Shown here in pieces: positions 1-64,000 of a DNA stretch of 64,000 nucleotides. Position 1 is the stretch's first letter. Each line of letters starts with the position of its first letter. The DNA lies in contig JBIKWL010000007.1 in the NCBI GenBank assembly GCA_044356335.1, positions 271 through 64,270 of the forward strand, in the 5' to 3' direction. Made by a program: the position numbers and the translations under genes. The stretch comes from Candidatus Sericytochromatia bacterium (GTDB taxonomy: Bacteria; Cyanobacteriota; Sericytochromatia; UBA7694). A model generated the notes under the pieces. The model saw nothing but the letters and a program-made list of their open reading frames with translations. It searched no databases and was not told the origin of the DNA.

Positions 1-152
1 GTCAAAATCTGGCTCAAAATGCGGGTGTTGACCTGATCATCAGACTCAGTTCAGAACCCAGTTCAGACGGAAACGTCCTTCAGATTCAAACCTACCAGAA
101 ATCACAGGCTAAGATCCAGAATTTTCACACCCCCCCCTTACCCCTAGATAAT

Positions 153-1523
153 TTGGAATTTATCCTCCAGTCTTCGCAAAAATATGTGGGGGAGGTTCTC
201 AATCTGGCCTCTTCACATCAGACAAACCAGACCATTGAAAATTACTGGAAACATCAAACCTACCAAAATTTTAATCAAACCTCTTTGGCAGGAAATCTGA
301 TGGACTCAAATCCGGTCCAAAGTAAAATAATGCTCGAAAATGTATTAAAGCAAGCCCCCCAAAATCACAGAGCGTTGCGTTTTTTATCTTTGGTTTATTT
401 AAATGAAAACAAAGTTGAAGAAGCGATTCAATTGGCCAAAGAGGCCCTTCAACTTAACCCAGAATATGATAGCGTGGTCTCTCAATTGGGGGATATTTAT
501 TACAAACAAAAAAATTATCACGAAGCACTCAAGTATTATCATCAAGCCCACATCATGGATCCAAATTCGCTGGAGTATCTTGATAATACACTCCATGCTT
601 TAGATCAACTTGAACCGATTGAAGCTGATTATAGCTCGTTTCCCTTGGTGCTCCGAATGAGGAATCTTTGGTCAGAAAATGCAAATTCCCACTTAATGTT
701 AGGCAATTTACTCACATATCAAGGTTTGTATGAAAAAGCTGAATCTGAATACCAAGCAGCTATCAGATTGAATCCTGTTGAGGCCTTTAATTACCAACAG
801 TTAGGGCTCATGTATGAACAGCAATCAAAGATCGATTTGGCTTTAGAAACCTACACAACAGGCATTAATTTAAACGCACAAAATCAAACATTGCTGTTTT
901 ACCGCTCCAATATCTACTATTTCTTGAATAAATACCAGGAAGCAATCACAGACTTAGATCAACTTATCGGCCTAGATGAAAAAAATGAATACTATTATTA
1001 TCGACGGGCAAAGGCCCACAGAGTCTTAGGAAATTATTCAGATGCCTTGAAAGATTTAAATCAAGCAATCTCACTCAATTCCAATGATGTCGATTTTTTT
1101 ACAGAAAGATCTTCTAACTTATTAAATTTGAAAAATTATGCTGAGTCCATTCAGGATGCAAAAAAGGCCTTGAAAATGGAGCCCACCAACACATCGGCCT
1201 GGTTTAACATCGCTTATGCTCAGTCGGAACTCAATGAATTGGATGCCAGTTTAATCAGCTACAACACCCTGTTAGACCTTGATCCTACATATGCAAGTGC
1301 CTATAACAATCGCGGGGTGATACATGAGAATAAAGGCCTAACTCGGAATGCCATGACAGACTACGAGCAGGCCATTCGCTTTGCACCAGAATATGGCATG
1401 TATTATAGCAACCGAGGAAATATCTACCGCAAATGGGAAAACTGCGAAAAAGCCAAAGCTGATTTTGTCAAAGCCTGTGAATTGGGGTATTCAGAGGCCT
1501 GTGATGCCAGCTGTGATGAATAA
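153..1523 (+). CDS. TPR-repeat protein with Cys-rich C-terminal tail (..KAKADFVKACELGYSEACDASCDE)
   Basis: Long ORF. Multiple 34-aa TPR-like repeats (A/Y/L periodicity, 'AIQLAKEALQLNP', 'YNNRG'). C-terminal tail shared with ORF 21254..22321. Confidence 0.7.
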   Translation: MEFILQSSQKYVGEVLNLASSHQTNQTIENYWKHQTYQNFNQTSLAGNLMDSNPVQSKIMLENVLKQAPQNHRALRFLSLVYLNENKVEEAIQLAKEALQLNPEYDSVVSQLGDIYYKQKNYHEALKYYHQAHIMDPNSLEYLDNTLHALDQLEPIEADYSSFPLVLRMRNLWSENANSHLMLGNLLTYQGLYEKAESEYQAAIRLNPVEAFNYQQLGLMYEQQSKIDLALETYTTGINLNAQNQTLLFYRSNIYYFLNKYQEAITDLDQLIGLDEKNEYYYYRRAKAHRVLGNYSDALKDLNQAISLNSNDVDFFTERSSNLLNLKNYAESIQDAKKALKMEPTNTSAWFNIAYAQSELNELDASLISYNTLLDLDPTYASAYNNRGVIHENKGLTRNAMTDYEQAIRFAPEYGMYYSNRGNIYRKWENCEKAKADFVKACELGYSEACDASCDE

Positions 1524-1550
1524 ACTGATTGAATAAAAAAGGAAAAAAAC

Positions 1551-1961
1551 ATGGGATTCAATTCAACCAAAATGGGCGGGCTTGTTTTATTTTCGGTCTT
1601 GTGTTTGCTTTCAAATGCAGCTCAGGCAGATCTGATGAACAAAATCTATAATAAAGGCTATCATCACTACAGTGAATCAGACTTTCAACAACTCTGGCGA
1701 AAGTACGATTATTTGTTTGATGGGGATAAAGAAAAAATTTGTTATGCCTTCGTTTTAGAACGCAATGAAATTTTTGCACGCCATGGTCGCTATTTTAATT
1801 CTCTGGTGATCAGAGCTTATTTCAATGATCTCGACTGGTACAGTCCAGACGGTGGTTTTTCAGAAAATAGACTCAACAGCATTGAGAAAAAAAACTCAAG
1901 TAAGTTTATGCGTTTCGAACAGCGCAAAGGGTGTAACCGTTATTGGAATAAATGGCTTTAA
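1551..1961 (+). CDS. Small secreted YARHG-domain protein
   Basis: N-terminal signal peptide (LVLFSVLCLLSNAAQA). 'IFARHGRYFNS...DWYSPD' matches the YARHG domain signature. RBS-like AAAAGGAAAAAA sits upstream. Confidence 0.6.
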   Translation: MGFNSTKMGGLVLFSVLCLLSNAAQADLMNKIYNKGYHHYSESDFQQLWRKYDYLFDGDKEKICYAFVLERNEIFARHGRYFNSLVIRAYFNDLDWYSPDGGFSENRLNSIEKKNSSKFMRFEQRKGCNRYWNKWL

Positions 1962-3503
1962 ATGTCTCAGATTGCGATTGCCCGCTCTTTATACTTAAGT
2001 TTTTTGTCAATTGCGTCAACCCTTGCGCTGATAACACTGAGTGTGAATCAAATTGAATCTGAACAGGTATGTCTACAAAACAAGGCCCAAAAGGCTTCGA
2101 CTCAAGAAAATCTGCCTGAGCGCATACAAGCAGATTTCAGACTTCAGGCGAGTCTCAACTATCTCGTTCAAAAATGGCAACTTCAGCAAGCTGGAATTGC
2201 GCTGATAGACTTTCAAACCGGAGCGATTGCCTTCTGGAATAAAGACAAGCCCTACGTTTTAGGTTCACTGATTGAATTGCCGCTCTTGGAGCAGGCATCT
2301 ACCCAGCCCTTGCCTCAAAACAGCAACGCCCGCATCGATCCCTTCAACTTTTTTCATGAATCTGAAGCCCAGGCCAAAACCCTGGCTGAGTCACCGACTC
2401 AATTGAAGATAATGGCTTTAAATCAGACCTTGCGTAAACGTGGCTTTAAAAATACTTTTCTGGCCCATTTGCCTGGCTCAGAGATCAAGTCTTTAAGTGT
2501 AAATTCAACAGGGGCCCGTGATATGGGCTTGCTCATTCATAAATTAGGATCTCTGCCCCAGCAGCAACAGGCCTCCATCAAACGTCAGGGTACGTTTATT
2601 TCTGCCCTTGATAATGGCAGAAAAGGGTATCATTATCTGAGTTTTAAACCCGCTGAAATGAACTATGCTTTGCTTGTCTTAAATCAAAACACAACTGTCT
2701 CAAAATTTCAAAATTCAATTCAGGGTTTTGAAAAAGAGTTGAAAGAATGGGTTTCACTCTTTCAGCTGAAACCCAAATCCGATGAACGGGTAACAGGCAT
2801 TTATCTCAATGATGAACATTTCTCAGGAAAAGTCGCTTTCACCTTTGACGATGGGCCGGGTCAAGAGACGCTCAATATTTTAGACCTGCTCAAACAATAC
2901 AAAATTAAAGCCACGTTTTTTATTACAGGCCAGCGTTTATTCACATCTCAAAACAAAATCGACCAAAGCGCAGCTTTCATTCTCAAACGGATCGTATCTG
3001 AGGGCCATACATTGGGGAACCACGGTTTTCAACATCTCGACCTCAGCCAGTCGGAGATACTCAAACAGCCAGAAAAAATTGCCGAAGAATTTGAACAAAC
3101 AGAAAGAGGTATTCGGCTCGCGCTCGGCTATTTATACCCGCTGCATTTTGTGCGGCCCCCTTATGGAGAGCGGGGTGTGAATCGAAATTTGGGTGTTAAT
3201 GGACTTAAACAAGCGGGCAGAGTCGACGCATATTTACAGGCCAAAAAGCAGGCCTTAATTTTGTGGCAGTCTGATTCCCTCGACTGGGAGGGCAATGCAG
3301 GCAACATTCAAATCGCCTCCTCAACCCAACTGATTCTTTCTCAGATCAGGGCAAGCCAAGGCGGAGTGGTTTTATTCCATGATATCTATCCCTATACAGT
3401 AACGCTTTTGCGCCAGCTTTTACCCGAATTAAAAAAACACCCTGAATTTCAATCGGTTTCTTTATCCGAATTACTGCTTAAAAAATACCGGCCTGAATCC
3501 TGA
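1962..3503 (+). CDS. Beta-lactamase-like N-domain fused to polysaccharide deacetylase (NodB/CE4) domain
   Basis: C-terminal 'VAFTFDDGPGQETLNILDLLKQYKIKATFFITGQ' plus a 'GNHGFQH' His motif typical of CE4 deacetylases. The N-terminal region is paralogous to ORF 10196..11287 ('IDxxTG...SLxxLPxxL') but with SLIE in place of the SxxK motif. The ATG overlaps the upstream stop. Confidence 0.7.
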   Translation: MSQIAIARSLYLSFLSIASTLALITLSVNQIESEQVCLQNKAQKASTQENLPERIQADFRLQASLNYLVQKWQLQQAGIALIDFQTGAIAFWNKDKPYVLGSLIELPLLEQASTQPLPQNSNARIDPFNFFHESEAQAKTLAESPTQLKIMALNQTLRKRGFKNTFLAHLPGSEIKSLSVNSTGARDMGLLIHKLGSLPQQQQASIKRQGTFISALDNGRKGYHYLSFKPAEMNYALLVLNQNTTVSKFQNSIQGFEKELKEWVSLFQLKPKSDERVTGIYLNDEHFSGKVAFTFDDGPGQETLNILDLLKQYKIKATFFITGQRLFTSQNKIDQSAAFILKRIVSEGHTLGNHGFQHLDLSQSEILKQPEKIAEEFEQTERGIRLALGYLYPLHFVRPPYGERGVNRNLGVNGLKQAGRVDAYLQAKKQALILWQSDSLDWEGNAGNIQIASSTQLILSQIRASQGGVVLFHDIYPYTVTLLRQLLPELKKHPEFQSVSLSELLLKKYRPES

Positions 3504-3517
3504 GCATTTTAAGCCGT

Positions 3518-5102
3518 TTACTGATTTGAAATAATCACAGGGGTTCCAATTTTAAGTAATTTGAAAACCAGTTCGACATCTGAATTGCGCATGCGAATAC
3601 AGCCATCTGAAACTGGCTTGCCAATCAATTGAGGCACATCAGTCCCATGTAAACCAATTGTTACACCTGTGCGAAAGTGACCCACATTTAAAGCCATCCA
3701 CCTGCTCCCCAAAGGATTTTTGGGATGTTTAGGCGGATAATAGCCATGACGCCCTGAATAGGAGGGGTTTTCATCTTTTGAAACTATCCGAAATTTTCCA
3801 ACGGGTGTGCTCACGCTGTATCGCGCTGTGGAAACAGGAACCGTCAAAATCACTTTATCCCCATCTTTTAAAGTCAGCCGTTGATTTTTTTTGCTGATAT
3901 AGACCACGGCTTTAGAAGATAGAACGGGCAAGGGCGTCGCTGTTGGTTTTGGCGTAGGTAGGGGTGTCGGCGTGGGCTGCGAGGGAAAACTGCTGGGAAT
4001 ACCATCAAGATCAAAAATTTCATCCAGGGTTGCCTTCTCTTGCTGTTCTGAGTGCAAAAAAGGACAACTCAGATAGGAATCCCATTCTGGATCCTTGTCT
4101 AAATCAGAAAACAAGAATAATTCCTGGGAATCACAACGAAGTAAGGGAAAGTAGGTTTGCAAGCCAATCGGGGCACGTTTTGCCATTGGAGCAGGCAAAA
4201 AGGACTGTCGTTTTGGAGGCGGATCCGCTTTGGTGGGGGGAGCCACGGGGGTATTGAGAAAGGCCCAGAGCGCTTTTCTATGGGCTTTCCAGGCCTCAGG
4301 GCCTGATTGACGCGTGGTTTCTAAGGTAACGACTGGGATACCCAGTTCGGTTCCATAATAGGTACCAAAAGATCCTGGGGTGGGGTAGCCAATACTTCCT
4401 GTCGCTTTTAAGCGGTTTTCTTTCTGCATGGCCTGTGCAATATGCAAAGCCGGTCCATCAAAATTATTGACTGCCAAAGGGGAGTGAATACTCAGAATTT
4501 TGACTTTCTCTCTTTTGCCTGTTTCCAGATAGGGCTTGATCAATTCACTCACAATTCTTGATTCGGGTTCAGAAAGCGCATTGGGACCGGCATAATAACG
4601 GGTGCCTTTATTTTGCCCTTGAATAAAATTTTTCGTGGGAAAATTTCTGTTCAAATCAACGCCGATGTTATTGACCCTGGTTTTTTTGAAGGTGCCGTCG
4701 GGATTCACCAAGGGCATGCAAAAGATTGTTTTATTGTTATATTCATTTGGTTTTTGAACGAGTTCTAACATGAGTTGTCGAAGAAGGTGTTCCCCTTGGG
4801 GTTCATCACCATGAAAATTGCCAAAAAGAAAGACATACTCATCAGTTCCCTGTCCAAATTTGTAAATTTCAATCTCTTTGCCTTTCAAGCTCATTAAGGG
4901 AGATTTTGGTTGATTTGGCAGGGCAATGAGTTGAAATGGTTTAAGCGGTGAAACTGCTGAGCCAGCTGCTCCCAAAGAGGGCGAGACAGCCGGTACCGGT
5001 GACAATTCGGTAACTTTGGGAGCGGCTAAACTTTGACCCCCAAAGATCAAAACGGGCAACAAAAATCCGCTCAAAATCAGCGAATGGTTTAACTTAAACA
5101 TG
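3518..5102 (-). CDS. Secreted M14-family (MpaA-like, HGDE motif) peptidase fused to C-terminal L,D-transpeptidase (YkuD) domain
   Basis: The likely start is the internal Met (MFKLNHSLILSGFLLPVLIFG signal peptide, GGAG RBS 8 nt upstream); the ORF track extends it to 5149. 'FLFGNFHGDEPQGEHLL' is an HxxE zinc motif. A Pro/Thr linker 'PTPTPLPTPKPTATPLP' follows. The C-terminal 'HGTDVP...SDGCIRMRNSDV' is the LDT catalytic His/Cys motif. Confidence 0.65.
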
Positions 5103-5121
5103 TTCTGTTCTCCGGCATGAA

Positions 5122-5793
5122 TTATCGATAGGTGGTAAAACTGGAGCAATTATCAGAGCAAAGCTCGACGTAGTCTGGCTGTTCTTCACGCAAGACTTTC
5201 CATGAACCATTGTATCGCGTAAGATACAAATATTTGATTCCCCGATCTACATAGGTATCTGATTTATAAATTTGATCAAAGACGATCACTGCACTGCCAT
5301 TGTTGAGAATTTCATACCCGTAGCGTCCATCCAGAATTTCAATGTCAATCCAATTTTTCATTTTTCCTTTGGCCAATTTGTCATTCATCCAACCCGACAA
5401 ACCCATGCCTTTATAAGAAGCGTAAAAATTGGGATGATAAAAGGTGCGGTAGCTACTGACGCTACTATAAGTGGCTGTTCCTTCCCAAGCACTGACCCAG
5501 TCTCTTAGAAAGCCACTCAGTTCAGATTCGTAACCACTGTTATTGTTACTGCTGTTTAAACCACTTGTTTTCACTCGGCTGAGCACATCATTGACATAAT
5601 TATTTACTCTTTGTCGCGAAGCTGGATTGTAAGCACGACCTCTGTTGCGATTTCCCCTTTGCGTAAAACTCCGCCGACCATTGCTGACCCTATCATTAAA
5701 TTTTTTTGCATTGATATCTACTGCCATTGCGGGCAATTCACTCATCAATACCAAAGAAGAACACAACAGAATGAGTTGGAAAAAACGAAACAT
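5122..5793 (-). CDS. Secreted hypothetical protein, possible NTF2-like fold
   Basis: Signal peptide (LILLCSSLVLMSELPAMA). No catalytic motifs recognised. The C-terminal beta-rich segment resembles NTF2/SnoaL-like folds. Confidence 0.45.
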   Translation of the reverse strand: MFRFFQLILLCSSLVLMSELPAMAVDINAKKFNDRVSNGRRSFTQRGNRNRGRAYNPASRQRVNNYVNDVLSRVKTSGLNSSNNNSGYESELSGFLRDWVSAWEGTATYSSVSSYRTFYHPNFYASYKGMGLSGWMNDKLAKGKMKNWIDIEILDGRYGYEILNNGSAVIVFDQIYKSDTYVDRGIKYLYLTRYNGSWKVLREEQPDYVELCSDNCSSFTTYR

Positions 5794-5809
5794 ATTTATT
5801 AGACCCCTT

Positions 5810-7510
5810 TCAGTTCAGACGTTCTAAATTTTTTTTATAAAGATCAGTGGGAAACAAAGTTATTGCTGTTTTTAATAAGCTGATTGCTTTTTCTTTTTTT
5901 GAGTTTCTCCAAGCGTAGGCGACAGAATTAAGTAAGTCAGCCAAAATTTCTTTTTGTTGTTGATCGAGTTGGTTTTTGCGATTGGGAGAATATTTCAACG
6001 CCTGCTCAACATTGTCTAAACATTCCTGAAATTTTTCCTTGTCACGCCATTCTCCAGCCCGATTTATAAAAATATTAATCAGATTTTTTCGCGCTTCATT
6101 TTGTTTTGGATCTTTATCTAAAACCTGTTGAAAAGTTTCTATCGAGGCATTGTGGTGACCCGATGCATAGAGTTTATCTGCTTTTATAAGCAACGCTTTA
6201 ATCGCTGCTTGGGAAAAATTCAGAGTAATAGATTTTTCAAGGCTATTTTGGCCTCTTTTAAGTGTTAATTTTTCTTTATATGTATCAAAATTCTGAAGAC
6301 TGATTTCAAGCGTGTAATCCCCTGATCTGAAAACAACTTCTTCACCTGTTTTTAATGGTTTATCGCCCAATTTAATTTTGGCATTGATCGGATGGCTGTT
6401 GATTTTGACTGTGACGTGTGCTTGTTTTTCTTGATAATCCCAATAAATCATGCCGGTTCCCCCGAGCAACATCAAAGCCAGAAAACCACCCATCAGATAG
6501 ACAGGCAGCTTCATTTTTTTTGTTTCTTGGATGGGGGCTTCATTCCGCAATTTTAATTGACTGGTTTCGAGTAAATCTGTTGTTTGCGGTAATTTACCAG
6601 ATCCATATGAGGCTATTTCAGTTAAGGGCTTGGTATCGCGCCGCATCGCAAGGATTAATTCTCGGGCAGTTTGATAGCGCTGTTCCGGCGATTTGGTCAG
6701 CAGTTTTAAGACAATCCCCCGACATTCAGGGCTGAGGTCAGGTTTGAGCAACTTGGGGTCAGGAGGCGCTTCTTGAATATGCTTTAAGGCAACTGCAATT
6801 TCACTTTCACCTTGAAAGGGAAGTTCCCCAGTCAGCATCTGAAACATCAAAACGCCTAAGGAATAAAGATCAGAACGCTCATCCGCTTTTTTTGCATCCT
6901 GGGCCTGTTCTGGAGACATATACAGCGCTGTTCCCATTTGAGTTCCGGTCTGGGTCAAATGGCTTGCTCCCAAGAGGTTTTTCGCAATCCCAAAATCGAG
7001 TAAATAGGCGTGGGCAAAGCGATCCAGCATAATATTCGCGGGTTTGATATCGCGGTGAACAACCCCCCGGCTGTGGGCATATTCCAGGGCGCGGGTTACT
7101 TGGGCCAAAATATCCAAGACCATTTCTTCAGGTAAAGCCCCTTCATCATGAATCAATTCAGACAAAGAACGGCCTTCAATTAATTTCATCGTGAAAAAGA
7201 TGCGTTCAGGTTCCTGAACAATTCGGTAGATCGGAATAATATGGGCATGTTCTAACTGAGCCGCTCTGCGTGCTTCAGCCAAGAATCGCAAAACAAAATC
7301 TGGATTGTGGCAGAGTTCAGGCTTTAAGAGTTTAAGTGCCTCTTCGCGCTCCAAATCAAGATTTGTGACCCGGTAAACCTCTCCCATGCCACCCGCTTGC
7401 AAAAAGCCTTCTACGCGATACCCAGAGAGTTGCTCATGAAGCTTGAGTTGGTGCCGCATCGCTAATGTCCCAGTATAAAAGCCATGATCGCTTTTCCATT
7501 GCTGTTCCAA
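5810..7510 (-). CDS. Hanks-type Ser/Thr protein kinase, single TM, C-terminal TPR-like domain
   Basis: 'LQAGGMGEVYRV' is the Gly loop; 'HRDIKPANIML', 'DFGIAK' and 'MSPEQ' are also present. A TM segment 'LMGGFLALMLLGGTGMIY' follows. The alternative start at 7459 (MRHQLK..) would abut rather than overlap the upstream peptidase gene. Confidence 0.8.
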   Translation of the reverse strand: MEQQWKSDHGFYTGTLAMRHQLKLHEQLSGYRVEGFLQAGGMGEVYRVTNLDLEREEALKLLKPELCHNPDFVLRFLAEARRAAQLEHAHIIPIYRIVQEPERIFFTMKLIEGRSLSELIHDEGALPEEMVLDILAQVTRALEYAHSRGVVHRDIKPANIMLDRFAHAYLLDFGIAKNLLGASHLTQTGTQMGTALYMSPEQAQDAKKADERSDLYSLGVLMFQMLTGELPFQGESEIAVALKHIQEAPPDPKLLKPDLSPECRGIVLKLLTKSPEQRYQTARELILAMRRDTKPLTEIASYGSGKLPQTTDLLETSQLKLRNEAPIQETKKMKLPVYLMGGFLALMLLGGTGMIYWDYQEKQAHVTVKINSHPINAKIKLGDKPLKTGEEVVFRSGDYTLEISLQNFDTYKEKLTLKRGQNSLEKSITLNFSQAAIKALLIKADKLYASGHHNASIETFQQVLDKDPKQNEARKNLINIFINRAGEWRDKEKFQECLDNVEQALKYSPNRKNQLDQQQKEILADLLNSVAYAWRNSKKEKAISLLKTAITLFPTDLYKKNLERLN

Positions 7511-8526
7511 GCGGCAGGTCCAGCTTGATCTGCCGTTTCCAAAGTCACAAGGGGAATTCCTCTTTCCTGGCCATAATAGGTGCCAAAAGAGCCTGGTGTG
7601 GGATACCCAATTTCACCTTTTGCTGGTAAGCCATTGTATTGACTCATGAGTTTGGCCCACGCTTCTGAAGCGGCACCATCATAATTATTCATCGCCAAGG
7701 GGGCGTGGATCGACAAAATCCGTGTTTCCCCAAGCTGAATGATCCGATCTACCGTCCTCTGTATGGCCTGGCTTTCGGGTTCGGAGAGTGGACTTTTACC
7801 TGAATAATAGCGCGTGCCTTTTTTATTGCCAGGGATAAAATTTCGGGTGGGAAAGTTTCGATTCAAATCCACACCGGCCCCATTGGGGCGGGTTCCTCTG
7901 GCTAAGCCATCAGGGTTTACGATCGGAATCAGGTAGACCGTTTGGTCTGTATAGAGTTTCGGAGACTTATCCAAAGTTGATTGGACTTGCTGCATGATAT
8001 AAGCGATCGGAAGCTCATCTCCATGAAATGAACCCAATACAATAACCTGTTCCCCGTTGCCAGAACCATATTGGTAGAGTTTTATCGGGCGACCCTCTCT
8101 GCTTGTTCCAATCTCTTTTGATAATTTCTTTGGCGCAATCTTTGGCGCAATCGGTTGGATTTTCTGTTTTGGAGAATGGCCGGGGCTTGTCGCTTCGAGA
8201 GAGGATTGAGCTTGGGGGGCCTCGGTTGCCTCTGGCGTAGGTGAATCGGTTTGATCTGGGGGTTGATTATCGGGCTGCTCAGGGGGTTGAGGTGAGTTCG
8301 ATTCGAATCCGTCACTCTGTTCAGATTCGTGATCGGCACTCCCCAGTACAATTGTGCTACTTTCCTGACTGCTCGGCATGCTGGACGGTTGCTGAGTTGC
8401 TGAATCATTCGCAACACTCCCAATTTCCAGTTGATTGGCAGTGTTCAAACGCGACACCCCAAAATAGGAAAGAACCATCAGGCCAGCAGCAAGAGTCAAA
8501 ACGATAGGAAGTGATTTATTGTTCAT
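7462..8526 (-). CDS. M14-family (MpaA-like) zinc peptidase with Pro/Gln-rich N-terminal low-complexity region
   Basis: 'VIVLGSFHGDELP' is an HxxE motif. It is paralogous to the N-domain of 3518..5102 ('NRNFPT', 'YPTPGSFGTYYG' and 'TLET' are shared). TM/signal at the N-terminus. Confidence 0.6.
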   Translation of the reverse strand: MNNKSLPIVLTLAAGLMVLSYFGVSRLNTANQLEIGSVANDSATQQPSSMPSSQESSTIVLGSADHESEQSDGFESNSPQPPEQPDNQPPDQTDSPTPEATEAPQAQSSLEATSPGHSPKQKIQPIAPKIAPKKLSKEIGTSREGRPIKLYQYGSGNGEQVIVLGSFHGDELPIAYIMQQVQSTLDKSPKLYTDQTVYLIPIVNPDGLARGTRPNGAGVDLNRNFPTRNFIPGNKKGTRYYSGKSPLSEPESQAIQRTVDRIIQLGETRILSIHAPLAMNNYDGAASEAWAKLMSQYNGLPAKGEIGYPTPGSFGTYYGQERGIPLVTLETADQAGPAAWNSNGKAIMAFILGH

Positions 8527-8617
8527 ACTTTTCTCTCAAATTGGATAATGAACCCATTTATATTAACATATTTGTTTCTATGACTTAAGGTTTAATCAAT
8601 AGGAATTCTGGACGCAC

Positions 8618-9388
8618 TCATTTGGGAACTTTGGGCTGAGCGGGCATTTTCTTTATCGCCTGAATTCTGAGCTGCGGTGAATCATGGGTACTTAAAAAAT
8701 CGCCAAGACTCTCAGCATTTGAATGATTGGAAAATGGCTTTATCAAGTTTTCTAGCAAACGAATTGCATCATTTCGGGAGTATCCAGCTTTCTCCATCAA
8801 AGTGACTCCATAAATATCAGCTTTTCTCTCCTGTTCTTTGTTAAATGGAAGCCGAGAGAGGCTATAAACCAACTGAACCCCCTCAGCCAGCACAGGATCA
8901 ACTTTTGCAACGCGGGCACTGTATTGAACGCGGTGTGCACAGTGCAAAAGCTCTTGATGAGCCAGTTCATGCCCAAGCAGTGCAGCGATCAATCCTTCGG
9001 ATTGCAGGTATTTTAAAATTCCCTGATGAATCAAAATTTTTCCGCCAACAAAGGTAAAGGCGTTCGGCGTAGTGTCGTCAATCAAAAAAAGTTCATAAGC
9101 CAAATCCTGTTGTTTTAAATACGGCTTCAGCCGCTGAAGAACACGTACCCAACGCAGATCATTCAAGACACGAATCGATTTTTCCTGCTTATATGTTTGA
9201 AGAATCTGAGCGCCTATTTGGTTTTGTTCGGCTTGGCTCAAGCCTGTCAGATGCAAAATTTCGTCATTCATACGCTCCGTATATTCAAGACCCTCTTTAA
9301 ATAGGTCAAAGGGGTCAGGCAAATTTTGGTTGCTTGCCGATAGGGGGTAATACATAAAAAATATCAAGCTGGCCCAAATCTTAAACAC
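8618..9388 (-). CDS. M48-family zinc metallopeptidase (HExxH)
   Basis: Signal peptide. 'LLGHELAHQELLH' is an HExxH motif. Size and layout resemble BepA/YfgC-like peptidase domains. Confidence 0.55.
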   Translation of the reverse strand: MFKIWASLIFFMYYPLSASNQNLPDPFDLFKEGLEYTERMNDEILHLTGLSQAEQNQIGAQILQTYKQEKSIRVLNDLRWVRVLQRLKPYLKQQDLAYELFLIDDTTPNAFTFVGGKILIHQGILKYLQSEGLIAALLGHELAHQELLHCAHRVQYSARVAKVDPVLAEGVQLVYSLSRLPFNKEQERKADIYGVTLMEKAGYSRNDAIRLLENLIKPFSNHSNAESLGDFLSTHDSPQLRIQAIKKMPAQPKVPK

Positions 9389-9457
9389 GGAGTCCCCGAC
9401 CTCCCTCTGAATTCATGATCGAGTGGTATTAACAATATTTTAACTTAAATCAACTAA

Positions 9458-9473
9458 TTGTCAATATTGACAA
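9458..9473. promoter_or_regulatory. Perfect 16-bp palindrome TTGTCAATATTGACAA in divergent promoter region; half-site copy TTGACAAT at 9517..9524
   Basis: Read directly from the sequence in the 168-bp AT-rich intergenic region between the divergent M48 peptidase gene and the LDT/kinase operon. Confidence 0.4.
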
Positions 9474-9556
9474 TATAGTTTACAAATGTTAATTTTTTAA
9501 TGGGCTTGAATTTTAATTGACAATTTGCCCACACGAAATCCTGAAAGGATGCCAGC

Positions 9557-10192
9557 ATGAAATTGAATCTTAAACGTGTTGTGTGCTTGGGTATGATGAT
9601 GTCTGGTTTTTGGCAAGCCTCTCCCGTTCTCGCATTTAGTCAGGAAGATATTTGGAAAACGATTCGACCCAGCGTCGAAAAATTAAGCTCAGAATTTGGC
9701 TTAAAACAAAACCAATACGCATTAATTGTTGTAGTGCCTCATCAAAAAATGTATTTGATTCAAGGCCAAAAAATAATTAAATCTTATCGGATCTCAACGG
9801 CCAGCGCTGGAATTGGATCGATAGAAAACAGCGATATGACTCCCCCAGGAACACACCGAATCAAAGAAAAAATTGGCGCAGGTCATAAAATGGGGGCTAT
9901 CTTTAAAGGCCGTAAATTTACCGGTCAACACAGCCCCATTTATAAAGATCTGACAGACCTTTCAGAAGATTTAATAACCACCCGTATTCTATGGCTAGAT
10001 GGACAGGAAAATGGCGTAAACAGAGGTGGAATCCGAGATTCTCATCGCCGTTACATTTACATTCATGGAACACCAGAAGAAGGCCAATTGGGCAAACCCA
10101 ACTCAAAAGGCTGTATTCGGATGGGAAATAAAGAAGTAATTGAACTCTTTCAAATGATCAGCAGTGGAACTTTAGTTGAAATTCAAGAGTGA
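9557..10192 (+). CDS. L,D-transpeptidase (YkuD domain), secreted
   Basis: Signal peptide. 'YIYIHGTPEEGQLGKPNSKGCIRMGNKEV' is the His/Cys catalytic motif of the YkuD family. Confidence 0.75.
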   Translation: MKLNLKRVVCLGMMMSGFWQASPVLAFSQEDIWKTIRPSVEKLSSEFGLKQNQYALIVVVPHQKMYLIQGQKIIKSYRISTASAGIGSIENSDMTPPGTHRIKEKIGAGHKMGAIFKGRKFTGQHSPIYKDLTDLSEDLITTRILWLDGQENGVNRGGIRDSHRRYIYIHGTPEEGQLGKPNSKGCIRMGNKEVIELFQMISSGTLVEIQE

Positions 10193-10195
10193 GCA

Positions 10196-11287
10196 ATGAG
10201 TAAACGTCCCCACCTTGCGAATAGATTAATATTTCCAAGTCGAGCCTTTTCTGGCTGTTTATTGTCTTTATCGCTCATGGGTTTCTATTTGCTTGTTCAA
10301 ATCCCTCAAGATCCTGGCTTCGCGCTGACCCAGACATTTTTCGGGCTCAAAAAGGAGCCTTTAAAAGCTGTTCTTAATACATCCCCTCCGCCATCGCCCA
10401 AAAAAATCAATCTTCAAAACCCCAAAATTATTTGGCAATTGCAAAGAAAAATTTTACTTGACCAACAATTGGCGCGATTGGCAGAGCAATTTAACTTGGT
10501 CTCAGCAGGAATTATGTTGTTGGATTTAAACACAGGAAACTATGGTGGATACCAAGAAAAAAAAGTCTTCGAATCTGCAAGCTTGGTTAAACTCCCTATT
10601 ATGCTGGGAGGCATGCGTGAAATCTACCAGGGAAAGGCAAAAATTGAAGATATTATTCAAATTGATAGCCAAAATATGACAACAACCGCATGGTTTGCCA
10701 AAGATCCCTTTCCTGAATTAACCCCAGGAAAACAGGTGCGTTTAGAGCATTTATTTGAAGTGATGATCAGTCGCAGTGACAATATTGCAACCAATACGCT
10801 TTTAGATATTTTTAATCGTCAATCTATCAATGACTATATTCATAACCTGAGTTTTAGGCAAACAGAAGTGGCCTACAAAATTACGGGTTCAGATCATTTA
10901 TTTTGGGATGGCGACTACGTGAGTGGCATCAATCAATCAAGTGCATGGGATATGGGGCGAATGCTAAGCCTTGTGGTTAGAGAAAAAATACTGGATTCAG
11001 AAAGCTGCATTTTGATGATGGAATGGCTTAATCATCAACAGGATAAAACCAAGCTGGCAGCAAAATTACCTGCCAAAACTTATATCGCTCATAAAACGGG
11101 TGAAAATAGCCGTGGAACTCATGATGTTGCAATCATCAAATCACCCAATCATCAGTATACTTTGGCAGTCTTAACTCCTTATCCGGCCGATGAAGCGCTT
11201 TATCAGAGAATTTCTAATTTATCCCGCTCAATTTATGATTTGATTCATGCTCGACCCTCGTTGTTCCAGGAAATATACGCCTCATGA
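10196..11287 (+). CDS. Class A beta-lactamase-like serine hydrolase (SxxK, SDN, KTG motifs)
   Basis: 'ASLVKLP' is SxxK, 'SRSDNIATN' is SDN and 'AHKTGEN' is KTG. N-terminal TM/signal. A 3-nt gap separates it from the upstream LDT. Confidence 0.65.
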   Translation: MSKRPHLANRLIFPSRAFSGCLLSLSLMGFYLLVQIPQDPGFALTQTFFGLKKEPLKAVLNTSPPPSPKKINLQNPKIIWQLQRKILLDQQLARLAEQFNLVSAGIMLLDLNTGNYGGYQEKKVFESASLVKLPIMLGGMREIYQGKAKIEDIIQIDSQNMTTTAWFAKDPFPELTPGKQVRLEHLFEVMISRSDNIATNTLLDIFNRQSINDYIHNLSFRQTEVAYKITGSDHLFWDGDYVSGINQSSAWDMGRMLSLVVREKILDSESCILMMEWLNHQQDKTKLAAKLPAKTYIAHKTGENSRGTHDVAIIKSPNHQYTLAVLTPYPADEALYQRISNLSRSIYDLIHARPSLFQEIYAS

Positions 11288-12663
11288 GTCTCCTGGAACA
11301 GGGTGAAGTAATTGGCATTTACAAAATTGTGCGCCATTTGGCTTCTGGAGGAATGGGAGACCTTTATGAGGTTTATAATTCTCAATTAGATCGCAATGAG
11401 GCCATGAAAGTTTTAAAATCCGATTTATCTGAGCAAAAAGATTTTGTTCTCCGCTTTACGGGCGAAGCACGCAAGCACGCACGTCTCGATCATCCAAACA
11501 TCGTGCCTGTTTATCAGATCAGTGACCCAGAAACACGCCCAGTTTATTTCACAATGAAATTGATTCAGGGTCAAACGCTGAAAGATTGGTTTAAAAACCA
11601 ATTGCCACTTTCAGAAGATATAGCTGCCCAGCTTATGTTGCAAATAACAGATGCGTTGGTATATGCCCATAGTTTGGGCATTATTCACAGAGACCTCAAA
11701 CCCGCCAATCTTATGTTAGATCAAGATCACCGCTTGTATCTGATGGATTTTGGCATCGCCAGAGTTGCTCAGGATACCCATCTGACCATGACAGGAACCC
11801 AGATGGGAACAGCCGCTTATATGAGTCCAGAACAAGCCCAAGATGCAAAATCTGTTGATGCCCGCTCAGATCTGTATTCCCTGGGTGTCATCTTCTTTGA
11901 AATGCTGACTGGCCAAACCCCTTTTCAAAGCGATAGCGCCATCGCATTGGCCCTAAAACATGTGCAAGACCCTCTGCCTGATCCCAAAAAACTGAATCCT
12001 TCTTTATCAAAAGAAACCATTCAATTGGTAAGTTTTTTGTTGGAAAAAGCGCCTTCAAAACGACCCGATAGTTCACAATCATTTCGAAATTTGCTTAAAC
12101 ACCGGTTTTCTTTGCAGACGGGTCAACTTGATCTCAATCAAACAATGATTCAGAAACCGATGTTTTCAACCACAAAAGCTGAATCAAAGCATCTTGCTGC
12201 CCCAATTTGGGTTGGCAGTCTGTTATTACTTTTGGGAATCGGGGTGAGCCTGATATTTTGGGGTGCATCGCAAAATCAGACACAGGAGGTCAGTCATTCT
12301 CCTTCGCCAACAGCTCCTCTCCAACAAGAACAAATACCCCCAGTTCAAGCCCCTCTACCCACCGCAGTCTCGACTCCAAGGATTGAAAAATCACCGATTC
12401 ATGGCTTATATCCCCATACCAGTTATCAGCCTGTTACAGAAGAAGAATTAATTCCGATGAATTGCAATGACCTGGCGATCATGCGAAATGAAATTTATGC
12501 CCGTCATGGCCGCCAATTTTCGACACCCAGTTTTCGGGAGTATTTTAAATCTCAAGATTGGTATCAAGTGGACCCAAATTACAGCGACAACCGTGTCACT
12601 GCTCTGGAAAAACGCAATGCCAGTCTGATTCTCAATCATGAAGAACAAAATGCCTGTTTTTAG
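11284..12663 (+). CDS. Hanks-type Ser/Thr protein kinase with TM segment and C-terminal extracytoplasmic YARHG domain
   Basis: 'LASGGMGDLYEV', 'HRDLKPANLML', 'DFGIAR' and 'MSPEQ' mark the kinase. TM segment 'IWVGSLLLLLGIGVSLIFW'. The C-terminus 'MRNEIYARHGRQFSTPSFREYFKSQDWYQ' is a YARHG domain. An ATGA overlap joins it to the upstream gene. Confidence 0.8.
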   Translation: MSLLEQGEVIGIYKIVRHLASGGMGDLYEVYNSQLDRNEAMKVLKSDLSEQKDFVLRFTGEARKHARLDHPNIVPVYQISDPETRPVYFTMKLIQGQTLKDWFKNQLPLSEDIAAQLMLQITDALVYAHSLGIIHRDLKPANLMLDQDHRLYLMDFGIARVAQDTHLTMTGTQMGTAAYMSPEQAQDAKSVDARSDLYSLGVIFFEMLTGQTPFQSDSAIALALKHVQDPLPDPKKLNPSLSKETIQLVSFLLEKAPSKRPDSSQSFRNLLKHRFSLQTGQLDLNQTMIQKPMFSTTKAESKHLAAPIWVGSLLLLLGIGVSLIFWGASQNQTQEVSHSPSPTAPLQQEQIPPVQAPLPTAVSTPRIEKSPIHGLYPHTSYQPVTEEELIPMNCNDLAIMRNEIYARHGRQFSTPSFREYFKSQDWYQVDPNYSDNRVTALEKRNASLILNHEEQNACF

Positions 12664-12676
12664 TTAAAGGTTAATT

Positions 12677-13585
12677 ATGAGTAAAAATATGAATTTAATA
12701 TTATTAATCGGCTCAAGTCTCATTATTTCAGCGGGTTTGGGTTATGGTGTTTATCAACTCATGCCGTTTGGGGCTGATCGCCGCTCAGAAACGAGTTCAC
12801 ACGAATCTCTTAACAACGTTCTTGGATCTGTTCCCTCTCCAACCCCTACAGAGCCCAATATTATCACTGTGGGAGATAATGACAATCTAAATCAGCCAGT
12901 AGAATCAACACCATCGGCCACTGTTTTTAAGTCAGCGCTTGTTTCATCAATTAAAACCGCTGTTCCAGAAGAATCTAATTTTAAACAATTTCCGTTTAGT
13001 TGTGATCAATTTGAAAACCAAATAATTCAAGACCCCAAGTATCAACGTGATCTCGCGATCTGGAAACCCCAAATTACGTCATACAGTTCTCGCCATTATG
13101 GTGAACCCACCTGGAAACTTGATCCCAGTGTCATTGTGCTTCACTATACAGTGGGAACCTCTTTCCCTTGGAATTTGGTAAATACGCTAAATTTTGCTGG
13201 AGAAACCCCAGGTTTATCCGTTCACTATGTGGTGGATGGACCCAAAATTTGGCGACTATTGCCAGATAATGTCCGATCACGGGGTGCCTATGGCATTAAC
13301 CACCGGGCTATCAATATTGAAATGATTGCGCTCGAAGAAAAAGATCTTTTTCAAAATCGAAAACCAACTTTGGATAAATCAGCAGAATTGGTCGCGTGCC
13401 TGATGCAGTGGCATAAAATACCAATAAAAAAAATCTATTCACATGAAGACGTTAGCAAAATGAATCCCAAAATTGTTCCTGAAGTTTTTGATTTGGTCCA
13501 ATCTGGGGCCTATGGCAAATCGGATCCGGGTGAATTGAATATGGCGTATGTACTCAATAAACTGAAACTCTGGGGCCTCAATTAA
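12677..13585 (+). CDS. N-acetylmuramoyl-L-alanine amidase, Amidase_2 (AmpD/PGRP-like) domain, membrane-anchored
   Basis: N-terminal TM. 'VIVLHYTVGT...SVHYVVDG...AYGINHRAINIEM' is typical of Amidase_2. Confidence 0.6.
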   Translation: MSKNMNLILLIGSSLIISAGLGYGVYQLMPFGADRRSETSSHESLNNVLGSVPSPTPTEPNIITVGDNDNLNQPVESTPSATVFKSALVSSIKTAVPEESNFKQFPFSCDQFENQIIQDPKYQRDLAIWKPQITSYSSRHYGEPTWKLDPSVIVLHYTVGTSFPWNLVNTLNFAGETPGLSVHYVVDGPKIWRLLPDNVRSRGAYGINHRAINIEMIALEEKDLFQNRKPTLDKSAELVACLMQWHKIPIKKIYSHEDVSKMNPKIVPEVFDLVQSGAYGKSDPGELNMAYVLNKLKLWGLN

Positions 13586-14991
13586 TGGGAAATCAACTTA
13601 AAAATCCATCCATCATTGTAAATTTCCTTTTTTGTTTGTTTATTTTATTCAGTACTTCTTCTGTTTCTTTTGCACAAGAATCGGTGAGCGCCATAATAGA
13701 ACTTAAAAATTCGCCAGATGTCTATCACAACCGGCCCGTCAGAATCAAAGGCCGAATTGTTGAAACTCAAATTGCCCCCAGAGGTTTGACAACCGGTCAT
13801 TATATTATTGAAGACAATACTGGGCGTTTGCCCGTACGTACCTCTAAACTGCCAGCTCCCAACGAATTGGTAGAAGTCTGGGGACAATTACTGAAAGATC
13901 AAGATGAACCTTATTTCATGCATATTCATGAAAATAAGCGCTGCTGCCCTGAATTTGATCCCTCAAATACTGGAAAAAGCAAAAGCAAGGAAGAAAAAAC
14001 AGAAAAGAAAGAAACTGAAAATCCTTTTAAAGATTTATCTCCAACAGTACTGATCGGATTGGGCTTAATTGTATTATCGATTATTGGCCTCATCGTCTTT
14101 TTAGTGCTTAAATCAAATCAGAAAAAACAACTGTTGTTAAAACAGGAAAATGAACGGCGCGATTCCGAGCAAAAAAGACGTGAAGTTTTAATGATGCGTA
14201 TGCAACAGGGGGGGGCTACAGGCGCATCTGATCAAACGCTTGTTCCGGGCCAAAACAACAGAGCAGGCTCTATCGGAGACGCTACCACAGTGGGCTATCC
14301 TGTCGGAAAGCTGGTCGTAATGGAAGGGCCTGAACAAGGAAAATCATATTCTGTGATGGCCCCCAAAACGATAATCGGAAAACAATCAGGATTGGGTGGC
14401 GTATTAAATCAATCTCAGGATCCACTTATCAGTAAAGTTCACGCAGAAATTCTTGCCACAGCATTTGGCAATTGCACTCTGGTAGATAAACAAAGTCGCA
14501 ACGGTACCCGTCTGAATGGACATCCCGTTTCTGAGACCGCGCTGAATGAGAACGATTTGATCGAAATTGGGAACAGCAAACTAAAATTCAGCTTGGTTTC
14601 AGCGAATCATTCTCCCCCCAAAACAGATTCAGCCCATTCAGGTATAGATGATAAAACAGTCATACGCAACGTAAATGAGCAGGCGACAATCGTTCGACGG
14701 CTCCCCAGTCTTGAAATCCTGATTGGACCCGATCAAGGAAAAATAGCCCGGATGGTTAAACAACGTTGGCTGGTTGGTAGAAGCAAAGAGGCGGATCTGG
14801 TTCTCTCGGATACCACCGTTTCGCGACAACAATTTAGCTTGGAGTTGCGTGGCGAACACATTTATCTTATTCCACTCAGCGAGCAGGTACCCATTCAAGT
14901 CGAAGACCAAGTGATCAGCACAGAAACCCTACTTGAAGACAAAGCTGAAATCAGCTTTGGAGATACCCGACTGCGTTTTTTGAAAGGATAG
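13585..14991 (+). CDS. Membrane protein with periplasmic OB-fold (BOF-like) domain and two cytoplasmic FHA domains
   Basis: Signal peptide, then an OB-like segment (RPVRIKGRIVE...HYIIEDNTG), then TM 'VLIGLGLIVLSIIGLIVFLVL'. Two FHA-like segments follow ('IGKQSGL...NGTRLNGHPV' and 'VGRSKEADLVLSD...'). The start overlaps the upstream stop (TAATG). Confidence 0.6.
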   Translation: MGNQLKNPSIIVNFLFCLFILFSTSSVSFAQESVSAIIELKNSPDVYHNRPVRIKGRIVETQIAPRGLTTGHYIIEDNTGRLPVRTSKLPAPNELVEVWGQLLKDQDEPYFMHIHENKRCCPEFDPSNTGKSKSKEEKTEKKETENPFKDLSPTVLIGLGLIVLSIIGLIVFLVLKSNQKKQLLLKQENERRDSEQKRREVLMMRMQQGGATGASDQTLVPGQNNRAGSIGDATTVGYPVGKLVVMEGPEQGKSYSVMAPKTIIGKQSGLGGVLNQSQDPLISKVHAEILATAFGNCTLVDKQSRNGTRLNGHPVSETALNENDLIEIGNSKLKFSLVSANHSPPKTDSAHSGIDDKTVIRNVNEQATIVRRLPSLEILIGPDQGKIARMVKQRWLVGRSKEADLVLSDTTVSRQQFSLELRGEHIYLIPLSEQVPIQVEDQVISTETLLEDKAEISFGDTRLRFLKG

Positions 14992-14995
14992 AAGT

Positions 14996-16636
14996 ATGAG
15001 CAATGCCTATTTTTTAAATGTAGCAGGGCTGAGCGATGTCGGTCAAAAACGCAATAACAATGAAGATGCTTATACACATTGCTCGAACCCTCAGATCATG
15101 GACGGGCATATTGCGGGCATGCTGGTTGTTTCTGATGGTATGGGGGGGCATGCCGCCGGAGAGGTTGCAAGTAACTTAACGACGACGCATTGGAATCAAT
15201 ATTGCCAAGAATTAATGTTACAGGCCTTGGACAAAGATGAGTTGGAATCTGCTGTTAAACATGGCGTCGTGGAATTACACCGGCGGGTTTTGGATTATGC
15301 AGACAAAAATAACAAAATGGGCATGGGCTGTACTTTTGTTTCCGCACTTTTACACAATCAAGAAGTACTGATCTCAAATGTAGGAGACTCTGGCGCTTTT
15401 CTCTGTCGCGATTCTCAGTGTGAATCGATTTATACCAGTGACAATGAGTTAGAGCGTTTATTGCAACAGGGAAAAATAACGCCTGAGATGGCTGCAAACT
15501 CCGCATTTAAAAGTCATTTGATGCAGGCCATTGGCTATCATGGAGAAGTTGAACCCCATACCTGTTTTCGACGCGTTTATAACGGAGATCGTCTGTTGCT
15601 CTGCTCAGACGGACTCACCGCACACGTTTCTCCACACGAATTCGCTGAAATTCTCTCTGGTTTTCCTGAAGACCGTGAAGCTGCTACCTATTTGATAAAA
15701 CTCGCGAATCAAAGGGGCGGGACCGATAATGTCACTGTGATTGTCGCAACTGTCGCGGGCTCTGCAACGGCCCCGCGTAAAATGGTGTTTAAACCTCAAC
15801 CCATAAAATCCAAAAACCATGGGGAATCTAAATTTTCAATGCATTGGCTTTTAGCTGCCTCGATTATTTTACTCGGAGTTGGCATAGGCATCACTGCGGG
15901 AGCAATGAAACCTTTTCGAAAAAATCAACCCATGACAGCAAAGACGCCAAAGCCACAAGTCTCACAAATGGAAAGCCCTCAAGCCACAAATCTCCCAGCT
16001 TTGAATGAACAGGTAATTTCGTCGCCAGAAACCGCAAATACTCAGCTTGAACAAAATGAAACCGCTTATCTAGAAGATTTCGGACGCAATAAAGACGGTT
16101 ATAAGCTTGAACTCAATCTAAATCTCAATACCGGAAAATATGAGATTTCAGCTCATCCACCTGGGGTTTTGAAATTACTGACGTTTAAAACTCAGCAGGG
16201 ATTGACCGATGTTCCCTTTGATCGCTTAATTATTCCGCCAGAAGATATTAAACCGAATACAAAAGTTTTAACTCAACTGATTTTAAGAGTTCAACGCACT
16301 CAGTCAAATTATTCATTGGTGGTTGAACCTCCTCGTGAAGTCATCATCAACAAACGCTCTCAAAATGTGCTTCAAAATTACTCATTCCCCCTCAATCAAC
16401 CCGCAAATACAAGAATGGGTTTGTATTTGATTAGAGAAAATACCAGAGCTTATCCCTTTATTATTACAAACGTATTTGCTCCTTTTCATAATACAAGCGT
16501 ACAAACAAACCAGAATTTGGATGTCTCTAAAAATGACAGATTTCAAAAGAAAAGAGGCATTCGTGGTGATTTTTCAGTTCAGTTTAATGAGCCAGATATA
16601 AATAGTAATCTAGAGCTTAAAGCTGGCAAGCGATGA
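14996..16636 (+). CDS. PP2C-family Ser/Thr protein phosphatase with TM segment and C-terminal extracytoplasmic domain
   Basis: 'GLSDVGQKRNNNEDAY', 'VVSDGMGGHAAGE' and 'GGTDNVTVIVA' are PPM motifs. TM segment 'WLLAASIILLGVGIGITAG'. Confidence 0.8.
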   Translation: MSNAYFLNVAGLSDVGQKRNNNEDAYTHCSNPQIMDGHIAGMLVVSDGMGGHAAGEVASNLTTTHWNQYCQELMLQALDKDELESAVKHGVVELHRRVLDYADKNNKMGMGCTFVSALLHNQEVLISNVGDSGAFLCRDSQCESIYTSDNELERLLQQGKITPEMAANSAFKSHLMQAIGYHGEVEPHTCFRRVYNGDRLLLCSDGLTAHVSPHEFAEILSGFPEDREAATYLIKLANQRGGTDNVTVIVATVAGSATAPRKMVFKPQPIKSKNHGESKFSMHWLLAASIILLGVGIGITAGAMKPFRKNQPMTAKTPKPQVSQMESPQATNLPALNEQVISSPETANTQLEQNETAYLEDFGRNKDGYKLELNLNLNTGKYEISAHPPGVLKLLTFKTQQGLTDVPFDRLIIPPEDIKPNTKVLTQLILRVQRTQSNYSLVVEPPREVIINKRSQNVLQNYSFPLNQPANTRMGLYLIRENTRAYPFIITNVFAPFHNTSVQTNQNLDVSKNDRFQKKRGIRGDFSVQFNEPDINSNLELKAGKR

Positions 16637-18609
16637 AAACTTGGCAAATCAATCAGACTCTCCAAATCGGCCGTTCTCCAGACAATCAGATCTGTTTGCC
16701 TCACGCTTTGGTTTCTCGCGCGCATGCTCGGATCACCATCAACAATGATCAAATTCAACTCGAAGATAGCAGCGCGAACGGTACCTTCGTTAACGGAGCA
16801 CGGGTGAGCGGTTCGGTTGTTCTAAAAGAACAAGACCTGATTCATATCGGTCCGTTTCGGCTTAGCTTAAACCAGAAGCAGCTCTCTCTTGATACGGCCG
16901 AAGGCCAAGGGCAGGTGCGTCTGGATGCGGTCAATATTCGTCTGGATGCTAGCGGCGGGAAAACTCTTCTGAATCAAGTCTCAGTGCATATACCTGCAGG
17001 ACAAGTCACGGCGCTTTTGGGGGCCAGTGGCGCAGGAAAATCTACCTTACTCAAAGTTTTAGCAGGATTTCTACCCCCTACAAGCGGTGATGTTTTTTTT
17101 AATGGCGAACCCATGTCGGTAAATTATCAAGCATTTCGTTCAAGTGTTGCCTTTGTACCCCAGGACGATATCATTCATCCTATGCTCAGTGTCGAAGAAG
17201 CTTTGAACTATGCCTCACGTTTGCGTTTGCCTGAAGATCTGACCCCCCTTGAGCGTTCACAACAAATAGACAATGTGCTATTTCAACTTGAGTTAGAACC
17301 CTTTCGGCATACTTTGGTCAAAGCGCTCAGTGGGGGACAGCGAAAACGTGTTAGCATTGGCGTCGAACTACTCAGTCAACCCCATCTCTTGATTCTGGAT
17401 GAACCCACCTCAGGTCTCGACCCGGGTCTTGAAAAGTATATGATGGAACAGTTTCAGACGATGAGTCGACAAGGAAAAACCATTCTCGTTACAACCCATT
17501 ATGTAAAGCACCTCGATCTATGTGATCAAATCGTGATTCTGGCCCCTGGCGGACACTTGGTATTTGCTGGCCCTCCCCGCAAAGCCTTAAGTTACTTCCA
17601 ACTTAGTGATTACGCAGATATCTATCGTTTACTTGAATCTCAATCCCCAGATATACTTTCGACCCGTTTTGAAGCCAACCCGCTCTATCTTCAACACATC
17701 GTGCATCCGCAACAAAATTTACTCCAAAGAGAGACAAAGGTTCTGCGCAAAGAAATTCGTCAAGATCGCTCACTGGGGCGCTGGACGCGTCAATTAATAA
17801 TTTTGACACAGCGCTATCTGCATATCTTAATGAGAGAAGGAGCGACTGTCGCTGGACTTCTTCTTCAAGCCCCTTTGATTGTTGTTTTACTGTGGCTAAC
17901 TTACCATCAGAATCTCTTTGACTTAGGCCCCCTCGATGCTCCCAATTTTGACTTTATTCAATCGCCATCTTTGCTTTTTTTTATGGTCTGTTCTGCACTC
18001 TGGTTTGGTATTTCAAATGCCACCCAGGAGATCATTCGGGAGTTTCCAATCTTTGCACGTGAGCGATTAATCAACCTGCATCTCTCTACTTATATTTTAT
18101 CCAAATATCTGGTTTTGGGATTTTTTTGCTTAATTCAATGTCTCGCCTTGCAGATCGGTTTGGGGCTGTGGTTTAAAGTCCCCCAAGTTTTTGAACCCGG
18201 CTTTTTTCTGATTCTTTATCTTACGGCACTTTGTGGTCAGGGGATTGGGTTTTGTCTTTCAGCCTGGTCTGATAGTGCCCTCAAAGCCATGAGTATTTTA
18301 CCTTTGGTGCTGATTCCACAGATTATGTTTTCGGGTTCGATTGTACCCGTGTCTGAAATGCCCAAAGCCAGTCAAGCAATCAGTCAGGTTACAGTCTCGT
18401 ATTGGGCCTATCAAGGATTGGGAAATCTAACCCAAATTTCTGATGAAAAGCTGGAAAGCCATGGTCAGGTGATTCTGGCTTTGCCAGAAACCGTTCGCAA
18501 TGAATTTAAGCACCATTCATTTCAAAAAACCGGTCTCAGCCTCTCACTTTGGTGTTTGTTTTTCTATTCTCTTTGCCTCATTTTATTGGGGCGCAGACGA
18601 TTGGTCTAA
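16633..18609 (+). CDS. FHA domain - ABC transporter fusion (ATPase + ABC-2 type permease)
   Basis: The N-terminal FHA is 'IGRSPDNQICLPHALVSRAHARI...NGTFVNG'. 'GASGAGKST' is Walker A, 'LSGGQRKRVSIG' the ABC signature and 'LILDEPTSGLD' Walker B. A C-terminal 6-TM permease follows. ATGA overlap with the PP2C gene. Confidence 0.8.
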   Translation: MKTWQINQTLQIGRSPDNQICLPHALVSRAHARITINNDQIQLEDSSANGTFVNGARVSGSVVLKEQDLIHIGPFRLSLNQKQLSLDTAEGQGQVRLDAVNIRLDASGGKTLLNQVSVHIPAGQVTALLGASGAGKSTLLKVLAGFLPPTSGDVFFNGEPMSVNYQAFRSSVAFVPQDDIIHPMLSVEEALNYASRLRLPEDLTPLERSQQIDNVLFQLELEPFRHTLVKALSGGQRKRVSIGVELLSQPHLLILDEPTSGLDPGLEKYMMEQFQTMSRQGKTILVTTHYVKHLDLCDQIVILAPGGHLVFAGPPRKALSYFQLSDYADIYRLLESQSPDILSTRFEANPLYLQHIVHPQQNLLQRETKVLRKEIRQDRSLGRWTRQLIILTQRYLHILMREGATVAGLLLQAPLIVVLLWLTYHQNLFDLGPLDAPNFDFIQSPSLLFFMVCSALWFGISNATQEIIREFPIFARERLINLHLSTYILSKYLVLGFFCLIQCLALQIGLGLWFKVPQVFEPGFFLILYLTALCGQGIGFCLSAWSDSALKAMSILPLVLIPQIMFSGSIVPVSEMPKASQAISQVTVSYWAYQGLGNLTQISDEKLESHGQVILALPETVRNEFKHHSFQKTGLSLSLWCLFFYSLCLILLGRRRLV

Positions 18610-18692
18610 CGTTTAAATATATATTCAAGGAGACAATATACTTCAGCAAGTAAACAAACAAACTATTATTTTTAGCAAAATAAACTAATTAG

Positions 18693-19109
18693 ATGAGGTT
18701 TTATTTCTGCGTGAATTTTAAAAATATATATTTATTCATATTTTCGCTTGTTTTTTCTGTAAATCTTAATTTTTCCGCTTTGGCCTACGACTATGAGCAA
18801 GTTGAAAGAGTTCGATTTGCCAGGGGAAAATCAGGAACCGTACTTCAAGGTTCTGTTGTGCGCCTGACAAGAAACATCTACGTCTTGGGAGCGGCAAAAG
18901 GCCAAATGATGACCGTTCGCATCCGTTCGTTAGAAAATAATGCAGTGATACAAATTATGGATCCCAAAGGCAGAACACTTAAAGGTGGAGGAGAAAATGA
19001 AGATATCACTTATTGGAAAGGACGCTTACCCTTAAACGGCGATTATCGAATCGCCGTAGCGGCCACCCGGGGAAATGCAAGTTATGAGTTGGAAGTGTCG
19101 ATCCGTTAA
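18693..19109 (+). CDS. Small secreted hypothetical protein
   Basis: Signal-peptide-like N-terminus. No motif recognised. Confidence 0.4.
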   Translation: MRFYFCVNFKNIYLFIFSLVFSVNLNFSALAYDYEQVERVRFARGKSGTVLQGSVVRLTRNIYVLGAAKGQMMTVRIRSLENNAVIQIMDPKGRTLKGGGENEDITYWKGRLPLNGDYRIAVAATRGNASYELEVSIR

Positions 19110-19327
19110 TATTTCAAACTAATGATTTAAGGAATCTATAACTATGAAAATACGTTCTCTGATTTTGGCTGTTTTTGGTTTTTGCGGTGTCTGCAAAAAA
19201 GAATAAACGATTTGGGGAAAATGTGGACATTGTGGCATTCAGCTCTGCCCTCAGTGCAAAAAGGGAATGACCTGTCCGCAGTGCGGAAAAATGAAAGTTG
19301 AAAATATTTAAAAGAGCGATTTACTTA

Positions 19328-20056
19328 TCAGGACATAAAGTCAAAAGCCAATTGCTTTACTTCAGCATTATTGGTCTTGGGAGTGCACGAAAAATCGTTT
19401 AATACGGCCAAATAGTCTTTCCGATTCTGAAGACATCCCAGCAAGCCCCGCCTTTTTAAAGCCAAAAACAGAGCGGCAGAGTGGGCTTGGCAATTCAGAG
19501 AGCGAGTGGGATTAAACTCAATATCTGTAAAGGCCTCAAATTCATCCAATTGGATCTTGTTTTGCAGCAAGGCTTGTAAATAGATCCAGTCATAAAAGGC
19601 TGTAGTCGGCTCTAACGGCCAGTCTTCGTCTTCAAGTTGAAATCGAATCAATGGACCCGAAGTTTGCAAACGCACATCTTTGCGTGCTTCGCGTGAATTG
19701 AATAGATACAAATCTTTGAAAGGGCCGCCATTTTGAAAAACTTTGCTGGCCTGAAAAATGACCTCAATGGGCCATTTCCCCTGACTGAGTTGCAAAGATA
19801 AGTGAAAGGCACTCAGTTGCATACCCAAGATTCGCTGAGACTTACTCGAGATTTCTAAGATAGGGTTGAGCTTTAATTGAGTCTGGGCAGCAGCATGGAA
19901 GGCGGCGACTGAACGCTGTTTTTGGGCAATCGAAAAGCCCGGAAACCAATTAAATTCGACCATGACGGTTTTGACCAATTGGTTGGGATCCGAAGAAGGA
20001 AGAAAGATCGGACGCTGAGCCATAATGTGCCTCTTTATGCTTGCCACTTTTGGCAA
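19328..20056 (-). CDS. Hypothetical protein; candidate cognate partner (antitoxin?) of the DarT-like gene, no macrodomain motifs seen
   Basis: Its start overlaps the 3' end of the upstream DarT-like ORF by 22 nt on the same strand. No GGG(V) or macro signatures and no recognisable family. Confidence 0.4.
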   Translation of the reverse strand: MPKVASIKRHIMAQRPIFLPSSDPNQLVKTVMVEFNWFPGFSIAQKQRSVAAFHAAAQTQLKLNPILEISSKSQRILGMQLSAFHLSLQLSQGKWPIEVIFQASKVFQNGGPFKDLYLFNSREARKDVRLQTSGPLIRFQLEDEDWPLEPTTAFYDWIYLQALLQNKIQLDEFEAFTDIEFNPTRSLNCQAHSAALFLALKRRGLLGCLQNRKDYLAVLNDFSCTPKTNNAEVKQLAFDFMS

Positions 20057-20601
20057 TGAATCAAAAATTCAGGGGGAACGCGACGCAAGACCAGAATTTC
20101 AGCTTGAAACCTTTTGAAGTCTTGTCTTGGGCCTTTTTTTAGATCTTGAAACAAGTCATAGCGAATTTCTTGTAAGCCCAATGCGCCTTTAAAGAAGCGG
20201 GTATGTCTATCCAAAGAGTTGTGAGTACTGACCAGAAATTCTTTTTGCAGGTTTAAAACTGCGGGATGAATTTCAATTTTCCAAAGATCAAGTTCGGGAT
20301 GGGCATTTTTGGCTGAATAAACCATGGGGTATTGATCATGAAATCCCAAATGCAAATATTTGTCATGGTTCATAGCTTTTTCTGCCTGTCGAGAGCTGGG
20401 GAGACTTATGTAAGCTGCAACCTTGAGCCGATTCTGTGCAAGTAGGCGGGGGCTTAAAATACCCAATTTGAAAATGCTGTCTAAATTTCGGCGATCCGTA
20501 ATATGCCAAAGAGATTTTACACCCTTAGCTTTTAAATAGGGAACAGGATCCTGTGCAGTCGTTGGGGATGCGTTGATTGGCGTTTCATTTATACCCAGCA
20601 T
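20035..20601 (-). CDS. DarT-like (DUF4433) ssDNA ADP-ribosyltransferase toxin candidate
   Basis: The N-terminal 'SLWHITDRRNLDSIFKLGILS' resembles the DarT/DUF4433 'YHITHxxNLxSIL..G.L.S' start. The C-terminal 'FQAEILVLRRVP' resembles the DarT 'AE(F/L)LV' segment carrying the catalytic Glu. Size 188 aa. Confidence 0.55.
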   Translation of the reverse strand: MLGINETPINASPTTAQDPVPYLKAKGVKSLWHITDRRNLDSIFKLGILSPRLLAQNRLKVAAYISLPSSRQAEKAMNHDKYLHLGFHDQYPMVYSAKNAHPELDLWKIEIHPAVLNLQKEFLVSTHNSLDRHTRFFKGALGLQEIRYDLFQDLKKGPRQDFKRFQAEILVLRRVPPEFLIHCQKWQA

Positions 20602-20747
20602 TCAATTCAGCCTCCGTTCAATTCTATTGATGCGAGCTTAAGCTGAGGCTTTCGTGAGCAGGTGTCAAAAAACAGAGGGATTTAAAGTCTCTGTCTGAGC
20701 GGGTATACTTGATTACACGTTGAATACATCAGAACTGGAACAAGGGT

Positions 20748-21239
20748 GTGTTAAAACTTTTCTTTGCTTTTTCGCTTTTGGCGCTTAGCCTACTTTCTGG
20801 CCCTCGTCTGGCCTTGGCGGATTTTACGCCCATGGATGGGAAAATCACCCGCGTTTTAAATGGCGATACAATTCAGTTTAAATTCAAAAAACACAGTTTT
20901 CGTTTGCAACTGTATGGCATTGATGCCCCCGAGGAAGGCCAACCCCAAGCTTTGGCTGCCAAAAAATACTTGGAAAATTTGGCCTTGCTCAAACCCGCCC
21001 ATGTCCAGGTTTTATCCAAAGACCTCTACAAACGCTATATCGCCAAAGTGACCCTTTCGTCTCAGATCGATTTGAGTCAAGAAATGGTCAAGGCGGGTTA
21101 TGCTTGGTGGTACCGCAAATATGCCCCCAATCAGACCACATTAAAAGAGTTAGAAGCCCTGGCCAAAAAGCAGAAATTGGGCATTTGGAAAGATGCAACC
21201 CCCACTCCTCCCTGGGAGTTCAGAGAACACACCCGCTAG
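20748..21239 (+). CDS. Secreted staphylococcal-nuclease (SNase/thermonuclease) homologue
   Basis: Signal peptide. 'VLNGDTIQF...LQLYGIDAPEEGQP...KRYIAKV...GYAWWYRKY' follows the SNase layout. Confidence 0.7.
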   Translation: MLKLFFAFSLLALSLLSGPRLALADFTPMDGKITRVLNGDTIQFKFKKHSFRLQLYGIDAPEEGQPQALAAKKYLENLALLKPAHVQVLSKDLYKRYIAKVTLSSQIDLSQEMVKAGYAWWYRKYAPNQTTLKELEALAKKQKLGIWKDATPTPPWEFREHTR

Positions 21240-21253
21240 CCCATTACTGGATT

Positions 21254-22321
21254 TTAGGGGCAAGTCGCTTGACAGGCTTCGTCGTGGCTCAGTTCACAGG
21301 CCTTGGCAAAATCTGCCTTGGCCTTGGAGCAATCACCCTGGGCTTTTTCAATCTGGGCGCGATGAAACCAGGCCCACCGAAAGTCTGGACGCAATTGAAT
21401 TGCCTGGTTGAGATCCTCTAGGGCTTGAGCTGTTTGGCCTTGCTTAAAAAAAGTCCATCCGCGGGTGCTGTAAGCGACGGCATAAGTGAGGTCTAAAGCG
21501 ATGGCTTGATTCGAATCGGAAAGGGCCTCTGGCCATTTGTTTTGGGCCTGATACACCAAGGCACGGTTGTTGTAAGCCGCCACATAGCGATTGTCGAGCT
21601 TGAGACAGCGCTCATAATAGGCCAATGCCAAGTCGTAATCCTTTGCTTGGTAGGCTTGATAGCCCACTTTGATCAACGCCGAGGGTTCCATCTTGAGCGC
21701 TTGGAGTGGAAGTCCCCGCAGATTATATTGCATACCAGCCCAAAGCAAGCCAATCCCAATCACCACAAATGCAAGACTCCAACCGGCCAATAAAAGGGGA
21801 TTGCGAGAGATTTTTTCCAACATTTTTAAGGGTTGGGTTTTGCGATGGGTGATTAACGGGGCGGTAATCGGGCGGGAGAGCGTGCCGGTTTGATTTGATT
21901 GGGGCAAAGGCTTAGAAAGCGTCTGTAAATACCATTTTAAGACACTGGGCAATAAGACCAAAGCATGTTGAACTTGCTCTTGGTTAATTTTTTCATCGGT
22001 TTCTTTGGGATGAGCACCATAGGTTCCCAAGCGGTTAAGATGCATCATTGTATCGTAGACACTGTGAGGCAAACCCTTGGATTGATTCAATTGCTGTAAT
22101 TGATTTTGAAGGGGTTGGGTTTTGGGAGCTTTTCCCAATTCTGCAAAATAAATAGCGTGAACCATTTTTTCGAGTAAATGACGTATGAATACGAGAACAA
22201 CGATGGGGTCTTCGTTGGCAAGGATCTTGGCTGCTGTTTCAGCCATGTCAGGCTCTTGCTCTGACAACGTATTGAGCCAAGGCTGAAGTTGTTTGCGCTC
22301 TGATTCCCAATTGACGTGCAT
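21254..22321 (-). CDS. TPR-repeat membrane protein with Cys-rich C-terminal tail (paralogue of 153..1523 tail)
   Basis: TM segment 'LLLAGWSLAFVVIGIGLLWA'. TPR repeats ('YNNRALVY', 'YSTRGWTF'). C-terminus '..KAKADFAKACELSHDEACQATCP'. Confidence 0.6.
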   Translation of the reverse strand: MHVNWESERKQLQPWLNTLSEQEPDMAETAAKILANEDPIVVLVFIRHLLEKMVHAIYFAELGKAPKTQPLQNQLQQLNQSKGLPHSVYDTMMHLNRLGTYGAHPKETDEKINQEQVQHALVLLPSVLKWYLQTLSKPLPQSNQTGTLSRPITAPLITHRKTQPLKMLEKISRNPLLLAGWSLAFVVIGIGLLWAGMQYNLRGLPLQALKMEPSALIKVGYQAYQAKDYDLALAYYERCLKLDNRYVAAYNNRALVYQAQNKWPEALSDSNQAIALDLTYAVAYSTRGWTFFKQGQTAQALEDLNQAIQLRPDFRWAWFHRAQIEKAQGDCSKAKADFAKACELSHDEACQATCP

Positions 22322-22462
22322 GTTAATTTTCCTACCCCATTATATCCGCCGCCTGTCTGGATTCAAAGTATAGTCATTTGCCATTTCCCCCAAAACAAGC
22401 TATCTTGCCTTGGCTGCTAAGCAGCCGCAACACACCCATTTACGAAACACGAGGAACAGAGT

Positions 22463-23047
22463 ATGAGCTGGGAAAAACTGGACCAATTTTTAGTCAAAGA
22501 ACATGTGGGCATGTTCAAGGCCGCCAATAATTTTGATATCTTCGACCTCAACGGCGGAGACAAGGTGATGGAGTGCCGCGAGCCCAATTTGGGCATGCTC
22601 ACCAAAATCTTCAGATTCACCGATTACAAACGCATGACCCCCTTTGAAATTATTATCACCGACACCCAAGGCAAACAGGTCGTGAAGATCAAACGCGGTA
22701 TTTCGATCTTCTTGTCGAAGGTCGAAGTCTTTAACGAAAAAGACCAGTACATTGGCGGGTTTGCCCAGAAGTTCTTTTCGATTGGCGGCAAATTCGATGT
22801 GCTGGATAAAGCCGGCAATCCGGTCTGCACCCTCAAAGGCAAATGGACCGGCTGGGATTTTAAATTTCTCCAGGGCGAAACTGAATATGCCCACGTGACC
22901 AAAAAATGGGCTGGCCTGGGCAAAGAGCTGTTTACCTCTGCCGACAATTATGTGCTGGAAATGTCCGACAAGGTCAAAGACAAACCCGATCTCAAGCGCC
23001 TGATCCTGGCTGCCGTGATGTGTATCGACATGGTCTTAAAAGAGTAA
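22463..23047 (+). CDS. LURP-one-related/DUF567 (tubby-like fold) family protein
   Basis: Pattern and length resemble LOR/DUF567 proteins. Weak call. Confidence 0.4.
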   Translation: MSWEKLDQFLVKEHVGMFKAANNFDIFDLNGGDKVMECREPNLGMLTKIFRFTDYKRMTPFEIIITDTQGKQVVKIKRGISIFLSKVEVFNEKDQYIGGFAQKFFSIGGKFDVLDKAGNPVCTLKGKWTGWDFKFLQGETEYAHVTKKWAGLGKELFTSADNYVLEMSDKVKDKPDLKRLILAAVMCIDMVLKE

Positions 23048-23073
23048 ATTCCGAAAGCCCCAAAGTCAAAATG

Positions 23074-23110
23074 CCGCTGAGAAGCATTTCTCAGCGGCCT
23101 TTTCCTGTTT
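23074..23110. terminator. Bidirectional rho-independent terminator (GCCGCTGAGAA-GCAT-TTCTCAGCGGC + T-tract)
   Basis: An 11-bp perfect stem followed by CTTTTCCTGTTT, between convergent genes. Confidence 0.6.
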
Positions 23111-23132
23111 AACCCAGATTGTCTAAGCGGAG

Positions 23133-24428
23133 TTAGCTTTCGCTCAGCACTCCCTGGCGCGCGTCCCATTTGCGGCTGGCAACGGCAATGCCAATCCCAA
23201 TCAAGACCACACAGATCGTAAAGATCAGCTCGGGCAATTTGACCTGTTTGATCAGCCAAGCCGAGACCAGACAGGCCAGCACGGGCAAAAAGATTCCACC
23301 GGGGATTTTAAATTTGCGCTCAAGTTGGGGCTGTTTGATCCTCAGCCAAATCACCGCCAAACAGGTGGAGCTGTATTGGCTGATCACCGCCAGATTGGAG
23401 ATATCTACCAAGGCATTAAAGTCCAGCCAAATCGCCATCACCGCCGTCAGGCCCATGGTGATCACAATCGCGCGCGCAGGGGTGAAATACCTGGGATGAA
23501 TGCCTTTGAGCCATTGCGGCAAAAAGCGGTCTTCGGCCAGGGCCTCCAAATAGCGGGCCGAACCCATGGCATTGCCGGCGCTGTAACCGGTCATGGAGAT
23601 CGCGGCCCCAGCGGCCATCAGGGTCGCACCCAGCGGGCCCATAAAGCTGGCCGCCGCATCTGCCAGGGGCTTCTTTGAACCTGCCAAGCCATCAAAGCTG
23701 CCCACAGCCACAATCTGAATCAGGGTATAAAAGAGCGCCACTGCCAACAGTGAGCCCACGGTGGCCAGGGGCACATCGCGGCGGGGATTCTTGCTTTCGC
23801 CCGCCACCACGGGGGTGGTCTCGAAGCCCTGTAGCGGCCAGAGCGAGAGAAAGATCGCGGCACCGAGGGTATTCATGTCGGTGTTGAGCGCGCCCTGAAA
23901 ATTCCCCATTTTGATATGGAAAAGCCCAATGCCCACAAAGATCGCCAGGGGCAGGGTTTTGGCCAGGGTAAAGAAGTTGACAGTCAAAGCGCCCATTTTG
24001 ACGCCGAAATAATTGATAGTGCCAAAGGTCAGAATCAAGGAAACGGCCAGGATTTTGGTGGCGAGGGTCCCGTTAAACACCGGATGAAACCAGGCCAATT
24101 GGGAGCTGATCGCATTGGCCACCGCCGCCCAGGAAAAGATCGAGGTGACCCAGGCCATCCAGCCCACGACAAAGCCCACTTTGGGGCCAAAGGCGGTCAG
24201 GGCGTAAATATACGAACCGCCGTTGCGCTGGGTTAAACCCGCCATTTCGGCATAACACAGGGCCACGGTCACGAGCAAAAAACCGCAGAGCACAAAGGCA
24301 AAGATCGAGGTGGGGCCAGCGACGGTGGCCAATTTACCGGGAAAGAGAAAAATACCAGAGCCAATAATCGCGTTGACACCGAGACAGAGAATATCTGGCA
24401 GGGTCAGGCGGCGGGCCAGTTCAGACAT
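23133..24428 (-). CDS. APC-superfamily amino acid permease
   Basis: About 12 predicted TM helices. The N-terminus 'LTLPDILCLGVNAIIGSGIFLFPG' is typical of amino acid/polyamine permeases. Confidence 0.75.
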   Translation of the reverse strand: MSELARRLTLPDILCLGVNAIIGSGIFLFPGKLATVAGPTSIFAFVLCGFLLVTVALCYAEMAGLTQRNGGSYIYALTAFGPKVGFVVGWMAWVTSIFSWAAVANAISSQLAWFHPVFNGTLATKILAVSLILTFGTINYFGVKMGALTVNFFTLAKTLPLAIFVGIGLFHIKMGNFQGALNTDMNTLGAAIFLSLWPLQGFETTPVVAGESKNPRRDVPLATVGSLLAVALFYTLIQIVAVGSFDGLAGSKKPLADAAASFMGPLGATLMAAGAAISMTGYSAGNAMGSARYLEALAEDRFLPQWLKGIHPRYFTPARAIVITMGLTAVMAIWLDFNALVDISNLAVISQYSSTCLAVIWLRIKQPQLERKFKIPGGIFLPVLACLVSAWLIKQVKLPELIFTICVVLIGIGIAVASRKWDARQGVLSES

Positions 24429-24440
24429 GGGGGCTTCCTT

Positions 24441-24851
24441 CTATTGATGTACTTGGACAAAGTCCAGATAGTGCTGGAGGGCTTCAGCCCGTGTTTTAAA
24501 CAGGAGATAGGTGGCGCGGGCCTTGAGCCATTCGGATTGGCTGCCAGGCACAAAAAAGGCCTGTTCCAGGTAGAGGCGTTCTGAAGCCAGATAATGCTGC
24601 CAGAGCAGATGGCTGTGTTTGAGCGCAAGATTGCGATCCCCCCCCAGGGCAAGATACAGCCTTGCCACTTCTTTTTCCAGGGCCAAACTCTGTTCTCGGT
24701 AACACTGCGCTTCGCTGCTGGTGCCAGGGTACGTTTGCAGACAGAGCAACAGGGCTTTCTCAGGATTTTCAGCGGGGACATTGGCCACAGCAGGGGCCTG
24801 CCCCCCAACCAGAAAGACCATCAACATGGCCCAAATGTAGTATTTATACAT
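24441..24851 (-). CDS. Secreted DUF1311 (LprI-like) family protein
   Basis: Likely start at the internal Met (MYKYYIWAMLMVFLVGGQAPAVA signal). 'C..Y...C...Q...W...YL..E' helical pattern as in DUF1311. Confidence 0.4.
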   Translation of the reverse strand: MYKYYIWAMLMVFLVGGQAPAVANVPAENPEKALLLCLQTYPGTSSEAQCYREQSLALEKEVARLYLALGGDRNLALKHSHLLWQHYLASERLYLEQAFFVPGSQSEWLKARATYLLFKTRAEALQHYLDFVQVHQ

Positions 24852-24894
24852 AGCTGACCAGAGGCAGAATCGCCTTCTGCCTCTGGCTCTCAAT

Positions 24895-25815
24895 CTACTG
24901 TTTGATCTTGGTGGTGACCGTGGTCTCAACAGTCAGGTCGCCACCTTTGGTGGGCTGAGGCTGCGCCTGAATCTGAGCTGAACCCCCCGCGATATTGCGC
25001 AGCGTCTCCAGGATGATATTCGAGGCAGATTGGTAAGAGCCTCTCGCTGCTGAACTTGCCGCAGACAGGCCGTTTTGGGCCTGGTTGCGAATAAACACAT
25101 CACTGGCTTTGGAGTTGATACTATCGAGCTGACGGTAAGCGCCATGGTAGATCGATTCCCGGCTCAGATTGTGGATGCTGCCATTGCTCATGATCTGTCC
25201 GCCTTGGCTGCGCACAGCGGTGTGAATATTCTGAATCGCATCCGAGGCCAGCCGTTTCATATCCTGGTCGTTGTTATTGTGTTTGGCTTTGATATCGCTG
25301 AGGGCTTTGAGGTAAGAATTGAGCCGCTTTTCGGGGTCTTTGATCAGCTTTCCGCCGTCGAGGGTGGCGGTAATGATGCTGCGCAGATTAGAAGAATCTC
25401 CGGTCAATTCATTCAGCTTTTGCAGGTATTTTTCGGCCATGCCTGCCACGTCTCCGGCATTTTCTGAGCCAGTGACGGTATTGTCGTGATTGACACCGCC
25501 AACAAATCCAAAGTCCACCGCTTTGTGCAGGGCATTGATCGCCACATCTGTCTGTTGGAAAACTTTATTGTCAAAGCTTTGCGTGGGGGCAGAAAAGAGA
25601 TCTTGCATCACGGCTGCGCCACCGGCATCAAAGTTGCCTGCTTGCACCTGATCGGCCAAAAAGGCTTTGGCTGACTCACTGGCTTCGCCCCCTTTGGCGG
25701 TCATCTTTTCTTTGATATCTATGGCTTCAAATTTATCTACTTTGCCAGGTGAATAGGGATCGCTGAGTGCGCGCGATACCATATCTCTTGCTGCGTTTAA
25801 ACCAAAATTACCCAT
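24895..25815 (-). CDS. Hypothetical Gly/Ala/Ser/Asn-rich protein (no signal peptide)
   Basis: Start at MGNFGLNAARDM with a GGAGGA RBS 6 nt upstream. The ORF track N-extension runs through the AT-rich repeat and is unlikely to be real. Confidence 0.45.
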   Translation of the reverse strand: MGNFGLNAARDMVSRALSDPYSPGKVDKFEAIDIKEKMTAKGGEASESAKAFLADQVQAGNFDAGGAAVMQDLFSAPTQSFDNKVFQQTDVAINALHKAVDFGFVGGVNHDNTVTGSENAGDVAGMAEKYLQKLNELTGDSSNLRSIITATLDGGKLIKDPEKRLNSYLKALSDIKAKHNNNDQDMKRLASDAIQNIHTAVRSQGGQIMSNGSIHNLSRESIYHGAYRQLDSINSKASDVFIRNQAQNGLSAASSAARGSYQSASNIILETLRNIAGGSAQIQAQPQPTKGGDLTVETTVTTKIKQ

Positions 25816-25855
25816 GGGTGTCCTCCGGACAGATTTACTCTTATTAACTATCTTA

Positions 25856-25935
25856 AGTTTAAACTCGATTCTGAACCAAATTTTTGTGAAAAAATATTGA
25901 GAAAAAATTTTAAGAAAAAATTTCGAGAAAAATTT
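25856..25935. repeat. Four tandem ~13-bp A/T-rich direct repeats (GAGAAAAAATTTT-like) upstream of gene 24895..25815
   Basis: Read directly: tgtgaaaaaatat / tgagaaaaaattt / taagaaaaaattt / cgagaaaaattt. Confidence 0.5.
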
Positions 25936-25940
25936 AAAAA

Positions 25941-27107
25941 TTAGGCCTGGGCCCATTTTTTGCCCAAGTACGCCCCAATCTGAACCAAGGCGGATGTGCT
26001 GGCGGTGCTTGAGTTCTCTGTCTCATCTGCCCACTCCACAAGTGCGTACGACTCAATCACTCCCGCAGGCCGGGGAACGGTCAGTTTTTGCCCTGTCACC
26101 AAAACCACGGGGATGTGCAAATCTTTTGCCAGCTGGATTAAGCGCGCAGGCCATTTGCCAAAACCGGATTGTGCGTCGAATTGCCCCTCACCCGTGATCA
26201 GCAGATCGGCCTTGGGCAAAGCGCTTTCGAGCAGAGCGCTTTCGAGCAAAGCGCTTTCGAGCCCTGTGAGCTGCAGCATCTGTTCGGTACCTCTAAGCAA
26301 TTGTGCGCCCAACAGGGCTTTGAGCCCCAGTCCCAGGCCCCCAGCCGCCCCCGCACCGGGGGTCTTGATCAGGTCTGATGCTGATTCTTTGAGCTGCAGG
26401 TCTTCACAGAGCCTGTGTGCCCAATGTTGTAAACCCGCTTCAAGTTTGGGGAGATCTTCGGGCTGGGCCCCTTTTTGCGGGCTGTATATGGCGACTCCGC
26501 CATTGGGGCCCAAGAGGGGGTTCGAGACGTCACAGAAAGCCATCACAGGGGTTTGTGCTGCAATAAAGGGGGTGGACGGCGGCACAATTTGGGCCAGTCT
26601 GTGAATCTGGGCTGGGCAAGGGGGGATCTGTTTGCCTTGGGCGTCTAAAAGCAGATAGCCCAAGGCTTGAGCCAGGCCCATGCCGCCATCCACGGTGCCA
26701 CTGGAGCCCAAACCCAGCAGCCATTCTTTGGGCTGCAGCGCCTGTGCTGACCAAAACAATTCACCCAAACCCAAACTGTTGACGTGTAAGGGATGGCGCT
26801 GCGAACGCGGGATCAGATGCAGGCCCGTTGCCTGGCAGGTTTCAATTACAACGCGCATTGTCTGGGCTTGCCAACCAAATTGGGCCAGAGCCAATTCCCC
26901 GTGGGGGGCATGAATGGCGGTCTGCTGCAAGCTTAATTGCAACGGCCGCTGCAGCGCTTCCAAGAATCCTTGGCCGCCGTCACTGACAGGCCAAATTTCA
27001 CACTCAAGACTGGGATGGGTTTGGCCCATGCCTTCAGCTAGGGCTTCAGCCACTTCCAACGAGCTCAGGGTGCCTTTAAACTTATCCAGCGCCAGCAGGA
27101 TCTTCAC
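25941..27107 (-). CDS. Glycerate kinase
   Basis: 'MKILLALDKFKGTLSSLEVAEA' at the N-terminus and '..LITGEGQFDAQSGFGK' near the C-terminus are typical of the GarK/GlxK family. Confidence 0.75.
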   Translation of the reverse strand: MKILLALDKFKGTLSSLEVAEALAEGMGQTHPSLECEIWPVSDGGQGFLEALQRPLQLSLQQTAIHAPHGELALAQFGWQAQTMRVVIETCQATGLHLIPRSQRHPLHVNSLGLGELFWSAQALQPKEWLLGLGSSGTVDGGMGLAQALGYLLLDAQGKQIPPCPAQIHRLAQIVPPSTPFIAAQTPVMAFCDVSNPLLGPNGGVAIYSPQKGAQPEDLPKLEAGLQHWAHRLCEDLQLKESASDLIKTPGAGAAGGLGLGLKALLGAQLLRGTEQMLQLTGLESALLESALLESALPKADLLITGEGQFDAQSGFGKWPARLIQLAKDLHIPVVLVTGQKLTVPRPAGVIESYALVEWADETENSSTASTSALVQIGAYLGKKWAQA

Positions 27108-27128
27108 TTACAGGTCAGACAAGCGCGT

Positions 27129-30100
27129 TTAGCGCACTTTCGAAGGCAGCAGGTAGTTCCAGACCACTTCGGAGTGGTGAGTCACTTCTAAGACCTGCCG
27201 ATTGCCGCTGTGAACGATCATTGTGTGGCCATTGTCGAGGCGGTAGGCAGCCGTGGGGTTGCTGATCTTTTTGTGGGATTTCTCCGAGTTTAGGCCGCCA
27301 AATTGCCAAAAGATTCCCCCAGCGGGATCGACTTCGAGCAGGCGGTGGTTGCGGGTGTCGATGATCAGCGTATTGCCGTTGATCAGGCGAATGGCGCGCT
27401 CGGGGTACATCAGCTGATGGGGGCCATTGCCGGGGTTTTTGAGCGTGCCATATTGCCAGACAATTTCACCCTCGCGGTTGACCTCGATCACGTAATGGTT
27501 GCTCCAATCGGTGATCAAGACCGTGTCGTCGCTGGTGACTTCGGCGTAATAGGGCGCGTTGAGCGGGTTGATACCGCTGTCCCAGCCGCCAAAACTCCAG
27601 ATGATCTGTTTGAGTTCGTTGACTTCCAGCACCCGGCCACTGTATTGGTCGGTGATCAGAATATGTCCCGCAGGGGTGGGCACAGCGCTGCGGGGATGGC
27701 CGAGCAGGCCGGGGCGGCTGCCCATCACACCGGCTTCGCCGTATTGCCAGAGAATTTCTTTGGTCGGGCGGTAAATCCGAATCACGCGGTGGCGGTCGGT
27801 GTCGGTTAAGAGCACTTCGCTGTCTTCGCGCTCGGAAACCTGCACATATTGCGGCCGCTCGATAAACTCAGGGCTGCGGGGGTGGCTTTCGCCAAAGCGC
27901 CACATGATCTGCTTTTGGCGGTTAATAATGTACACGCGGTTTTCCTGTTTGTCGATCAGCGGCAATTCCATGTCGAGCAAATTGGCCTTGGTGGTCACAT
28001 AGCTGTGGGCTGCCTGCCGCGCCATTTCGTTGATGCGTTCATTCGAGGGTTTGGTTGAAAGCTCAACAATTTTGCCACTTTCACTCCGCAGTTTTTCGTA
28101 GTCGGGGGATTTTTGCAGGGTGCCGTATTGGTAGAGGTAAAGCGGGCGCAGCAAGCGGGTCACTTCAATCACGTAGAGCGGGCTGAAGACCACAGTATTG
28201 CCGTTGCCCATGCGTACCAGGCGGTTGGGAATAAACGAGAAGGCGCCCCCTGAGGCTTTTTCAATGCCGGTATCGAAGATCCAGACAATTTCTTTTTCGG
28301 GATTGACCTCGATCACGCGGCGGTTTTCGCTGTCGGAGATCAGGGTATTGCCGTTGGGCAGACGGAAGGCCTGGGTCGGCGCATTGAGCTGGTTGGCGTG
28401 TGAGCCGTAGCCACTGCCGAGTTTATTGTCTGGATTGCCAAATTGCCAGATGATCTCTTCGTCTTGGTTGACCTCGATCACGCGGTGGTTGTCGGTGTCG
28501 GTGATCAGAAAATGCCCGCCTTTGAGCACCTGCATATCCGAGGGGCTGTACAAGCGGCCACGGGTAATGCCAACACTGCTGGTGATGCCGTATTGCCACA
28601 AAATCTTGTTCTGGGGGTTGATTTCGATAATGCGGTGGTTGCCCTGATCGACAATAATCGTGTTGCCATTGAGCTTGCGCATCGCTTTAAGCGGGCGGTG
28701 CAGGCGGATATCCGAAGATTTGTCGGCAGGTGGGAATTGCCAGCGCACCTGGCCAGATTTGGAGACCTCGTAGACGGTATCTGTGCCCGCATCGGCAAAG
28801 AGGGTATTGCCGCTGGGCAGGCGAATCGGGTTGCTGGGCTCGATCAGCTCCATATGGCCGATGCCATCTTTGCCCCCAATTTGCCAGGTGATCTGGCCTT
28901 TGTTGTTAAATTCAATCACCCGCTGCCGTTCGGTATCGTGGATCAAAAAATGGTCATTGGGCAGGTCATCGGATCGAAGCACCTGATCGTCGGCTTCGTA
29001 CTGAATGCTCTTTTGCGGCGCAGACACAGCCCCCGCCGGTGAAGCCGCTGTTTGATTGGTCTCTTTGACCCGGCTGGCGATTTCTTGCAGATTGTTCGGC
29101 GGTGCGCTGGGGGCGTTGGGGGCAATCGCCGATTTTTTGGCGGGCAAGAGGGGTGTCAACAGCTGGTGAAAGACCTCTTTGGTGATCACGGTTTCGAGTG
29201 AAAATTGGTTAAACAGATCCGCAATGCGGATGATCGTATAGTCAAAATTCATCAGCTCTTTGCGGGCCCGGTCCACATAGGGCAAGAGCGTGTCGAGGGC
29301 TTCGACTTCGCCACTGAGGTCTATGCCCCAGATTTTGCGGAATTCGTTCAAACAATAGCGCGAGAGCACCTCGTTGATCTTTTCGCTGGTCAGGAGCGAG
29401 AAGTCGATTTCAGCTTTGTCTTCAGATTCTGTGTTGGCGTCAGCACTTTCTTCGCCCTTTCCAGAACCTTCAGGCTCCGACTTGCTTTCCGGCTTGATTT
29501 CAGTTTTCTGCTCGGGTGTGGCAGCGGGTTCCACTTTTGCAGCGGCTTGGCCCACTTCTGGCCCCTCTGTTTTGGTTGCCACAGGCGGGGTTGCCTTCAT
29601 TTCAGCCGGCGGCTTGGGTTCCGGTGGGGGAGCCGGTGGCAGCCCCTGTTCGAGCAGGTTTTCCATCACCCCTTCGGGGGCGGTGCTGGCAAATTCTTCG
29701 CGTTGGGCCGGTGTCATGCGGCTGACAATCTTTTTCATGCGGCTGATAATCTGGGCGTAAAACTCGCGCATGAAGCGGTCAAATTCGTCTTTTTCAAAGG
29801 GGATCACGTAAAGGGGCAAATCCGGAAAGATCTTTTGGGTGATCATTTCAATTTCGGGCCGACCAGGATTGACCGCCGCCACCCTGAAAATGCCGTTGAG
29901 GTGGTTGATCGGCACAAATTCGTAACGCCGCAAGAGAGTCTCTTTAAATTGGATCAAGATACTCGGGTCGAGTTGGTGGTCGTTTAAAACCGGATAGTCT
30001 TCTTCGGGATTGCCGCGCTGCTGTTCAAACGCATCCAATTCGGCTTCGTCTTCGGCGTCGAGTTCAAAAACATGGCTAAAGTCCAGATCATCTGCGCTGT

Positions 30101-31394
30101 TTTCGTTGTAGTCGGTCTCTTCCAGTAAATGGGCAAAGCCTTGCTGGGATTTGCCCATGGTTGCTTGAATGGTCCACTCGGCCTCTTCTACGTCTTGAAA
30201 GGAAATAAAGTTCATGTCCAACAAAACGTCGAGAATGCGGATATCCGAGCGGAAATAGCCATCGGGTTTGGACGAGGCAAAGGCCAAGAAACTCGGTTTG
30301 GTATCTTCGGCAAAGAGGGCATAACGATCGATCAGTTTATTGCTCTCAAGGTCAATAATATTCAGCCAGGGCGTAAACATGGCGGGCACATCGACATAGG
30401 TCATAAAGACCATAAAATTATTCAAGGGGCTCACGGCCATGAGGTCACAGGGATCGTCGAGGCTGCTGAAGAGATTGCCTTTGAGCGGAACACTGGCTTT
30501 AAACAGCAAATTGGTGGTGTCGACCACCACAATTTCGACACTTTCATCGGGGCGGGTGCTCTGCAAATACAGCCATTGCCCATCGCTGGAGATTTGAATA
30601 TTGCCCAAAATGCCGTAGGGCAGAGGCATGCGTTTGATCTTAAGCGACTTGAGATGGACCATCAGCAGCGAGGGGGTGTGATTGTCGGTGATATACAGTT
30701 TTTGGCCGTCCAGGCTGGGGGCCAGATTGAGGGTCTTTTTGCTGCCTGCTGGGCGCACACTTAAGATGCCCGAGATTTTAAAGGTCTCGGTATCTATCAC
30801 AAAAATGGCCCCCCGGCCCCGGTCGGTGACAAAAACATGCTGGCCCGAGGGCGAGACCATCAGGTCCAGGGGCAGCGAGCGCTGGGGTGAGATGGGGAAA
30901 TAACCATAGTGCAATTGCTGGGTCAGGGCCAAATACGGGTGGTCGTCGAGTTCGCCAAAATACAGGTGGGTAAAGCGGTCGGAAACAGTGATGCCGCCGG
31001 GGTTGTTCTCGGCATCTTCCCAGGCGATTTCACCCAATTCGCGGGCGTTGCTGGCGTGAAAGAGGTAGACGCTGCCGCTGCCAGCGGGCATCCAATCGAC
31101 GCCAAAAAAGCGTGGCCGAAATTTGCGGCTGATCGGCAAATCCAGGCTTTCAATCACCTCTCCCGACCAGGGGTTGACCTTGCGCAAAGCGTAGCCTTTT
31201 TGGTCCACGACATAACTCACCGCCCGCTGTTCGCGCTGTTGCTCGACCTTGATTTGGCGCAGTCGGGCCACAGCCAGAGAGAGTTGCTCAGGCGTGATTT
31301 TGCCTTGGTCTAGCAGGTATTCCTGAATGAGTTGCTCCTGAAAATCTGGGTTGGAGGGGTTCAGGGTTTCCGGGGTCGCGGTGGAAGAGATCAT
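27129..31394 (-). CDS. Giant (1421 aa) cytoplasmic multi-propeller protein: GspE-N (T2SSE_N)-like segments + YVTN propeller + ~16 NHL repeats
   Basis: No signal peptide. The N-terminal 'LIQEYLLDQGKITPEQLSLAVARLRQ' is an MshEN/T2SSE_N-like helix. A second T2SSE_N-like segment is 'YEFVPINHLNGIFRVAAVNPGRPEIEMI..LYVIPFEKDEF'. A Pro/Glu/Lys-rich linker follows. Repeated 'NHR(V/I)IEVN...(I/V)WQ(F/Y)G' NHL-type blades are present. Confidence 0.7.
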   Translation of the reverse strand: MISSTATPETLNPSNPDFQEQLIQEYLLDQGKITPEQLSLAVARLRQIKVEQQREQRAVSYVVDQKGYALRKVNPWSGEVIESLDLPISRKFRPRFFGVDWMPAGSGSVYLFHASNARELGEIAWEDAENNPGGITVSDRFTHLYFGELDDHPYLALTQQLHYGYFPISPQRSLPLDLMVSPSGQHVFVTDRGRGAIFVIDTETFKISGILSVRPAGSKKTLNLAPSLDGQKLYITDNHTPSLLMVHLKSLKIKRMPLPYGILGNIQISSDGQWLYLQSTRPDESVEIVVVDTTNLLFKASVPLKGNLFSSLDDPCDLMAVSPLNNFMVFMTYVDVPAMFTPWLNIIDLESNKLIDRYALFAEDTKPSFLAFASSKPDGYFRSDIRILDVLLDMNFISFQDVEEAEWTIQATMGKSQQGFAHLLEETDYNENSADDLDFSHVFELDAEDEAELDAFEQQRGNPEEDYPVLNDHQLDPSILIQFKETLLRRYEFVPINHLNGIFRVAAVNPGRPEIEMITQKIFPDLPLYVIPFEKDEFDRFMREFYAQIISRMKKIVSRMTPAQREEFASTAPEGVMENLLEQGLPPAPPPEPKPPAEMKATPPVATKTEGPEVGQAAAKVEPAATPEQKTEIKPESKSEPEGSGKGEESADANTESEDKAEIDFSLLTSEKINEVLSRYCLNEFRKIWGIDLSGEVEALDTLLPYVDRARKELMNFDYTIIRIADLFNQFSLETVITKEVFHQLLTPLLPAKKSAIAPNAPSAPPNNLQEIASRVKETNQTAASPAGAVSAPQKSIQYEADDQVLRSDDLPNDHFLIHDTERQRVIEFNNKGQITWQIGGKDGIGHMELIEPSNPIRLPSGNTLFADAGTDTVYEVSKSGQVRWQFPPADKSSDIRLHRPLKAMRKLNGNTIIVDQGNHRIIEINPQNKILWQYGITSSVGITRGRLYSPSDMQVLKGGHFLITDTDNHRVIEVNQDEEIIWQFGNPDNKLGSGYGSHANQLNAPTQAFRLPNGNTLISDSENRRVIEVNPEKEIVWIFDTGIEKASGGAFSFIPNRLVRMGNGNTVVFSPLYVIEVTRLLRPLYLYQYGTLQKSPDYEKLRSESGKIVELSTKPSNERINEMARQAAHSYVTTKANLLDMELPLIDKQENRVYIINRQKQIMWRFGESHPRSPEFIERPQYVQVSEREDSEVLLTDTDRHRVIRIYRPTKEILWQYGEAGVMGSRPGLLGHPRSAVPTPAGHILITDQYSGRVLEVNELKQIIWSFGGWDSGINPLNAPYYAEVTSDDTVLITDWSNHYVIEVNREGEIVWQYGTLKNPGNGPHQLMYPERAIRLINGNTLIIDTRNHRLLEVDPAGGIFWQFGGLNSEKSHKKISNPTAAYRLDNGHTMIVHSGNRQVLEVTHHSEVVWNYLLPSKVR

Positions 31395-31627
31395 AGTTTT
31401 CCTGTCGTTTTTGAGGTACTGATAGCGATTTCTTTCAATATTTTACATCAAATGGGGCCCTTTCAGGTTGGGTTTGAGGTCTCTGAGGCTGGGGTTCGCT
31501 AGAACGAAAAGCTGTTTTGAGGGTGTCAGAGCTGGGTTTTAGGCCATATTGGCAGCTTTCTAAGCGCTAAGCTGAGAACCTAAACCCGTACCTTTCTAAG
31601 GTAAAATGATCTTCACCCGATTCATAA

Positions 31628-33271
31628 ATGTGGCCAGGAGTGTTCGACATGTCTTTATCCCTTTCCCCGCGAATCTTGATTCAGTCTGCGTTTGCAGTGA
31701 GTCTCTTGCTTTTGCCCGGTTGTGGCCATTGGGAGGAAGTAGACAAAGCGGTGTCTGCCGCCACCCGGCGCGGTTTGGGCGATTATAGCGGCACCTTGGA
31801 TACCGCCAATTTGGTGCCGGTTTCTTATGCCAACGAACCCGGATCTGCCGAAACCCTGGGCCGCACCTTTAAATTTGCAGGGCCACGTCTGGTTACTTTG
31901 AATACCTCATCGGCCTGCCGTGATTCGCTGCCGGGCAAACCTGTGGCCACCAGCGAAGGCACGATCAGCAAATTCAGCTATTCTTTTTTGCAGATGATGG
32001 ACCAAAATTCCCAGGGCCAAACCCAGCTTAAACTCGACTATTTGGGGTATGCGGGCAATATTAAGACAGATATTAAGCAGAAGTCTTTGTTGGCGGCCAA
32101 AGTCTCATTGGCCCAGATTTTGGCCTTTCCAGGCTCTCCCAATTGGTCGGAGTTTGAGAATTGCTGCAAATTGACGGGCACCTGTGGCGATTATGTCGTC
32201 TCGGAAATGTACCAAATGAGCCAAAGTGTCAAAGCCCTGGCTTTTAACGAGTCGAATTTGCAGAGCGCGATCAATGCCTCGGGCAACGATGCGCTCAAGG
32301 CCCTGACCAATATTTCTGGCACCGTGGATTATGTCCACAAATCCACCCAGTCCACCGATCTGGGGGTAGACAAAACCTTTTGGTCCCATTTTGGCTTTCG
32401 CCAATTGCCCCCGGTTGCTGAAGCCCCGCTCGAAGGGGTCTTCCTCTCGCTCGAACCGAATAAAGTCGATTGCAGCACAACGGGCAATAAAAGTATTGGG
32501 ATGCGGCTGAACCTCAACAATGCAGCGGGTTCGGAAGCTGAACGTATGCTGGGGTATAACCTGGCGATTCCCGCTGGCTGGGAAAATGTCAGCCTCAAAA
32601 ACGAGGCCTTGGCCGATCGGGTTTTGATCAAAAATGGCGAATTGAGCTGCCGCCCGAGCAAAGGCAAGACCTGCCCGCCATCGCTCGAGATCAACATCAC
32701 CCCCCCAGAATGTAATTCGGTGCAAGATCTGACCCGCTCCGATTGGAAAGCCAATTTGGCGCTGTATATTCCTGGTTCTGCCAGCACGACCGGCTACCGC
32801 GCCCACCAAGAAAGCACCTCGACGCTGGTGGTGCCCAGCAAGCTTAAAAATATTCCCGAAGCCAGTTTGAGCCAATCTCTGCTGCGCGTGGATTTGACTG
32901 CGGGCAGCGAAAAAAGTGTCAACACGTTTATGACCATCAATACCGGGGATTTAACTGCGCCTCAGTTTCGTGTGATTGCCCCTTCGGTCAATTTTGCCCA
33001 GGTGCTGGTCTATCCGCCCAACCAGAAAAAAGTCGAGATCGAAGTGGCTGTCTCACCAGCGATCTGTGCAGATTTTAACCTCAGCCCGGTTTTGCATGTG
33101 CCCATGCAGGTGATTGTTTGGGGCAAACGCCCAGGGGCAGTGGATACAACGCTCTTTGAAGTGCCCCCTGTGAATATCACGGTCAAGCCGCAATGCCCGC
33201 CCAAAGCCAAATTGAATCAAACACCCACGCAACCCGTGAATGGCGATCCGCCCCCTGCGGCGGTGAATTAA
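31628..33271 (+). CDS. Putative lipoprotein, function unknown
   Basis: Lipobox-like 'LLLPGC' after a hydrophobic N-terminus. No enzymatic motif recognised. Confidence 0.5.
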   Translation: MWPGVFDMSLSLSPRILIQSAFAVSLLLLPGCGHWEEVDKAVSAATRRGLGDYSGTLDTANLVPVSYANEPGSAETLGRTFKFAGPRLVTLNTSSACRDSLPGKPVATSEGTISKFSYSFLQMMDQNSQGQTQLKLDYLGYAGNIKTDIKQKSLLAAKVSLAQILAFPGSPNWSEFENCCKLTGTCGDYVVSEMYQMSQSVKALAFNESNLQSAINASGNDALKALTNISGTVDYVHKSTQSTDLGVDKTFWSHFGFRQLPPVAEAPLEGVFLSLEPNKVDCSTTGNKSIGMRLNLNNAAGSEAERMLGYNLAIPAGWENVSLKNEALADRVLIKNGELSCRPSKGKTCPPSLEINITPPECNSVQDLTRSDWKANLALYIPGSASTTGYRAHQESTSTLVVPSKLKNIPEASLSQSLLRVDLTAGSEKSVNTFMTINTGDLTAPQFRVIAPSVNFAQVLVYPPNQKKVEIEVAVSPAICADFNLSPVLHVPMQVIVWGKRPGAVDTTLFEVPPVNITVKPQCPPKAKLNQTPTQPVNGDPPPAAVN

Positions 33272-33289
33272 CCCAGGCTGCGTTGCCCG

Positions 33290-34261
33290 GTGTTTACCCT
33301 GCCCGAGCAGATTTCTCCCAGCGACTTTGATTCACAAATTGAAGTGGCTGGGCCACTTTTTGACGCTTTGCAAGCCGCGGCTCAGACCATTTCCAAACAC
33401 TGCAATTTGGCCCCTGAGATTCGGCGTGTGTCGGGGGGATCCAATGCCGTCTTTGCCTGTGGTCAGTCCCAGGTGATCAAGCTCTTCCCGCCTTTTCAGC
33501 GCTACCAATGGGAAACCGAATTGCGGGTATTAAAGGCCCTCAAAGGGCAGCGCCTGCCAGTGACATTTCCAGATTTGATTTACGCCGCTGAGGCCAATCA
33601 CTGGGGCTATATTGTCATGTCGTTTGTGCCAGGGCAGTCGCTGCAAGCCATCTGGCCCGACTTAAGTGAAAGCAATAAACTGTCAGTTTTAAGCCAAATC
33701 GGGCAGCTCATGCGGGCCGTGCACCAATTACCTGCTGCGCTTTTGCCCGAATTAGAACCTGACTGGGCGCTGTTTTGGAATTATGCGCTGGAAAATTACC
33801 AGGCCCGCCACCGGGCCCAGGGTTTGCCCACCGGACTATTAGAAAGTTTGCCGCAATGGCTGCAGGGCCAATTGCCCAGCTTGGAATCACCTTCAGGTTT
33901 GCTGCAATCCCCTTTTGTCTTGCTCACGGGGGAATACACCCCCCAAAATCTCTTGGTCAAACAAGTCCAACAACAGTGGCAGCTCAGCGGCGTGATTGAC
34001 TTTGCCGACAGCCTGATCGGGCCTGCCGCTTATGATTGGCTTGGGCCTGTCTGCTTTATGGTGCAGGGCCAATCTGCCCGCCTGGAGGCACTGTTTCAGG
34101 GCTACGGCCTTGACCTTGGCAGCGTCACAGGCATAGGCAAAGCCATGCTGGCGCTCTTGTTTTTGCACCGCTACAGCAATCCCAACTTCCAGATTTGTAT
34201 TCCCCATTGGCGAGAGGCCAACGGTTTAGATGCCCTGGCAGATCTGGTTTGGCCAGCCTGA
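33290..34261 (+). CDS. Phosphotransferase-family (APH/CotS-like) protein with non-canonical catalytic loop
   Basis: 'IDFADS' fits the DFG-like motif of APH-family kinases. The catalytic-loop position reads 'TGEYTPQNLLV' instead of HGDxxxxN. Confidence 0.5.
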   Translation: MFTLPEQISPSDFDSQIEVAGPLFDALQAAAQTISKHCNLAPEIRRVSGGSNAVFACGQSQVIKLFPPFQRYQWETELRVLKALKGQRLPVTFPDLIYAAEANHWGYIVMSFVPGQSLQAIWPDLSESNKLSVLSQIGQLMRAVHQLPAALLPELEPDWALFWNYALENYQARHRAQGLPTGLLESLPQWLQGQLPSLESPSGLLQSPFVLLTGEYTPQNLLVKQVQQQWQLSGVIDFADSLIGPAAYDWLGPVCFMVQGQSARLEALFQGYGLDLGSVTGIGKAMLALLFLHRYSNPNFQICIPHWREANGLDALADLVWPA

Positions 34262-34309
34262 TTCCCGACTCTGAACAAGGCGGGCTGGGGCTATGTGGGG
34301 GCAAGTTGG

Positions 34310-35449
34310 CTATTTCTTGGGCACAAGCAACCAGAGGCGTCCGTAGTGGTGCAAAAATCCGGCTTTGGCCTGGGCTTCAGGGCCGATGCCCATAAACATG
34401 TCCACATGTCCAGGCCCTTTGATTGCGCCGCCCGTGTCTTGGGCCACCAAGAGCCGGTAATTATGGCCGACAAATTCACCTTGGGCATTTAAGCGCGGAA
34501 TCTCGGCCAGTAACACGCTGCCCAGCGGGATAAATGCCGGGTCCACTGCAATTGAGACCTCAGGCACGACCTCGGTACTCAGGCTGCCTTTGGGGCCTGC
34601 TTTCACCTTGTCAAAAAAGGTATAGCTGGCATTGCGGGAGAGATATTCAGGCATCAGCTCGGGTTGCTTGGCAAAAAAGTCACGGATCGCATTCAGCGAA
34701 ATCTGGTCGGCGGGCACATGGCCCTTGTCCACCAGCAAGCGGCCCAAGCTGCTGTAAGGCAAGCCATTCTGGCCGCCAAACTGAAAGGTGATTTTTTCGC
34801 CGGTGTCGAGAAAATGCGCCAGACCCGAGCCCTGTACCTGCAGCATGTAAATATCCAGCAAGCTGGCTGCATAGCCAATCTCCAGCCCGAGGCCCTGCAG
34901 CGCGCCCTGTTGGTCTATTTCGGCCCGGCTCGGCACCTTGCCTTGGGGCCAACTTGCCGGCTTGCGATAGACGGGATACTTGAACTGTGCATCCGGCTTG
35001 CTTTTGACCTGAATCAGGGGGGCGAAATAGGCGGTAAAATGGGTATTGCCACAGCCATCCTCCCCTTTGAGCAAATAAGGGGTCAACATGCGGCTCAAGG
35101 CACCCAAGCTGGTCTGCTCAGGCAGTTGACCCACTGTCTCTGCCACCTGAAGCAGCTGCGCGGAGGTCAAACTGAGCCCTTCGACCTGCCATGACTTGGC
35201 TTTGGCCAGCACCGCCTGTTGACGCTGCAAGGCCAGTTGCAATGCGCGTTTCTGGTCTGTTAGCACCAAGGGCTGCTCGTCTAATTGCGCGATTGAATAC
35301 AGCTGGTTCAAACAGGCAAAGGTCCGCTTGCCATTGCCCGAAAATTCATACCCCTGCCCGGCAGGTGCCGCAAACACAGGTCCTGCCCACGGGACAAGCA
35401 GACTGCTGACCAGCAAAAAACGGCTCAAAAAGGGATTTAAGTTTAACAT
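34310..35449 (-). CDS. mltA: Membrane-bound lytic murein transglycosylase A
   Basis: Signal peptide. The C-terminal 3D-domain motif 'LLVAQDTGGAIKGPGHVDMFMG' is characteristic of MltA. Confidence 0.7.
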   Translation of the reverse strand: MLNLNPFLSRFLLVSSLLVPWAGPVFAAPAGQGYEFSGNGKRTFACLNQLYSIAQLDEQPLVLTDQKRALQLALQRQQAVLAKAKSWQVEGLSLTSAQLLQVAETVGQLPEQTSLGALSRMLTPYLLKGEDGCGNTHFTAYFAPLIQVKSKPDAQFKYPVYRKPASWPQGKVPSRAEIDQQGALQGLGLEIGYAASLLDIYMLQVQGSGLAHFLDTGEKITFQFGGQNGLPYSSLGRLLVDKGHVPADQISLNAIRDFFAKQPELMPEYLSRNASYTFFDKVKAGPKGSLSTEVVPEVSIAVDPAFIPLGSVLLAEIPRLNAQGEFVGHNYRLLVAQDTGGAIKGPGHVDMFMGIGPEAQAKAGFLHHYGRLWLLVPKK

Positions 35450-35569
35450 GCTCTCATTTTAAGCCATCTCTTCCTGATTCTGAAAGAACGCTGCCGATGA
35501 AAAGCTGACAAAAGGGGTATAATCTGGAAAGTAGATTCAAAAAGTGGATTTGAAAAGCAGAGGCGAAAC

Positions 35570-36601
35570 ATGACCCAATCCGGTTCTTCTTTCTCGATTT
35601 ATAACCGTCCCAGTTCACAAGCGATTTCTCCCATGCCCAGCGCTTCGCGCCCCCAAACCGCGCCCCCTCCACCCCCTCGGACCCAGATCCCCACCCCAAC
35701 CGGCAATACAGCCCAGGCCCATACCCTGAGTGTCACGTCCACCCCTTCTGCCACGGCAGCCCCCCAGACCCTGCTCTTTCCGCTGCCAGGCACCTCAGTG
35801 GTTGAAGCCGGGCCCGGTGCCAGTCAAGTGGCTTTAAATGCCGTAAAAAATCTGCCAGGTGTGGCCCAGGCCTGGGTGGGCACGATCGAGAGCAATCAAC
35901 ATTCGGGCAAAGACAAAGAGACGGCCCTGATTGTGCCCCAGGGGTTGGACTATTCCAAACCTGTCAAGGTTTTGTATTATTTTCACGGCTGGAATGGCGG
36001 TGTCTCAAGTGCTTTGGGCAAAACTGGCAATGGTCTTGGCTCAGAACTGATGGAATGGGCCCGCAAAAACAACGCAGTGCTCGCAGTGCCCCAGGGCCCA
36101 GCCAAAGACCTCAGTGGACGCAGTGCTTCGGCCTGGATGGCGGGCTCTGAGACCTTTCCCAAATTTAACCAAGATGTGATGGGCAGACTCAGTGGCATGT
36201 TGCCCGCCACAGCCCAGATTGGCAGTGTCGAATTGGCAGGGCACTCAGCAGGGGGGATTGCCGTCCAGACGGCTTTACAGGGTGTGGCAGCCGCCTCTCC
36301 TCCGGTTTTGGCAGGCGGGCGGTGGCAGAATGTGACAGTTGGGGCAGCCCATTTTCTTGATGCCACCTATTCCGATGATGGCGCCCCAAATGGCTCAAAT
36401 CGGGGAGAAGATGCCTTCCGTGCCCTGCAAAAGATCAATCCCATGGCCCCATTTAATCTGGCGTATATTCCCAATACGGGGACCGACAAAGGCTATAGCC
36501 AGAAACACAAGGCCTCGTATTTAAACCAGACAGCAACCCAGTTTCGGCCCATCAGCCAAGCCAATCACAGCAGCCTGCCCAAGTATTATTTTAGCCATTA
36601 G
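35570..36601 (+). CDS. Secreted alpha/beta-hydrolase-like protein with Pro-rich N-terminal region
   Basis: 'GHSAGG' is a GxSxG nucleophile elbow. 'YYFHGWNGG' is oxyanion-hole-like. The N-terminus is Pro/Thr/Ala-rich. Confidence 0.5.
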   Translation: MTQSGSSFSIYNRPSSQAISPMPSASRPQTAPPPPPRTQIPTPTGNTAQAHTLSVTSTPSATAAPQTLLFPLPGTSVVEAGPGASQVALNAVKNLPGVAQAWVGTIESNQHSGKDKETALIVPQGLDYSKPVKVLYYFHGWNGGVSSALGKTGNGLGSELMEWARKNNAVLAVPQGPAKDLSGRSASAWMAGSETFPKFNQDVMGRLSGMLPATAQIGSVELAGHSAGGIAVQTALQGVAAASPPVLAGGRWQNVTVGAAHFLDATYSDDGAPNGSNRGEDAFRALQKINPMAPFNLAYIPNTGTDKGYSQKHKASYLNQTATQFRPISQANHSSLPKYYFSH

Positions 36602-37601
36602 CCTGTAATTCACCTTTGGGTTGAAAGGCCTTTTCGGCCTGGGTTTGAATATGTCCCAAGACCCGCTCATGAATGCTGTGAATAATGCCATCGGTCCAGA
36701 GCGACCAATAGACCTCGGGATAAATCCGCTGACTGTACCACGTGGTGCCTGTCAGCCGGGTTTTGCCTCCTGGCAATGCCGTCAATTCAAATTTGCCCCG
36801 TTTGGAGACAAAATAGCCGTCCAAATGGGGAGGATGGATTTTCCAAAGGGTCAATTCGGTCATGGGGTTGGGCTGAGCGACCACATCAAAGGCCAGCTCG
36901 TGGGGCCGATTCCAGACTGTGATTGGCTCGGTAAAAGCGCCCGTTGAAAAATAACAGGTGCGCAGGGCGCCGACCCCTTCGCCAATGATCTCCGCATGGG
37001 TGGGATAGGCAATGCCCAATTGAAACAGGGGCTCTGTCGGCGCTGGCAGCTTCGGGAAGCGGATCACCGACTCCCAGACCACGGCTGGCGGAGCCTGAAT
37101 TTCAACGCTGGTGGTGACAGCGCGCAAAGGTGCATCTGGTTTTTTAAATTCACTTTCTTGCACCAGATCAAGTCCCAGTGAGCTGGGCAACACAGCCAGC
37201 ATCAAGACCGAGAGCGGCAGATGATTGCTTTTGCCTTTTTTGAGCAGTTGTAGGCCCAAAGTCACGCCCAAAAGATTGGCAAGAATCCCCAGCGGAGCAG
37301 CCATGAGCAGGCAAATGACTCCTTCTAAGGCAAAAACCAATATGCCCAAAGACAAGACAAACAGGCTCAGCAGTCCCAGTTTGACCTGTTCAAATCTACC
37401 TGGGGTGAGGCCTGCTCGACTGCCATAATAGAGACTTGAAGCCAGTCCCATCCCAAACGGCAGAGCCAAAAACAGAAAAATCCCATACGTTTCCAGTAGG
37501 TAAATGCCCAAAAAGAGCAGGCCCAGTCCCAGACCCACGCTCAAGAAAAGCGCTTCTAATGCCGAACGAAGATCCGAAAAGCCAAAACGGGGCTGGATCA
37601 T
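36591..37601 (-). CDS. Membrane protein with C-terminal SRPBCC (polyketide cyclase/Bet v1-like) domain
   Basis: Four to five N-terminal TM helices. The C-terminal 'VEIQAPPAVVWESVIRF...' pattern resembles SRPBCC ligand-binding domains. Confidence 0.45.
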   Translation of the reverse strand: MIQPRFGFSDLRSALEALFLSVGLGLGLLFLGIYLLETYGIFLFLALPFGMGLASSLYYGSRAGLTPGRFEQVKLGLLSLFVLSLGILVFALEGVICLLMAAPLGILANLLGVTLGLQLLKKGKSNHLPLSVLMLAVLPSSLGLDLVQESEFKKPDAPLRAVTTSVEIQAPPAVVWESVIRFPKLPAPTEPLFQLGIAYPTHAEIIGEGVGALRTCYFSTGAFTEPITVWNRPHELAFDVVAQPNPMTELTLWKIHPPHLDGYFVSKRGKFELTALPGGKTRLTGTTWYSQRIYPEVYWSLWTDGIIHSIHERVLGHIQTQAEKAFQPKGELQANG

Positions 37602-37808
37602 GGGGGGCTCCTATGCAGGTTCTTACAGGATTTGGCTGTGTTTTTACATGAATCATACACCGCCAAAACCCAATATTCAAACCCATTATTCAACCCCAAT
37701 TTTCAAAGGCCCATTCAAAGGCCGACCAGAATCGCCCCTGCGGCGGGTATTTTTTAACAGGGTTGAATGTTAAAATAGAAAAAACTGTGTATATTCAGGG
37801 TTGCTATC

Positions 37809-39281
37809 TTGCAAATGGGGACAAAATGGTTATTATCTGCCACGCTTGTGACGCTCACGGGCTGCAGTTCTGTTGAATTGGTCACGCCATTTAGGGCTCT
37901 GGCTGGCTTGAATGCCTCTGCCCAAGCGGGGTCTGCCGGTTCAACCCCTGGCAATTCGGCATTGGCCAGTTTAAAAATCCTGGGCCAGATTCAATCCGAA
38001 AACGCCTCTTTGGAAGGGTTACAATTGCAACTTGTCTTAACGCGTCCAGGCCAAGCAGCCCAAAAAATCCGTTTAAATCCACGCGATTTGTCCAAAGGGG
38101 AATGGGCGCAGTGGCTCAATTTAGCTCCGGGCCAGGTTCAAATAGAGGCTCTTTTGCTTAACGCAGAGGGTGTCACCTTGAGCCGAACTTTAGCTGAATT
38201 GCGTCTGGTCAACCAAAACCAAGCCTCGCTGGATTTGCGACTGGACTTTACAGGCCAAGGCCGTCTTGCTGCTGGAAATGCTGCTGGAAATGCCGCAGGA
38301 AATGCCGCAGGAAATGCCGCAGGAAATGCCGCAGGAAATGCCGCAGGAAATGCCGCAGGAAATGCCGCAGGAAATGCCGCAGGAAATGCCGCCGCATTTG
38401 CGCAACCCCAACTCAGTCTCGCGCCCACGGCTCCGGCAACCGCCCCTGATTTTCGCCTCTTGCCCCAAAGTGATCTCAACGCCAATTTGAATACCAACCC
38501 AATCACAGGGGGCAACCCTGCAGGCTCCCCCAGCAAAAATACCTCTTTGCCTGCCAATTCACCCCCTGCCAATGCCAACCCTGGCTCAACGCCGGGTGCG
38601 GCAAACCCAACCAATGCCAATGCGCTCAATCTGCGCCTGTTAGAAAGTGGCAGCGACCGCCTCAGCTTGATCTGGGATGCCCCGGCCCAAAGTGGCATCA
38701 CGGGTTATGATATCTACCGCAACGGTCAATTGATTCAGGCCAACCATCCCCAGGCCAATTTTCAAATGGGGGGACTCTTTGATGGCACAGATTATGCCGT
38801 TCAAATTGTACCCAAAACCGCAAATGGCCCTTTAACGGCTGCCCAACACAGTTTTCGCACCAGCAGTTCCTCCTCTGGCGGCGGAGGTGGTGGTGGCGGT
38901 GGTGGCGGTGGTGGTGGCGGCGGTGGCGGCGGAGCAGCCCCAGTCACCCCCACTGTCAACAATCCCCCTGCGATTCAATCGCTTGTCGCCAGTCGCACGA
39001 CTTTAACCGGACTCAAACAGCCGATTCAACTCACGGCCAATGCCACAGATGACTCGACCTTGGCGGCCTCTGCTTACCAATGGTCATGTCTCAACTGTGG
39101 TGATGCCAGTTTTAGCAGCACCCAGGGCCATCAGGTGGTGTGGACCGCACCCACCACCCCGGGTACCTATACCCTCCAAGTCAGTGTTTCTGACGGGGTC
39201 AATGCCGCTGTGAGCAGCAGTATCGACGTGGTCGTTCAACATCTTTTGGCCGATGTGATCGTGGTGGGGAATTACCAATGA
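37809..39281 (+). CDS. Lipoprotein with (AAGN)x10 repeat, poly-Gly tract (~21 G), Fn3-like domain
   Basis: 'LTGCSS' lipobox. A 12-nt tandem repeat encodes AAGN. 'LSLIWDAPAQSGITGYDIYRNG' is Fn3-like. A run of GGN codons is present. Confidence 0.55.
   Translation: MQMGTKWLLSATLVTLTGCSSVELVTPFRALAGLNASAQAGSAGSTPGNSALASLKILGQIQSENASLEGLQLQLVLTRPGQAAQKIRLNPRDLSKGEWAQWLNLAPGQVQIEALLLNAEGVTLSRTLAELRLVNQNQASLDLRLDFTGQGRLAAGNAAGNAAGNAAGNAAGNAAGNAAGNAAGNAAGNAAGNAAAFAQPQLSLAPTAPATAPDFRLLPQSDLNANLNTNPITGGNPAGSPSKNTSLPANSPPANANPGSTPGAANPTNANALNLRLLESGSDRLSLIWDAPAQSGITGYDIYRNGQLIQANHPQANFQMGGLFDGTDYAVQIVPKTANGPLTAAQHSFRTSSSSSGGGGGGGGGGGGGGGGGGGAAPVTPTVNNPPAIQSLVASRTTLTGLKQPIQLTANATDDSTLAASAYQWSCLNCGDASFSSTQGHQVVWTAPTTPGTYTLQVSVSDGVNAAVSSSIDVVVQHLLADVIVVGNYQ
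38269..38396. repeat. 12-bp tandem repeat (GCCGCAGGAAAT)x~10 encoding AAGN
   Basis: Direct read of the sequence. Confidence 0.8.
38877..38939. repeat. GGN codon run encoding ~21 consecutive glycines
   Basis: Direct read of the sequence. Confidence 0.8.
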
Positions 39282-41947
39282 AAAAACGTCTTTTTCCTTG
39301 TCTCTCTTTGCTCTCAGTGCTCTTTTTGCAGGCCTGTCAGGGGCTGCCACTGAAAACCGCTGAACCAACAGGCAAGGTTGTCTCCACAGCTCTGCAACCC
39401 TTAAAACCCGGTTCACAGATCCAGGCCCGGCTGTTTACGGGCCCCAATTTGCGCTTTGAAATTGCCTTTCCGGCAAACGCCAATCGCGAGGGTGGCGATT
39501 TTAAAACCCAGGCCTTGGATTGCACCACCTTTTCCAAGGCCAAAATCTCTGTGCGGGGGGGGGGCATCACGGGTTCTCTTTATCCTGCGGCAGCCAATGC
39601 GGGCAACCAGTTTACAGTGCCCGTCACTGGCTGTACGATCAATGCCACCATCCCCAATGTGCCCTCGGGGGAAAACCGGGTGGCTGAGATCAAGGTCTAT
39701 ACTGCTGGCAATAGCGAAATTTCGGGCAGCACCCTCAGTGCCACTTTTGACATCACCGCCAATCCCACCACAGTGCAAATGAGCTACCGCTCGACGCCCA
39801 CTGGCCAAGTGGTGGGGGATTTGCTCGATCAGAATTTGCTTTTATTGGCCAGCGAATTGGACACCAACCAATTGCAGACCCTGGTCGATCAGATCACGGG
39901 CGCCAGTGGGACCTATCCCAATTTCAGCTACACCACCCACCCCCTTTTGCTCAACCGCTCAGCCCTGGTGCAAGATATTATCTCCCAGTCTGGCAATTTG
40001 GCCCTGCTCAATGCCGCCAATCCCAATTACAAAGTCCAACCTGCCCAATTAAATGGCAGCGTGGCAGGCTTATTGGGCAACGACAAATACACTGTCAAAT
40101 TGTCAGATCCCATCAGTTCCCCGATTACAGATACCAATGGGGTTTACCAATTTAACAATCTGCCGCCGGGCGTTTGGCAGTACCGTTTATCCTGGCCCGG
40201 TCAGTACAGCAGTGAAGCGAATCCGAACGTTGTTACATCACCGTTTATTGTCGGGGTGATTACTTTTGCCGCTGGCCAAGTGGTCAATTTGGGCACCGTC
40301 ACCCTTTACCCCAAAGCGCCCTCGATCAGCAGTTTGAGCGTCAGCAGCGGTTCTCCAGGCACGACCGTGCTGATCAATGGGAATAATTTTCAGGCCTTTT
40401 CAGGTTTAAATACCGTCAAATTTGGCAATGTAACGGTGCCCGCAGCCGATGTGAGCTTCGTGAGTTTGAATCAATTGGCTGTCAAAGTGCCCACAGGGAT
40501 CACGGGTCCGACGACGGTGAGTCTCACCGTCGGCACGCAAACGGCTGCTCAAACCCCCGCATTTACGGTCTTGCCACCCGTGCCCCAGGGTCTGAGTGCC
40601 AGCAATATTGCCAGCACCAGCTTTGATCTGAGCTGGAACGCAGTCACCGATGCCACAGCGTATAAAATCTACAAAGATGGGGTGCTCTACAGCACCGTCA
40701 ACGCCCCTGCGCTAACGGGCACAATCAACACGGGGGTGGCTGCCACCCAGACCTACAATATGTCCGTCACCGCTGTGGTAGGTGGGGTCGAAAGCTCTCC
40801 CACATCTTTGGCTGTCACCACAGCCTCCAATTGGGTCTCTTGGTCACAATTGGGGCCCAATAATGAACATGTTTTGAGTCTTGCAGCCGTTAAACAGAAT
40901 CCCAACCTGGTCTATTTTGGTGCCCAAGACGATGGCAATCCAGCCGCAGGCCCGCTGGGAGGGGTCTGGAAATGCCTCAATGGTACTTGCAGCAATCTCA
41001 AATTGGGTTCCGAAACGGGATCTGTACAGGCTTTGGCCGTACATCCTCAGAATGCGCAAATCCTGTACGCAGGCACCCTCAGCAATGGCATTTACCGCAG
41101 CAGCAATGGCGGCACAGATTGGAGCCAGATCAACACGGGGCTCAACGCCAATCACCTGAATATTAAATCGCTGGTGGTGGACCCTGCCCATCCCACCCAT
41201 GTCTATGCGGGTGTGGCCCGTGCAAACGATGCCCAGGTCTATTTCAGCAGCAATGGCGGCGACAGCTGGACATTGGCCAGTACGGGCTTGCCCACGGGCA
41301 GCCTGAGCAGTATTTCGTCTCTGGCAATTTACAACCCAACCGCCCCGGCGGATGCCTTTGTCTATGCCGGCACCTTTGGTGGGGGGGTCTACAAAGCCAC
41401 AGGCGGCAATGCTGCCACGATCAATTGGCAACCGATCAACAATGGGCTGCCGACCTTTGGGGGCTTGGTCTTTTTGGCTGTGGTCGATGTGCGTGCCCTG
41501 ACCACCCATCCTGTTTTGTCTGAGCGCCTGTTTGGGGCCGGCACAGGGGGCTGTTTTACGCCCTTTGTCTGTTCCAGTATTCCCCCCATTCCCGGCGGCG
41601 TGCCCGGTGGTTATTTGCCCGGCGTCTGGCGCCGCAACGAAGGAGATGCCAATGGCTGGCGTCAATTGGGCCACAATGGCACCAATGCCTATGGCCCTGC
41701 AACTTTAACTGCCACTTCCACGGGGCTGACCCAGATGGTGGTCCATGCCCTGTCGATTGATCCCGTCACACCGGATAAAATGTACGCAGCCACCACCGAT
41801 GGCATCTTTCGGTCCCTCGATGGGGGACTGAGTTGGAGTGCTTACAATACAGGTTTGAGTTCTGCCTTTTTGCAGATCAACGCGATCGTCACCCAGCCCC
41901 AGGCCCTGTGGATTGGCACCGAAGCGGGCCTTTACAAAGCCCAATAG
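39278..41947 (+). CDS. Large surface lipoprotein with Fn3/IPT-like domains and BNR (Asp-box) repeats
   Basis: Lipobox 'FLQAC'. 'SSNGGTDWSQ', 'SSNGGDSWT' and 'SLDGGLSWS' are Asp-box motifs. 'LSASNIASTSFDLSWNAVTDATAYKIY' is Fn3-like. Confidence 0.6.
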   Translation: MKKRLFPCLSLLSVLFLQACQGLPLKTAEPTGKVVSTALQPLKPGSQIQARLFTGPNLRFEIAFPANANREGGDFKTQALDCTTFSKAKISVRGGGITGSLYPAAANAGNQFTVPVTGCTINATIPNVPSGENRVAEIKVYTAGNSEISGSTLSATFDITANPTTVQMSYRSTPTGQVVGDLLDQNLLLLASELDTNQLQTLVDQITGASGTYPNFSYTTHPLLLNRSALVQDIISQSGNLALLNAANPNYKVQPAQLNGSVAGLLGNDKYTVKLSDPISSPITDTNGVYQFNNLPPGVWQYRLSWPGQYSSEANPNVVTSPFIVGVITFAAGQVVNLGTVTLYPKAPSISSLSVSSGSPGTTVLINGNNFQAFSGLNTVKFGNVTVPAADVSFVSLNQLAVKVPTGITGPTTVSLTVGTQTAAQTPAFTVLPPVPQGLSASNIASTSFDLSWNAVTDATAYKIYKDGVLYSTVNAPALTGTINTGVAATQTYNMSVTAVVGGVESSPTSLAVTTASNWVSWSQLGPNNEHVLSLAAVKQNPNLVYFGAQDDGNPAAGPLGGVWKCLNGTCSNLKLGSETGSVQALAVHPQNAQILYAGTLSNGIYRSSNGGTDWSQINTGLNANHLNIKSLVVDPAHPTHVYAGVARANDAQVYFSSNGGDSWTLASTGLPTGSLSSISSLAIYNPTAPADAFVYAGTFGGGVYKATGGNAATINWQPINNGLPTFGGLVFLAVVDVRALTTHPVLSERLFGAGTGGCFTPFVCSSIPPIPGGVPGGYLPGVWRRNEGDANGWRQLGHNGTNAYGPATLTATSTGLTQMVVHALSIDPVTPDKMYAATTDGIFRSLDGGLSWSAYNTGLSSAFLQINAIVTQPQALWIGTEAGLYKAQ

Positions 41948-42033
41948 CTGACGCGGTGTGTTATGCTGGATCGTTAGCTTTGACTGGGTTGCTGGTCTGG
42001 CCAGCCCCCTGAGTTTGAAAGGAATATGACCCT

Positions 42034-43128
42034 GTGTCTTCTGAAGCACGCATTTTGAATTTTTCTGCAGGTCCGGCGATTTTACCCGAGCCTGTTTTAA
42101 CCCAACTCCAAGCCGAAATGCTCTCTTTGCCCGGTGTGGGCATGTCCATTCTCGAAATCAGCCACCGCTCGGCGGTTTTTGAGCATATTTTAGAGCAGAC
42201 CCTGACCGATCTCAAACAGCTTTTAAATGTGCCCGCTGGTTACCAACTGATCTTTTTACAGGGGGGGGCCTCATTGCAATTTTCAATGGTGCCCATGAAT
42301 TTTTTACTGCCAGATACCCAAGCCGCGTATATCGACAGTGGGTCTTGGGGCCGCAAGGCGATGTGTGAAGCCAAACGCGAAGGGGCCATCAGTGTGGCCT
42401 GGAGTGGCAAAAGTGAGGGGTATAAACGCATGCCCAAGCAGTCAGAAATGGTGCTGCCAGAAAACCCCGCCTATCTCCACATCACCTCCAACGAAACGAT
42501 CGAAGGCATTGAACTCTTCGAAGATTGGGATCTGGGCGAGACCCCCCTGATCTGCGATGCCTCCTCGGACATCCTCAGCCGCCCACTTGATGTCTCAAAA
42601 TATTCCCTGATCTATGCCGGAGCTCAAAAAAACATGGGCCCTGCTGGGGTCACTTTGGCGATTGTCAAAGAAGAGTTACTCACCCGCGGAAAACGGGGTT
42701 TGCACACGATGTTGGACTATTCCACTTACGTTGAAAACAATTCCCTTTACAATACCCCCCCGGTTTTTTCAATCCGTGTGGTAGGTCTGGTGGCCCGCTG
42801 GATGTTGGACAATGGCGGCTTGGCGGCCATGGCAGAGCTCAATCAACGCAAAGCAGAATTGATCTACCAGGCCCTGGACCAATCCGAGGGCTTTTACCGG
42901 GGCCATGCCGACAAAGACAGCCGCTCGCGCATGAACCTGACTTTCCGCTTGCCCAGCGAAGAATTGGAAGCCGAATTTGTCAAAATGGCCACTGCTTCAG
43001 GCATGGATGGCCTCAAAGGTCACCGCTCTGTGGGGGGCATTCGCGCCTCGATCTACAATGCCTTTCCGCTCACGGGTGTGGAGGTTTTGGCTGGCTTTAT
43101 GCGGGATTTTGCCCGCCAAAAGGCCTAA
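42034..43128 (+). CDS. serC: 3-phosphoserine/phosphohydroxythreonine aminotransferase
   Basis: 'ILNFSAGPAILPEPVL' at the N-terminus. The length and internal motifs are typical of SerC, and it lies upstream of aroA as in the classical serC-aroA arrangement. Confidence 0.85.
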   Translation: MSSEARILNFSAGPAILPEPVLTQLQAEMLSLPGVGMSILEISHRSAVFEHILEQTLTDLKQLLNVPAGYQLIFLQGGASLQFSMVPMNFLLPDTQAAYIDSGSWGRKAMCEAKREGAISVAWSGKSEGYKRMPKQSEMVLPENPAYLHITSNETIEGIELFEDWDLGETPLICDASSDILSRPLDVSKYSLIYAGAQKNMGPAGVTLAIVKEELLTRGKRGLHTMLDYSTYVENNSLYNTPPVFSIRVVGLVARWMLDNGGLAAMAELNQRKAELIYQALDQSEGFYRGHADKDSRSRMNLTFRLPSEELEAEFVKMATASGMDGLKGHRSVGGIRASIYNAFPLTGVEVLAGFMRDFARQKA

Positions 43129-43133
43129 TCGCG

Positions 43134-44438
43134 ATGTCGCTGGCCCGCATTATTCCCTTGCGTAGCTTTGATGCCCAGTTGGCCATCCCTGGAGATAAAT
43201 CTCTCTCTCACAGGGCCTTGATCTTTGGCGCCCTCAGCGAAGGAAAGACGGAGATCACTGGGCTATTGGCCAGCGCAGATGTGCTTTCAACCTGGGCCTG
43301 TTTGGCTGCTTTGGGGGTCAAAATTGAGCAAATCGGCGAAACCGTTGTGGTTCATGGCGTGGGATTGGCTGGTTTTCACCCCCCTTCTGCCCCACTCGAT
43401 TGCGGCAATTCAGGCACCACACTGCGTCTGTTGATGGGCATCTTGGCGGGTCAAAACTTTGAATCTTGTTTAATCGGCGACGCCTCCCTTTCCCGCCGCC
43501 CGATGAAACGGGTGGCAGAACCCCTGCGGCAAATGGGGGCCGAAATTGAACTGCGAGAGGGCAATTATCCCCCGGTTCATATCCACCCTGCGACGTTGAA
43601 GGGCTTGGACTATGCCCTGCCTGTCGCCAGTGCCCAACTCAAAAGCGCATTGCTCTTGGCGGGGCTCTTTGCCCAAGCGCCAGTCACCTTGCGCGGAGAA
43701 ATTGGCAGCAGAGATCATACCGAGCGCCTCTTGCCCCATTTTGGCGTCAGTCTCCACAAATCTGACGGCAGCCTGCAGATTGAACCCGGTCAAGTCTTGC
43801 GGGGAGCCCAGGTTCAGGTGCCTGGAGATCCCTCAACAGCCGCTTTTTGGCTGGCTGCAGCGGCCATGATCCCCGGTGGACGGGTTGAAATCGAGCGGGT
43901 CTCGCTCAATCCCACCCGCTTGGGCTTTATCAACGTACTCAAGCGCATGGGGGCGGTGGTGGTCGAAGAAATGACCCTGGGCAATCCCGAACCACTGGGC
44001 ATCGTGCGTTTGCAACAGGTGCCGCTGCAAGGCACACGGGTCTATGCCCATGAAATCCCAGATTTGGTGGATGAAGTGCCTTTGATTGCCATTTTGGCTA
44101 CCCAGGCCACTGGAATCACGGAGGTGCGTGGGGCGGGTGAATTGCGGGTCAAAGAATCAGACCGGTTAGAGGCCATTGCCCTGAATTTGCGCGCCATGGG
44201 AGCCCAGATCAAACTTTTTGATGACGGCTTTGCGATCGAAGGTCCCCAGGCCTTATACGGGGCCGAAATTGAGCCCTTTCACGATCACCGCATTGCCATG
44301 GCCTTTGCCATTGCCGGTTTGGTGGCCACGGGTGAAACCCACATTTTAAACCCCGAATGTGTGGCCATTTCTTACCCTGAATTTTTTGATGTACTCAGTT
44401 CTATCCACAATGGAGCCATAACCCCATGCGTTTTTTGA
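43134..44438 (+). CDS. aroA: 3-phosphoshikimate 1-carboxyvinyltransferase (EPSP synthase)
   Basis: 'IPGDKSLSHRALIFGALSEG' and 'LDCGNSGTTLRLL' motifs. Confidence 0.9.
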   Translation: MSLARIIPLRSFDAQLAIPGDKSLSHRALIFGALSEGKTEITGLLASADVLSTWACLAALGVKIEQIGETVVVHGVGLAGFHPPSAPLDCGNSGTTLRLLMGILAGQNFESCLIGDASLSRRPMKRVAEPLRQMGAEIELREGNYPPVHIHPATLKGLDYALPVASAQLKSALLLAGLFAQAPVTLRGEIGSRDHTERLLPHFGVSLHKSDGSLQIEPGQVLRGAQVQVPGDPSTAAFWLAAAAMIPGGRVEIERVSLNPTRLGFINVLKRMGAVVVEEMTLGNPEPLGIVRLQQVPLQGTRVYAHEIPDLVDEVPLIAILATQATGITEVRGAGELRVKESDRLEAIALNLRAMGAQIKLFDDGFAIEGPQALYGAEIEPFHDHRIAMAFAIAGLVATGETHILNPECVAISYPEFFDVLSSIHNGAITPCVF

Positions 44439-45595
44439 CCTCAGGTGAATCACACGGCCCGGCCTTGATGGGCATTCTCGAAGGCCTGCCAGCCGGACTG
44501 CCACTCAGCTTAGACTATCTCAATGCCCATTTGAGCCGCCGCCAAAAAGGCCATGGCCGGGGCCGCCGCATGCAAATCGAAACCGACGAAGTGCAAATTA
44601 CAGCCGGGGTGCGCCACGGCCACACACTCGGCAGCCCAATTGGCCTGCTGATGCCCAACCGCGATTGGAAAAACTGGGAAGAGACCATGGCTGCAGGCCC
44701 GATTGAAGGCCCAGTAAAACGTGTGGTAACAGTCCCTCGGCCCGGCCATGCCGATCTGGTGGGCGGGATAAAATACGGCCACGAAGACCTGCGCAATGTC
44801 CTCGAACGAGCCAGCGCCCGCGAAACAGCCATGCGTGTGGCTTTGGGCACGGTGTCCCGCCGCCTGCTTGAAGAAGTCGGAATTGTGATCGCCAGCCGGG
44901 TGGTCTCGATTGGCGCGATCGCCGACCCCACACCGATGGATTTGCCTGTTTCAGACCTGAATCAACGCGCTGATGACTCACCTGTGCGCTGCCTGGGCAG
45001 CGAAGCAGAGGCCAAAATGGTGGCTGCCATTGATGCTGCCAAAGAAGCAGGTGATACCCTCGGTGGCATCGTCGAAATATACGCCGATGGCCTGCCGATT
45101 GGCCTGGGCACCTATAGCCAATGGGATCGCAAGCTCGAAGCAGCGATTGGTGAGGCTTTTTTAAGCATGAATGCCTTTAAAGGGATTGAATTGGGACTGG
45201 GCTTTGAAAGTGCCCGGGTGCCCGGATCTTTGGCCCACGACGAACTTTCGCCAGGGCCCGACCCCAACCACCCGCGCCGGGTCAACTACCTGAGCAACCG
45301 TGGCGGTGGCATCGTGGCGGGCATGAGCACAGGCCAGCCATTGGTGCTGCGGGCAGCCATGAAACCCATCGCCACGCTCATGCAGCCGCTGAAATCTGTT
45401 CACAGTTTAAGTGGTGAGGCTGTAGAAGCGCATATTGAGCGCTCAGACACCTGTGCTGTGCCCGCTGCTGCTGTGATCGGTGAATCGCTGCTGGCCTTGG
45501 TGCTGGCCGAATTTGTCTTGGAAAAATTTGGCGGTGACTCCCTGGCTGAACTCTTGCCACGGGTGGCGCTTTGGCGGGAAATGAATCCGTTTTAA
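44426..45595 (+). CDS. aroC: Chorismate synthase
   Basis: 'FLTSGESHGPALMGILEG' and 'RPGHADL' motifs. Confidence 0.9.
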   Translation: MRFLTSGESHGPALMGILEGLPAGLPLSLDYLNAHLSRRQKGHGRGRRMQIETDEVQITAGVRHGHTLGSPIGLLMPNRDWKNWEETMAAGPIEGPVKRVVTVPRPGHADLVGGIKYGHEDLRNVLERASARETAMRVALGTVSRRLLEEVGIVIASRVVSIGAIADPTPMDLPVSDLNQRADDSPVRCLGSEAEAKMVAAIDAAKEAGDTLGGIVEIYADGLPIGLGTYSQWDRKLEAAIGEAFLSMNAFKGIELGLGFESARVPGSLAHDELSPGPDPNHPRRVNYLSNRGGGIVAGMSTGQPLVLRAAMKPIATLMQPLKSVHSLSGEAVEAHIERSDTCAVPAAAVIGESLLALVLAEFVLEKFGGDSLAELLPRVALWREMNPF

Positions 45596-46665
45596 AGCGC
45601 AAAAAAGTCCCGCGCCTTGTGAATCCAGTCAATATTGCCCATCACCACCAGGGTGTCTCCCGTGTGGACATGGGTCTCGGCCATGGGGTTGTAGAGGGGG
45701 ATTTCGTGATTGCCACCGGGCAACAGTGCCAGCACCAAGACATTGCCAAATTGCTCGGGCAAGCGAATCTCTTTCAGTGATTTGCCGTGGCAGCCTTCGC
45801 CTTTGACCCGTACCTCTTCGATGCGGATCTGTTCACTTTTGATTCGCATCATGGTGTCGAGAAATTTGACCACGTGGGGATGGATCATTTGACTGACCAT
45901 GCGCAAACCGCCAATCGAGTCTGGGCAGACCACTTCGTTGGCGCCTGCCATGCGCATTTTGCTTGCCGAATTTTGATGGACTATTTTGGCAATAATGCGA
46001 ATTTCGGGGTTGAGCCCCCTAGCAGAAATGGTCACAAAGAGATTGTCGCGATCGTCGGGCAAGGTGGTGATCAGACCTTCGGCGCGTTCCAGACCTGCTT
46101 CTTTTAAGATATCGTCGTTGGTGGCGTCGCCGATTAATCCCAATAAACGGGGGTTGTGAAAATGCTCTTGTAAAGCGATGAAGGCCGCAGGATCTTTTTC
46201 AATCACAACAAAGGGTTTGTTGGCGGCCAAAAGTTCTTGCACAGCATAAAAAGCAGTTTGCCCTCCGCCCACAAGGATCAGGTGTTGCTTGAGTTTTTCA
46301 ATTTCTTTGTTCATTCGCCTGTGGCTGAGTATATTGTTGAGTTCGCCTTCGACCAAAAAAGCGGTTAAGTATGATGCAAAGTATACCGTAATCCCCATCC
46401 CACAGAGCAGCAAAAACATCGTAAACACGCGGGCGGGTTTGTTGTGCAAAATGTCGATGGTTTCCCCATAACCTGTGGTGGTAATCGAGATAATGGTCAT
46501 ATACAGGGCTTCAAAGACCGAACTGCCGGTCAGGGCGATATATCCCAAAGTGCCAAAACAAATCAGACCCAGAAACAGGGCCAATGAGATAAACAGGCGA
46601 TTTTTGGTCAGTCCCAGACGCATATTTCTTACTCCGAGAGCATTATACCCGTTAAGTTGGCACAC
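45592..46665 (-). CDS. RCK-domain (TrkA-N) potassium channel
   Basis: 'TTTGYGE' selectivity-filter motif. Two TM helices plus a pore, followed by an RCK domain 'LILVGGGQTAF'. Confidence 0.75.
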   Translation of the reverse strand: MCQLNGYNALGVRNMRLGLTKNRLFISLALFLGLICFGTLGYIALTGSSVFEALYMTIISITTTGYGETIDILHNKPARVFTMFLLLCGMGITVYFASYLTAFLVEGELNNILSHRRMNKEIEKLKQHLILVGGGQTAFYAVQELLAANKPFVVIEKDPAAFIALQEHFHNPRLLGLIGDATNDDILKEAGLERAEGLITTLPDDRDNLFVTISARGLNPEIRIIAKIVHQNSASKMRMAGANEVVCPDSIGGLRMVSQMIHPHVVKFLDTMMRIKSEQIRIEEVRVKGEGCHGKSLKEIRLPEQFGNVLVLALLPGGNHEIPLYNPMAETHVHTGDTLVVMGNIDWIHKARDFFAL

Positions 46666-46722
46666 AGTTTGTTATTCTGATTGAGTCGTGTTTCCAACGC
46701 ATTGGCGAATTTGTGATACGTT

Positions 46723-47538
46723 TTGAGGTCTCAGCATCTGATGTCCGACCCCCGCTCGCTCTATCTCGATTTACTCAAAAAGTCCCTGGGTAATTTTATC
46801 TATGGTGGCGATCTCGACCTGATGCTGGGCACCCCTACCTTGGATCCCCAATCGGGCAAAGTCTATAGTTTGAATTCGCCCCAAGCCGACCCCAGCAAAA
46901 AAGTGGCAGGTGGGATCTGGCCCTCGCAGGCCCATACCATGATTGGGCTGCAGCGCTTGAACAATCTCCAGTTTTGCCTCGAAACGGTGCTGAAAGAGGG
47001 AATTCCGGGTGACCTGATTGAAACGGGGGTTTGGCGAGGGGGGGCCGCTATATTGATGGCGGGTATCTTAAAGGCCCATGGCGTTACAGATCGCCAATTG
47101 TGGGTCGCAGATTCTTTTGAGGGCCTGCCTCCCCCAAATTTTAGGCGCTATCCCCGTGAGTCAGATATGGGCCTGCATTTGGTCAAACACCTGGCCGTTT
47201 CAATCGATGAAGTGCGCGCCAATTTTGAGAAATACGGCCTTTTGAGTGAACAGATCATTTTCCTCAAAGGCTGGTTCAGAGAGACGTTGCCGACCGCCCC
47301 CATTGCCTCTTTGGCCATACTGCGCCTGGATGGCGATATGTATGAATCGACGATGGATGCTCTGGTCCATTTATATCCCAAATTATCCCCAGGGGGCTTT
47401 ATCATCGTTGATGATTACAATAGCTTTCAACCCTGCAACGAAGCCCTGCACGATTACCGCAATTTGCATCAGATTCAGACTGAATTGCAGTTGATACCCA
47501 AAGGCGGGGCCTTTTGGCGCAAAGCGGCCTTGAGTTAG
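46723..47538 (+). CDS. TylF/MycF-family class I SAM-dependent O-methyltransferase
   Basis: 'GDLIETGVWRGGAAILMAG' and 'LRLDGDMYEST' are characteristic of the macrocin-O-methyltransferase family. Confidence 0.65.
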   Translation: MRSQHLMSDPRSLYLDLLKKSLGNFIYGGDLDLMLGTPTLDPQSGKVYSLNSPQADPSKKVAGGIWPSQAHTMIGLQRLNNLQFCLETVLKEGIPGDLIETGVWRGGAAILMAGILKAHGVTDRQLWVADSFEGLPPPNFRRYPRESDMGLHLVKHLAVSIDEVRANFEKYGLLSEQIIFLKGWFRETLPTAPIASLAILRLDGDMYESTMDALVHLYPKLSPGGFIIVDDYNSFQPCNEALHDYRNLHQIQTELQLIPKGGAFWRKAALS

Positions 47539-48959
47539 GTTTTGGCGGCAGCAGGCGTTTCTTTGTCTGCGCCTTTTAAGGTGCGAATGGCCTCGGTCAG
47601 CTTTTTTACCCCGATAATTTCAATCCCTTCCACTCTTTCTTTTAATGGCAAATTGGAGGTGGGTACCACGGCTCGGGTAAATCCCAATTTGCAGGCCTCG
47701 ATCAAGCGGCGTTCGAGCTGGGCGACCGAGCGGATTTCTCCTGCAAGGCCGACTTCGCCCAAAAAGACCGTTCGGCCTTCAAGGGGCAAATCGCGCACCC
47801 CCGAAACCAGGGCCATGGCCACAGCCAAATCTGCGGCGGGCTCTTCAATCGCCAGCCCGCCGACAACATTGACCAGCACATCGGATTTGGAAAGATTGAG
47901 CCCCACCCGTTTTTCGAGCACGGCCAAAATCTGGATCAGGCGTTGGTGGCCAATTCCATTGGCTGAGCGCTTGGGAAAATTGGCAAACGAGGAATAACTC
48001 AAAGCCTGGATTTCGACCAAAAGCGGACGGCTGCCCTCCATGGTCACCCCAATCGCAGAACCGCTGATCTCTGCGGTGTATTCAGACAAAAACAGAGCCG
48101 AAGGGTTTTCGACGGCTTCAAGGCCACTGCCGCGCATTTCAAAGACCCCCACTTCGTGGGTGGCCCCAAAGCGGTTTTTGATCGTGCGCAAAAGCCGAAA
48201 TGAGCGGTAGCGTTCGCCTTCAAAATACAGCACGGCATCGACCATGTGTTCGAGCACCTTGGGGCCAGCGATATCTCCATCTTTGTTGACATGGCCAATA
48301 ATCCAGATGCTGATCTGCTTTTGTTTGGCCAATTTTAAAAGCAAATTACAGGTGTTTTTGACCTGGCTGATGCCGCCTGGGGGAGACTCCAGGCGCGAAT
48401 CGTAGACGGCCTGAATTGAGTCGAGAATTGCCACTGCGGGGCGTTTTTGATCGAGTATGCCCATAATCGCCTGCATTTCGGTCTCAGCCAAGAGAAAAAA
48501 GTTTTCGGATTGTTCAAAGCCCAAGCGCTGGGCCCGCGATTTGATCTGTTGGGCTGACTCTTCCCCTGAGACATAAATCACGGGCTGACCTTGGTTTTCG
48601 GCCATGTGAAAGGCCGATTGCAACAAGAGCGTGGATTTACCAATGCCCGGCTCGCCCCCCAATAGCACCAATGAGCCGGGAACCAATCCACCACCCAGGG
48701 TGCGATCCAACTCACCCATGCCGGTTTTGAGCCGATCTTCTTCGCTGTAGACAATTTCTTGCAGTCGCAGCAACTCGACCAAATCGCCCTGGCTGTAGTG
48801 CTCAACCATGTCCATGCGGTTTTTTTTGTCTTGCACAACTTGCTCTTCCAAACTGTTCCAAGCCCCACATTCAGGGCATTTGCCCAGCCATTTGGGTGTG
48901 TCTGAGCCACAGCTATTGCAGACATAACGGGTCTTGATCTTTGTTGAACTTTTTGCCAT
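47535..48959 (-). CDS. radA: DNA repair protein RadA/Sms
   Basis: The N-terminal zinc ribbon is 'CNSCGSDTPKWLGKCPECGAWN'. 'GEPGIGKSTLLLQ' is Walker A. A Lon-like C-terminal domain follows. Confidence 0.9.
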   Translation of the reverse strand: MAKSSTKIKTRYVCNSCGSDTPKWLGKCPECGAWNSLEEQVVQDKKNRMDMVEHYSQGDLVELLRLQEIVYSEEDRLKTGMGELDRTLGGGLVPGSLVLLGGEPGIGKSTLLLQSAFHMAENQGQPVIYVSGEESAQQIKSRAQRLGFEQSENFFLLAETEMQAIMGILDQKRPAVAILDSIQAVYDSRLESPPGGISQVKNTCNLLLKLAKQKQISIWIIGHVNKDGDIAGPKVLEHMVDAVLYFEGERYRSFRLLRTIKNRFGATHEVGVFEMRGSGLEAVENPSALFLSEYTAEISGSAIGVTMEGSRPLLVEIQALSYSSFANFPKRSANGIGHQRLIQILAVLEKRVGLNLSKSDVLVNVVGGLAIEEPAADLAVAMALVSGVRDLPLEGRTVFLGEVGLAGEIRSVAQLERRLIEACKLGFTRAVVPTSNLPLKERVEGIEIIGVKKLTEAIRTLKGADKETPAAAKT

Positions 48960-48984
48960 CTTTTATCCCTGTTTTTCCGCGAAA

Positions 48985-49069
48985 TTTTCCAAGAGCTTTT
49001 TCAAGAATTTTTTCAAGAACTTTTCCAAGAACTTTTCCAAGAACTTTTCCAAGAACTTTTCCAAGAATT
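48985..49069. repeat. Tandem 12-bp direct repeats (TTTTCCAAGAAC)x~7 in the radA / K-channel divergent intergenic region
   Basis: Direct read. The units are ttttccaagagc, tttttcaagaat, tttttcaagaac, then ttttccaagaac x4. Confidence 0.85.
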
Positions 49070-49179
49070 TTTATATATGCACACATACACTTACATACAC
49101 TCTATGTTTCAGTATAACTGTTCTTGTACAGGCTCACAAGTCCCTTCCCGCATTGAAATTTTCGCGTTAAGGTAGTTAG

Positions 49180-50253
49180 ATGCAGCACAAACATGCCACC
49201 TTTCGGATTGTCTTAACTTCGCTCTGGCAAGAAGTACGTCTGCCTTTGTTTTTGCTGACGGGCACCTTCTTTGGGGGAGCATTGGGCTACCGCTTGCTCT
49301 ATCCAGAACAGTCCTGGACCCTGATTTTTTATATGACGGGAATTACCCTTGCAACTGTGGGTTACGGTGATGTCTTGGGCACTGAAAAAACACCCCTGAC
49401 GGCTGCCTATACCCTGATTTTGATGCTGGCAGGCATGTCAATGGTGGTTTATGGGCTGTCGAGTGTCACAGCTTTTATAGTCGAAGGGCGGCTCAGCCGC
49501 CTATTGATGGAAAACCGCATTCGGAGGAAAATTGCACGTATGCAAGGGCATTTTATTGTGTGTGGCGCAGGCACTTTGGGAGAACATGTCATTCGCGAAA
49601 TGCTCAATTCCCATGCAAAGGTGGTGGTGATCGATTCGGACCTCGATCATTTGAATCAGCTCAAAGAGGATTATCCGGATCTGATCGCCTTACATGGCGA
49701 TGCCACCGATGATGAAGATTTAAAAGAGGCCAATATTGACAATGCCCGTGGCCTGGTGGCGGCTCTGAGCAATGACAAAGACAATTTGTTTTTGACCCTC
49801 ACGGCCCGTCAGATCAATCCCGCACTTAAAATTGTCTCTCGGGCCGTGGATGTCAATTTGCACAACCGCCTCAAAATTGCTGGAGCTGATTATATCGTCA
49901 GCCCCAATTATATTGGCGGGATGCGTATGGCTTCAGAAATTCTTAGACCCAATGTGGTCGGTTTTCTCGACCGCATGTTGCGCGGCAAAGATCCTTCGAT
50001 TCGGGTCTCAGAGGTGGTGATCGCTCCAGACAGTCCTTACCAGGGCAAACGCATGGGAGATGTGCCGATTTATGCCCAAACGGGTTTGAATATGTTGGCA
50101 TGGTCCCCTACAGGCAAAGATGACGATATTTGTTATAATCCGGGGCCAGACACCCGCTTAGATGTGGGTGGTTTTTTGCTGTTTATTGGGAATTTTGAGC
50201 AAATTCACAAATTAGAGCATTTATTGGGGTCTCCTTCAAGTCATTTTGCTTAG
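49180..50253 (+). CDS. RCK-domain potassium channel (paralogue of 45592..46665, same length)
   Basis: 'TVGYGD' filter and RCK domain 'FIVCGAGTLG'. Confidence 0.75.
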   Translation: MQHKHATFRIVLTSLWQEVRLPLFLLTGTFFGGALGYRLLYPEQSWTLIFYMTGITLATVGYGDVLGTEKTPLTAAYTLILMLAGMSMVVYGLSSVTAFIVEGRLSRLLMENRIRRKIARMQGHFIVCGAGTLGEHVIREMLNSHAKVVVIDSDLDHLNQLKEDYPDLIALHGDATDDEDLKEANIDNARGLVAALSNDKDNLFLTLTARQINPALKIVSRAVDVNLHNRLKIAGADYIVSPNYIGGMRMASEILRPNVVGFLDRMLRGKDPSIRVSEVVIAPDSPYQGKRMGDVPIYAQTGLNMLAWSPTGKDDDICYNPGPDTRLDVGGFLLFIGNFEQIHKLEHLLGSPSSHFA

Positions 50254-50390
50254 AATCATTGTAGAGAGAAAGACTTGACCCCTGCTGAACTCAAATCATA
50301 TACTGATCATTAACGCTATTTATAAGTAAAAAATAGATTTACTCTCATCCTTTCCTCCCCATTTAAACTGAAGGGCAGGCGTGTTGCTGC

Positions 50391-52388
50391 TTGGAAATTG
50401 CTTTTTTAAAAGAACTCATTGTCATCTTGGGCCTCAGTACAGTCGTGGTGATGGTCTGCCAAAAGCTTAAAATCCCGTCAATCATGGGTTTTTTGCTGAC
50501 AGGTGTCGTGGCTGGGCCCCATGGTTTGGGTCTGGTGCATTCTGTCCACGAAGTGGAGATGATCGCAGAAATTGGCATTGTCTTTTTGCTGTTTACGATT
50601 GGGATTGAATTTTCGTTTGAACATCTTTTGTATATTCGCCGCACTGTTTTACAGGGGGGATTTTTACAAGTTGGACTGACGATTTTGGCCATCGCAGTCG
50701 GGTTTTCCCTGTTGGGCCAGCAGCCCAATGTGGGCATTTTTGCAGGCTGTCTGATTGCGCTCAGCAGCACCGCAATTGTGCTCAAATTGATGCAAACCCG
50801 GCTCGAAATGGAAAGCCCCCACGGCAAAATTGTCTTGGGGGTCTTGATTTTTCAGGATTTGGTGATTGTACCCATGATGCTGTTGACGCCACTTTTGGCA
50901 GGCAAGGCAGATAATCCGGGTCTGAGTTTGTTGATCCTGGGACTCAAGTCCGTGGCTGTAGGACTCGGGGTCTGGATCACGAGCAAATGGTTGATGCCCC
51001 GCCTGCTCTTTCAAATCGTTAAAAGCCGCAACTCTGAGCTGTTTTTGCTCAGTATTATCTCCATTTGTATGGTGATCGCCTGGCTGACTTCCAGTCTGGG
51101 TCTGTCTTTGTCTTTGGGGGCCTTTTTGGCCGGATTGATCATCTCCGAATCGGAATACAGCCACCAGGCTATGAGCAATATTTTGCCCTTTCGCGATATT
51201 TTTATCAGTTTCTTTTTTGTCTCGATTGGCATGCTTTTAAATCTGCACTTTTTTCTGAATCATCTGGGCCTGATTCTGGCCTTGGTGGCTGGGGTTCTGC
51301 TGCTGAAACTGCTGACTGGGTATATTGCCTCGGCCTCCTTGGGCTATCCCCTGCGCACCAATATTCTCAGCGCTTTGGCCCTTTGCCAAGTCGGTGAATT
51401 TGCCTTTGTGCTTTCCAAAAGTGGGGTCGAATTTGGCCTGCTTTCCCCGCAAAATTACCAGCTTTTTTTGGCGGTCTCGATTTGCACCATGGCCCTGACC
51501 CCGCCTTTGATTGCCCTGGGGCCCAAAACGTCTGAAATGGTCACCCGTTTGCCCATTCCCAAGCGCTTTACGGGCCATTTAACCCTGCCCGATCAGCCAG
51601 AAAGTGTGGCAGAGGCTGAAAGTTTGCGCAACCATTTGGTGATCATTGGCTATGGGGTCAATGGCCAAAATCTCTCGCGGGCCGCCAAAGCGGGGGGCAT
51701 ACACTATGCTGTTTTGGAAGCCAACGCCCAGACCGTCATGGCTTTTAAAGCCCAAGGGGAACCCATACATTTTGGCGATGCGGCCCAGCCCCTGATTCTC
51801 GAACAAGTCAGGCTCTCTCAGGTCCGCGTAGCGGTGATCGCCATTTCGGACCCGGATGCCACCCGCCGAATTATTGTCGCGATTCGCCAATTAAATGACC
51901 GGCTCTACTTAATTGTGCGTACCCGCTTTGTCAAAGAAATTCCCGAATTGCTCAAATTGGGGGCCGACCGGGTCGTTCCCGAAGAATTTGAAACCTCGGT
52001 TGAAATCTTTAGCTTGGTCTTGCGCAAATACTTTGTGCCAGAAGAAGAAATTCTCAACTTTGTGGAAGAAGTGCGGGCCGATAGCTATGGCATGTTGCGT
52101 GGACTCAAACGGGAAAAGGTCTCGGTCAGCGAGTTACAAGAAGAAGAGGGGATCGAAATTTTTTCGCGTCGCCTGGAAGAAGGGTCTCCTTTGGTGGGGC
52201 AGACCCTGGTGGAAAGCAATTTGCGGCAGAACTATGGCGTGACGGTTTTGGCCATTCGCCGCGATGCCCAATTGATCAGCAATTTGGACATTCATTCCCG
52301 CTTTCGCTCAGGCGATGTTCTGGTGATGATGGGACATGCCCAAATTTTGACCGACACGGCCAGTTTGTTTCGTGCCGCAGAGGTTTAA
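50391..52388 (+). CDS. CPA2-family K+/H+ antiporter with C-terminal RCK (TrkA-N/TrkA-C) domains (Kef-type)
   Basis: About 12 TM helices. A 'LVIIGYGVNGQ' Rossmann-type RCK domain follows. Confidence 0.8.
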   Translation: MEIAFLKELIVILGLSTVVVMVCQKLKIPSIMGFLLTGVVAGPHGLGLVHSVHEVEMIAEIGIVFLLFTIGIEFSFEHLLYIRRTVLQGGFLQVGLTILAIAVGFSLLGQQPNVGIFAGCLIALSSTAIVLKLMQTRLEMESPHGKIVLGVLIFQDLVIVPMMLLTPLLAGKADNPGLSLLILGLKSVAVGLGVWITSKWLMPRLLFQIVKSRNSELFLLSIISICMVIAWLTSSLGLSLSLGAFLAGLIISESEYSHQAMSNILPFRDIFISFFFVSIGMLLNLHFFLNHLGLILALVAGVLLLKLLTGYIASASLGYPLRTNILSALALCQVGEFAFVLSKSGVEFGLLSPQNYQLFLAVSICTMALTPPLIALGPKTSEMVTRLPIPKRFTGHLTLPDQPESVAEAESLRNHLVIIGYGVNGQNLSRAAKAGGIHYAVLEANAQTVMAFKAQGEPIHFGDAAQPLILEQVRLSQVRVAVIAISDPDATRRIIVAIRQLNDRLYLIVRTRFVKEIPELLKLGADRVVPEEFETSVEIFSLVLRKYFVPEEEILNFVEEVRADSYGMLRGLKREKVSVSELQEEEGIEIFSRRLEEGSPLVGQTLVESNLRQNYGVTVLAIRRDAQLISNLDIHSRFRSGDVLVMMGHAQILTDTASLFRAAEV

Positions 52389-52544
52389 GTTTTTTTTGCC
52401 GCTTACCAAAAGCATCTCAATCTGCGAGGCCCTCCATTCTAGGGACTTTCAGAAAAAAATGGTAGACTGAAACACTTCTTTCCCCACCTGCAAAATCCCG
52501 TTTTGGGTATCTATTTGGGGCAGAAATTCTAGGAGGTCAAGGCA

Positions 52545-54272
52545 TTGGATATTCTCTCGCTCATGGAAGTAATTATTGGATTTCTATGGGGGCCGTGGAC
52601 ATTCTTTGTCTTGATGGGCACAGGAATTCTCTTCACAATCTGGACAAAATTTATCCAGTTTCGCGCAGTCACCCACGGGGTGACGGTCATTCGTGGGGTC
52701 TATGACAACCCCAATGACCCTGGCGCGATTAACCACTTTCAAGCCTTGTCGGCGGCCCTGTCGGCCACCGTCGGGCTCGGCAATATCGGCGGCGTTGCCA
52801 TGGCGATTGCCTTGGGCGGTCCCGGTGCGCTGTTTTGGATGTGGGTAGTGGGATTTCTCGGCATGGCCATCAAGACAGTTGAAGTCACACTGGCGCTCAT
52901 GTACCGCAATACCGACAATCCCGACGACCCCCACGGGGGAGCCATGTGGGTGATCGACAAAACCCTCGGCAAACACGATGATTGGCGCAAAGTTGCTGGC
53001 CGGATTTTGGCCTATTTTTTCTGTTGTACCCTCTTAATTTCCACCATGACCGGTGGCAATATGTTCCAGTCTTGGAACGTGGGTGAAATTCTCAATGTCT
53101 ATTTTGGTGTGCCCCAGATTGCCACAGGCATCGTTCTGGCCATTGTCGTTGGTGCTGTCATTATTGGCGGAATCAAACGCATTGGCGATGTGGCTGAGAA
53201 AATTGTACCGCTGATGTGTGGCATGTATATTCTCTCAGGCTTGGCTGTTTTGGCGATCAATATCGACAAAATTCCTTCCATGTTTCTGCTGATCATTCAA
53301 TCTGCGTTTACACCCGTGGCCGCTGGCGGCGCTTTTGTCGGCGTTGGCATTTATACCGCTTTTGAAATGGGTCTGCAGCGGGCGCTCTTTTCAAATGAAG
53401 CGGGTCAAGGTTCGGCTCCGATTGCCCACTCCGCGGCCAAAACCGACGAGCCCTCCCGTGAAGGCGTTGTGGCGGGTCTGGAGCCCTTTATCGACACCTT
53501 GATGATCTGTACACTGACCGCTTTGGTGATTTTGTGTACGGGAACTTGGAATCGCCCTGCGATTGGCGAAATCAATGGCCCTGTGGCGATTGTTCAGGCC
53601 GAAGGCAAAGTCAAATTGGAGGCCCCGACCTCCGTTAAAGCCCTGCCCGAATTGCCCAGTTGGGAAAAATGGCAGCCCGGTTCACAGGTTTTTATTTTGG
53701 CGGAAGCACCAGATGCCAAGACCAGTGAAAAGAAACGCGTCAAAATTTATGGGGCGATCAAAGCCGGTGCCACAGCTGGTCAAGACCATATCGAATGGGG
53801 TGAAGTCCCTGCCGGTGCGGTGTTAATCAAAAAAGCCAATGGCCAGACCGATCAAAGTGTTTTCCGCAATTTTGTGGGAGCCAGTTTGACGGGGCATGCC
53901 TTTGACCGGGCCTTTCCGGGCCTGGGAAAATGGCTGGTGACCGCCGCTGCCTTGCTCTTTGCCATATCAACCCAAATCTCTTGGAGCTATTACGGCGAAC
54001 AGGGCGTGATTTTTATGTTTAAAGGCAAAGGAGTCATGGTCTATAAGTTCATCTTTTTACTAGGGACCTTGATTGCTCCTGTCATGATTAGCACCGATCG
54101 TGAGTTGGGAATATTGGCGGATTTTGGCACTGGCTGGATGCTTTGGGCCAATATCCCAATTATTCTCAGCATGGGCTATTTGGCTGTAAACGATCTCGAT
54201 GGCTATTTCAAGAAATTGAAGGCTGGCGAGTTTAAGGCCCACAAGCCGATCAATCCGTTTACCAAGCAATAA
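52545..54272 (+). CDS. Alanine/glycine:cation symporter (AGCS family)
   Basis: 'SATVGLGNIGGVAMAIALGGPGALFWMW' is the AGCS signature region. Confidence 0.8.
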   Translation: MDILSLMEVIIGFLWGPWTFFVLMGTGILFTIWTKFIQFRAVTHGVTVIRGVYDNPNDPGAINHFQALSAALSATVGLGNIGGVAMAIALGGPGALFWMWVVGFLGMAIKTVEVTLALMYRNTDNPDDPHGGAMWVIDKTLGKHDDWRKVAGRILAYFFCCTLLISTMTGGNMFQSWNVGEILNVYFGVPQIATGIVLAIVVGAVIIGGIKRIGDVAEKIVPLMCGMYILSGLAVLAINIDKIPSMFLLIIQSAFTPVAAGGAFVGVGIYTAFEMGLQRALFSNEAGQGSAPIAHSAAKTDEPSREGVVAGLEPFIDTLMICTLTALVILCTGTWNRPAIGEINGPVAIVQAEGKVKLEAPTSVKALPELPSWEKWQPGSQVFILAEAPDAKTSEKKRVKIYGAIKAGATAGQDHIEWGEVPAGAVLIKKANGQTDQSVFRNFVGASLTGHAFDRAFPGLGKWLVTAAALLFAISTQISWSYYGEQGVIFMFKGKGVMVYKFIFLLGTLIAPVMISTDRELGILADFGTGWMLWANIPIILSMGYLAVNDLDGYFKKLKAGEFKAHKPINPFTKQ

Positions 54273-54297
54273 CCTCTGCGTTATTTTAAAGAGAACT

Positions 54298-54340
54298 GGG
54301 GGCCGTTGAAATCTTCAACGGCCCCCAGGAACTTTTTTGG
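54298..54340 (+). terminator. Rho-independent terminator (GGGGGCCGTTGAA-loop-TTCAACGGCCCCC + T-tract)
   Basis: A perfect 13-bp stem followed by AGGAACTTTTTT, directly after the AGCS gene. Confidence 0.7.
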
Positions 54341-54750
54341 CTTGTGCGGGTCTAAGAATCTGAAACCCGATGACGAAAAGAGCGGGCTTCGATTATACTA
54401 AAAGCATCGCTCTACACTGGATTCAGACATCCACCTTAACGCTTTTCAGCGCACCCTGCTTCATTCTGAAATTAATCTGCTTTTAATAAAACCCCCACCC
54501 ACTTAATTTTCTGTTAATTTTTTTAAAGCTGTGACGGCAGGCTTAATCTTTTAATAAAGGTATGATATACTCCTAAGGGTAAATTGAAAGTGAAAACCCC
54601 CCAGTAATGCACGTAATTCCTAGTCTGCAGCAACATAAACAGCAAGAAACTCACCATGATAACCCTCCGGGCATGTGGTTGAAGTCACTGAGGTTGCCGC
54701 CCTTGTTACAGCATGATGGATCTATCAACAACGAAGAATGGAATGCAGAG

Positions 54751-56055
54751 ATGAATTTGGATAGACTCAAAATCAACGGCGGCGTAGCACTCAATGGCCA
54801 TGTCACCATTAACGGGGCGAAAAACTCCGCATTGGTCCTGATGGCCGCTGCGATACTCGGTAGCGAAGAAATTGTGCTCGAAAACGTGCCCCGTCTGGCT
54901 GACGTCGAAATCATGGTGGATGTTTTACGCAGTTTGGGTGCCCGTGCTCACTTCATTGAACACAATGTTTTGCTGATTGATCCCCGCCACATTGCCAATT
55001 CTGTCGCCCCTTACGATTTGGTGACTAAAATGCGCGCTTCTTTCTTCGTTTTGGGCCCTCTCGTAGGCAAATTGGGCCAAGCCAAGGTCTCTCTGCCCGG
55101 TGGCTGTGCAATTGGTTCCCGCCCCGTCGATTTACACCTCAAGGGCCTTGAAGCCATGGGCGCAGATATTGTGCTCGAACATGGCGACGTGATTGCCAAT
55201 GCCCCGCACCTGCGTGGTGCAGATATTTATCTCAACTTCCCCAGTGTGGGAGCCACAGAAAATATCATGATGGCTGCCTCTTTGGCTGATGGCACCACCA
55301 CCATTCGCAATGCCGCCCAAGAGCCCGAAATTGATGATTTGGCTCAGTTCCTGATCAGCATGGGTGCCCGTATCCAAGGGGCAGGCAGCGACACCATCGT
55401 GATCGAAGGCGTCAAAAAACTCGACAAAGCTTCGACCTACCGCGTCATGCCCGACCGCATTGAAGCAGGTACGTTTATGATTGGCGCAGCCATGACCCGC
55501 GGTGACATTATTCTCGAAAAATGCCCCACCCATTCGCTGATGGCCCTGATCAGCAAAATGCGCGAATGCGGCGTTTTCTTTGACCAAATTGACGCTCAGA
55601 CCCTGCGTGTTTGTGGCCCAGCCAAAATCCTGGCTCGCGATGCCCGCACCATGCCTCACCCCGGTTTCCCCACCGATATTCAGGCCCAGTATGCAGCCAT
55701 GATGGCCATGGCCGAAGGCACCAGTCTCTTGACCGAAACCGTCTTCGAAAACCGCTTTATGTATGTCGATGAGCTGCAGCGCATGGGTGCTCAGATTCGC
55801 ATCGAAGGCAATACTGCCATTATCAAAGGGCAGCCGATTTTGTCTGGCGCTCCTGTGATTGCCACAGATTTGCGTGCTGCTGCTGCGCTCGTACTGGCTG
55901 GCCTGGTGGCTGATGGTGAAACCCTCGTGGCCAACCTCTGCTACCTCGACCGTGGTTATGAGTCCTTTGAACAAAAATTGGCCAATCTCGGCGCCCGCAT
56001 CTGCAGGATTGCGGTTAAAGCTGAAAAAAAGGAAGAAGTGCTGCTGACGATGTAA
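54751..56055 (+). CDS. murA: UDP-N-acetylglucosamine 1-carboxyvinyltransferase
   Basis: Start chosen at MNLDRLKINGG. 'HVTINGAKNSALVLMAAAIL' matches the MurA N-terminus. The ORF-track extension to 54607 is probably a non-coding leader. Confidence 0.9.
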   Translation: MNLDRLKINGGVALNGHVTINGAKNSALVLMAAAILGSEEIVLENVPRLADVEIMVDVLRSLGARAHFIEHNVLLIDPRHIANSVAPYDLVTKMRASFFVLGPLVGKLGQAKVSLPGGCAIGSRPVDLHLKGLEAMGADIVLEHGDVIANAPHLRGADIYLNFPSVGATENIMMAASLADGTTTIRNAAQEPEIDDLAQFLISMGARIQGAGSDTIVIEGVKKLDKASTYRVMPDRIEAGTFMIGAAMTRGDIILEKCPTHSLMALISKMRECGVFFDQIDAQTLRVCGPAKILARDARTMPHPGFPTDIQAQYAAMMAMAEGTSLLTETVFENRFMYVDELQRMGAQIRIEGNTAIIKGQPILSGAPVIATDLRAAAALVLAGLVADGETLVANLCYLDRGYESFEQKLANLGARICRIAVKAEKKEEVLLTM

Positions 56056-56091
56056 AACCCGTCTGAAGCAGAAACCGCCTTTTAGGTTTTC

Positions 56092-56123
56092 GGGCCCGGC
56101 AATCAAGCCGGGCCTGTTTGTTT
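56092..56123. terminator. Bidirectional rho-independent terminator (GGGCCCGGC-AATCAA-GCCGGGCC + TGTTTGTTT)
   Basis: Hairpin between the convergent murA and DUF2156 genes. Confidence 0.65.
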
Positions 56124-56128
56124 GGTCC

Positions 56129-57052
56129 CTATTTCCCCAGCAACGCCGCTCCCCGTAGCGCCAGTGCCCGCCAAGCCAAATCGCTGCAACGGCTGGCCCG
56201 AAAGAGATCCCAGAGCACGGCCCAACTGAGATCCGGGGAGCCGTAGAGGTAAACCGGCCGCCACCAGGGCCGAAATTTGGCCTTAAATTTAAACAGCCCT
56301 TCTGCGGAATAGACGGGATCCAAGCTGCGACCGGCCTGTTGCAAAAGAGACTCTTTGAGGTTTTGGGGCGGAAGCAGGGGATAAAAGGGCACCTCACCCA
56401 AGCTCCAGCAGGCAAACCCTTCAGTTTGCAAGCGCAGAAAAACGGCTTCGAGCAAAGCCGCCATCATGCCCTCAGGGGCATCGGGTCTGCGCAACATTTG
56501 CTCAGTGTGCCAAGTTTGTTGCCCCGAACGGCTCAGGCTGATCAGACCCAACAATTGGCCTGTATCAGACTCAAAGCCCATCAGCCTGAGCGGAGCTTTG
56601 CCAGAGTGCCGGTAGAGATGCCTGAGTTGGACGGGGTAACGTGCAAAGACCCTCTCACAGAGCCGTCTTGTCTGTGTTTGAGCGCTGCTTGATAATGGGG
56701 AGATTTCTATCACACGCCCGTGGCGGTTGCCTCTACGAATCAATGCCCGGATTTTTTTGCGCTCAAAATGATCTCCCTGCAAATCCAGCAGGGCTTCGCG
56801 GCCCGAACAGAGACTTTGACCTGACTGCTTTTGTTTTAAAGCTCTGATCAAAGCAGGTGGGCAGCCACGCAAGACAAAGCCCGCTGGGGCCTGCTGAGAC
56901 AGGATTTGCACCAAATCTTGGAGCGAAGCTGTGGCATGGGGGGGGAGATCTGCAAAAGGCAACCACAGGCGTTTGGCATTTGGCAAAAGAATGCGCTCAA
57001 AGACAGGTTCTGGTCGTTCTTGGGCCGGGGCCATGATCCAACTGAGGGGCAA
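56129..57052 (-). CDS. Standalone DUF2156 (lysyl-phosphatidylglycerol synthase C-domain-like) protein
   Basis: The C-terminal '..KFKAKFRPWWRPVYLY' resembles the MprF synthase-domain 'FKxKFxPxWxPxYL' motif. No TM flippase domain is present. Confidence 0.45.
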   Translation of the reverse strand: MPLSWIMAPAQERPEPVFERILLPNAKRLWLPFADLPPHATASLQDLVQILSQQAPAGFVLRGCPPALIRALKQKQSGQSLCSGREALLDLQGDHFERKKIRALIRRGNRHGRVIEISPLSSSAQTQTRRLCERVFARYPVQLRHLYRHSGKAPLRLMGFESDTGQLLGLISLSRSGQQTWHTEQMLRRPDAPEGMMAALLEAVFLRLQTEGFACWSLGEVPFYPLLPPQNLKESLLQQAGRSLDPVYSAEGLFKFKAKFRPWWRPVYLYGSPDLSWAVLWDLFRASRCSDLAWRALALRGAALLGK

Positions 57053-57114
57053 AAAAGCGCAATCAGGATCTCTTTCGGAGTGCCAAATGCGCTCTTGAAA
57101 AGACTGAACGTGGG

Positions 57115-58470
57115 TCAGACCATCTCCCTTTCGACCACAGACACCAATTGTTGAACCACTGATTCAACCTGCTCCAGGCTGCGGCCTTCGGCCATGACCC
57201 GAATTTTGGGTTCGGTGCCCGAAGCGCGCACCAAGATTCGGCCCTCTTGGCCCATTTCAGCTTCGCAGGTGGCAATCGCGGCCTTGAGCGCAGCATTGTC
57301 TTGCCAGGAGCGGTGGGCCTCTGGCGAAACCACGACATTTTTGAGCAATTGGGGATAGCTGGGTACGTCTTCAAGCAGGGTTTCCCAACTCTGGCCACTG
57401 AGTTTCCAGGCGCAGAGCAATTGCAAAGCCGTCAGCAGGCCATCGCCAGTGATCTGGTGTTGCAAAAAGATCACGTGGCCCGATTGTTCACCCCCGAGTA
57501 GCAATTGCTCAGCCCGCATGGTTTCGAGTACGTAGCGGTCACCCACCTGGGTGCGCAACAGGTTTTTTCCCTGTTTTTCGAGGGCTTTTTCAAAACCCAG
57601 ATTGCTCATCACCGTCGCCACAACCTGCTTTTGGCCCTGCAAATCTGGCAAAAAGCGCGAACAGAAATAGAGGATTTTATCCCCATCTAATTCTGCGCCA
57701 TTGGGCGTAACAGCCAGGCAGCGGTCACCATCGCCATCAAAGGCAATGCCCAGATCATAGTCGCCATTTTTGAGGGCGGTTTTGAGCGGTTCCAGATGGG
57801 TCGAGCCACAGCCCTCGTTGATATTCAGCCCATCGGGTTGGTTGTGGATCACCGTCACATGCAGACCCAGATGTTGGAATAAGATGGGAGCCAAGTGGCA
57901 TGTGGCCCCGTGGGCGGTATCGAGCAAAACGCGCACGCCTTTGAGGGACACAGGCGCCGTCACAGTCAAGGCATCGATATACGGTTTAAGCGTGAGTGGC
58001 GTGGTTTGAGCCAAACTGCCCAAAGCAGCCCCCACCGGGCGGGCGGCATCGATGGCCGCATTGTCTTCCAAGAGCGCTTCAATCGCATGTTCCCGTTCGT
58101 CGCTCAGTTTTTCTCCTAAGCCATTAAAGAACTTAAGGCCATTGTCGGGCGCGGGATTGTGGGAAGCCGAGATCATGACACCACCGACTGCTTCGCCCTC
58201 CCGAACGAGCCAGGCCACAGCTGGGGTGGGAACAACGCCCAAGAGTTCGACTTGGCAACCCACGGAGGTAAAACCCGCCACCATCGCCGCTTCGAGCATA
58301 TCTCCCGAGCGCCGGGTATCTTTGCCAATCAAAACCAGCGGCGGATTCTGCTCAGAGGGTTGCTCAGGCAGAGTTAAAATAAAAGCCTGGGCCAATTTTA
58401 AGGCCAATTCTGGTGTCAAGTCCCGATTAGCGACACCCCGCACACCGTCTGTGCCAAAATAATGCCTCAT
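57115..58470 (-). CDS. glmM: Phosphoglucosamine mutase
   Basis: 'YFGTDGVRGVAN' N-terminus and phosphoserine-loop 'ISASHNPAPDNG'. Confidence 0.9.
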   Translation of the reverse strand: MRHYFGTDGVRGVANRDLTPELALKLAQAFILTLPEQPSEQNPPLVLIGKDTRRSGDMLEAAMVAGFTSVGCQVELLGVVPTPAVAWLVREGEAVGGVMISASHNPAPDNGLKFFNGLGEKLSDEREHAIEALLEDNAAIDAARPVGAALGSLAQTTPLTLKPYIDALTVTAPVSLKGVRVLLDTAHGATCHLAPILFQHLGLHVTVIHNQPDGLNINEGCGSTHLEPLKTALKNGDYDLGIAFDGDGDRCLAVTPNGAELDGDKILYFCSRFLPDLQGQKQVVATVMSNLGFEKALEKQGKNLLRTQVGDRYVLETMRAEQLLLGGEQSGHVIFLQHQITGDGLLTALQLLCAWKLSGQSWETLLEDVPSYPQLLKNVVVSPEAHRSWQDNAALKAAIATCEAEMGQEGRILVRASGTEPKIRVMAEGRSLEQVESVVQQLVSVVEREMV

Positions 58471-59102
58471 GGTTGGTTTTTTTCTTTCATCCGCGAGATC
58501 TCTTTGTCGATTTCAATCGCTTCGATCGACGATTTGAGTTTGGCCTCGCGGGCGGTTTCTTCCATGGCTTCGCGCTGTTGCCGCAATTCAGCTTCAACGC
58601 GGAGACGTTGCTGTTCAATTTTGCCTAGGCGCTCTTCGGCTTTGAGGAATTGCTGTTCGGCTTTTTGGATTTGAGATTTTAAGACGTCATATTCTGCTTG
58701 CAGTGGATCTGGTTTTTTATCTTGGGCCTTTTTTTCGTCATTTTCATTGCCAGAATTTTGGGCAGAACTTGAAGAGTGATCTGCTTCTGGCTCTGCTTGA
58801 GCAGGCTCAGATTCAAGACCATCATGGGCTGCGGCTTCAGCCTGCAGGCGTGTGGCCGAAACGGCGGGCAATTTCAGGGTCGCGCCAATCAGGGGGACAT
58901 TTTCTTTTTTCAGGCGAATAAAACAGATATCCCGCAGGTCAAAGAGCATTTCGTCGAAGCTGGTGGATAAATGAAACAGGCCAATAGCGGCGTCGAGTTT
59001 GGCGTCCATGGCCTGTTTCATAAAGCGCAGGGCCGTTTCGCGATCTTCAAGCGGGACGATCACGCCCTGACCATTGTTAAACAATACTTCCAATTCAATC
59101 AT
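58467..59102 (-). CDS. Hypothetical coiled-coil protein
   Basis: A charged C-terminal heptad-rich region. It overlaps the glmM start (ATGA). Confidence 0.4.
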   Translation of the reverse strand: MIELEVLFNNGQGVIVPLEDRETALRFMKQAMDAKLDAAIGLFHLSTSFDEMLFDLRDICFIRLKKENVPLIGATLKLPAVSATRLQAEAAAHDGLESEPAQAEPEADHSSSSAQNSGNENDEKKAQDKKPDPLQAEYDVLKSQIQKAEQQFLKAEERLGKIEQQRLRVEAELRQQREAMEETAREAKLKSSIEAIEIDKEISRMKEKNQP

Positions 59103-59126
59103 GTTACTTCTCCTTATCTGCGGTTT

Positions 59127-61115
59127 TTAGCTGACGCGTGCACCAGGTGCGACGTCGTCGAGCAAGGTTAAAATGCTAAACTGGGTTTCGTTTTTGGCTG
59201 CCAACAACATGCCCCGTGATTCCAGACCACGCAATTTGGCGGGTTTGAGATTGGCCACAACGATCACTTTTTTTCCGAGCAATTGCTCAGGGCTATAATA
59301 GGCGGCAATACCCGCCACAATCTGGCGCTGTTCGCCCCCAAGATCGACAATCAAGCGCATCAATTTGTCGGTCTTGGGCACACGTTCGGCTTCTTGGATT
59401 TGGGCCACGCGCAATTCCACTTTGGCAAAGTCTTCAATCCCAATCAGGAGATTAGCGCCATTTTCGTCTGCATTCACAGCAGGCGGCGTGGTTGCGGGAG
59501 ATGCGACAGGCGCTGTGGGCGCGGCGTCAGGGGATGTTGTGGGGGTTTCGGTTGGGGCTTCAGTCTGCATTTTTTCTTCCTCAGTTTTAAATTCTTGGCG
59601 GGGAAACAAGACCCGGGGTTCGTTGGTTTGTGTGCCGGGGGGCAAAATACCCCATTCGAGCTTGAGGGCACTGGGTTCGAGCCCGAGTTGATCGAGCAAA
59701 TCTGCGATTTTGCCCGGAATGACAGGGGCCAGCAAGGCCGCTGCCAATCTAAAAATTTCTAGCACATGCCAGAGGATGGTGCCCGTGCGGGGCAGATCCG
59801 TTTTGGCTGTTTTCCAGGGAGCCGTCTGTTCCATATATTTATTGGCCCTGCGTACCAATTGCAGGGTTTCTTCAAGGGCTGCGTGTAATTTAAAGTCATG
59901 CACCAGCGCTTTGACATTGACAATGGTCTGCTGACCCAAAGCCTCAATTTCGATTTCAAGCTCGCCTTTCTCACCTGGGCTTGGGATCACCCCCGCAAAA
60001 TTGCGTTTGAGCAGATTGAGTGTGCGGTTGAGTAAATTGCCGAAATCGTTGGCCAGATCGCTGTTGATGCGCTCCACCAGGGCTTTTTCACTGAAATTGC
60101 TATCAAGGCCCAGGGTCATATCGCGGATCAAGAAATAGCGGAAGGCATCGACGCCATATTTGTCCATCAAATCCAGGGGTTTGACCACATTGCCTTTGGA
60201 TTTGCTCATCTTGGCAGAGTCCAACAGCCACCAACCGTGGGCCAAAATGGTCTTGGGCTGGGTGTAACCCGCCGCTTCTAACATCGTGGTCCAATAGACA
60301 CAGTGGGTGGTGAGAATGTCTTTGCCAATTAAATGCAAAGATTCTGGCCACCATTTTTGCAGCTCAGCTTCACCGCCTCTGTCGAGATGGACGGAGATAT
60401 AGTTGATCAAGGCATCGAACCAGACATAAGTCACATAGTCTTTGTCAAAAGGCAGTTCAATCCCCCAACTTAGGCGTGACTTGGGCCGGGAAATACACAG
60501 ATCACCCAGTGGTTGGCGCAAAAAACCCAAGATTTCGTTTTTGCGGCTTTCAGGGCGAATAAAATCGGGGTGGCTCTCAATATGTGCGATCAGCCAGTCT
60601 TGGTAGGCGCTCATTTTAAAGAAATAATTCTTCTCTTTAATAAAGCTGATCTCAGGGCTGTCTTTGGTATAGCCTTTTTCTTCGATCTCTTTGTCCGTCA
60701 AAAAACGCTCTTCGGAGACCTCGTACCAGCCTTCATAGGTGGCATCGTAGATCAGACCTTTGTCCCAAATCCGCTGCAAAATGTCGGTTACAACCGCTTT
60801 GTGGCGGGGTTCGGTGGTGCGCACAAAATCGTCAGGAACGATGCCCATTTTCTCCCAGAGCGCCTGAAAACGCGGGGCCATGCGGTCACAATGTTCTTGG
60901 GGGGTGATGCCCAGTTTATCTGCGGCCTGTTGTACTTTTTGGCCGTGTTCATCCAAACCTGTCAGGAAAAACGTTTCTTCTCCCATGATGCGGTGATAGC
61001 CTCTGAGTACATCGGCCAAGGTGGTGGTATAAGCGTGGCCAATATGGGCCTCGTCGTTGACATAATAAATCGGGGTAGTGACATAAAAACGGGAGGGGGG
61101 GGTGGGTTCATTCAT
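59127..61115 (-). CDS. metG: Methionine--tRNA ligase with C-terminal tRNA-binding (EMAP-like) domain
   Basis: 'PIYYVNDEAHIGHAYTT' is the HIGH motif and 'KMSKSKGN' the KMSKS motif. A C-terminal OB-fold tRNA-binding domain follows. Confidence 0.9.
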   Translation of the reverse strand: MNEPTPPSRFYVTTPIYYVNDEAHIGHAYTTTLADVLRGYHRIMGEETFFLTGLDEHGQKVQQAADKLGITPQEHCDRMAPRFQALWEKMGIVPDDFVRTTEPRHKAVVTDILQRIWDKGLIYDATYEGWYEVSEERFLTDKEIEEKGYTKDSPEISFIKEKNYFFKMSAYQDWLIAHIESHPDFIRPESRKNEILGFLRQPLGDLCISRPKSRLSWGIELPFDKDYVTYVWFDALINYISVHLDRGGEAELQKWWPESLHLIGKDILTTHCVYWTTMLEAAGYTQPKTILAHGWWLLDSAKMSKSKGNVVKPLDLMDKYGVDAFRYFLIRDMTLGLDSNFSEKALVERINSDLANDFGNLLNRTLNLLKRNFAGVIPSPGEKGELEIEIEALGQQTIVNVKALVHDFKLHAALEETLQLVRRANKYMEQTAPWKTAKTDLPRTGTILWHVLEIFRLAAALLAPVIPGKIADLLDQLGLEPSALKLEWGILPPGTQTNEPRVLFPRQEFKTEEEKMQTEAPTETPTTSPDAAPTAPVASPATTPPAVNADENGANLLIGIEDFAKVELRVAQIQEAERVPKTDKLMRLIVDLGGEQRQIVAGIAAYYSPEQLLGKKVIVVANLKPAKLRGLESRGMLLAAKNETQFSILTLLDDVAPGARVS

Positions 61116-61180
61116 GGTTTTGAAATGGGGCTGCCTTCCTGCAAGATCCTGCTGACATTATACCGGCCACGGGTGATATA

Positions 61181-62098
61181 GTGGGAGGGAATCTCAATCT
61201 GGAGTGTCGTTTGATGCGTCTATTGCCTCTCTTTTTGACTTTTTCACTGCTGTCTACTGGGGCCACTTTGGCAACTCCCGTTCAAACGCCTGCCAAAACC
61301 ACGCGCTATTGTAATGCCAAATACGATTATTGCTTAAGTGTGCCGCTTTTTTTAATTCCCCAGGGTGAACCTCCCGCCCATGATGGCCAGGTCTTTCTCT
61401 CGGAAGATAAACAAGCAGAATTGCGGGTTTGGGGTCAATGGGATGTACTCGGTCAAAATTTGCAAGATTCACTCAAATCAGCGGGCAAAGGCAAAAAGGT
61501 TACTTATCAAAAGCTACTCAAAAATGGCTATGTTTTATCTGGCTTCAGTGGCAAAGAGATCTTTTATCAAAAATCCATTCTAGAAGCAGGCCGTTACCGC
61601 CATCTGTCCCTTCGCTATCCTGTGCAAGCCAAAGCCGAATTTGATCAACTCATTCCAGAAGTGCTCAAGTCCTTTGTGGGGGATGAAACCCCTGCCTGGG
61701 CTGGGCTCTGGAAATTTGCCGAAAAAGATCCCAAACAGAGCCATTATTTGCTGCTCAAAGGCAGTGAAGCCAATCCCAAGGGGATCTATACAGGCAGTGA
61801 ATCGGATGAATACCTCTTTTATATCAAAGTGGGGGTATCTCAATTGCAGATCTCTCCCGAAGGCCAAATTCGCTTCAAACTCGGGCCGCGTCACTTGTTT
61901 CAAACCCCTCAAAATCCCCAAACCCCGCCCATGATCAAGGCGCCTCTGAGTTCTGGCATGACAGGTGTTGAGTGGCTTTATCAGGGGCAAATTAAAGGCG
62001 ATACCCTGACCTTATCCTGCAAAGTCGGAGACAAAGGCCTTCCCGGCATCGACTTCTGTTGGTTGCCACAAATGACCTTTGTCCGGGTCAAATCATAA
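61181..62098 (+). CDS. Secreted hypothetical protein
   Basis: Signal peptide (likely start MRLLPLFLTFSLL). No motif recognised. Confidence 0.45.
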   Translation: MGGNLNLECRLMRLLPLFLTFSLLSTGATLATPVQTPAKTTRYCNAKYDYCLSVPLFLIPQGEPPAHDGQVFLSEDKQAELRVWGQWDVLGQNLQDSLKSAGKGKKVTYQKLLKNGYVLSGFSGKEIFYQKSILEAGRYRHLSLRYPVQAKAEFDQLIPEVLKSFVGDETPAWAGLWKFAEKDPKQSHYLLLKGSEANPKGIYTGSESDEYLFYIKVGVSQLQISPEGQIRFKLGPRHLFQTPQNPQTPPMIKAPLSSGMTGVEWLYQGQIKGDTLTLSCKVGDKGLPGIDFCWLPQMTFVRVKS

Positions 62099-62172
62099 AC
62101 ACAGAAATACCTTTCAACGCCACACCGACTTAAAGGTGATTGAAATCGGGGGATTCTTGATTTGACAAAAAA

Positions 62173-62964
62173 GTGAATGTAGTTCACAATTTAAATATGA
62201 TTCAAAAAAATAGCTCTCAACGCATCGAACGCAAACGCGAACAACGGCTTCAATCGCTCTTACAGGCGGCATTTGAGCTGGTGATGGAAGAGGGACTGGC
62301 CGGTTTGACCATGCAAAAATTGGCAGATCGTCAGGACTCTGCGGTGGGTGGCTTGTACCGCTATTTCAAATCCAAAGATGCGCTGTTGGCCGCTTTGCAA
62401 CGCCAAGTCTTGAGCGATTTTGCCTCAGTGATTCAAGCAGCGGATCTGTGTTTTCTGCAACAAGCAAAAATCCAAACCAATCTGTCAGAGCGTTCTGAAG
62501 TTTTGGCCCGTCTGCTTTTGGCCTCTGAGGTCTATTTTCATTTGCCCAAAATCTGCCCCCAGCGCTTTCGCCTGCTTTACGAAATGAGCATCAGTCCAGA
62601 GCCTTTATTGGGTTTGCAAGAGGGCTTTCAGGTGTTACAAGTCGCATTGCCTTTGTTTAAACACCTCGAAAGTCGTTTTGACCACGCCGCTCGGATTCAG
62701 GCTTTAAAGTCAGGTGCAGCCAGTCAAAGAGCCATACTCTATTGGTCTTCGCTTCAAGGCCTTTTGCCACTTGAAAAACTGACCCGCTTTGTGCCCCTCT
62801 ATGATTTGCCCAAGCTGCGGGTCGAACTTGAAAATACCCTTTTGCTGGGCATGGGAGCGCACTCAGAGGACCTAAAACAGGCCCGCATAAATCTGAAAAC
62901 GTTTGTGGTCCAGTCTGAATATCTCTATTTGTTTGAATCGCTTTTAGAAAGGAAATTGCCATGA
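62173..62964 (+). CDS. TetR/AcrR-family transcriptional regulator
   Basis: N-terminal HTH 'GLAGLTMQKLADRQDSAVGGLYRYFKSKDALL'. Confidence 0.7.
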   Translation: MNVVHNLNMIQKNSSQRIERKREQRLQSLLQAAFELVMEEGLAGLTMQKLADRQDSAVGGLYRYFKSKDALLAALQRQVLSDFASVIQAADLCFLQQAKIQTNLSERSEVLARLLLASEVYFHLPKICPQRFRLLYEMSISPEPLLGLQEGFQVLQVALPLFKHLESRFDHAARIQALKSGAASQRAILYWSSLQGLLPLEKLTRFVPLYDLPKLRVELENTLLLGMGAHSEDLKQARINLKTFVVQSEYLYLFESLLERKLP

Positions 62965-63563
62965 TTCTCTCACTCTCTCTCAGTCTGCTGGCAGGTGTCA
63001 TCAGTTGGAGTTTTGCCGAATATGCCCTGCACAACTGGGTGGGCCATGTCGCCAAGGGCAAAAATGAATTTTCCCGCGAGCATTTGCGCCACCATGCGCA
63101 AAAAGACTATTTTGCCCCCACCTTCAAAAAATGGCTTTTGGCTCTGCCCGTTTTGCTCGGCGCAGGCTTTTTAGCTCAGCTTTTTGCGGGTCCTATCTGG
63201 GGAGGTGTTTATGCTTTGGGCTTTGGGCTCACCTGGCTGGGGTACGAACAATTGCATTACCGCTTGCACACAGTTCCGCCCCGTGGCCCGCTCAGCCGCT
63301 TTTTGCGCCTCCATCACTTTGCCCACCATTTTCAGAATCCCCACAAAAACCACGGTGTAACGTCTCCCCTCTGGGATTGGATCTTTGGCAGTTTTATGGC
63401 TGTTAAAGGGCCTTTGATCGTGCCCCGCAGCCATGCGATGGATTGGCTATTCAATGCCGAGGGCGAGATCAAAGCTGAATACCTTGCTGATTACCAAATA
63501 AAGACCTATGCCCGTCAATTGTCAGCAGAACACAGGCTCAAACAAAGTCAAAACCCGGCTTAA
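62961..63563 (+). CDS. Fatty-acid hydroxylase/sterol desaturase superfamily membrane protein
   Basis: His boxes 'HNWVGH', 'HLRHHAQ' and 'LHHFAHH'. ATGA overlap with the TetR gene. Confidence 0.6.
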   Translation: MILSLSLSLLAGVISWSFAEYALHNWVGHVAKGKNEFSREHLRHHAQKDYFAPTFKKWLLALPVLLGAGFLAQLFAGPIWGGVYALGFGLTWLGYEQLHYRLHTVPPRGPLSRFLRLHHFAHHFQNPHKNHGVTSPLWDWIFGSFMAVKGPLIVPRSHAMDWLFNAEGEIKAEYLADYQIKTYARQLSAEHRLKQSQNPA

Positions 63564-63605
63564 CTGCCGGGTTATGGAGCTGAATTGACTGTCAGAGCGG
63601 GTGAG

Positions 63606-63980
63606 TTAGGGCTTTAATAAGGGCTGCATTTTCTCTTGGTCGCTGCCTTTGAGTGCGCTGATTGCGCCACCACCCACAAAGGTTACTGCGGCTCCGCCAG
63701 CCAGCAAAGGGGCAATCGCCATACCAGACATAACCATGCCCAAGGCATTGTCACCTTGGCCAATGGCACCACCGACGATAACCAGCCCGACGGCAGCGGC
63801 TGTCAGAGCCAAAGCGCCTTTGGTGCCCCAATTCATGCCACCTTCCATAAAGGTGTTCTTTTCATTGTCGACTGCTTTAACATTGGCCAAAACCGAACCT
63901 TTGTCGGTATGTAATTGCACAAAAGGCATATCGCCTTTTTTCTGTAGGGCTTTGATATCCAAGCCATCGCCTTGAAGCAC
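63606..63980 (-). CDS. Glycine-zipper membrane protein (Rick_17kDa/Gly-zipper-like); N-terminal extent uncertain
   Basis: 'GAIGQGDNALGMVMSGMAIAPLLAGGAAVTFVGGGAI' has a GxxxG periodicity. The ORF start lies near the window end. Confidence 0.4.
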   Translation of the reverse strand: MLQGDGLDIKALQKKGDMPFVQLHTDKGSVLANVKAVDNEKNTFMEGGMNWGTKGALALTAAAVGLVIVGGAIGQGDNALGMVMSGMAIAPLLAGGAAVTFVGGGAISALKGSDQEKMQPLLKP

Positions 63981-64000
63981 ATAATTTTTACCATCGGCCT

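Follow-up and report, generated by a model that had tools for sequence, protein, structure and literature searches.

Organisation of the locus

The window (the whole stretch of DNA analysed, 64,000 nt from a contig of Candidatus Sericytochromatia bacterium, GCA_044356335.1) contains a cluster of about 18.5 kb, which is organised in three operons and includes both YARHG genes (Table 1). This cluster encodes exported peptidoglycan enzymes, two Hanks-type kinases, a protein with two FHA domains (hereafter referred to as 2xFHA), a PP2C phosphatase and an FHA-ABC transporter. Its enzymes all have N-terminal signals or anchors and have retained their catalytic motifs.

Table 1. Genes of the cluster, with positions in the window.
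Feature	Position	Strand	Basis and remarks
TPR-repeat protein, first gene of the TPR-YARHG-CE4 operon	153..1523	+	Pfam TPR
Small secreted YARHG protein, 136 aa	1551..1961	+	Pfam match, predicted signal peptide, AlphaFold model
CE4 (NodB-type) polysaccharide/peptidoglycan deacetylase, exported, 513 aa	1962..3503	+	Polysacc_deac_1, E=8.9e-25
M14 carboxypeptidase fused to YkuD L,D-transpeptidase, exported	3518..5149	-	Pfam; N-terminal hydrophobic segment
Secreted Cds6_C (NTF2-like) protein	5122..5793	-	Pfam
Second Hanks-type kinase: Pkinase, one TM, extracytoplasmic PEGA and TPR	5810..7510	-	Pfam
M14 carboxypeptidase, exported	7462..8526	-	Pfam; HGDE motif
M48 metallopeptidase, opens the minus-strand operon	8618..9388	-	Pfam; HELAH motif
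YkuD L,D-transpeptidase, exported, opens the seven-gene plus-strand operon	9557..10192	+	Pfam; gene spacing
Class-A beta-lactamase-fold penicillin-recognising protein, PBP-A-like	10196..11287	+	Beta-lactamase2, E=5e-44
Receptor Hanks kinase with YARHG ectodomain, 459 aa	11284..12663	+	Pfam, TM prediction, AlphaFold model
Amidase_2 (N-acetylmuramoyl-L-alanine amidase), membrane-anchored	12677..13585	+	Pfam; N-terminal anchor
Membrane protein, two FHA domains on the cytoplasmic side (phospho-Thr readers)	13585..14991	+	Pfam FHA, Yop-YscD_cpl
PP2C Ser/Thr phosphatase with TM and C-terminal extension	14996..16636	+	Pfam
FHA-domain ABC-2 transporter, closes the operon	16633..18609	+	Precomputed Pfam: FHA, ABC_tran, ABC2_membrane

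The TPR gene extends upstream beyond the window: the gene call for the source contig gives it 947 aa, and only its 3' part lies within the window. It is followed, after 27 nt, by the small YARHG gene, the stop codon of which abuts the start of the CE4 gene (0 nt gap). The CE4 protein displays motifs MT1-MT5. Its N-terminal region, of about 280 amino acids, is an orphan, with 30% identity over 56 residues to the neighbouring PBP-A-like protein, PDB matches at E=0.48 and S-L-I-E at the SxxK position, such that the catalytic lysine is missing. No full-length homologue of this protein was found, except for a 93% variant. In the minus-strand operon, the M14-YkuD fusion protein has the HGDE zinc motif and the HGT of the YkuD active site, and the stretch with the active-site cysteine (GCIRM) was read off the translation. 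The second kinase has a TM helix at residues 337-355 and recognisable catalytic motifs. The minus strand has a promoter-like site at 9464-9437, assigned by consensus match only (11/12 positions).

The plus-strand operon has the order YkuD, PBP-A-like, kinase-YARHG, Amidase_2, 2xFHA, PP2C and FHA-ABC, with spacings of 3, -4, 13, -1, 4 and -4 nt; the Amidase_2 gene is the one that starts 13 nt past the kinase gene. The PBP-A-like product carries SLVK, SDN and KTG motifs and matches Tll2115 (PDB 2j9o/2j7v; E about 8e-12), and the amidase matches PDB 6ssc (E=0.004). FHA and Yop-YscD_cpl each match two stretches of the 2xFHA protein, and the phosphatase has DGMGG and GGTDN motifs and a TM helix at residues 279-305. 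The original prediction had placed both YARHG genes beside cell-wall enzymes. This holds for the CE4, YkuD, Beta-lactamase2 and Amidase_2 neighbours, whereas the beta-lactamase-like character attributed to the N-terminus of the CE4 protein is weak. The GC3 of the island is foreign, and a DarT/NADAR toxin-antitoxin pair and an SNase gene lie beyond the cluster.

The two YARHG proteins

Both ORFs proposed to encode YARHG proteins, one small and secreted and the other a kinase, were found at the given coordinates and with the motifs quoted for them. The YARHG signature reads IFARHGRYF..YF..DWY..IEKKN in the small protein and IYARHGRQF..YF..DWY..LEKRN in the kinase. Both exceeded the gathering cut-off of 27 bits for Pfam YARHG (PF13308), with the small protein matching at residues 64-122 (nt 1740-1916; E=1e-10, 41.9 bits) and the kinase at residues 376-453 (nt 12409-12642; E=2.9e-18, 66.1 bits). 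Aligned with each other, the segments show 36% identity over 89 residues (E=1e-20). Each of the domain alignments has its invariant columns (R, N, E, I, A, R, G, F, F, W, Y and N), which by definition include that alignment's own window sequence; the nearly invariant YARHG glutamate is also kept in both window sequences. A six-frame motif scan of the window revealed no further in-ORF copy, the two additional [FYW]ARHG matches falling in stop-interrupted frames. Judging from these sequence comparisons, the window carries two distant YARHG paralogues.

Structure prediction, also called for by the original prediction, yielded confident models of both domains as the helical fold of PDB 4g2a. The pLDDT was 90.4 for the small protein and 85.5 for the kinase, with values above 95 in the cores, and 4g2a was the sole significant Foldseek match for both models (rmsd 1.2-1.3 A, probability 1.00; overlap of 54-64 columns at 35-38% identity). 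The sequences of the two proteins also match the YARHG part of 4g2a, with E=1.8e-10 and 1.9e-4, respectively. The model of the small protein has two additional N-terminal helices relative to 4g2a.

The YARHG domain is predicted from sequence to be extracytoplasmic in both proteins. The hydrophobic N-terminal segment of the small protein ends in a predicted cleavage site, AQA|DL, giving a signal peptide of residues 1-26 (nt 1551-1628). In the kinase, the sole TM helix spans approximately residues 303-330 (nt 12190-12273). Lys and His flank this helix towards the kinase domain, positive charges are absent from its C-terminal flank, and a low-complexity linker stands between it and the YARHG domain. 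The Pkinase match covers residues 13-275 (nt 11320-12108; E=9.5e-51), and the catalytic motifs are intact (SGGMG at 21, AMK at 40-42, HRDLKPAN at 135, DFG at 155 and SPE at 181). These features identify it as a putative bitopic Hanks-type (eukaryote-like) Ser/Thr kinase with YARHG outside the membrane. A Pfam search found no PASTA domain in this protein. It is not a member of the PASTA kinases (PknB/PrkC/StkP type), though it may work in a similar manner.

The domain is flanked by a pair of cysteines in both cases (Cys64 and Cys128 in the small protein, Cys394 and Cys458 in the kinase). The small protein has, in addition, the WYSPD..SE.RL signature typical of the stand-alone group in the domain alignment. 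Comparison with the sister strain (L174) revealed no amino-acid change in residues 47-128 of the small protein, and four synonymous and no non-synonymous changes in the YARHG domain of the kinase. The pattern of substitution points to purifying selection on the YARHG cores of both genes.

Recurrence of the cluster in other lineages

The gene content of the cluster recurs in two other lineages. Contig L004, from a bin labelled Cyanobacteria_JACYMC01, has all the gene families of both kinase operons, at 35-56% identity, and contig L006 (Armatimonadota) has 2xFHA, PP2C, kinase-Cds6_C, M14, M14-YkuD, kinase-YARHG and Amidase_3. The gene set defined from these two contigs (kinase-YARHG followed by a hydrolase, together with 2xFHA, PP2C, M14, YkuD and Cds6_C) is present in the window, L004 and L006, and partly in L015 and L035. 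The M14-YkuD fusion of the window is shared with L006, orthologues of 2xFHA occur in L004, L006 and L015, and those of FHA-ABC in L004, L025 and L035. Cds6_C, a separate secreted protein in the window, serves as a kinase ectodomain in other phyla (kinase-Cds6_C fusions in L006 and L015).

Five kinase-YARHG loci have a downstream gene that can be read, and at four of them a wall hydrolase gene comes directly next, namely one for Amidase_2 (window and L004), Amidase_3 (L006) or M15_4 (L035). In L015, YARHG comes after PASTA in the kinase ectodomain, and an LD-carboxypeptidase is encoded two genes on. Among the kinase orthologues with long flanks, the closest (P0002, on L003) has an unrelated gene context.

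YARHG genes and wall hydrolases

In many phyla, there are YARHG genes with a gene for a peptidoglycan hydrolase directly downstream. An M15 or amidase gene was present within 1.2 kb of YARHG in 24 of 80 loci from diverse genomes and farther away in none; the corresponding binomial value (7e-15) is not corrected for phylogeny and overstates independence, because the loci were picked by similarity to the kinase YARHG and many come from related Bacteroidota and Verrucomicrobiota. No hydrolase neighbour was detected in the other 56 loci. The commonest neighbours within two genes of YARHG were M15_4 (9/140) and Amidase_3 (4/140), both of which were missing from the corresponding top list for 140 control genes taken at these loci. 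Other stand-alone YARHG genes adjoin genes for a SPOR protein and a PEGA-Amidase_3 protein, and the fusion partners of the domain include M15_4, NlpC/P60, PG_binding_1 and PASTA. Two of 74 YARHG proteins in the present analysis carry a kinase. Neither the neighbour census nor the homologue search found CE4 as a recurrent neighbour of YARHG elsewhere. The new point is that both YARHG genes of the window lie directly upstream of a gene for a wall-cutting or wall-editing enzyme, and that this pairing recurs across phyla.

Proposed function and alternative explanations

As far as gene order and domain content can tell, the most likely role of YARHG is to recognise peptidoglycan on behalf of the enzyme whose gene adjoins it. 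The feature recognised would lie near the stem peptide, because this is the sole trait common to the non-homologous partners Amidase_2, Amidase_3 and M15 peptidase. In the kinase, YARHG would take the role that PASTA has in PknB-type kinases, signalling to the cytoplasmic kinase what state the wall, or the amidase substrate, is in. By analogy, the kinase would phosphorylate targets that the FHA proteins and FHA-ABC transporter would then read, and PP2C would reset the signal. The small YARHG protein would be a separate wall-binding partner of the co-translated CE4 enzyme rather than a decoy for the kinase. Taken as a whole, this explanation, with YARHG reading peptidoglycan for the adjoining enzyme, the kinase as a wall sensor and the small protein as a CE4 partner, is the one we lean towards. 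A broader view, which we put forward tentatively, is that YARHG might be the recognition or sensing half of a widespread YARHG and wall-hydrolase cassette, in which the kinase fusion would form a PASTA-independent class of wall sensors and the stand-alone copy would be a detached recognition subunit of CE4. If so, YARHG kinases would govern a self-contained peptidoglycan-editing island equipped with a DD-peptidase, L,D-transpeptidases, carboxypeptidases, an amidase, a deacetylase and an FHA-ABC exporter. This island may be horizontally mobile and common to the lineage of the cyanobacterial bin and Armatimonadota.

The tight and often overlapping pairs of YARHG and hydrolase genes found across phyla would also be expected if YARHG were a protein-protein module that binds and regulates the adjoining hydrolase without binding peptidoglycan, like EnvC and NlpD (LytM-type amidase activators), and Das et al. 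proposed a catalytic partner for lpg2210. We nevertheless consider such a module unlikely. The partner folds (Amidase_2, Amidase_3, M15_4 and CE4) are unrelated, whereas the surface motif of YARHG is nearly invariant, and a common small ligand therefore fits better than four interfaces; moreover, YARHG is also fused to the wall-binding non-enzymes PASTA, PG_binding_1 and SH3. The ligand could alternatively be a hydrophobic envelope lipid or LPS (Das et al. 2013), with the kinase sensing the state of the outer membrane or its lipids. The open pocket of 4g2a is indeed lined with exposed hydrophobic residues (PMC3848476), and the operon encodes an ABC-2 exporter. YARHG is, however, common in monoderm Firmicutes, which have no LPS, its recurrent neighbours are stem-peptide-directed hydrolases rather than lipid enzymes, and it stands together with PASTA in a single ectodomain in L015, making a lipid ligand distinctly improbable. 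ABC-2 family transporters often move glycolipids or polysaccharides.

The original prediction had suggested that the secreted protein is a soluble decoy or co-receptor, which would bind the ligand of the kinase, or the kinase ectodomain itself, and tune kinase signalling. The two genes do lie within one low-GC island, and the pair of cysteines bracketing the domain is common to the small protein and the kinase clade (the window kinase and P0002-P0005) only, with none of the 12 remaining aligned YARHG domains having it. This pair could, however, reflect convergent stabilisation in an oxidising periplasm. The two domains are only 33-36% identical, the identity of the small domain to the kinase clade (32-33%) does not exceed that to unrelated stand-alone YARHG (28-41%), and it shares the WYSPD signature of the latter. 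The genes belong to different operons, 9.3 kb apart, with the small gene coupled to CE4. A second YARHG gene is absent from the syntenic contigs L004 and L006, and the homologue search found an orthologue of the small gene in the sister strain only. Furthermore, most YARHG proteins belong to the stand-alone class, members of which are mostly found without a kinase. There are parallels for separate sensors: in L025, a sensor-less Zn-ribbon kinase and FHA-ABC are surrounded by two YARHG proteins that are not kinases, and the Cds6_C sensor modules of this cluster type are either fused to kinases or encoded separately nearby. The cysteine pair and these fused or separate modules may leave room for a weak form of the idea, which we otherwise regard as very doubtful. 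The pairing of each YARHG gene with the enzyme gene directly downstream (CE4 for the small gene, Amidase_2 for the kinase) fits more of the data.

Finally, the kinase domains strongly match the PADLOC models PD-T4-6 and mad6, as they would in a phage-defence or conflict system built on Ser/Thr kinases, with the wall enzymes as effectors and YARHG as an invasion sensor. These matches span the generic kinase domain only, ending by about residue 319 of 459, those to mad3 and mad8 correspond to the generic ABC ATPase region, the YARHG and 2xFHA proteins match no defence model, and PADLOC returned no system-level match. The foreign GC3 of the island and the DarT/NADAR pair and SNase gene after the cluster would also suit defence, but the sister strain lacks DarT/NADAR, which therefore represents an independent insertion. 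Likewise, VWA, FHA, PP2C and kinase are combined in L015 and L035, but a VWA protein is absent from the window. Given that the exported enzymes form a coherent, housekeeping-type wall-editing kit, a defence role is highly improbable.

Comparison with known systems

Neither YARHG architecture is new, both having been published in 2012. Secreted YARHG-only proteins were described as the majority class (174 of 290 stand-alone), and cyanobacterial kinase-TM-YARHG proteins of about 500 aa, such as UniProt A0ZHA2, were also reported (Coggill & Bateman 2012). The small protein resembles the former in having a signal peptide and a C-terminal YARHG, and the window kinase resembles the latter in size, in the lack of a signal peptide, in its single TM helix and in its C-terminal YARHG. 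A role connected with peptidoglycan had already been hypothesised from domain fusions (PMC3355149). Coggill & Bateman (2012) covered fusions only; operon context, the cysteine-bracketed subtype and adjacency to hydrolases are not in their paper. The only solved YARHG structure, that of lpg2210 from Legionella pneumophila (PDB 4g2a), has the helical fold common to the window domains, but it reads YAQYG instead of YARHG and carries a DUF4424 beta-sandwich at its N-terminus, whereas in the window YARHG is attached to a kinase or to nothing. Das et al. favoured a hydrophobic ligand (lipid or LPS) on the basis of the exposed hydrophobic residues in this structure (PMC3848476).

The window kinase and its surroundings can be compared with the PASTA kinases and their operon. 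Both have a bitopic Hanks kinase, the ectodomain of which is wall-related, along with FHA proteins, PP2C and peptidoglycan enzymes encoded in the operon. In the window, however, the partner enzymes are hydrolases, L,D-transpeptidases and a deacetylase instead of SEDS/bPBP synthases, the kinase is without PASTA, and the operon includes an FHA-ABC transporter. PASTA Hanks kinases include PknB, PrkC and StkP, and the actinobacterial operon is fhaA-fhaB-pstP-rodA-pbpA-pknA-pknB. Rv1747 of Mycobacterium tuberculosis is an FHA-domain ABC transporter regulated by the kinase PknF. The window transporter is, similarly, an exporter encoded with a Hanks kinase, a likeness of architecture and neighbourhood only, which suggests, by analogy, phospho-dependent control of export; unlike Rv1747, it sits in a wall-hydrolase cluster. 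The putative DD-peptidase encoded immediately upstream of the kinase resembles Tll2115/PBP-A, cyanobacterial DD-peptidases of the class-A beta-lactamase fold, and has conserved SxxK, SDN and KTG motifs.

Two YARHG domains sharing one predicted fold

As the original prediction held, the window encodes YARHG twice: in a small secreted protein and at the C-terminus of a Hanks-type kinase (hereafter referred to as kinase 2). Both ORFs contained the motifs quoted for them. Pfam (gathering score of 27 bits for YARHG, PF13308) placed the domain at residues 64-122 of the small protein (41.9 bits, E=1e-10) and at residues 376-453 of kinase 2 (66.1 bits, E=2.9e-18), following a Pkinase domain (residues 13-275, E=9.5e-51). 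A six-frame motif scan of the 64 kb identified no third in-ORF copy, and two further matches to the bare motif lay in stop-interrupted frames. Sequence searches also aligned both proteins with the YARHG portion of lpg2210 (PDB 4g2a; E=1.8e-10 and 1.9e-4). AlphaFold models based on 20-sequence alignments were confident (pLDDT 90.4 and 85.5, cores >95) and all-helical, and 4g2a was the only meaningful match of either model in Foldseek searches of the PDB (rmsd 1.2-1.3 Å, probability 1.00). The N-terminus of the small protein is a hydrophobic stretch that closes with AQA|DL. In kinase 2 the only hydrophobic helix spans about residues 303-330; Lys and His flank it towards the kinase domain, and neither flanks it towards the C-terminus. 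The predicted topology of both proteins fits a location of YARHG outside the cytoplasm; both segments were assigned to the YARHG family, and the C-terminus of kinase 2 was not predicted to be cytoplasmic.

Pairwise alignment of the two segments gave 36% identity over 89 residues. The small protein was 32-33% identical to YARHG domains of the kinase clade, versus 28-41% for unrelated stand-alone YARHG domains, and contained the “WYSPD..SE.RL” signature of the latter. On sequence comparison, the two copies are distant paralogues. A recent duplication was rejected, because the identity between them was only 33-36%. A pair of cysteines, one located ten residues before RNEI[FY]AR and the other at the domain end, was common to the small protein, kinase 2 and P0002-P0005 (from the set comprising kinase 2 and its orthologues), and was found in 0/12 of the remaining aligned YARHG domains. 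Das et al. (PMC3848476) argued that the 4g2a fold would allow the first and last cysteines to pair in the YASKG subfamily, so a disulfide around each window domain is plausible, and would be consistent with an extracytoplasmic location. The pair may reflect common descent or convergence.

Organization and composition of the gene cluster

Gene spacing and Pfam families resolve the window's first 18.6 kb into three tightly packed operons (see table). The stop codon of the small YARHG gene abuts the start codon of the CE4 gene (TAAATG), and the intergenic gaps in operon (c) are, in order, 3, -4, 13, -1, 4 and -4 nt. Inspection of the sequences showed that every cluster enzyme has kept an N-terminal signal or anchor and its catalytic motifs, which are also intact in kinases 1 and 2. 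The LDT, beta-lactamase-like protein and Amidase_2 originally placed beside kinase 2 correspond to the YkuD, PBP-A-like and Amidase_2 genes of operon (c). The small YARHG gene had been reported to lie beside a beta-lactamase-like/CE4 fusion: the CE4 deacetylase does adjoin it, but the beta-lactamase-like assignment of the N-terminus was only weakly supported, and the SxxK lysine is absent. No homologues of these N-terminal ~280 aa, no YARHG-CE4 fusion and no conserved YARHG-CE4 pair were found beyond the sister strain (93% identity). A 56-residue stretch of the CE4 N-terminus resembles the SxxK region of the neighbouring PBP-A-like protein but has S-L-I-E at that motif; as a remnant of a beta-lactamase fold, should it be one, this N-terminus would be catalytically dead.

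Features of the window considered in this analysis
Feature	Coordinates	Strand	Content
Operon (a)	153-3503	+	TPR, small YARHG protein, CE4 deacetylase
Small YARHG protein	1551..1961	+	136 aa
CE4 protein	1962..3503	+	exported deacetylase
CE4 protein, N-terminal ~280 aa	1962-2810	+
Operon (b)	9388-3518	-	M48, M14, kinase 1 (Pkinase-TM-PEGA-TPR), Cds6_C, M14-YkuD
Cds6_C protein	5122-5793	-	NTF2-like
Kinase 1	5810-7510	-
Operon (c)	9557-18609	+	YkuD, PBP-A-like class-A beta-lactamase-fold protein, kinase 2, Amidase_2, TM-2xFHA, PP2C, FHA-ABC
Kinase 2	11284..12663	+	459 aa
Kinase 2 TM/juxtamembrane/linker	12139-12408	+	residues 286-375
138-aa ORF and NADAR/DarT pair	~18690-20601		between FHA-ABC and SNase genes
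Region with the cluster genes	1-~22300		GC 0.38-0.49, GC3 0.34-0.45
Genes beyond the cluster	22400-64000		GC 0.50-0.57, GC3 0.58-0.71

The housekeeping genes beyond about 22 kb, including those for an amino-acid permease, a 1421-aa NHL protein, RadA, Kef, GlmM and MetRS, differ from the cluster in composition, with a gradual shift over about 21-23.4 kb. Rfam, tRNA and repeat scans of the window revealed no island boundary markers (no tRNA or flanking repeats). The strong GC3 break marks the cluster region either as an island acquired by horizontal transfer or as part of an assembly chimera; the GC content of L004 (0.418), a contig with a similar cluster, matches that of the cluster and is compatible with both. 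Where the window carries the 138-aa ORF and DarTG-type NADAR/DarT toxin-antitoxin pair, the sister strain has only a 55-aa ORF (L175 9323-9683). As the pair is missing from that strain, it can be considered a strain-specific insertion outside the cluster.

Strain comparison and rarity of orthologues

Both YARHG loci are present in the sister strain, which comes from another sample (L174 and L175). The YARHG domain of kinase 2 displayed 0 non-synonymous and 4 synonymous differences between the strains, the catalytic domain 3 and 30, and the whole small protein 8 and 5, respectively. All eight substitutions in the small protein map to the signal peptide, residues 28 and 45, or the last few residues, with none in residues 47-128. 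The TM/juxtamembrane/linker segment of kinase 2 had 4 non-synonymous differences and 1 synonymous difference, counts too small for a claim of positive selection; the kinase and YARHG domains on either side are under strong constraint.

In a full-length search of 1.84 billion representative proteins, the best matches of kinase 2 were dominated by multi-kinase giants, and orthologues (P0001, P0002, P0004 and P0005; 50-59% identical) could be identified only four times among the 150 best matches; this lineage is therefore very sparsely sampled. A metagenome scan with an alignment of five kinase orthologues matched no locus with YARHG or cluster genes; its best match (39%) covered the kinase domain, the IHRDLKPA pattern having drawn generic kinases. 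No close relative of the window was present among the matches listed in the genome scan with the YARHG alignment (best 47%). For the small protein, the sister strain provided the only orthologue, other matches sharing the domain alone.

Conservation of the kinase-YARHG context

The context of kinase 2 was conserved in L004, in L006 and L035, and in L015. L004 (18 kb; assigned to a bin with the label Cyanobacteria_JACYMC01), whose kinase is 46% identical, carries genes for M48, 2xFHA, PP2C, FHA-ABC, kinase, kinase-YARHG, Amidase_2, YkuD, M14, Cds6_C, kinase, M14 and Beta-lactamase2, with 35-56% identity to the window proteins (tblastn). L006, an Armatimonadota MAG, encodes 2xFHA, PP2C, kinase, GH3, a kinase-Cds6_C fusion, M14, M14-YkuD, kinase-YARHG, Amidase_3 and kinase; L035 (Flavobacteriales) encodes M48, FHA-ABC, kinase, kinase-YARHG, M15_4 and three more kinases; and L015 (Armatimonadia) includes PP2C, 2xFHA, VWA, kinase-PASTA-YARHG, kinase-PASTA, LD-carboxypeptidase and kinase-PASTA-Cds6_C. 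A wall hydrolase gene lies immediately 3' of kinase-YARHG in 4/5 loci with a readable downstream gene, its family varying between loci (Amidase_2, Amidase_3 or M15_4); these different families at a fixed position constitute non-orthologous replacement. The close kinase orthologue P0002 (L003) has an unrelated gene context. The context of the small protein is not conserved beyond the sister strain, and other stand-alone YARHG genes adjoin a gene for a SPOR protein (L007) or a PEGA-Amidase_3 protein (L012).

In the window, L004 and L025 (8725-9510), Cds6_C is a separate secreted protein encoded next to a kinase, whereas it is fused to a kinase as its ectodomain in L006 (5961-7586) and follows PASTA in L015 (14723-16390). 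M14 and YkuD genes invariably come after it in the window, in L004 and in L006. This is a clear case of fission/fusion, tying the module to kinase sensing. In L025 (842-10237), a Blastocatellaceae MAG, two YARHG proteins that are not kinases (one of 298 aa, the other a 240-aa Zn-ribbon-TM-YARHG protein) flank an FHA-FHA-ABC transporter, a 433-aa Zn-ribbon kinase, an SH3_3 protein and a Cds6_C protein, possibly a split sensor/kinase arrangement. In five Verrucomicrobiota loci (L019, L029, L031, L043 and L058), an ABC-transporter gene matching the window FHA-ABC protein at 163-186 bits is located 0.7-2.5 kb downstream of the YARHG match.

Cell-wall hydrolase genes adjacent to YARHG

Species-representative genomes were scanned with the ectodomain alignment, yielding >600 stretches from many phyla, from which the best 80 loci were kept; this sample is skewed towards YARHG domains similar to that of kinase 2, and the loci are not phylogenetically independent. 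The commonest Pfam families within two genes of YARHG (n=140 ORFs) were Peptidase_M15_4 (9), DUF2306 (7), Amidase_3 (4) and Pkinase (3). As controls, 140 ORFs lying at least six genes from YARHG in the same loci were used, and none of the four families figured in their top list. Ranking second among neighbours, DUF2306 is predicted to be a membrane protein (L014-L054; e.g. L025 109-777). By tblastn, a hydrolase gene was detected no more than 1.2 kb from the YARHG domain in 24/80 loci (M15_4 in 16, Amidase_3 in seven, Amidase_2 in one), with none of these three families elsewhere in the locus in any of the 80 (binomial P = 7e-15, with ~26% of the sequence counted as near and the kinship of loci ignored). 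The hydrolase gene was the next gene downstream on the same strand in 19 loci, one gene further downstream in two, and upstream and divergent in three. The lineages concerned include Alpha- and Deltaproteobacteria, several Bacteroidota families, Clostridia, Heliobacterium, Armatimonadota, Zipacnadia and an actinobacterium. The window genes follow the same rule, kinase-YARHG preceding Amidase_2 and small YARHG preceding CE4.

Coggill & Bateman (2012, PMC3355149) introduced YARHG as “an extracellular domain in search of a function”, with 174/290 proteins YARHG-only, most with a signal peptide, and six Pkinase-TM-YARHG proteins, four of them cyanobacterial, ~500 aa long and without other domains; peptidoglycan binding was hypothesized. 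Das et al. (2013, PMC3848476), who solved 4g2a, proposed a pocket and a hydrophobic ligand near peptidoglycan, and reported “no clearly recurrent associations” in genomic context. The literature searched contained no experimental characterization of YARHG. Our own tally, covering 74 YARHG ORFs of species-representative genomes (YARHG match in 72, kinase in two, Zn-ribbon in four, and single fusions to M15_4, NlpC/P60, PG_binding_1 or PASTA) agrees with the published picture, and the window proteins are two more members of already-described architectures. The conserved cluster and the hydrolase-adjacency rule are absent from both dedicated papers. With them the peptidoglycan hypothesis gains its first evidence from gene neighbourhoods and becomes directly testable.

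Proposed role of YARHG

The observations bearing on function are a receptor kinase that looks active and carries YARHG on its outer side, co-operonic FHA, PP2C and FHA-ABC genes, exported wall enzymes, conserved synteny and the adjacency of YARHG and hydrolase genes. The partner enzymes are unrelated in fold but share a site of action at or beside the stem peptide, and the YARHG surface motif is nearly invariant; we therefore infer, as the simplest common denominator, that YARHG would bind a feature of peptidoglycan rather than each partner enzyme. In kinase 2, it would play the role of PASTA in PknB-type kinases, and the two domains occur in tandem in L015. Two phospho-Thr readers, namely the 2xFHA protein and the FHA-ABC transporter, would relay the kinase output, PP2C would reset it, and the small protein would be a separate wall-binding partner of the CE4 enzyme. 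The architecture of the FHA-ABC transporter presumably resembles that of Rv1747/PknF. Taken as a whole, this model lies just on the probable side.

Direct regulation of hydrolases by YARHG, as for EnvC/NlpD, would also match the adjacency, but the diversity of partner folds speaks against it; we consider it unlikely. Binding of a lipid or LPS would agree with the hydrophobic ligand proposed for 4g2a, but the stem-peptide enzymes that accompany YARHG speak against it, and it seems to us distinctly unlikely. The original suggestion that the small protein is a decoy or co-receptor of kinase 2 has in its favour the occurrence of both proteins in one cluster and their common cysteine pair; no second YARHG was found within L004 or L006, and we judge this role to be quite improbable. 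Least credible, and very improbable indeed, is a defence system: a toxin-antitoxin pair near the cluster would favour it, but the window has no vWA gene. The literature on “Cds6” and on vWA “ternary” conflict systems contains no description of this cluster.

If the adjacency rule holds, YARHG would be a second ectodomain type, besides PASTA, for cell-wall monitoring by Hanks-type kinases. The context yields concrete enzyme-partner pairs open to testing, and cultured carriers of YARHG and enzyme pairs include Heliobacterium chlorum DSM 3682 (L021, NZ_JACVHF010000004.1) and Paenimyroides tangerinum YIM 102701-2 (L085, NZ_RQVQ01000019.1).

What the first reader, a model, noticed from the sequence alone, without database searches (positions are those of the whole stretch)
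3518..18609. Tightly packed Ser/Thr-kinase / PP2C / FHA signalling genes interleaved with peptidoglycan-remodelling enzymes
Two gene strings with 0-4 nt spacers or overlaps occupy this span. The plus-strand string (9557..18609) runs L,D-transpeptidase, class-A beta-lactamase-like hydrolase, STPK with YARHG ectodomain, Amidase_2, OB-fold/2xFHA membrane protein, PP2C phosphatase, then FHA-ABC exporter. The minus-strand string (8526..3518) runs M14 MpaA-like peptidase, STPK with TPR domain, secreted NTF2-like protein, then an M14-LDT fusion. A divergent M48 peptidase sits between them. Every catalytic domain here acts on the stem peptide or glycan of murein. Every regulatory domain belongs to the eukaryotic-like phospho-Ser/Thr toolkit. 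The layout suggests a dedicated phospho-signalling circuit, with kinase ectodomains as sensors and FHA proteins plus the ABC exporter as outputs, controlling wall remodelling. The wall could be the cell's own or, in a predatory or epibiotic organism, that of prey. I do not know of this combination as a described system.
Basis: partly seen in the sequence, partly recalled or inferred. Interest (0 to 1): 0.8.

Follow-up and report, generated by a model that had tools for sequence, protein, structure and literature searches.

The report
Kinase-linked cell-wall trimming gene cluster
An uncultured relative of cyanobacteria carries a foreign-looking block of about 16 genes that joins membrane Ser/Thr kinases, a phosphatase, phospho-binding adaptors and an exporter to enzymes that trim cell-wall peptides, and the same combination recurs in another phylum, so it is probably one undescribed wall-editing system.

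Summary
All ORF coordinates and nearly all domain calls were confirmed, and every catalytic motif is intact. The host is a Sericytochromatia ("Ca. Blackallbacteria") bacterium. The cluster is larger than reported: it runs from window position 1 to about 19.1 kb and lies in a low-GC segment (42.5% against 52.8%) next to a DarT/NADAR pair.

Two related contigs keep the set, one with the same minus-strand gene order. Two Armatimonadota MAG contigs carry the same combination, with Amidase_3 in place of Amidase_2 and the Csd6-type NTF2 domain fused to a kinase.

The enzymes form a stem-peptide trimming set: a PBP-A-like DD-peptidase, YkuD proteins, MpaA-like M14 peptidases, an amidase and a deacetylase. 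This resembles Csd4/Csd6 and Pgp1/Pgp2.

Most likely reading: receptor kinases with wall-binding-type ectodomains, a membrane PP2C, a transmembrane 2×FHA adaptor and an Rv1747-like FHA-ABC exporter govern editing of the cell's own wall. No biochemistry exists.

Corrections: the "OB fold" is unverified, M48 heads the minus string, and the "β-lactamase" lacks Glu166.

Verdict: a new variant of known kinase-controlled wall regulation.

The parts
1..1523 (+). 3' part of a large TPR-repeat gene (947 aa in the longer JGI contig). It starts upstream of the window and is first in a third, plus-strand string. Membership in the system is uncertain.
   Evidence: TPR families at E down to 1e-49. The 947-aa gene call is on the 49-kb contig. 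It lies 27 nt from the next gene.
1551..1961 (+). Small secreted protein that consists of a YARHG domain only.
   Evidence: PF13308 E 1e-10. FARHG motif at residue 75. N-terminal hydrophobic segment.
1962..3503 (+). Membrane-anchored or secreted NodB-type polysaccharide (peptidoglycan-type) deacetylase. Its N-terminal domain is a degenerate beta-lactamase-like fold.
   Evidence: Polysacc_deac_1 E 9e-25. PgdA/PdaB-like, below cut-off. N-terminal domain: Beta-lactamase2 E 0.0016 and BLASTP E 1e-5 to the neighbouring Bla-like protein. SxxK reads SLIE, and there is no SDN or KTG. TFDDG motif present.
3518..5149 (-). Fusion of an MpaA-like M14 metallopeptidase with a YkuD (L,D-transpeptidase / L,D-carboxypeptidase fold) domain. 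The likely true start is the ATG at 5101.
   Evidence: Pfam M14 E 3e-15 and YkuD E 8e-23. HGDE and SDGCIR motifs. The same fusion occurs in Armatimonadota L091 at 36-39% identity over both domains. No plasmid record carries the fusion.
5122..5793 (-). Secreted stand-alone NTF2-like domain of the Csd6/Pgp2/Bd1075 type.
   Evidence: PF24125 Cds6_C E 1e-11. Best solved relative is 7O21 = Bd1075, NTF2 region, E 2e-9. This domain binds peptidoglycan in Pgp2 (PMC8038945). Orthologue in L093 at 49% identity. Fused to a kinase in L091.
5810..7510 (-). Receptor Ser/Thr kinase: cytoplasmic Hanks kinase, one membrane helix, extracytoplasmic PEGA + TPR domain.
   Evidence: Pkinase E 5e-49; PEGA 22.6 bits (cut-off 20.8) and TPR_2 when the ectodomain is scanned alone. 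Membrane helix at 337-355. K/HRD/DFG/SPE motifs present. Orthologue in L093: 51% identity full length and 66% in the kinase domain.
7462..8526 (-). Membrane-anchored MpaA-like M14 peptidase with a roughly 110-residue low-complexity linker. Inferred to cleave the gamma-D-Glu-mDAP bond.
   Evidence: M14 E 2e-15. NCBIfam MpaA 92 bits, below the 157 cut-off. Best solved relatives are MpaA 5HXD and 4AXV. HGDE motif.
8618..9388 (-). Secreted M48 zinc protease (BepA/LoiP-like), first gene of the minus-strand string. M48 genes are also present in L093 and L092.
   Evidence: PF01435 E 2e-20, HELAH motif. M48 at 43% identity in L004/L093 and 27% in L092.
9389..9556 (.). 168-bp divergent intergenic region between the two main strings. 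It holds the best sigma-70-like match of the 20 kb scanned.
   Evidence: TTGACA-16-TAAAAT at 9464-9437 on the minus strand, 11 of 12 positions. Overall promoter counts are at chance level, so this is weak evidence.
9557..10192 (+). Secreted small YkuD protein, ElsL-like. It could be an L,D-carboxypeptidase or an L,D-transpeptidase.
   Evidence: YkuD E 2e-22. NCBIfam ElsL 141 bits, below the 270 cut-off. HGT and SKGCIR motifs.
10196..11287 (+). Membrane-anchored class-A beta-lactamase-fold serine enzyme of the PBP-A type. Inferred to be a DD-peptidase rather than a beta-lactamase.
   Evidence: Beta-lactamase2 E 5e-44. All NCBIfam lactamase hits are far below cut-off. Solved relatives are 4EWF and Tll2115 (2J7V/2J9O). 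SLVK, SDN and KTG are present, but nothing equivalent to Glu166/Asn170 appears in the alignment with TEM-1. Orthologue in L093 at 35% identity.
11284..12663 (+). Receptor Ser/Thr kinase: Hanks kinase, one membrane helix, extracytoplasmic YARHG domain.
   Evidence: Pkinase E 1e-50, YARHG E 3e-18. Membrane helix at 308-326. YARHG motif at residue 405. The architecture was described in Cyanobacteria (PMC3355149). It is followed by an amidase gene in all five cluster loci.
12677..13585 (+). Membrane-anchored N-acetylmuramoyl-L-alanine amidase (Amidase_2).
   Evidence: PF01510 E 2e-13. LHYT and KSDPG motifs. Orthologues at 54% (L004) and 40-64% in two frames (L003). Replaced by Amidase_3 at the same position in L091 and L092.
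13585..14991 (+). Transmembrane adaptor: signal peptide, conserved roughly 100-residue ectodomain of unknown fold, membrane helix, two cytoplasmic FHA domains.
   Evidence: Two FHA domains, E 3e-22. Topology. The FHA domains are modelled with moderate to high confidence (the second the better), the ectodomain is not. Only two orthologues in 5.8 billion clusters. The ectodomain has 16 relatives in 1.8 billion representatives; of the eight scanned, six are small ectodomain + FHA proteins.
14996..16636 (+). Membrane PP2C phosphatase: cytoplasmic Stp1/IreP-like PP2C, one membrane helix, roughly 240-residue extracytoplasmic domain of unknown fold.
   Evidence: PP2C E 4e-11; NCBIfam Stp1_PP2C 190 bits, below the 230 cut-off. 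Metal-binding motifs present. Membrane helix at 285-303. The C-terminal domain has no Pfam hit and pLDDT 35.
16633..18609 (+). FHA-gated ABC exporter: one canonical FHA domain, an ATPase, and an ABC-2 (ABCG-like) membrane domain.
   Evidence: FHA E 1e-18, ABC_tran E 2e-35, ABC2_membrane E 2e-23. GR/SRAH/NGT, Walker A, Walker B and signature motifs present. Orthologues at 74% and 48% identity; the wider family is widespread at 35-43%. A copy with two FHA domains is in L092.
18693..19109 (+). Small secreted protein of unknown function. A gene of like size with a signal peptide follows the exporter in L003 and L093, but without detectable sequence similarity. Membership is doubtful.
   Evidence: No Pfam or PADLOC hit. 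Positional counterparts. BLASTP E 0.1-0.2.

Best explanation
This is an accessory, probably horizontally acquired gene cassette. It couples an envelope-spanning Ser/Thr phospho-signalling module to enzymes that edit the cell's own peptidoglycan.

**Enzyme side (extracytoplasmic; five with an N-terminal hydrophobic segment, three of these with a long linker behind it)**
- A PBP-A-like DD-peptidase would convert penta- to tetrapeptide stems.
- YkuD enzymes would remove the fourth residue or make 3-3 cross-links.
- MpaA-like M14 peptidases would cut the gamma-D-Glu-mDAP bond.
- An amidase would strip whole stems from the glycan.
- A deacetylase would modify the glycan.
- An M48 protease has an unknown target.

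**Signalling side**
- Two receptor kinases (three or four in relatives) carry ectodomains of wall-binding type: YARHG, PEGA-TPR, and the Csd6-type NTF2 in Armatimonadota.
- They would read wall state or amidase products and phosphorylate threonines in the cytoplasm.
- Two proteins would read the phospho-threonines: a transmembrane 2xFHA adaptor and the FHA domain of an ABCG-like exporter, which would be switched as PknF switches Rv1747.
- A membrane PP2C resets the state.

**Shown**
- Domain content, intact motifs, predicted topology, tight operon-like packing and conservation of the combination in five loci from two phyla.

**Inferred**
- Enzyme specificities, the ligands of the ectodomains, who phosphorylates whom, the exporter's cargo and the physiological purpose. 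The purpose could be cell shape, wall-stress adaptation or something else.
For: **Content of the locus**
- Domains and motifs. Topology.
- Packing: gaps of 3, -4, 13, -1, 4 and -4 nt along the plus string.

**Conservation**
- L093 ('Cyanobacteria_JACYMC01') keeps M48, 2xFHA, PP2C, FHA-ABC, three kinases including the YARHG kinase, Amidase_2, YkuD, two M14 proteins, NTF2 and the Bla-like gene. Its minus-string order is the same, and identities are 35-59%.
- L003 keeps YARHG, amidase, 2xFHA, PP2C and FHA-ABC in the same order.
- Armatimonadota L091 has 2xFHA, PP2C, four kinases (one fused to Cds6_C, one to YARHG), M14, the M14-YkuD fusion, Amidase_3 and GH3. Four of its gene pairs overlap by 4 nt.
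- L092 has M48, three kinases, an M28 peptidase, YARHG kinase followed by Amidase_3, and FHA-ABC.

**Arguments for functional coupling**
- Non-orthologous displacement: Amidase_2 in one lineage, Amidase_3 in the other, at the same position.
- Domain fusion: NTF2 is free in the window and fused to a kinase in L091.

**Published support**
- The NTF2 type binds peptidoglycan in Pgp2 and targets Bd1075 (PMC8038945, PMC8938487).
- YARHG was proposed to bind peptidoglycan or a nearby ligand.
- The FHA-ABC/kinase precedent is Rv1747-PknF (PMC3138270).
- Kinase/phosphatase control of an L,D-transpeptidase pathway is described in PMC4161250 (title and start of abstract only).

**Acting on the cell's own wall**
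- Five of the nine enzymes have an N-terminal hydrophobic segment in the scan, and three of them have a long low-complexity linker after it.
Against: - There are no expression, biochemical or genetic data, and all organisms are uncultured.
- The enzymes have almost no cytoplasmic tail. Kinases therefore cannot phosphorylate them directly, and the link from signalling to enzyme activity is unknown.
- The ectodomains of the 2xFHA adaptor and PP2C could not be assigned a fold. They are not detectably conserved in Armatimonadota.
- YARHG kinases also occur outside such clusters (L089).
- No enzyme reaches an NCBIfam equivalog cut-off, so specificities are guesses.
- FHA-ABC was not seen in the 19 kb of L091 that could be read.
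- Only five loci are known, several of them cut by contig ends.
Confidence: 0.55

Rival explanations
1. A wall-damage or antibiotic response cassette. The kinases sense damage from beta-lactams or lytic enzymes and switch the cell to a penicillin-insensitive L,D-cross-linking mode. A DD-peptidase would make tetrapeptide donors and YkuD enzymes would make 3-3 links, as in Enterococcus faecium, where a kinase/phosphatase pair has been linked to control of the L,D-transpeptidase pathway. This overlaps with the best explanation but fixes the purpose as stress bypass and repair.
For: - The plus string opens with YkuD followed by a penicillin-binding-type serine enzyme and then a kinase.
- PMC4161250 (title and start of abstract only, the DD-carboxypeptidase dependence is from my own knowledge) is a precedent for Ser/Thr phosphatase control of the L,D-transpeptidase pathway.
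- The low GC and absence from close relatives suggest an accessory trait, as resistance islands often are.
Against: - The M14 gamma-D-Glu-mDAP-type peptidases, the amidase, the deacetylase, and the GH3 or M28 enzymes of the Armatimonadota versions all degrade or trim. They have no place in a bypass pathway.
- The Bla-like gene is absent from the readable part of L091.
- Whether the YkuD proteins are transpeptidases or carboxypeptidases cannot be told from sequence. The small one is closest to the carboxypeptidase ElsL.
Confidence: 0.15
2. An envelope-level defence or conflict system. The kinases detect phage or predator attack on the wall, and the cassette remodels or sacrifices the wall in response.
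For: - In the window the cluster sits in a low-GC segment directly next to DarT/NADAR, a secreted nuclease and a TPR-DUF4145 protein.
- In L091 it is followed by DruA and NurA genes.
- The distribution across phyla is patchy and rare.
- The kinases expanded within each lineage and carry varied ectodomains, a pattern seen in conflict systems.
Against: - No PADLOC model matches beyond generic kinase-domain and ATPase hits. The 2xFHA, NTF2 and small proteins have none.
- The strings contain no typical abortive-infection effector.
- In L003 the flanking genes are metabolic.
- Adjacency to defence genes may only reflect a variable genome region.
Confidence: 0.1
3. A weapon against the walls of other bacteria (prey or competitors), as the first reader suggested as an alternative.
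For: - All enzymes are predicted to be extracytoplasmic wall hydrolases or modifiers.
- Predatory bacteria such as Bdellovibrio use deacetylases, L,D-transpeptidases and DD-peptidases on prey walls (own knowledge). The Bd1075 paper notes prey-wall-modifying enzymes.
Against: - The separate M14, the amidase and the Bla-like protein have an N-terminal hydrophobic anchor followed by a long linker. That fits action on the producer's own sacculus.
- No secretion, injection or immunity genes were found among the cluster's neighbours scanned.
- As far as I know, Sericytochromatia are not known predators.
- The closest characterised relative of the NTF2 domain, Bd1075, acts on the predator's own wall.
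Confidence: 0.05
4. There is no functional system. Wall enzymes and signalling genes merely accumulated side by side in a variable island.
For: - The low-GC island holds unrelated genes as well, such as DarT/NADAR and a nuclease.
- FHA-ABC genes and YARHG kinases each occur alone elsewhere.
Against: - The same combination recurs in five loci from two phyla, at 27-74% protein identity.
- It shows conserved sub-orders, translational-coupling overlaps, a shared M14-YkuD fusion, an amidase replacement at the same position and an alternative NTF2-kinase fusion.
- Enrichment within the window is p of about 2e-8.
Confidence: 0.05

Closest known systems
PASTA-kinase wall-regulation clusters of Actinobacteria and Firmicutes (fhaA-fhaB-pstP-rodA-pbpA-pknA-pknB; PrkC/PrpC; Stk1/Stp1; IreK/IreP). 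Gene content is from own knowledge; review PMC6213207 was only listed and not read.
   Same: - A membrane Hanks kinase with a wall-sensing ectodomain, a PP2C phosphatase and FHA adaptors are encoded together with wall enzymes.
- The PP2C here is Stp1/IreP-like.
- Outside the YARHG group, PASTA kinases are prominent among the closest kinase-domain relatives found.
   Different: - There is no PASTA domain. The ectodomains are YARHG, PEGA-TPR or NTF2.
- The partner enzymes are trimming and hydrolytic enzymes, not the RodA/PbpA synthases.
- The FHA adaptor and the PP2C each span the membrane and carry an ectodomain.
- The hosts are Sericytochromatia and Armatimonadota, which I take to be diderm lineages (not tested here).
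- The cassette is accessory rather than core.
PknF-Rv1747 of Mycobacterium tuberculosis (FHA-domain ABC exporter positively regulated by Ser/Thr phosphorylation; PMC3138270)
   Same: - The architecture is N-terminal FHA, then ATPase, then ABC-2 membrane domain, encoded in an operon with a Hanks kinase.
- Homologues of the window protein at 35-43% identity have this architecture and are sometimes next to kinases.
   Different: - There is one FHA domain instead of two.
- It is embedded in a much larger cluster with a separate 2xFHA adaptor, a PP2C and wall hydrolases.
- The cargo is unknown in both cases.
Stem-peptide trimming, cell-shape enzymes Csd4/Csd6 (Helicobacter), Pgp1/Pgp2 (Campylobacter) and Bd1075 (Bdellovibrio) (PMC4599014, PMC8038945, PMC8938487)
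   Same: - The combination is the same: a YkuD-fold enzyme, an M14 peptidase for the gamma-D-Glu-mDAP bond, and the Csd6-type NTF2 wall-binding domain.
- The activities are sequential, and here they are even fused in one protein (M14-YkuD).
   Different: - The NTF2 domain is a separate protein, or is fused to a kinase, instead of to the carboxypeptidase.
- The M14 proteins are closer to MpaA than to Csd4.
- As far as I know, those systems are not linked to Ser/Thr kinases.
- The enzyme activities and any shape effect are untested here.
Stk/StpA control of the L,D-transpeptidase pathway in Enterococcus faecium (PMC4161250)
   Same: A Hanks kinase / PP2C pair has been linked to control of an L,D-transpeptidase cross-linking pathway (title and start of abstract only, the DD-carboxypeptidase dependence is from my own knowledge).
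   Different: - As far as I know, the genes there are not clustered with the enzymes.
- Here they are, together with further hydrolases, FHA adaptors and an exporter.
Cyanobacterial STPK-TM-YARHG kinases (Coggill and Bateman 2012, PMC3355149) and PBP-A / Tll2115 of Thermosynechococcus (PDB 2J7V; its DD-peptidase activity is from own knowledge)
   Same: - The YARHG kinase has exactly the described architecture: about 460-500 aa, no signal peptide, one membrane helix.
- The Bla-like protein's second-best solved relative is Tll2115. It lacks Glu166, as I recall PBP-A does.
   Different: - Those proteins were described singly, without a conserved gene context.
- The conserved pairing of the YARHG kinase with an amidase is new context information.

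Membership tests
PASTA-kinase wall-regulation cluster (PknB/PstP/FhaA type) | Kinase ectodomain made of PASTA repeats | tested here: not met
   PF03793 is absent from both kinases. The ectodomains are YARHG and PEGA+TPR.
PASTA-kinase wall-regulation cluster (PknB/PstP/FhaA type) | Co-encoded PP2C phosphatase and FHA-domain proteins | tested here: met
   A PP2C with intact motifs, a 2xFHA protein and an FHA-ABC protein lie in the same string.
PASTA-kinase wall-regulation cluster (PknB/PstP/FhaA type) | Co-encoded SEDS glycosyltransferase and class B PBP (RodA/PbpA) | tested here: not met
   No FTSW_RODA_SPOVE or transpeptidase family was found among the genes of 1-22 kb.
Rv1747-type FHA-ABC exporter | N-terminal FHA, then ABC ATPase, then ABC-2 membrane domain in one protein | tested here: met
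   FHA at residues 12-73, ABC_tran at 113-260, ABC2_membrane at 387-596. Motifs intact.
Rv1747-type FHA-ABC exporter | Two FHA domains joined by a phospho-acceptor linker | tested here: not met
   There is a single FHA domain in a 658-aa protein. Typical relatives are 750-1100 aa, and those inspected have two FHA domains.
Rv1747-type FHA-ABC exporter | Hanks kinase in the same operon; activity raised by phosphorylation | tested here: inconclusive
   A kinase lies in the same plus-strand string. Dependence on phosphorylation is not testable here.
Csd4/Csd6 - Pgp1/Pgp2 stem-peptide trimming enzymes | YkuD-fold L,D-carboxypeptidase carrying a C-terminal NTF2 domain | tested here: not met
   The YkuD domains and the NTF2 domain are on separate proteins. 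NTF2 is free in the window and L093, and fused to a kinase in L091.
Csd4/Csd6 - Pgp1/Pgp2 stem-peptide trimming enzymes | NTF2 domain of the Csd6/Pgp2/Bd1075 type | tested here: met
   PF24125 E 1e-11; 7O21 (Bd1075) residues 189-300, E 2e-9.
Csd4/Csd6 - Pgp1/Pgp2 stem-peptide trimming enzymes | M14 D,L-carboxypeptidase acting on muramyl tripeptide | tested here: inconclusive
   There are two M14 domains with the zinc motif. Their nearest relatives are MpaA (5HXD, 4AXV), and Csd4 was not recovered. Substrate is not testable.
Class A beta-lactamase | SxxK, SDN and KTG motifs | tested here: met
   SLVK at 129, SDN at 194, KTG at 300, all aligned with the TEM-1 motifs.
Class A beta-lactamase | Omega-loop Glu166 (and Asn170) for deacylation | tested here: not met
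No Glu or Asn sits at the equivalent positions, and the same holds for the L093 orthologue. The alignment has only 20% identity, so confidence is moderate.
STPK-TM-YARHG kinases (PF00069 + PF13308) | N-terminal kinase, one membrane helix, C-terminal extracellular YARHG domain, about 500 aa | tested here: met
   description in PMC3355149.
Known anti-phage defence systems (PADLOC 2.0) | Match of the cluster's specific proteins to a defence-system model | tested here: not met
   There are only kinase-domain hits to the generic PD-T4-6/mad6 models and ATPase hits. The 2xFHA, NTF2 and small proteins have none. DarT next door does match.
Type VI secretion threonine-phosphorylation pathway (PpkA/PppA/Fha1) | Kinase, PP2C and FHA encoded within a T6SS gene cluster | tested here: not met
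   No T6SS core family was found among the about 40 window proteins scanned. ORFs beyond 52 kb were mostly not scanned.

The most novel reading that the evidence does not exclude
The cassette is a self-contained, horizontally mobile wall-state sensing and editing organ of two lineages that I take to be diderm. In this reading:
- Kinases with YARHG and Csd6-type NTF2 ectodomains read specific muropeptide states, such as the products of the adjacent amidase. That would make them a counterpart of PASTA-kinase signalling and would finally give YARHG a ligand.
- The signal is passed back across the membrane through a new class of transmembrane FHA adaptor and an FHA-gated exporter.
- Because the cassette sits beside defence genes in two unrelated genomes, its purpose may be an envelope-level response to phage, predators or lytic enzymes.
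Probability: 0.2. Interest if true: 0.8.

Novelty: new variant of a known kind. Interest (0 to 1): 0.6.

Why it matters
Ser/Thr kinase control of the cell wall is well studied only for PASTA kinases of Gram-positive bacteria and mycobacteria. What the many other bacterial receptor kinases sense is largely unknown.

- **A testable hypothesis for two domains.** The YARHG domain has had no ligand since its description in 2012. The Csd6-type NTF2 domain is known only as an appendage of shape-determining carboxypeptidases. Here both appear as kinase ectodomains, or next to kinases, locked to an amidase and to stem-peptide trimming enzymes in two phyla. The hypothesis this gives is that they bind sacculi or muropeptides.
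- **New components.** The locus also points to a rare family of membrane-spanning FHA adaptors.
- **A portable cassette.** It suggests that a complete trimming pathway can travel as one regulated cassette.
- **Little-known hosts.** Wall biology in Sericytochromatia and Armatimonadota is, as far as I know, largely unexplored.

Tried and rejected
- **Fold of the 2xFHA ectodomain ('OB fold').** A permissive Pfam scan found nothing. An AlphaFold model built from a 3-sequence alignment had pLDDT of about 25 in that domain. The only hint is a sub-threshold CcmE (OB-type) hit in a second region of one distant relative. No fold search was run, because the model is meaningless.
- **Fold of the PP2C C-terminal ectodomain.** There is no Pfam hit, and a single-sequence model had pLDDT 35. 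Abandoned.
- **Species-representative genomes.** A scan with the 2xFHA alignment found nothing. The JGI metagenome scan found only one 55-residue fragment (L005).
- **Island presence or absence in close strains.** Exact-match look-up of the boundary scramblase gave only 1-3 kb contigs. Two span the edge identically, and the others break just upstream. Unresolved.
- **Known defence system.** Rejected on the PADLOC result.
- **True beta-lactamase.** Rejected on the missing Glu166 and the sub-threshold NCBIfam scores.
- **Small downstream ORF as a conserved member.** Only its position, size and signal peptide are shared. BLASTP E is 0.1-0.2.
- **Plasmid carriage.** No plasmid has the M14-YkuD fusion.
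- **RNA features.** No tRNA or Rfam element is in the window.
- **Promoters and terminators.** Scans are at chance level overall.
- **Chimeric assembly.** Rejected. Independent assemblies from other samples reproduce parts of the cluster (L001, L002) and the low-GC/high-GC junction (L094, L096) at 99.9-100% identity.
- **FtsEX-like mechanical transmission by the ABC protein.** Judged unlikely. My reading of the translation and the hydrophobic segments shows only short extracytoplasmic loops in the membrane domain.

Full report

Yes. Pfam confirms each domain call:
- 3518-5149(-): M14 + YkuD
- 5122-5793(-): Cds6_C NTF2-like domain
- 5810-7510(-): Pkinase + PEGA + TPR
- 7462-8526(-): M14
- 8618-9388(-): M48
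- 9557-10192(+): YkuD
- 10196-11287(+): Beta-lactamase2
- 11284-12663(+): Pkinase + YARHG
- 12677-13585(+): Amidase_2
- 13585-14991(+): two FHA domains
- 14996-16636(+): PP2C
- 16633-18609(+): FHA + ABC_tran + ABC2_membrane

The motifs checked are intact in both kinases (Lys, HRD, DFG, SPE) and in PP2C (RxxNED, DGMGG, GDS, SDGL, DN). The same holds for both YkuD domains (HGT ... GCIR), both M14 domains (HGDE), M48 (HELAH), the amidase, the deacetylase and the ABC ATPase.

A crude hydropathy scan gives an N-terminal hydrophobic segment for seven of the nine enzymes. M48 and the small YkuD fall below its threshold, although their N-termini read like signal peptides. The scan also gives a single membrane helix after the kinase and PP2C domains. 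The 2xFHA protein has a signal peptide plus one membrane helix, so its N-terminal domain would be outside and its FHA domains inside.

The concentration is far beyond chance. 13 of 16 genes in the first 19 kb carry such domains, against 1 of about 34 in the rest of the window (rough Fisher p = 2e-8).

**2. Corrections to the observation**

- The cluster is larger than reported. Upstream of 3518 lies a third plus-strand string:
  - a TPR gene cut by the window start (947 aa in a longer contig);
  - a secreted YARHG-only protein (1551-1961);
  - a NodB-type deacetylase (1962-3503).
- The deacetylase's N-terminal domain is a degenerate beta-lactamase-like fold. Its SxxK lysine is replaced by Glu, and it has no SDN or KTG.
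- M48 is on the minus strand and heads that string. The 168-bp gap at 9389-9556 is the divergent control region, and it holds the best promoter-like match of the 20 kb. Such matches are at chance level overall.
- Junctions of 0-4 nt hold for most of the plus string but not all: the gaps are 3, -4, 13, -1, 4, -4 and 83 nt.
- The 'OB fold' could not be verified.
- The beta-lactamase-like protein keeps SxxK, SDN and KTG, but nothing aligns with Glu166 or Asn170 of TEM-1. Its second-best solved relative is Tll2115 of Thermosynechococcus, which I recall as the cyanobacterial PBP-A DD-peptidase. It is therefore more likely a DD-peptidase than a lactamase (inference).
- M48 has no demonstrated link to murein.

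**3. Host and genomic setting**

The rest of the window is ordinary chromosome: aroA, aroC, radA, metG, mltA, transporters. Chorismate synthase is 95-98% identical to three MAGs named Candidatus Blackallbacteria or Candidatus Sericytochromatia. The host is therefore a member of the non-photosynthetic sister class of Cyanobacteria.

The cluster has 42.5% GC and the rest of the window 52.8%. Immediately downstream, still at low GC, lie a DarT/NADAR pair, a secreted nuclease and a TPR-DUF4145 protein.

The conserved ectodomain motifs of the 2xFHA protein were found in none of 185,579 species-representative genomes, including the three close relatives. This suggests an acquired, accessory island. 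The caveat is that MAG binning tends to lose regions of atypical composition.

The assembly is not chimeric. Independent contigs from other samples reproduce parts of the cluster and the junction at 99.9-100% identity.

**4. Is the neighbourhood conserved?**

*Close relatives.* The 2xFHA protein has only two clear orthologues in 5.8 billion protein clusters, at 64% and 46% identity. Both lie in the same kind of cluster.
- L003 is cut by a contig end. It has YARHG, Amidase_2, 2xFHA, PP2C, FHA-ABC and a small ORF in the same order, followed by unrelated genes.
- L093 is the full 18-kb contig labelled Cyanobacteria_JACYMC01. It has M48, 2xFHA, PP2C, FHA-ABC, a small ORF, a kinase, the YARHG kinase and Amidase_2.
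- On the other strand of L093 the order is M14, kinase, NTF2, M14, YkuD, the same as in the window. A divergent Bla-like gene follows. Identities are 35-59%.

*A second phylum.* Searching with the YARHG kinase found two Armatimonadota MAG contigs.
- L091 has 2xFHA, PP2C, a kinase, GH3, a kinase fused to Cds6_C, M14, the M14-YkuD fusion, the YARHG kinase, Amidase_3, an unknown gene and a fourth kinase. Four gene pairs overlap by 4 nt.
- L092 has M48, a kinase, an M28 peptidase, a kinase, the YARHG kinase, Amidase_3 and FHA-ABC, where the contig ends.

*Three features that argue for functional coupling rather than shared descent of a random neighbourhood.*
- The gene after the YARHG kinase is always an N-acetylmuramoyl-L-alanine amidase, but of two unrelated families.
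- The NTF2 domain is a free secreted protein in one lineage and a kinase ectodomain in the other.
- The unusual M14-YkuD fusion is shared across phyla and is absent from 72,556 plasmids.

*Other observations.*
- Kinase domains group by lineage: 47-70% identity within a lineage and 33-40% across. Each lineage therefore expanded its own kinase set and varied the ectodomains.
- The parts also occur alone. FHA-ABC exporters are widespread at 35-43% identity in unrelated contexts, sometimes beside kinases. A close YARHG kinase sits in a different context in L089.
- In L003 and L091 the cluster's GC equals that of its flanks. The atypical composition is therefore specific to the window's host.

**5. 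What the enzymes are**

- NCBIfam places both M14 domains nearest MpaA, the gamma-D-Glu-mDAP amidase. The best solved relatives are MpaA 5HXD and 4AXV.
- The small YkuD protein is nearest the L,D-carboxypeptidase ElsL.
- The deacetylase is nearest PgdA and PdaB.
- All of these score below the equivalog cut-offs, so the specificities are inferred.
- The NTF2 protein's best solved relative is 7O21. This is Bd1075 of Bdellovibrio, an L,D-carboxypeptidase whose NTF2 domain targets it to one cell face. In the homologous Pgp2 this domain binds peptidoglycan. The Pfam name 'Cds6_C' probably refers to Helicobacter Csd6 (my inference).

Together the set reads as a stem-peptide trimming series: DD-peptidase, then L,D-carboxypeptidase or transpeptidase, then a D,L-peptidase. 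Stem removal by the amidase and glycan deacetylation come on top. This is the logic of Csd6/Csd4 and Pgp2/Pgp1, which shape Helicobacter and Campylobacter cells.

**6. What the signalling parts are**

- The kinase-helix-YARHG architecture was described in Cyanobacteria in 2012, with a proposed but untested peptidoglycan ligand. The one structure (4G2A) gave no function.
- The PP2C is Stp1/IreP-like and carries a membrane helix and an ectodomain of about 240 residues with unknown fold.
- The exporter's FHA domain is canonical (GR, SRAH, NGT). The two FHA domains of the adaptor deviate slightly (GK/SKVH and GR/SRQQ).
- The adaptor's ectodomain is its most conserved part among orthologues (68-81% identity). 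It has only 16 relatives in 1.8 billion representative proteins. Of the eight scanned, six are small ectodomain + FHA proteins. This points to a rare family of membrane-spanning FHA adaptors.
- The Armatimonadota adaptor has the same topology but no detectable ectodomain similarity.

**7. Most likely mechanism (confidence 0.55)**

- The receptor kinases read wall state, or the products of the adjacent amidase, through their wall-binding-type ectodomains.
- They phosphorylate threonines in the cytoplasm.
- The phospho-threonines are read by the transmembrane 2xFHA adaptor and by the FHA domain of the exporter. The exporter would be switched as PknF switches Rv1747.
- The membrane PP2C resets the system.
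- The output bears on the extracytoplasmic trimming enzymes. Five of them have an N-terminal hydrophobic segment, and three of these have a long linker behind it. That argues they act on the producer's own sacculus.

What is shown: content, motifs, predicted topology, packing and conservation.

What is inferred: substrates, ligands, phosphorylation targets, cargo and purpose.

The weakest step is how a cytoplasmic phospho-signal reaches periplasmic enzymes. The enzymes have almost no cytoplasmic tail. The route must therefore run through the exporter, through the adaptor's or the phosphatase's ectodomain, or through gene expression.

**8. Rival readings**

- A wall-damage or beta-lactam bypass response (0.15). 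It fits the YkuD + PBP-like pair and the E. faecium precedent. It does not fit the degradative enzymes.
- An envelope-level defence system (0.10). Defence genes flank the cluster in two unrelated genomes, and the distribution is patchy. There is no PADLOC support.
- A weapon against other cells' walls (0.05). The membrane tethering and the lack of delivery genes weaken it.
- Mere co-location (0.05). The cross-phylum conservation contradicts it.

**9. Comparison with what is known, and novelty**

- The principle that Hanks kinase, PP2C and FHA proteins control wall enzymes is established. I take the main example, the actinobacterial fhaA-fhaB-pstP-rodA-pbpA-pknA-pknB cluster, from my own knowledge; one search surfaced a review of the field and an E. 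faecium paper that I cite from title and abstract only.
- The kinase-regulated FHA-ABC pair and the trimming enzymes are also established.
- This cluster fails the defining features of each family as a whole: it has no PASTA domain, no RodA/PbpA, one FHA domain on the exporter, and the NTF2 domain is not on the carboxypeptidase.
- Searches of the literature available here found no description of the combination. The searchable library is limited.
- I therefore rate it a new variant of a known kind, not categorically new.

**10. Score**

Interest is 0.6. The locus gives a concrete and testable context for two orphan extracellular domains and for non-PASTA receptor kinases. It also points to a portable, regulated wall-editing cassette in barely studied phyla. 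Everything beyond gene content is inference from five partly truncated metagenomic loci.

Noticed in passing
window 19328-20601 (-): Overlapping DarT (PF14487 E 5e-14; PADLOC DarT) and NADAR-DarT1 antitoxin (PF22397 E 1e-80) genes. This is a DarT1/NADAR ADP-ribosylation toxin-antitoxin or defence pair directly downstream of the cluster, also at low GC.
   Followed up: partly
window 20748-22321: A secreted staphylococcal-nuclease homologue (20748-21239) and a membrane TPR + DUF4145 protein (21254-22321, weak PADLOC PDC-M16A hit) complete the low-GC segment. GC rises to host level between about 21 and 23 kb.
   Followed up: partly
L091 15622-18027: In the Armatimonadota MAG the cluster is followed by DruA (Druantia-type) and NurA genes. 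This is a second case of defence-type neighbours.
   Followed up: no
L003 625-4540: In this related copy the Amidase_2 and PP2C genes and the 3' end of the 2xFHA gene are split between reading frames. They are either decaying pseudogenes or errors of the automatic assembly.
   Followed up: no
window 22327-22462 (upstream of scramblase 22463-23047); L095, L097 and a 2478-nt contig of sample 3300059473: Several short contigs from different samples break within about 100-500 nt upstream of the scramblase gene, and one has a different 66-aa gene there. This may reflect strain differences at the island edge. No DNA was available for the variant contig.
   Followed up: partly
window 1962-2816 (+): The deacetylase carries an N-terminal beta-lactamase-like domain that has lost the SxxK lysine, SDN and KTG. 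It may be a stem-peptide-binding module rather than an enzyme.
   Followed up: partly
window 27129-31394 (-): A 1421-aa protein combines an MshEN domain with NHL/PQQ-type beta-propeller repeats. The architecture is unusual and it is unrelated to the finding.
   Followed up: no
L092 612-2159: One Armatimonadota cluster kinase carries a precomputed hit to PF25302 (NADase_transloc) in its extracytoplasmic part. This is another variant sensor domain.
   Followed up: no

Follow-up and report, generated by a model that had tools for sequence, protein, structure and literature searches.

The locus described here contains two adjacent genes on the minus strand, a darT1-type toxin gene and, directly downstream of it on the same strand, a nadar (darG1) antitoxin gene, which are adjoined by a divergently transcribed nuclease gene. 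All coordinates refer to the window, that is, the whole stretch of 64,000 nucleotides of Candidatus Sericytochromatia DNA that was analysed. The relevant features are as follows.

19328..20023, minus strand: nadar (darG1) antitoxin gene, 231 amino acids from the ATG at 20023, stop codon included
20024..20034, minus strand: spacer of 11 nt, read from the sequence, which follows the TAA stop codon of darT (20037..20035) and precedes the ATG of nadar
20035..20601, minus strand: darT1-type toxin gene, 188 amino acids, ATG start, stop codon included
20602..20747, no strand: divergent intergenic region of 146 nt between darT and the nuclease gene
20748..21239, plus strand: staphylococcal-type nuclease gene (PF00565, E 2.9e-20), product with a signal-peptide-like N-terminus

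The two open reading frames noted in an earlier, sequence-only reading of this DNA, 20035..20601 (188 amino acids, ATG) and 19328..20056 (242 amino acids, TTG), are indeed both present on the same (minus) strand. However, the 22-nt overlap that had been reported between them arises only from a mechanical choice of the first possible start codon, the TTG at 20056. All 20 aligned NADAR homologues begin with M-A-x-R-P, which corresponds to the ATG at 20023, and the crystallised NADAR of Geobacter lovleyi (PDB 8BAT) has its native start aligned to MAQRP in the window. In addition, independent gene calls at three metagenome loci (L001, L002 and L003) place the nadar start 11 nt past the darT stop. 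The real nadar start is therefore the conserved ATG at 20023, which yields a protein of 231 amino acids, and the 242-residue version with its overlap was ruled out by the homologue N-termini and the independent gene calls. The same 11-nt spacing is found at a DarT1-NADAR locus of Aeromonas (L004), and the order darT then nadar is common to this locus, a Rhizobium locus (L006) and two further loci (L008 and L010).

A Shine-Dalgarno-like AAGAGG (20036..20031) begins within the darT stop codon, of which it takes up the final two bases, extends into the spacer and lies 6 nt ahead of the nadar ATG. Likewise, a GGAGG about 9 nt ahead of the darT ATG can be read from the sequence as the darT ribosome-binding site. 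The 146-nt region 20602..20747 is presumed to contain the darT-nadar promoter. A sigma-70 consensus scan revealed no minus-strand site in this region and no terminator past nadar; with 3 promoter-like sites where 3.1 would be expected, and with 0 terminators, the consensus scan is uninformative.

Family assignment of the toxin and its partner

The DarT/DUF4433 ADP-ribosyltransferase domain of the toxin comprises residues ~29-182. The Pfam DarT model PF14487 was matched over residues 32-180 with a score of 53 bits (E 4.9e-14; cut-off 22.5), and the PADLOC DarT model with an E-value of 2.3e-15. The cut-off of the NCBIfam toxin_DarT equivalog NF048013 was not reached (30.5 bits vs 150). When the toxin was compared pairwise with the PDB, DarT1 of E. 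coli C7 (8BAQ) was its sole relative, with a match that is weak (E 0.12) and full-length. A profile built from the toxin and 25 of its relatives matched E. coli C7 DarT1 (8BAQ) with an E-value of 1e-32, the Thermosipho DarT-macro fusion (DarTG; 7OMU) with 3.6e-21, Thermus DarT2 (7OMV) with 5.9e-11 and M. tuberculosis DarT (7YK3) with 1.6e-7; the DarT2 structures were thus about 20 orders of magnitude weaker than DarT1 in this search.

An AlphaFold2 model of the toxin, built on an alignment of 50 sequences, was confident (pLDDT 87.5, pTM 0.83), and as modelled the 188-residue protein has the DarT fold. Eight Foldseek matches in the PDB were found for this model at E<=1e-3, all of which are DarT structures, with 8BAQ ranking first (E 3.1e-9). 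The TM-scores against the DarT structures ranged from 0.57 to 0.71, and with 0.59-0.71 for DarT1 as well as for DarT2 they do not separate the subfamilies. Pertussis toxin, cholera toxin and Tpt1/KptA ranked below the DarT structures with TM-scores of only about 0.35. Both the profile search (PF14487) and the structure search (the top 8 PDB hits all being DarT) therefore place the 188-residue reading frame inside the DarT fold that had been suspected for it. The more specific assignment to DarT1 was made from three features, namely the E-values of the profile search, an Asn as the base-coordinating residue, and a NADAR as the partner.

The two stretches by which the toxin had originally been recognised were both found, namely LWHITDRRNLDSIFKLGILS at residues 31-50 and QAEILVLRRVP at residues 166-176. 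The latter does bear the catalytic Glu, as had been proposed: two alignments of DarT homologues show E168 (codon 20098..20100), like M93, as invariant, and E168 aligns with the mutated catalytic residue E152 in DarT1 from E. coli C7. The residues of that DarT1 that are essential or contact the ligands have been defined by Schuller et al. (2023, Mol Cell; PMC11543638). Their counterparts in the window toxin are listed below, with the DarT1 residue given first.

H17/T19, NAD+ ribose contacts: H33/T35, conserved
R52, essential: R71, probable equivalent
D54, essential: E74, spacing to the Arg longer by one residue
M71, essential: M93, invariant
N104, coordinates guanine (N2/N3): N128, aligned
Q150, contact: Q166, retained
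E152, catalytic Glu: E168, invariant
F18/F72, nicotinamide stacking: I34/V94, replaced
K74/Y75, guanine O6/N7 contacts: S96/A97, not conserved

The R52-x-D54 pair of DarT1 appears in the window toxin as R71-x-x-E74, which means that the acidic residue is found at +3 instead of +2, and the alignment of this loop is shifted by 1-2 residues. The base-coordinating Asn is present also in the macro-fused DarTG of Thermosipho and is therefore no proof of guanine specificity.

A HMMER search of 1.84 billion cluster representatives identified 467 relatives of the toxin at E<=1e-3. Only one of them is more than 50% identical to it and the next is 32% identical (E 1.4e-13). Beyond the toxin's own cluster, no other cluster in this search exceeded about 35% identity across the full domain. 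A word-indexed homologue search had given 2 matches, which might have made the toxin appear an orphan; this small number is an effect of the index, as is evident from the 467 relatives found in the full search. Short toxins (173-183 residues) encoded directly upstream of PF22397 NADARs scored 34-42 bits against the window toxin and long toxins (340-432 residues) encoded upstream of DUF6939 genes 35-43 bits; one relative of known context had no called partner. The proteobacterial DarT1s that are located beside the closest NADAR homologues scored only about 20 bits.

The partner matched the Pfam family PF22397, ‘DarT1-associated NADAR antitoxin’, with 270 bits (E 1.4e-80) from position 1 to position 211 in a profile of 212, and the G. 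lovleyi NADAR antitoxin of known crystal structure (8BAT) with an E-value of 3.3e-60. A word-indexed search returned 4394 homologues, and all 120 of the 120 that were listed are PF22397 proteins, typically with 48-55% identity. In an alignment of 20 sequences E87, K94 and D167 form invariant columns, and E169 is also listed as catalytic. By their spacing, E87, K94 and D167 correspond to E88, K95 and D171 in the NADAR of E. coli C7, three residues needed for guanine de-ADP-ribosylation and for rescue (PMC11543638). Judged by these sequence features, the partner is a single-domain DarT1-associated NADAR and a predicted ADP-ribosyl-guanine glycohydrolase. The statement in the sequence-only reading that it contains no NADAR-like motifs did not hold, given the full-length PF22397 match and the retained E87, K94 and D167. 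The same reading was right in seeing no macrodomain, since the Pfam scan at E<=1 gave NADAR-DarT1 alone. No matches for the partner were obtained with NCBIfam or PADLOC, and PADLOC-DB 2.0 is without a model that recognises this antitoxin.

One position deserves separate mention. The NADAR of E. coli C7 depends on K115 for rescue, although its catalysis does not require this residue (PMC11543638). The window protein and its 93%-identical orthologue have R114 at this position, while Lys is found in at least 90% of the aligned homologues. The substitution is conservative and K115 of the window NADAR comes straight after it; we regard this feature as secondary and not as family-defining. With respect to nomenclature, several of the listed homologues carry the NCBI name ‘DarT1-associated NADAR antitoxin family protein’.

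On the basis of these identities, the antitoxin is typical of its family, whereas the toxin is a distant member. Reported identities are 35-40% among DarT1s versus 48-57% among the NADARs (PMC11543638). The window pair fits this faster divergence of the toxin, which is more marked here.

Genomic context and conservation of the gene pair

The AT-rich block in which the pair had been placed was recovered: the pair has a GC content of 43.3%, and positions 1-23000 of the window have 43.0% GC versus 52.9% in the remainder. The adjoining gene proved to be what had been assumed, a staphylococcal-nuclease homologue with a signal-peptide-like N-terminus, encoded 146 nt upstream of darT on the opposite strand. 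At a distance of 5 kb from the pair there is a glycerate kinase gene with 87-88% identity to its counterparts in MAGs of Candidatus Blackallbacteria and Candidatus Sericytochromatia, which places the window in that lineage.

The arrangement nuclease-DarT-NADAR is kept in two relatives with ~90% nucleotide identity, L002 and L003, at amino acid identities of 87% for DarT and 93% for NADAR. The synteny of both relatives with the window stops exactly at the 3' end of nadar (window 19338). Past this end the relatives carry genes for RmuC, a Piwi-domain Argonaute (pAgo), an SNF2-type helicase and a PIN protein; of these, L003 shows only fragments of RmuC and Piwi and a helicase C-terminal domain. 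Two GTDB representatives, L013 and L015, which are also relatives with ~90% nucleotide identity, are syntenic with the window only down to ~22374. Within the fetched flank, DarT and NADAR are absent from both, and TerD/VWA genes or a kinase and a PIN gene are found instead. A scan of the species-representative genome contigs with the toxin gave no match, and the species representatives are therefore without it. Since the pair is kept in L002 and L003 and missing from the syntenic L013 and L015, it is accessory and situated in a low-GC variable hotspot.

The dN/dS values obtained in comparison with the L002 orthologues were 0.23 for darT (87% identical) and 0.10 for nadar. Both genes are therefore maintained by purifying selection. 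On the other side of the pair, the window contains an FHA-ABC transporter and a cluster of Ser/Thr-kinase, PP2C and cell-wall enzyme genes, which are not defence genes. As for the borders of a mobile element, the window contains no tRNA and only short two-copy repeats, which are often due to chance and none of which brackets the pair. No island boundary was definable on the left side.

Proposed mechanism and alternative explanations

Altogether, these observations indicate that the gene pair is very probably a canonical DarT1-NADAR (DarTG1) two-gene toxin-antitoxin operon on the minus strand that would work by the published mechanism. DarT (188 residues) would attach ADP-ribose from NAD+ to a DNA base and thereby block replication. 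If it acts like DarT1 of E. coli C7, this base would be a guanine of single-stranded DNA, modified at its N2 amino group. The NADAR (231 residues) would be translated from the same transcript, with a start 11 nt past the darT stop; it would cleave the ADP-ribosyl-guanine bond by hydrolysis and thus protect the host. Phage infection may then tip the balance, as it would in the E. coli C7 DarTG1 system, so that phage DNA is ADP-ribosylated and its replication stops. That DNA guanine is reversibly ADP-ribosylated was demonstrated with the E. coli C7 and G. lovleyi systems (Schuller et al. 2023, PMC11543638), the only ones from which a bacteriostatic toxin of this kind neutralised by its NADAR is known, and the toxin-antitoxin and phage-defence function of DarTG1 has been established by experiment in E. 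coli (PMC11543638; PMC11825919). For the window pair, the analysis establishes the families of the two proteins, the retained catalytic residues, the layout of the operon, the purifying selection and the patchy occurrence among close relatives, whereas toxicity, target base, neutralisation and defence role are inferred. The base specificity is the least secure step of this mechanism, because the K74/Y75 contacts are missing, the Asn occurs also in a macro-fused DarT, and some NADARs remove cytidine-linked ADP-ribose.

The original proposal for this locus was a non-canonical DarT pair, in which the partner would belong to a new family of ADP-ribosyl-DNA hydrolases or be an immunity protein unrelated to macrodomains and NADARs. 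Its first part, a DarT-like ADP-ribosyltransferase toxin in a toxin-antitoxin operon, is now backed by profile, structure and context evidence. Its second part had to be given up: although the partner lacks a macrodomain match as well as PADLOC and NCBIfam matches, the full-length PF22397 match (270 bits), the similarity to 8BAT (E 3.3e-60), the 4394 homologues and the conserved catalytic residues make it a NADAR. Recognition of the partner as a NADAR had been named beforehand as speaking against a non-canonical pair, and a new kind of partner is now extremely improbable. It is more conceivable, though still unlikely, that the pair belongs to the same family and has an altered chemistry, with a toxin that modifies another base or sequence context (e.g. 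cytosine, or RNA) and a NADAR that reverses this modification. Such a change would be consistent with the non-conserved guanine-contacting K74/Y75, the replaced F18/F72, the different R-D spacing and a toxin that is far more divergent than the antitoxin; moreover, some NADARs also take off cytidine-linked ADP-ribose according to the passages of PMC12945103 cited here. However, N128 aligns with N104, which coordinates guanine N2/N3, and the antitoxin falls into the DarT1-associated clade and has the D167 catalytic arrangement of that clade. Otherwise, DarT1 binds DNA with loose specificity, and identities among DarT1s amount to only 35-40% (PMC11543638). There is likewise a small chance that the Sericytochromatia DarT, which would represent a deep and sparsely sampled branch (one 50%-identity cluster, without the guanine O6/N7 contacts), differs in its DNA or RNA base or in its sequence specificity. 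A toxin of altered specificity alongside a NADAR of the DarT1 type would, if real, broaden the range of substrates of the DarT1-NADAR class.

A chromosomal addiction or growth-control module without a role in phage defence, which would stabilise the variable region or regulate replication in the way suggested for DarTG of M. tuberculosis, has a modest chance of being the better description. The left-hand neighbours in the window are signalling and cell-wall genes and not defence genes, and a growth-control role of DarTG has been reported in mycobacteria (PMC12170906). On the other hand, the presence of the pair varies among relatives with ~90% nucleotide identity, in two of which it adjoins pAgo/RmuC, PIN and helicase genes, and E. 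coli DarTG1 protects against phage; both roles are also compatible with each other. We consider it quite improbable that the secreted staphylococcal-type nuclease (20748..21239, plus strand) is a third functional component. The nuclease gene adjoins darT in divergent orientation in the window, L002 and L003, its dN/dS is 0.14, and it matches a PADLOC model for a candidate SNc-containing protein (E 4.7e-10). However, these three loci are close relatives, among which adjacency may have been inherited and not selected, no nuclease gene is found beside DarT-NADAR at L004, L006, L008 and L010, and the signal-peptide-like N-terminus suggests export away from intracellular DNA. The nuclease was therefore set aside as a component, being unsupported outside the immediate lineage. 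Lastly, the toxin could be a decaying, inactive remnant that is carried as a passenger beside a functional NADAR. The low Pfam score (53 bits) and the replacement of several efficiency-related aromatic residues would agree with this view, but the reading frame is intact in three lineages with dN/dS values of 0.19-0.23, the essential E168, M93, N128, H33 and T35 are all kept, and the fold prediction is confident, which makes decay very improbable.

The locus is thus a further case of the described DarT1-NADAR toxin-antitoxin and anti-phage class, and as such an ordinary finding. Its sole mild novelty, by sequence identity, is the rather divergent toxin, with at most about 35% identity to any other cluster. 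For annotation, the gain is a DarTG1 system in a non-photosynthetic sister lineage of cyanobacteria (Sericytochromatia/Blackallbacteria-like), and the importance beyond this is small. The pair also flags a variable defence hotspot within this lineage. The DarT1-associated NADAR was recognisable neither by eye nor by PADLOC-DB 2.0, which gave no match, and without a search against Pfam PF22397 such pairs may therefore be mistaken for non-canonical or orphan DarT systems. The sequence of the divergent toxin may aid comparative studies of DarT1 specificity.

Comparison with known systems

The YarT-YbiA system of myxobacteria (Cihlova et al. 2024, PMC11125620) resembles the window pair in that an ADP-ribosyltransferase toxin is neutralised by a hydrolase of the NADAR superfamily. 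In the passages of that paper cited here, YarT is described as unrelated to DarT and the antitoxin as belonging to the YbiA subfamily, whereas the window encodes a DarT and an antitoxin of the DarT1-associated clade.

With DarTG2, i.e. DarT2 paired with the macrodomain protein DarG (references from Thermus, M. tuberculosis and EPEC; PDB 7OMV-7ON0 and 7YK3), the window pair shares the ADP-ribosyltransferase fold (TM 0.62-0.71) and the toxin-antitoxin logic of reversible ADP-ribosylation of DNA bases. Unlike DarG, the window antitoxin is without a macrodomain, and the window toxin remains at 30.5 bits against the NCBIfam cut-off of 150. Furthermore, the toxin has Asn and not His at the base-coordinating position, and its profile favours DarT1 (E 1e-32) over DarT2 (5.9e-11).

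Gene pairs of DarT and DUF6939, which are uncharacterised, were found at the metagenome loci L007 and L012 and on the P0273 contig. As in the window, the partner is located directly downstream, and the DarT domains of these pairs score about as high against the window toxin as NADAR-linked ones (35-43 versus 34-42 bits). Their partner, however, is a PF22075 DUF6939 protein of 186-223 residues with a sub-threshold NADAR-DarT1 match only, and their toxins bear long N-terminal extensions. The window partner belongs to PF22397, which is the only family that Pfam gives for it, and a BLASTP comparison with one DUF6939 protein gave no match.

The closest counterpart is DarTG1, for which the systems of E. 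coli C7 and G. lovleyi served as references (PDB 8BAQ, 8BAR, 8BAS and 8BAT, 8BAQ being C7 DarT1). The window toxin differs from these in being about 22% identical to 8BAQ by structural alignment, which is below the 35-40% reported among DarT1s, in having no equivalents of K74/Y75, and in having I and V at the positions of F18 and F72. Compared to E. coli C7, the NADAR has R114 in place of K115, and the host is Sericytochromatia-like. What the window pair has in common with DarTG1 is the gene order, darT then nadar on the same strand with a short spacer; a toxin with a DarT-fold ADP-ribosyltransferase domain that carries the catalytic Glu, the Met and the base-coordinating Asn; and a single-domain PF22397 NADAR antitoxin that is about 50% identical to members of its family and has the E/K/D catalytic residues.

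Genes flanking the DarT-NADAR pair

The genes that surround darT and its NADAR antitoxin gene are the following.

Window 1-18609: cluster of low GC content with genes for signalling and the cell wall
18693-19109, + strand: 138-aa ORF with a hydrophobic N-terminus, between the ABC transporter gene and the NADAR gene
20748-21239, + strand: staphylococcal-nuclease homologue of 163 aa with a GTG start and a signal-peptide-like N-terminus
21254-22321, - strand: 355-aa protein with an N-terminal DUF4145 domain and C-terminal TPR repeats

The nuclease gene and darT are divergently transcribed, and the nuclease has been kept at the same place beside darT in the related metagenome loci L002 and L003 (dN/dS 0.14). 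It was not found adjoining DarT-NADAR in four unrelated loci. The DUF4145 match of the 355-aa protein has an E-value of 5.2e-6 and is accompanied by a weak HEPN-like signal. The gene for this protein is conserved beside the nuclease-DarT-NADAR genes in L002.

On the left flank, the low-GC cluster encodes a pair of Ser/Thr kinases, of which one has a YARHG domain, together with an FHA protein, a PP2C phosphatase and an FHA-ABC transporter fusion. Further members are two L,D-transpeptidases and two carboxypeptidases of the M14 family, as well as an amidase, a polysaccharide deacetylase and a class A beta-lactamase-like protein. A Pfam search with the 138-aa ORF gave no match. This ORF is a gene call in L001, a metagenome locus that matches the window here with 100% identity, and L002 has already diverged from the window before its position is reached.

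A variable hotspot around the pair

The region at 19338 and ~22374 is a variable hotspot. Synteny with the window stops at 19338 in L002 and L003, and at ~22374 in L013 and L015, the loci of two GTDB representatives, all of these being relatives with ~90% nucleotide identity. Past these points, their cargo is different.

L002: RmuC, a Piwi-domain Argonaute, a PIN gene and an SNF2-type helicase
L003: only fragments of RmuC and Piwi genes, together with the C-terminal domain of a helicase
L013: a Ser/Thr kinase and a PIN_3 gene
L015: TerD/TerD/VWA/VWA

Other arrangements of DarT and its partners

In one homologue, P0285 (418 aa, JGI), PF14487 DarT and PF22397 NADAR occur together within one predicted protein, which may be a fusion of toxin and antitoxin or the product of a merged gene call.

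Another partner was observed in three metagenome loci and not in the window: in L007 (3001-4859), L012 (3001-4846) and the contig of P0273, a DUF6939 (PF22075) protein directly follows a DarT-domain protein of 340-432 aa with a long N-terminal extension. A DUF2357 protein lies beside the pair in L007 and L012, as do type I restriction-modification genes in L007. The DUF6939 proteins match the NADAR-DarT1 model below threshold (23-25 bits) and over part of the model only. DUF6939 is an uncharacterised partner of DarT, and this is a non-canonical pairing of the kind that the sequence-only reading had sought.
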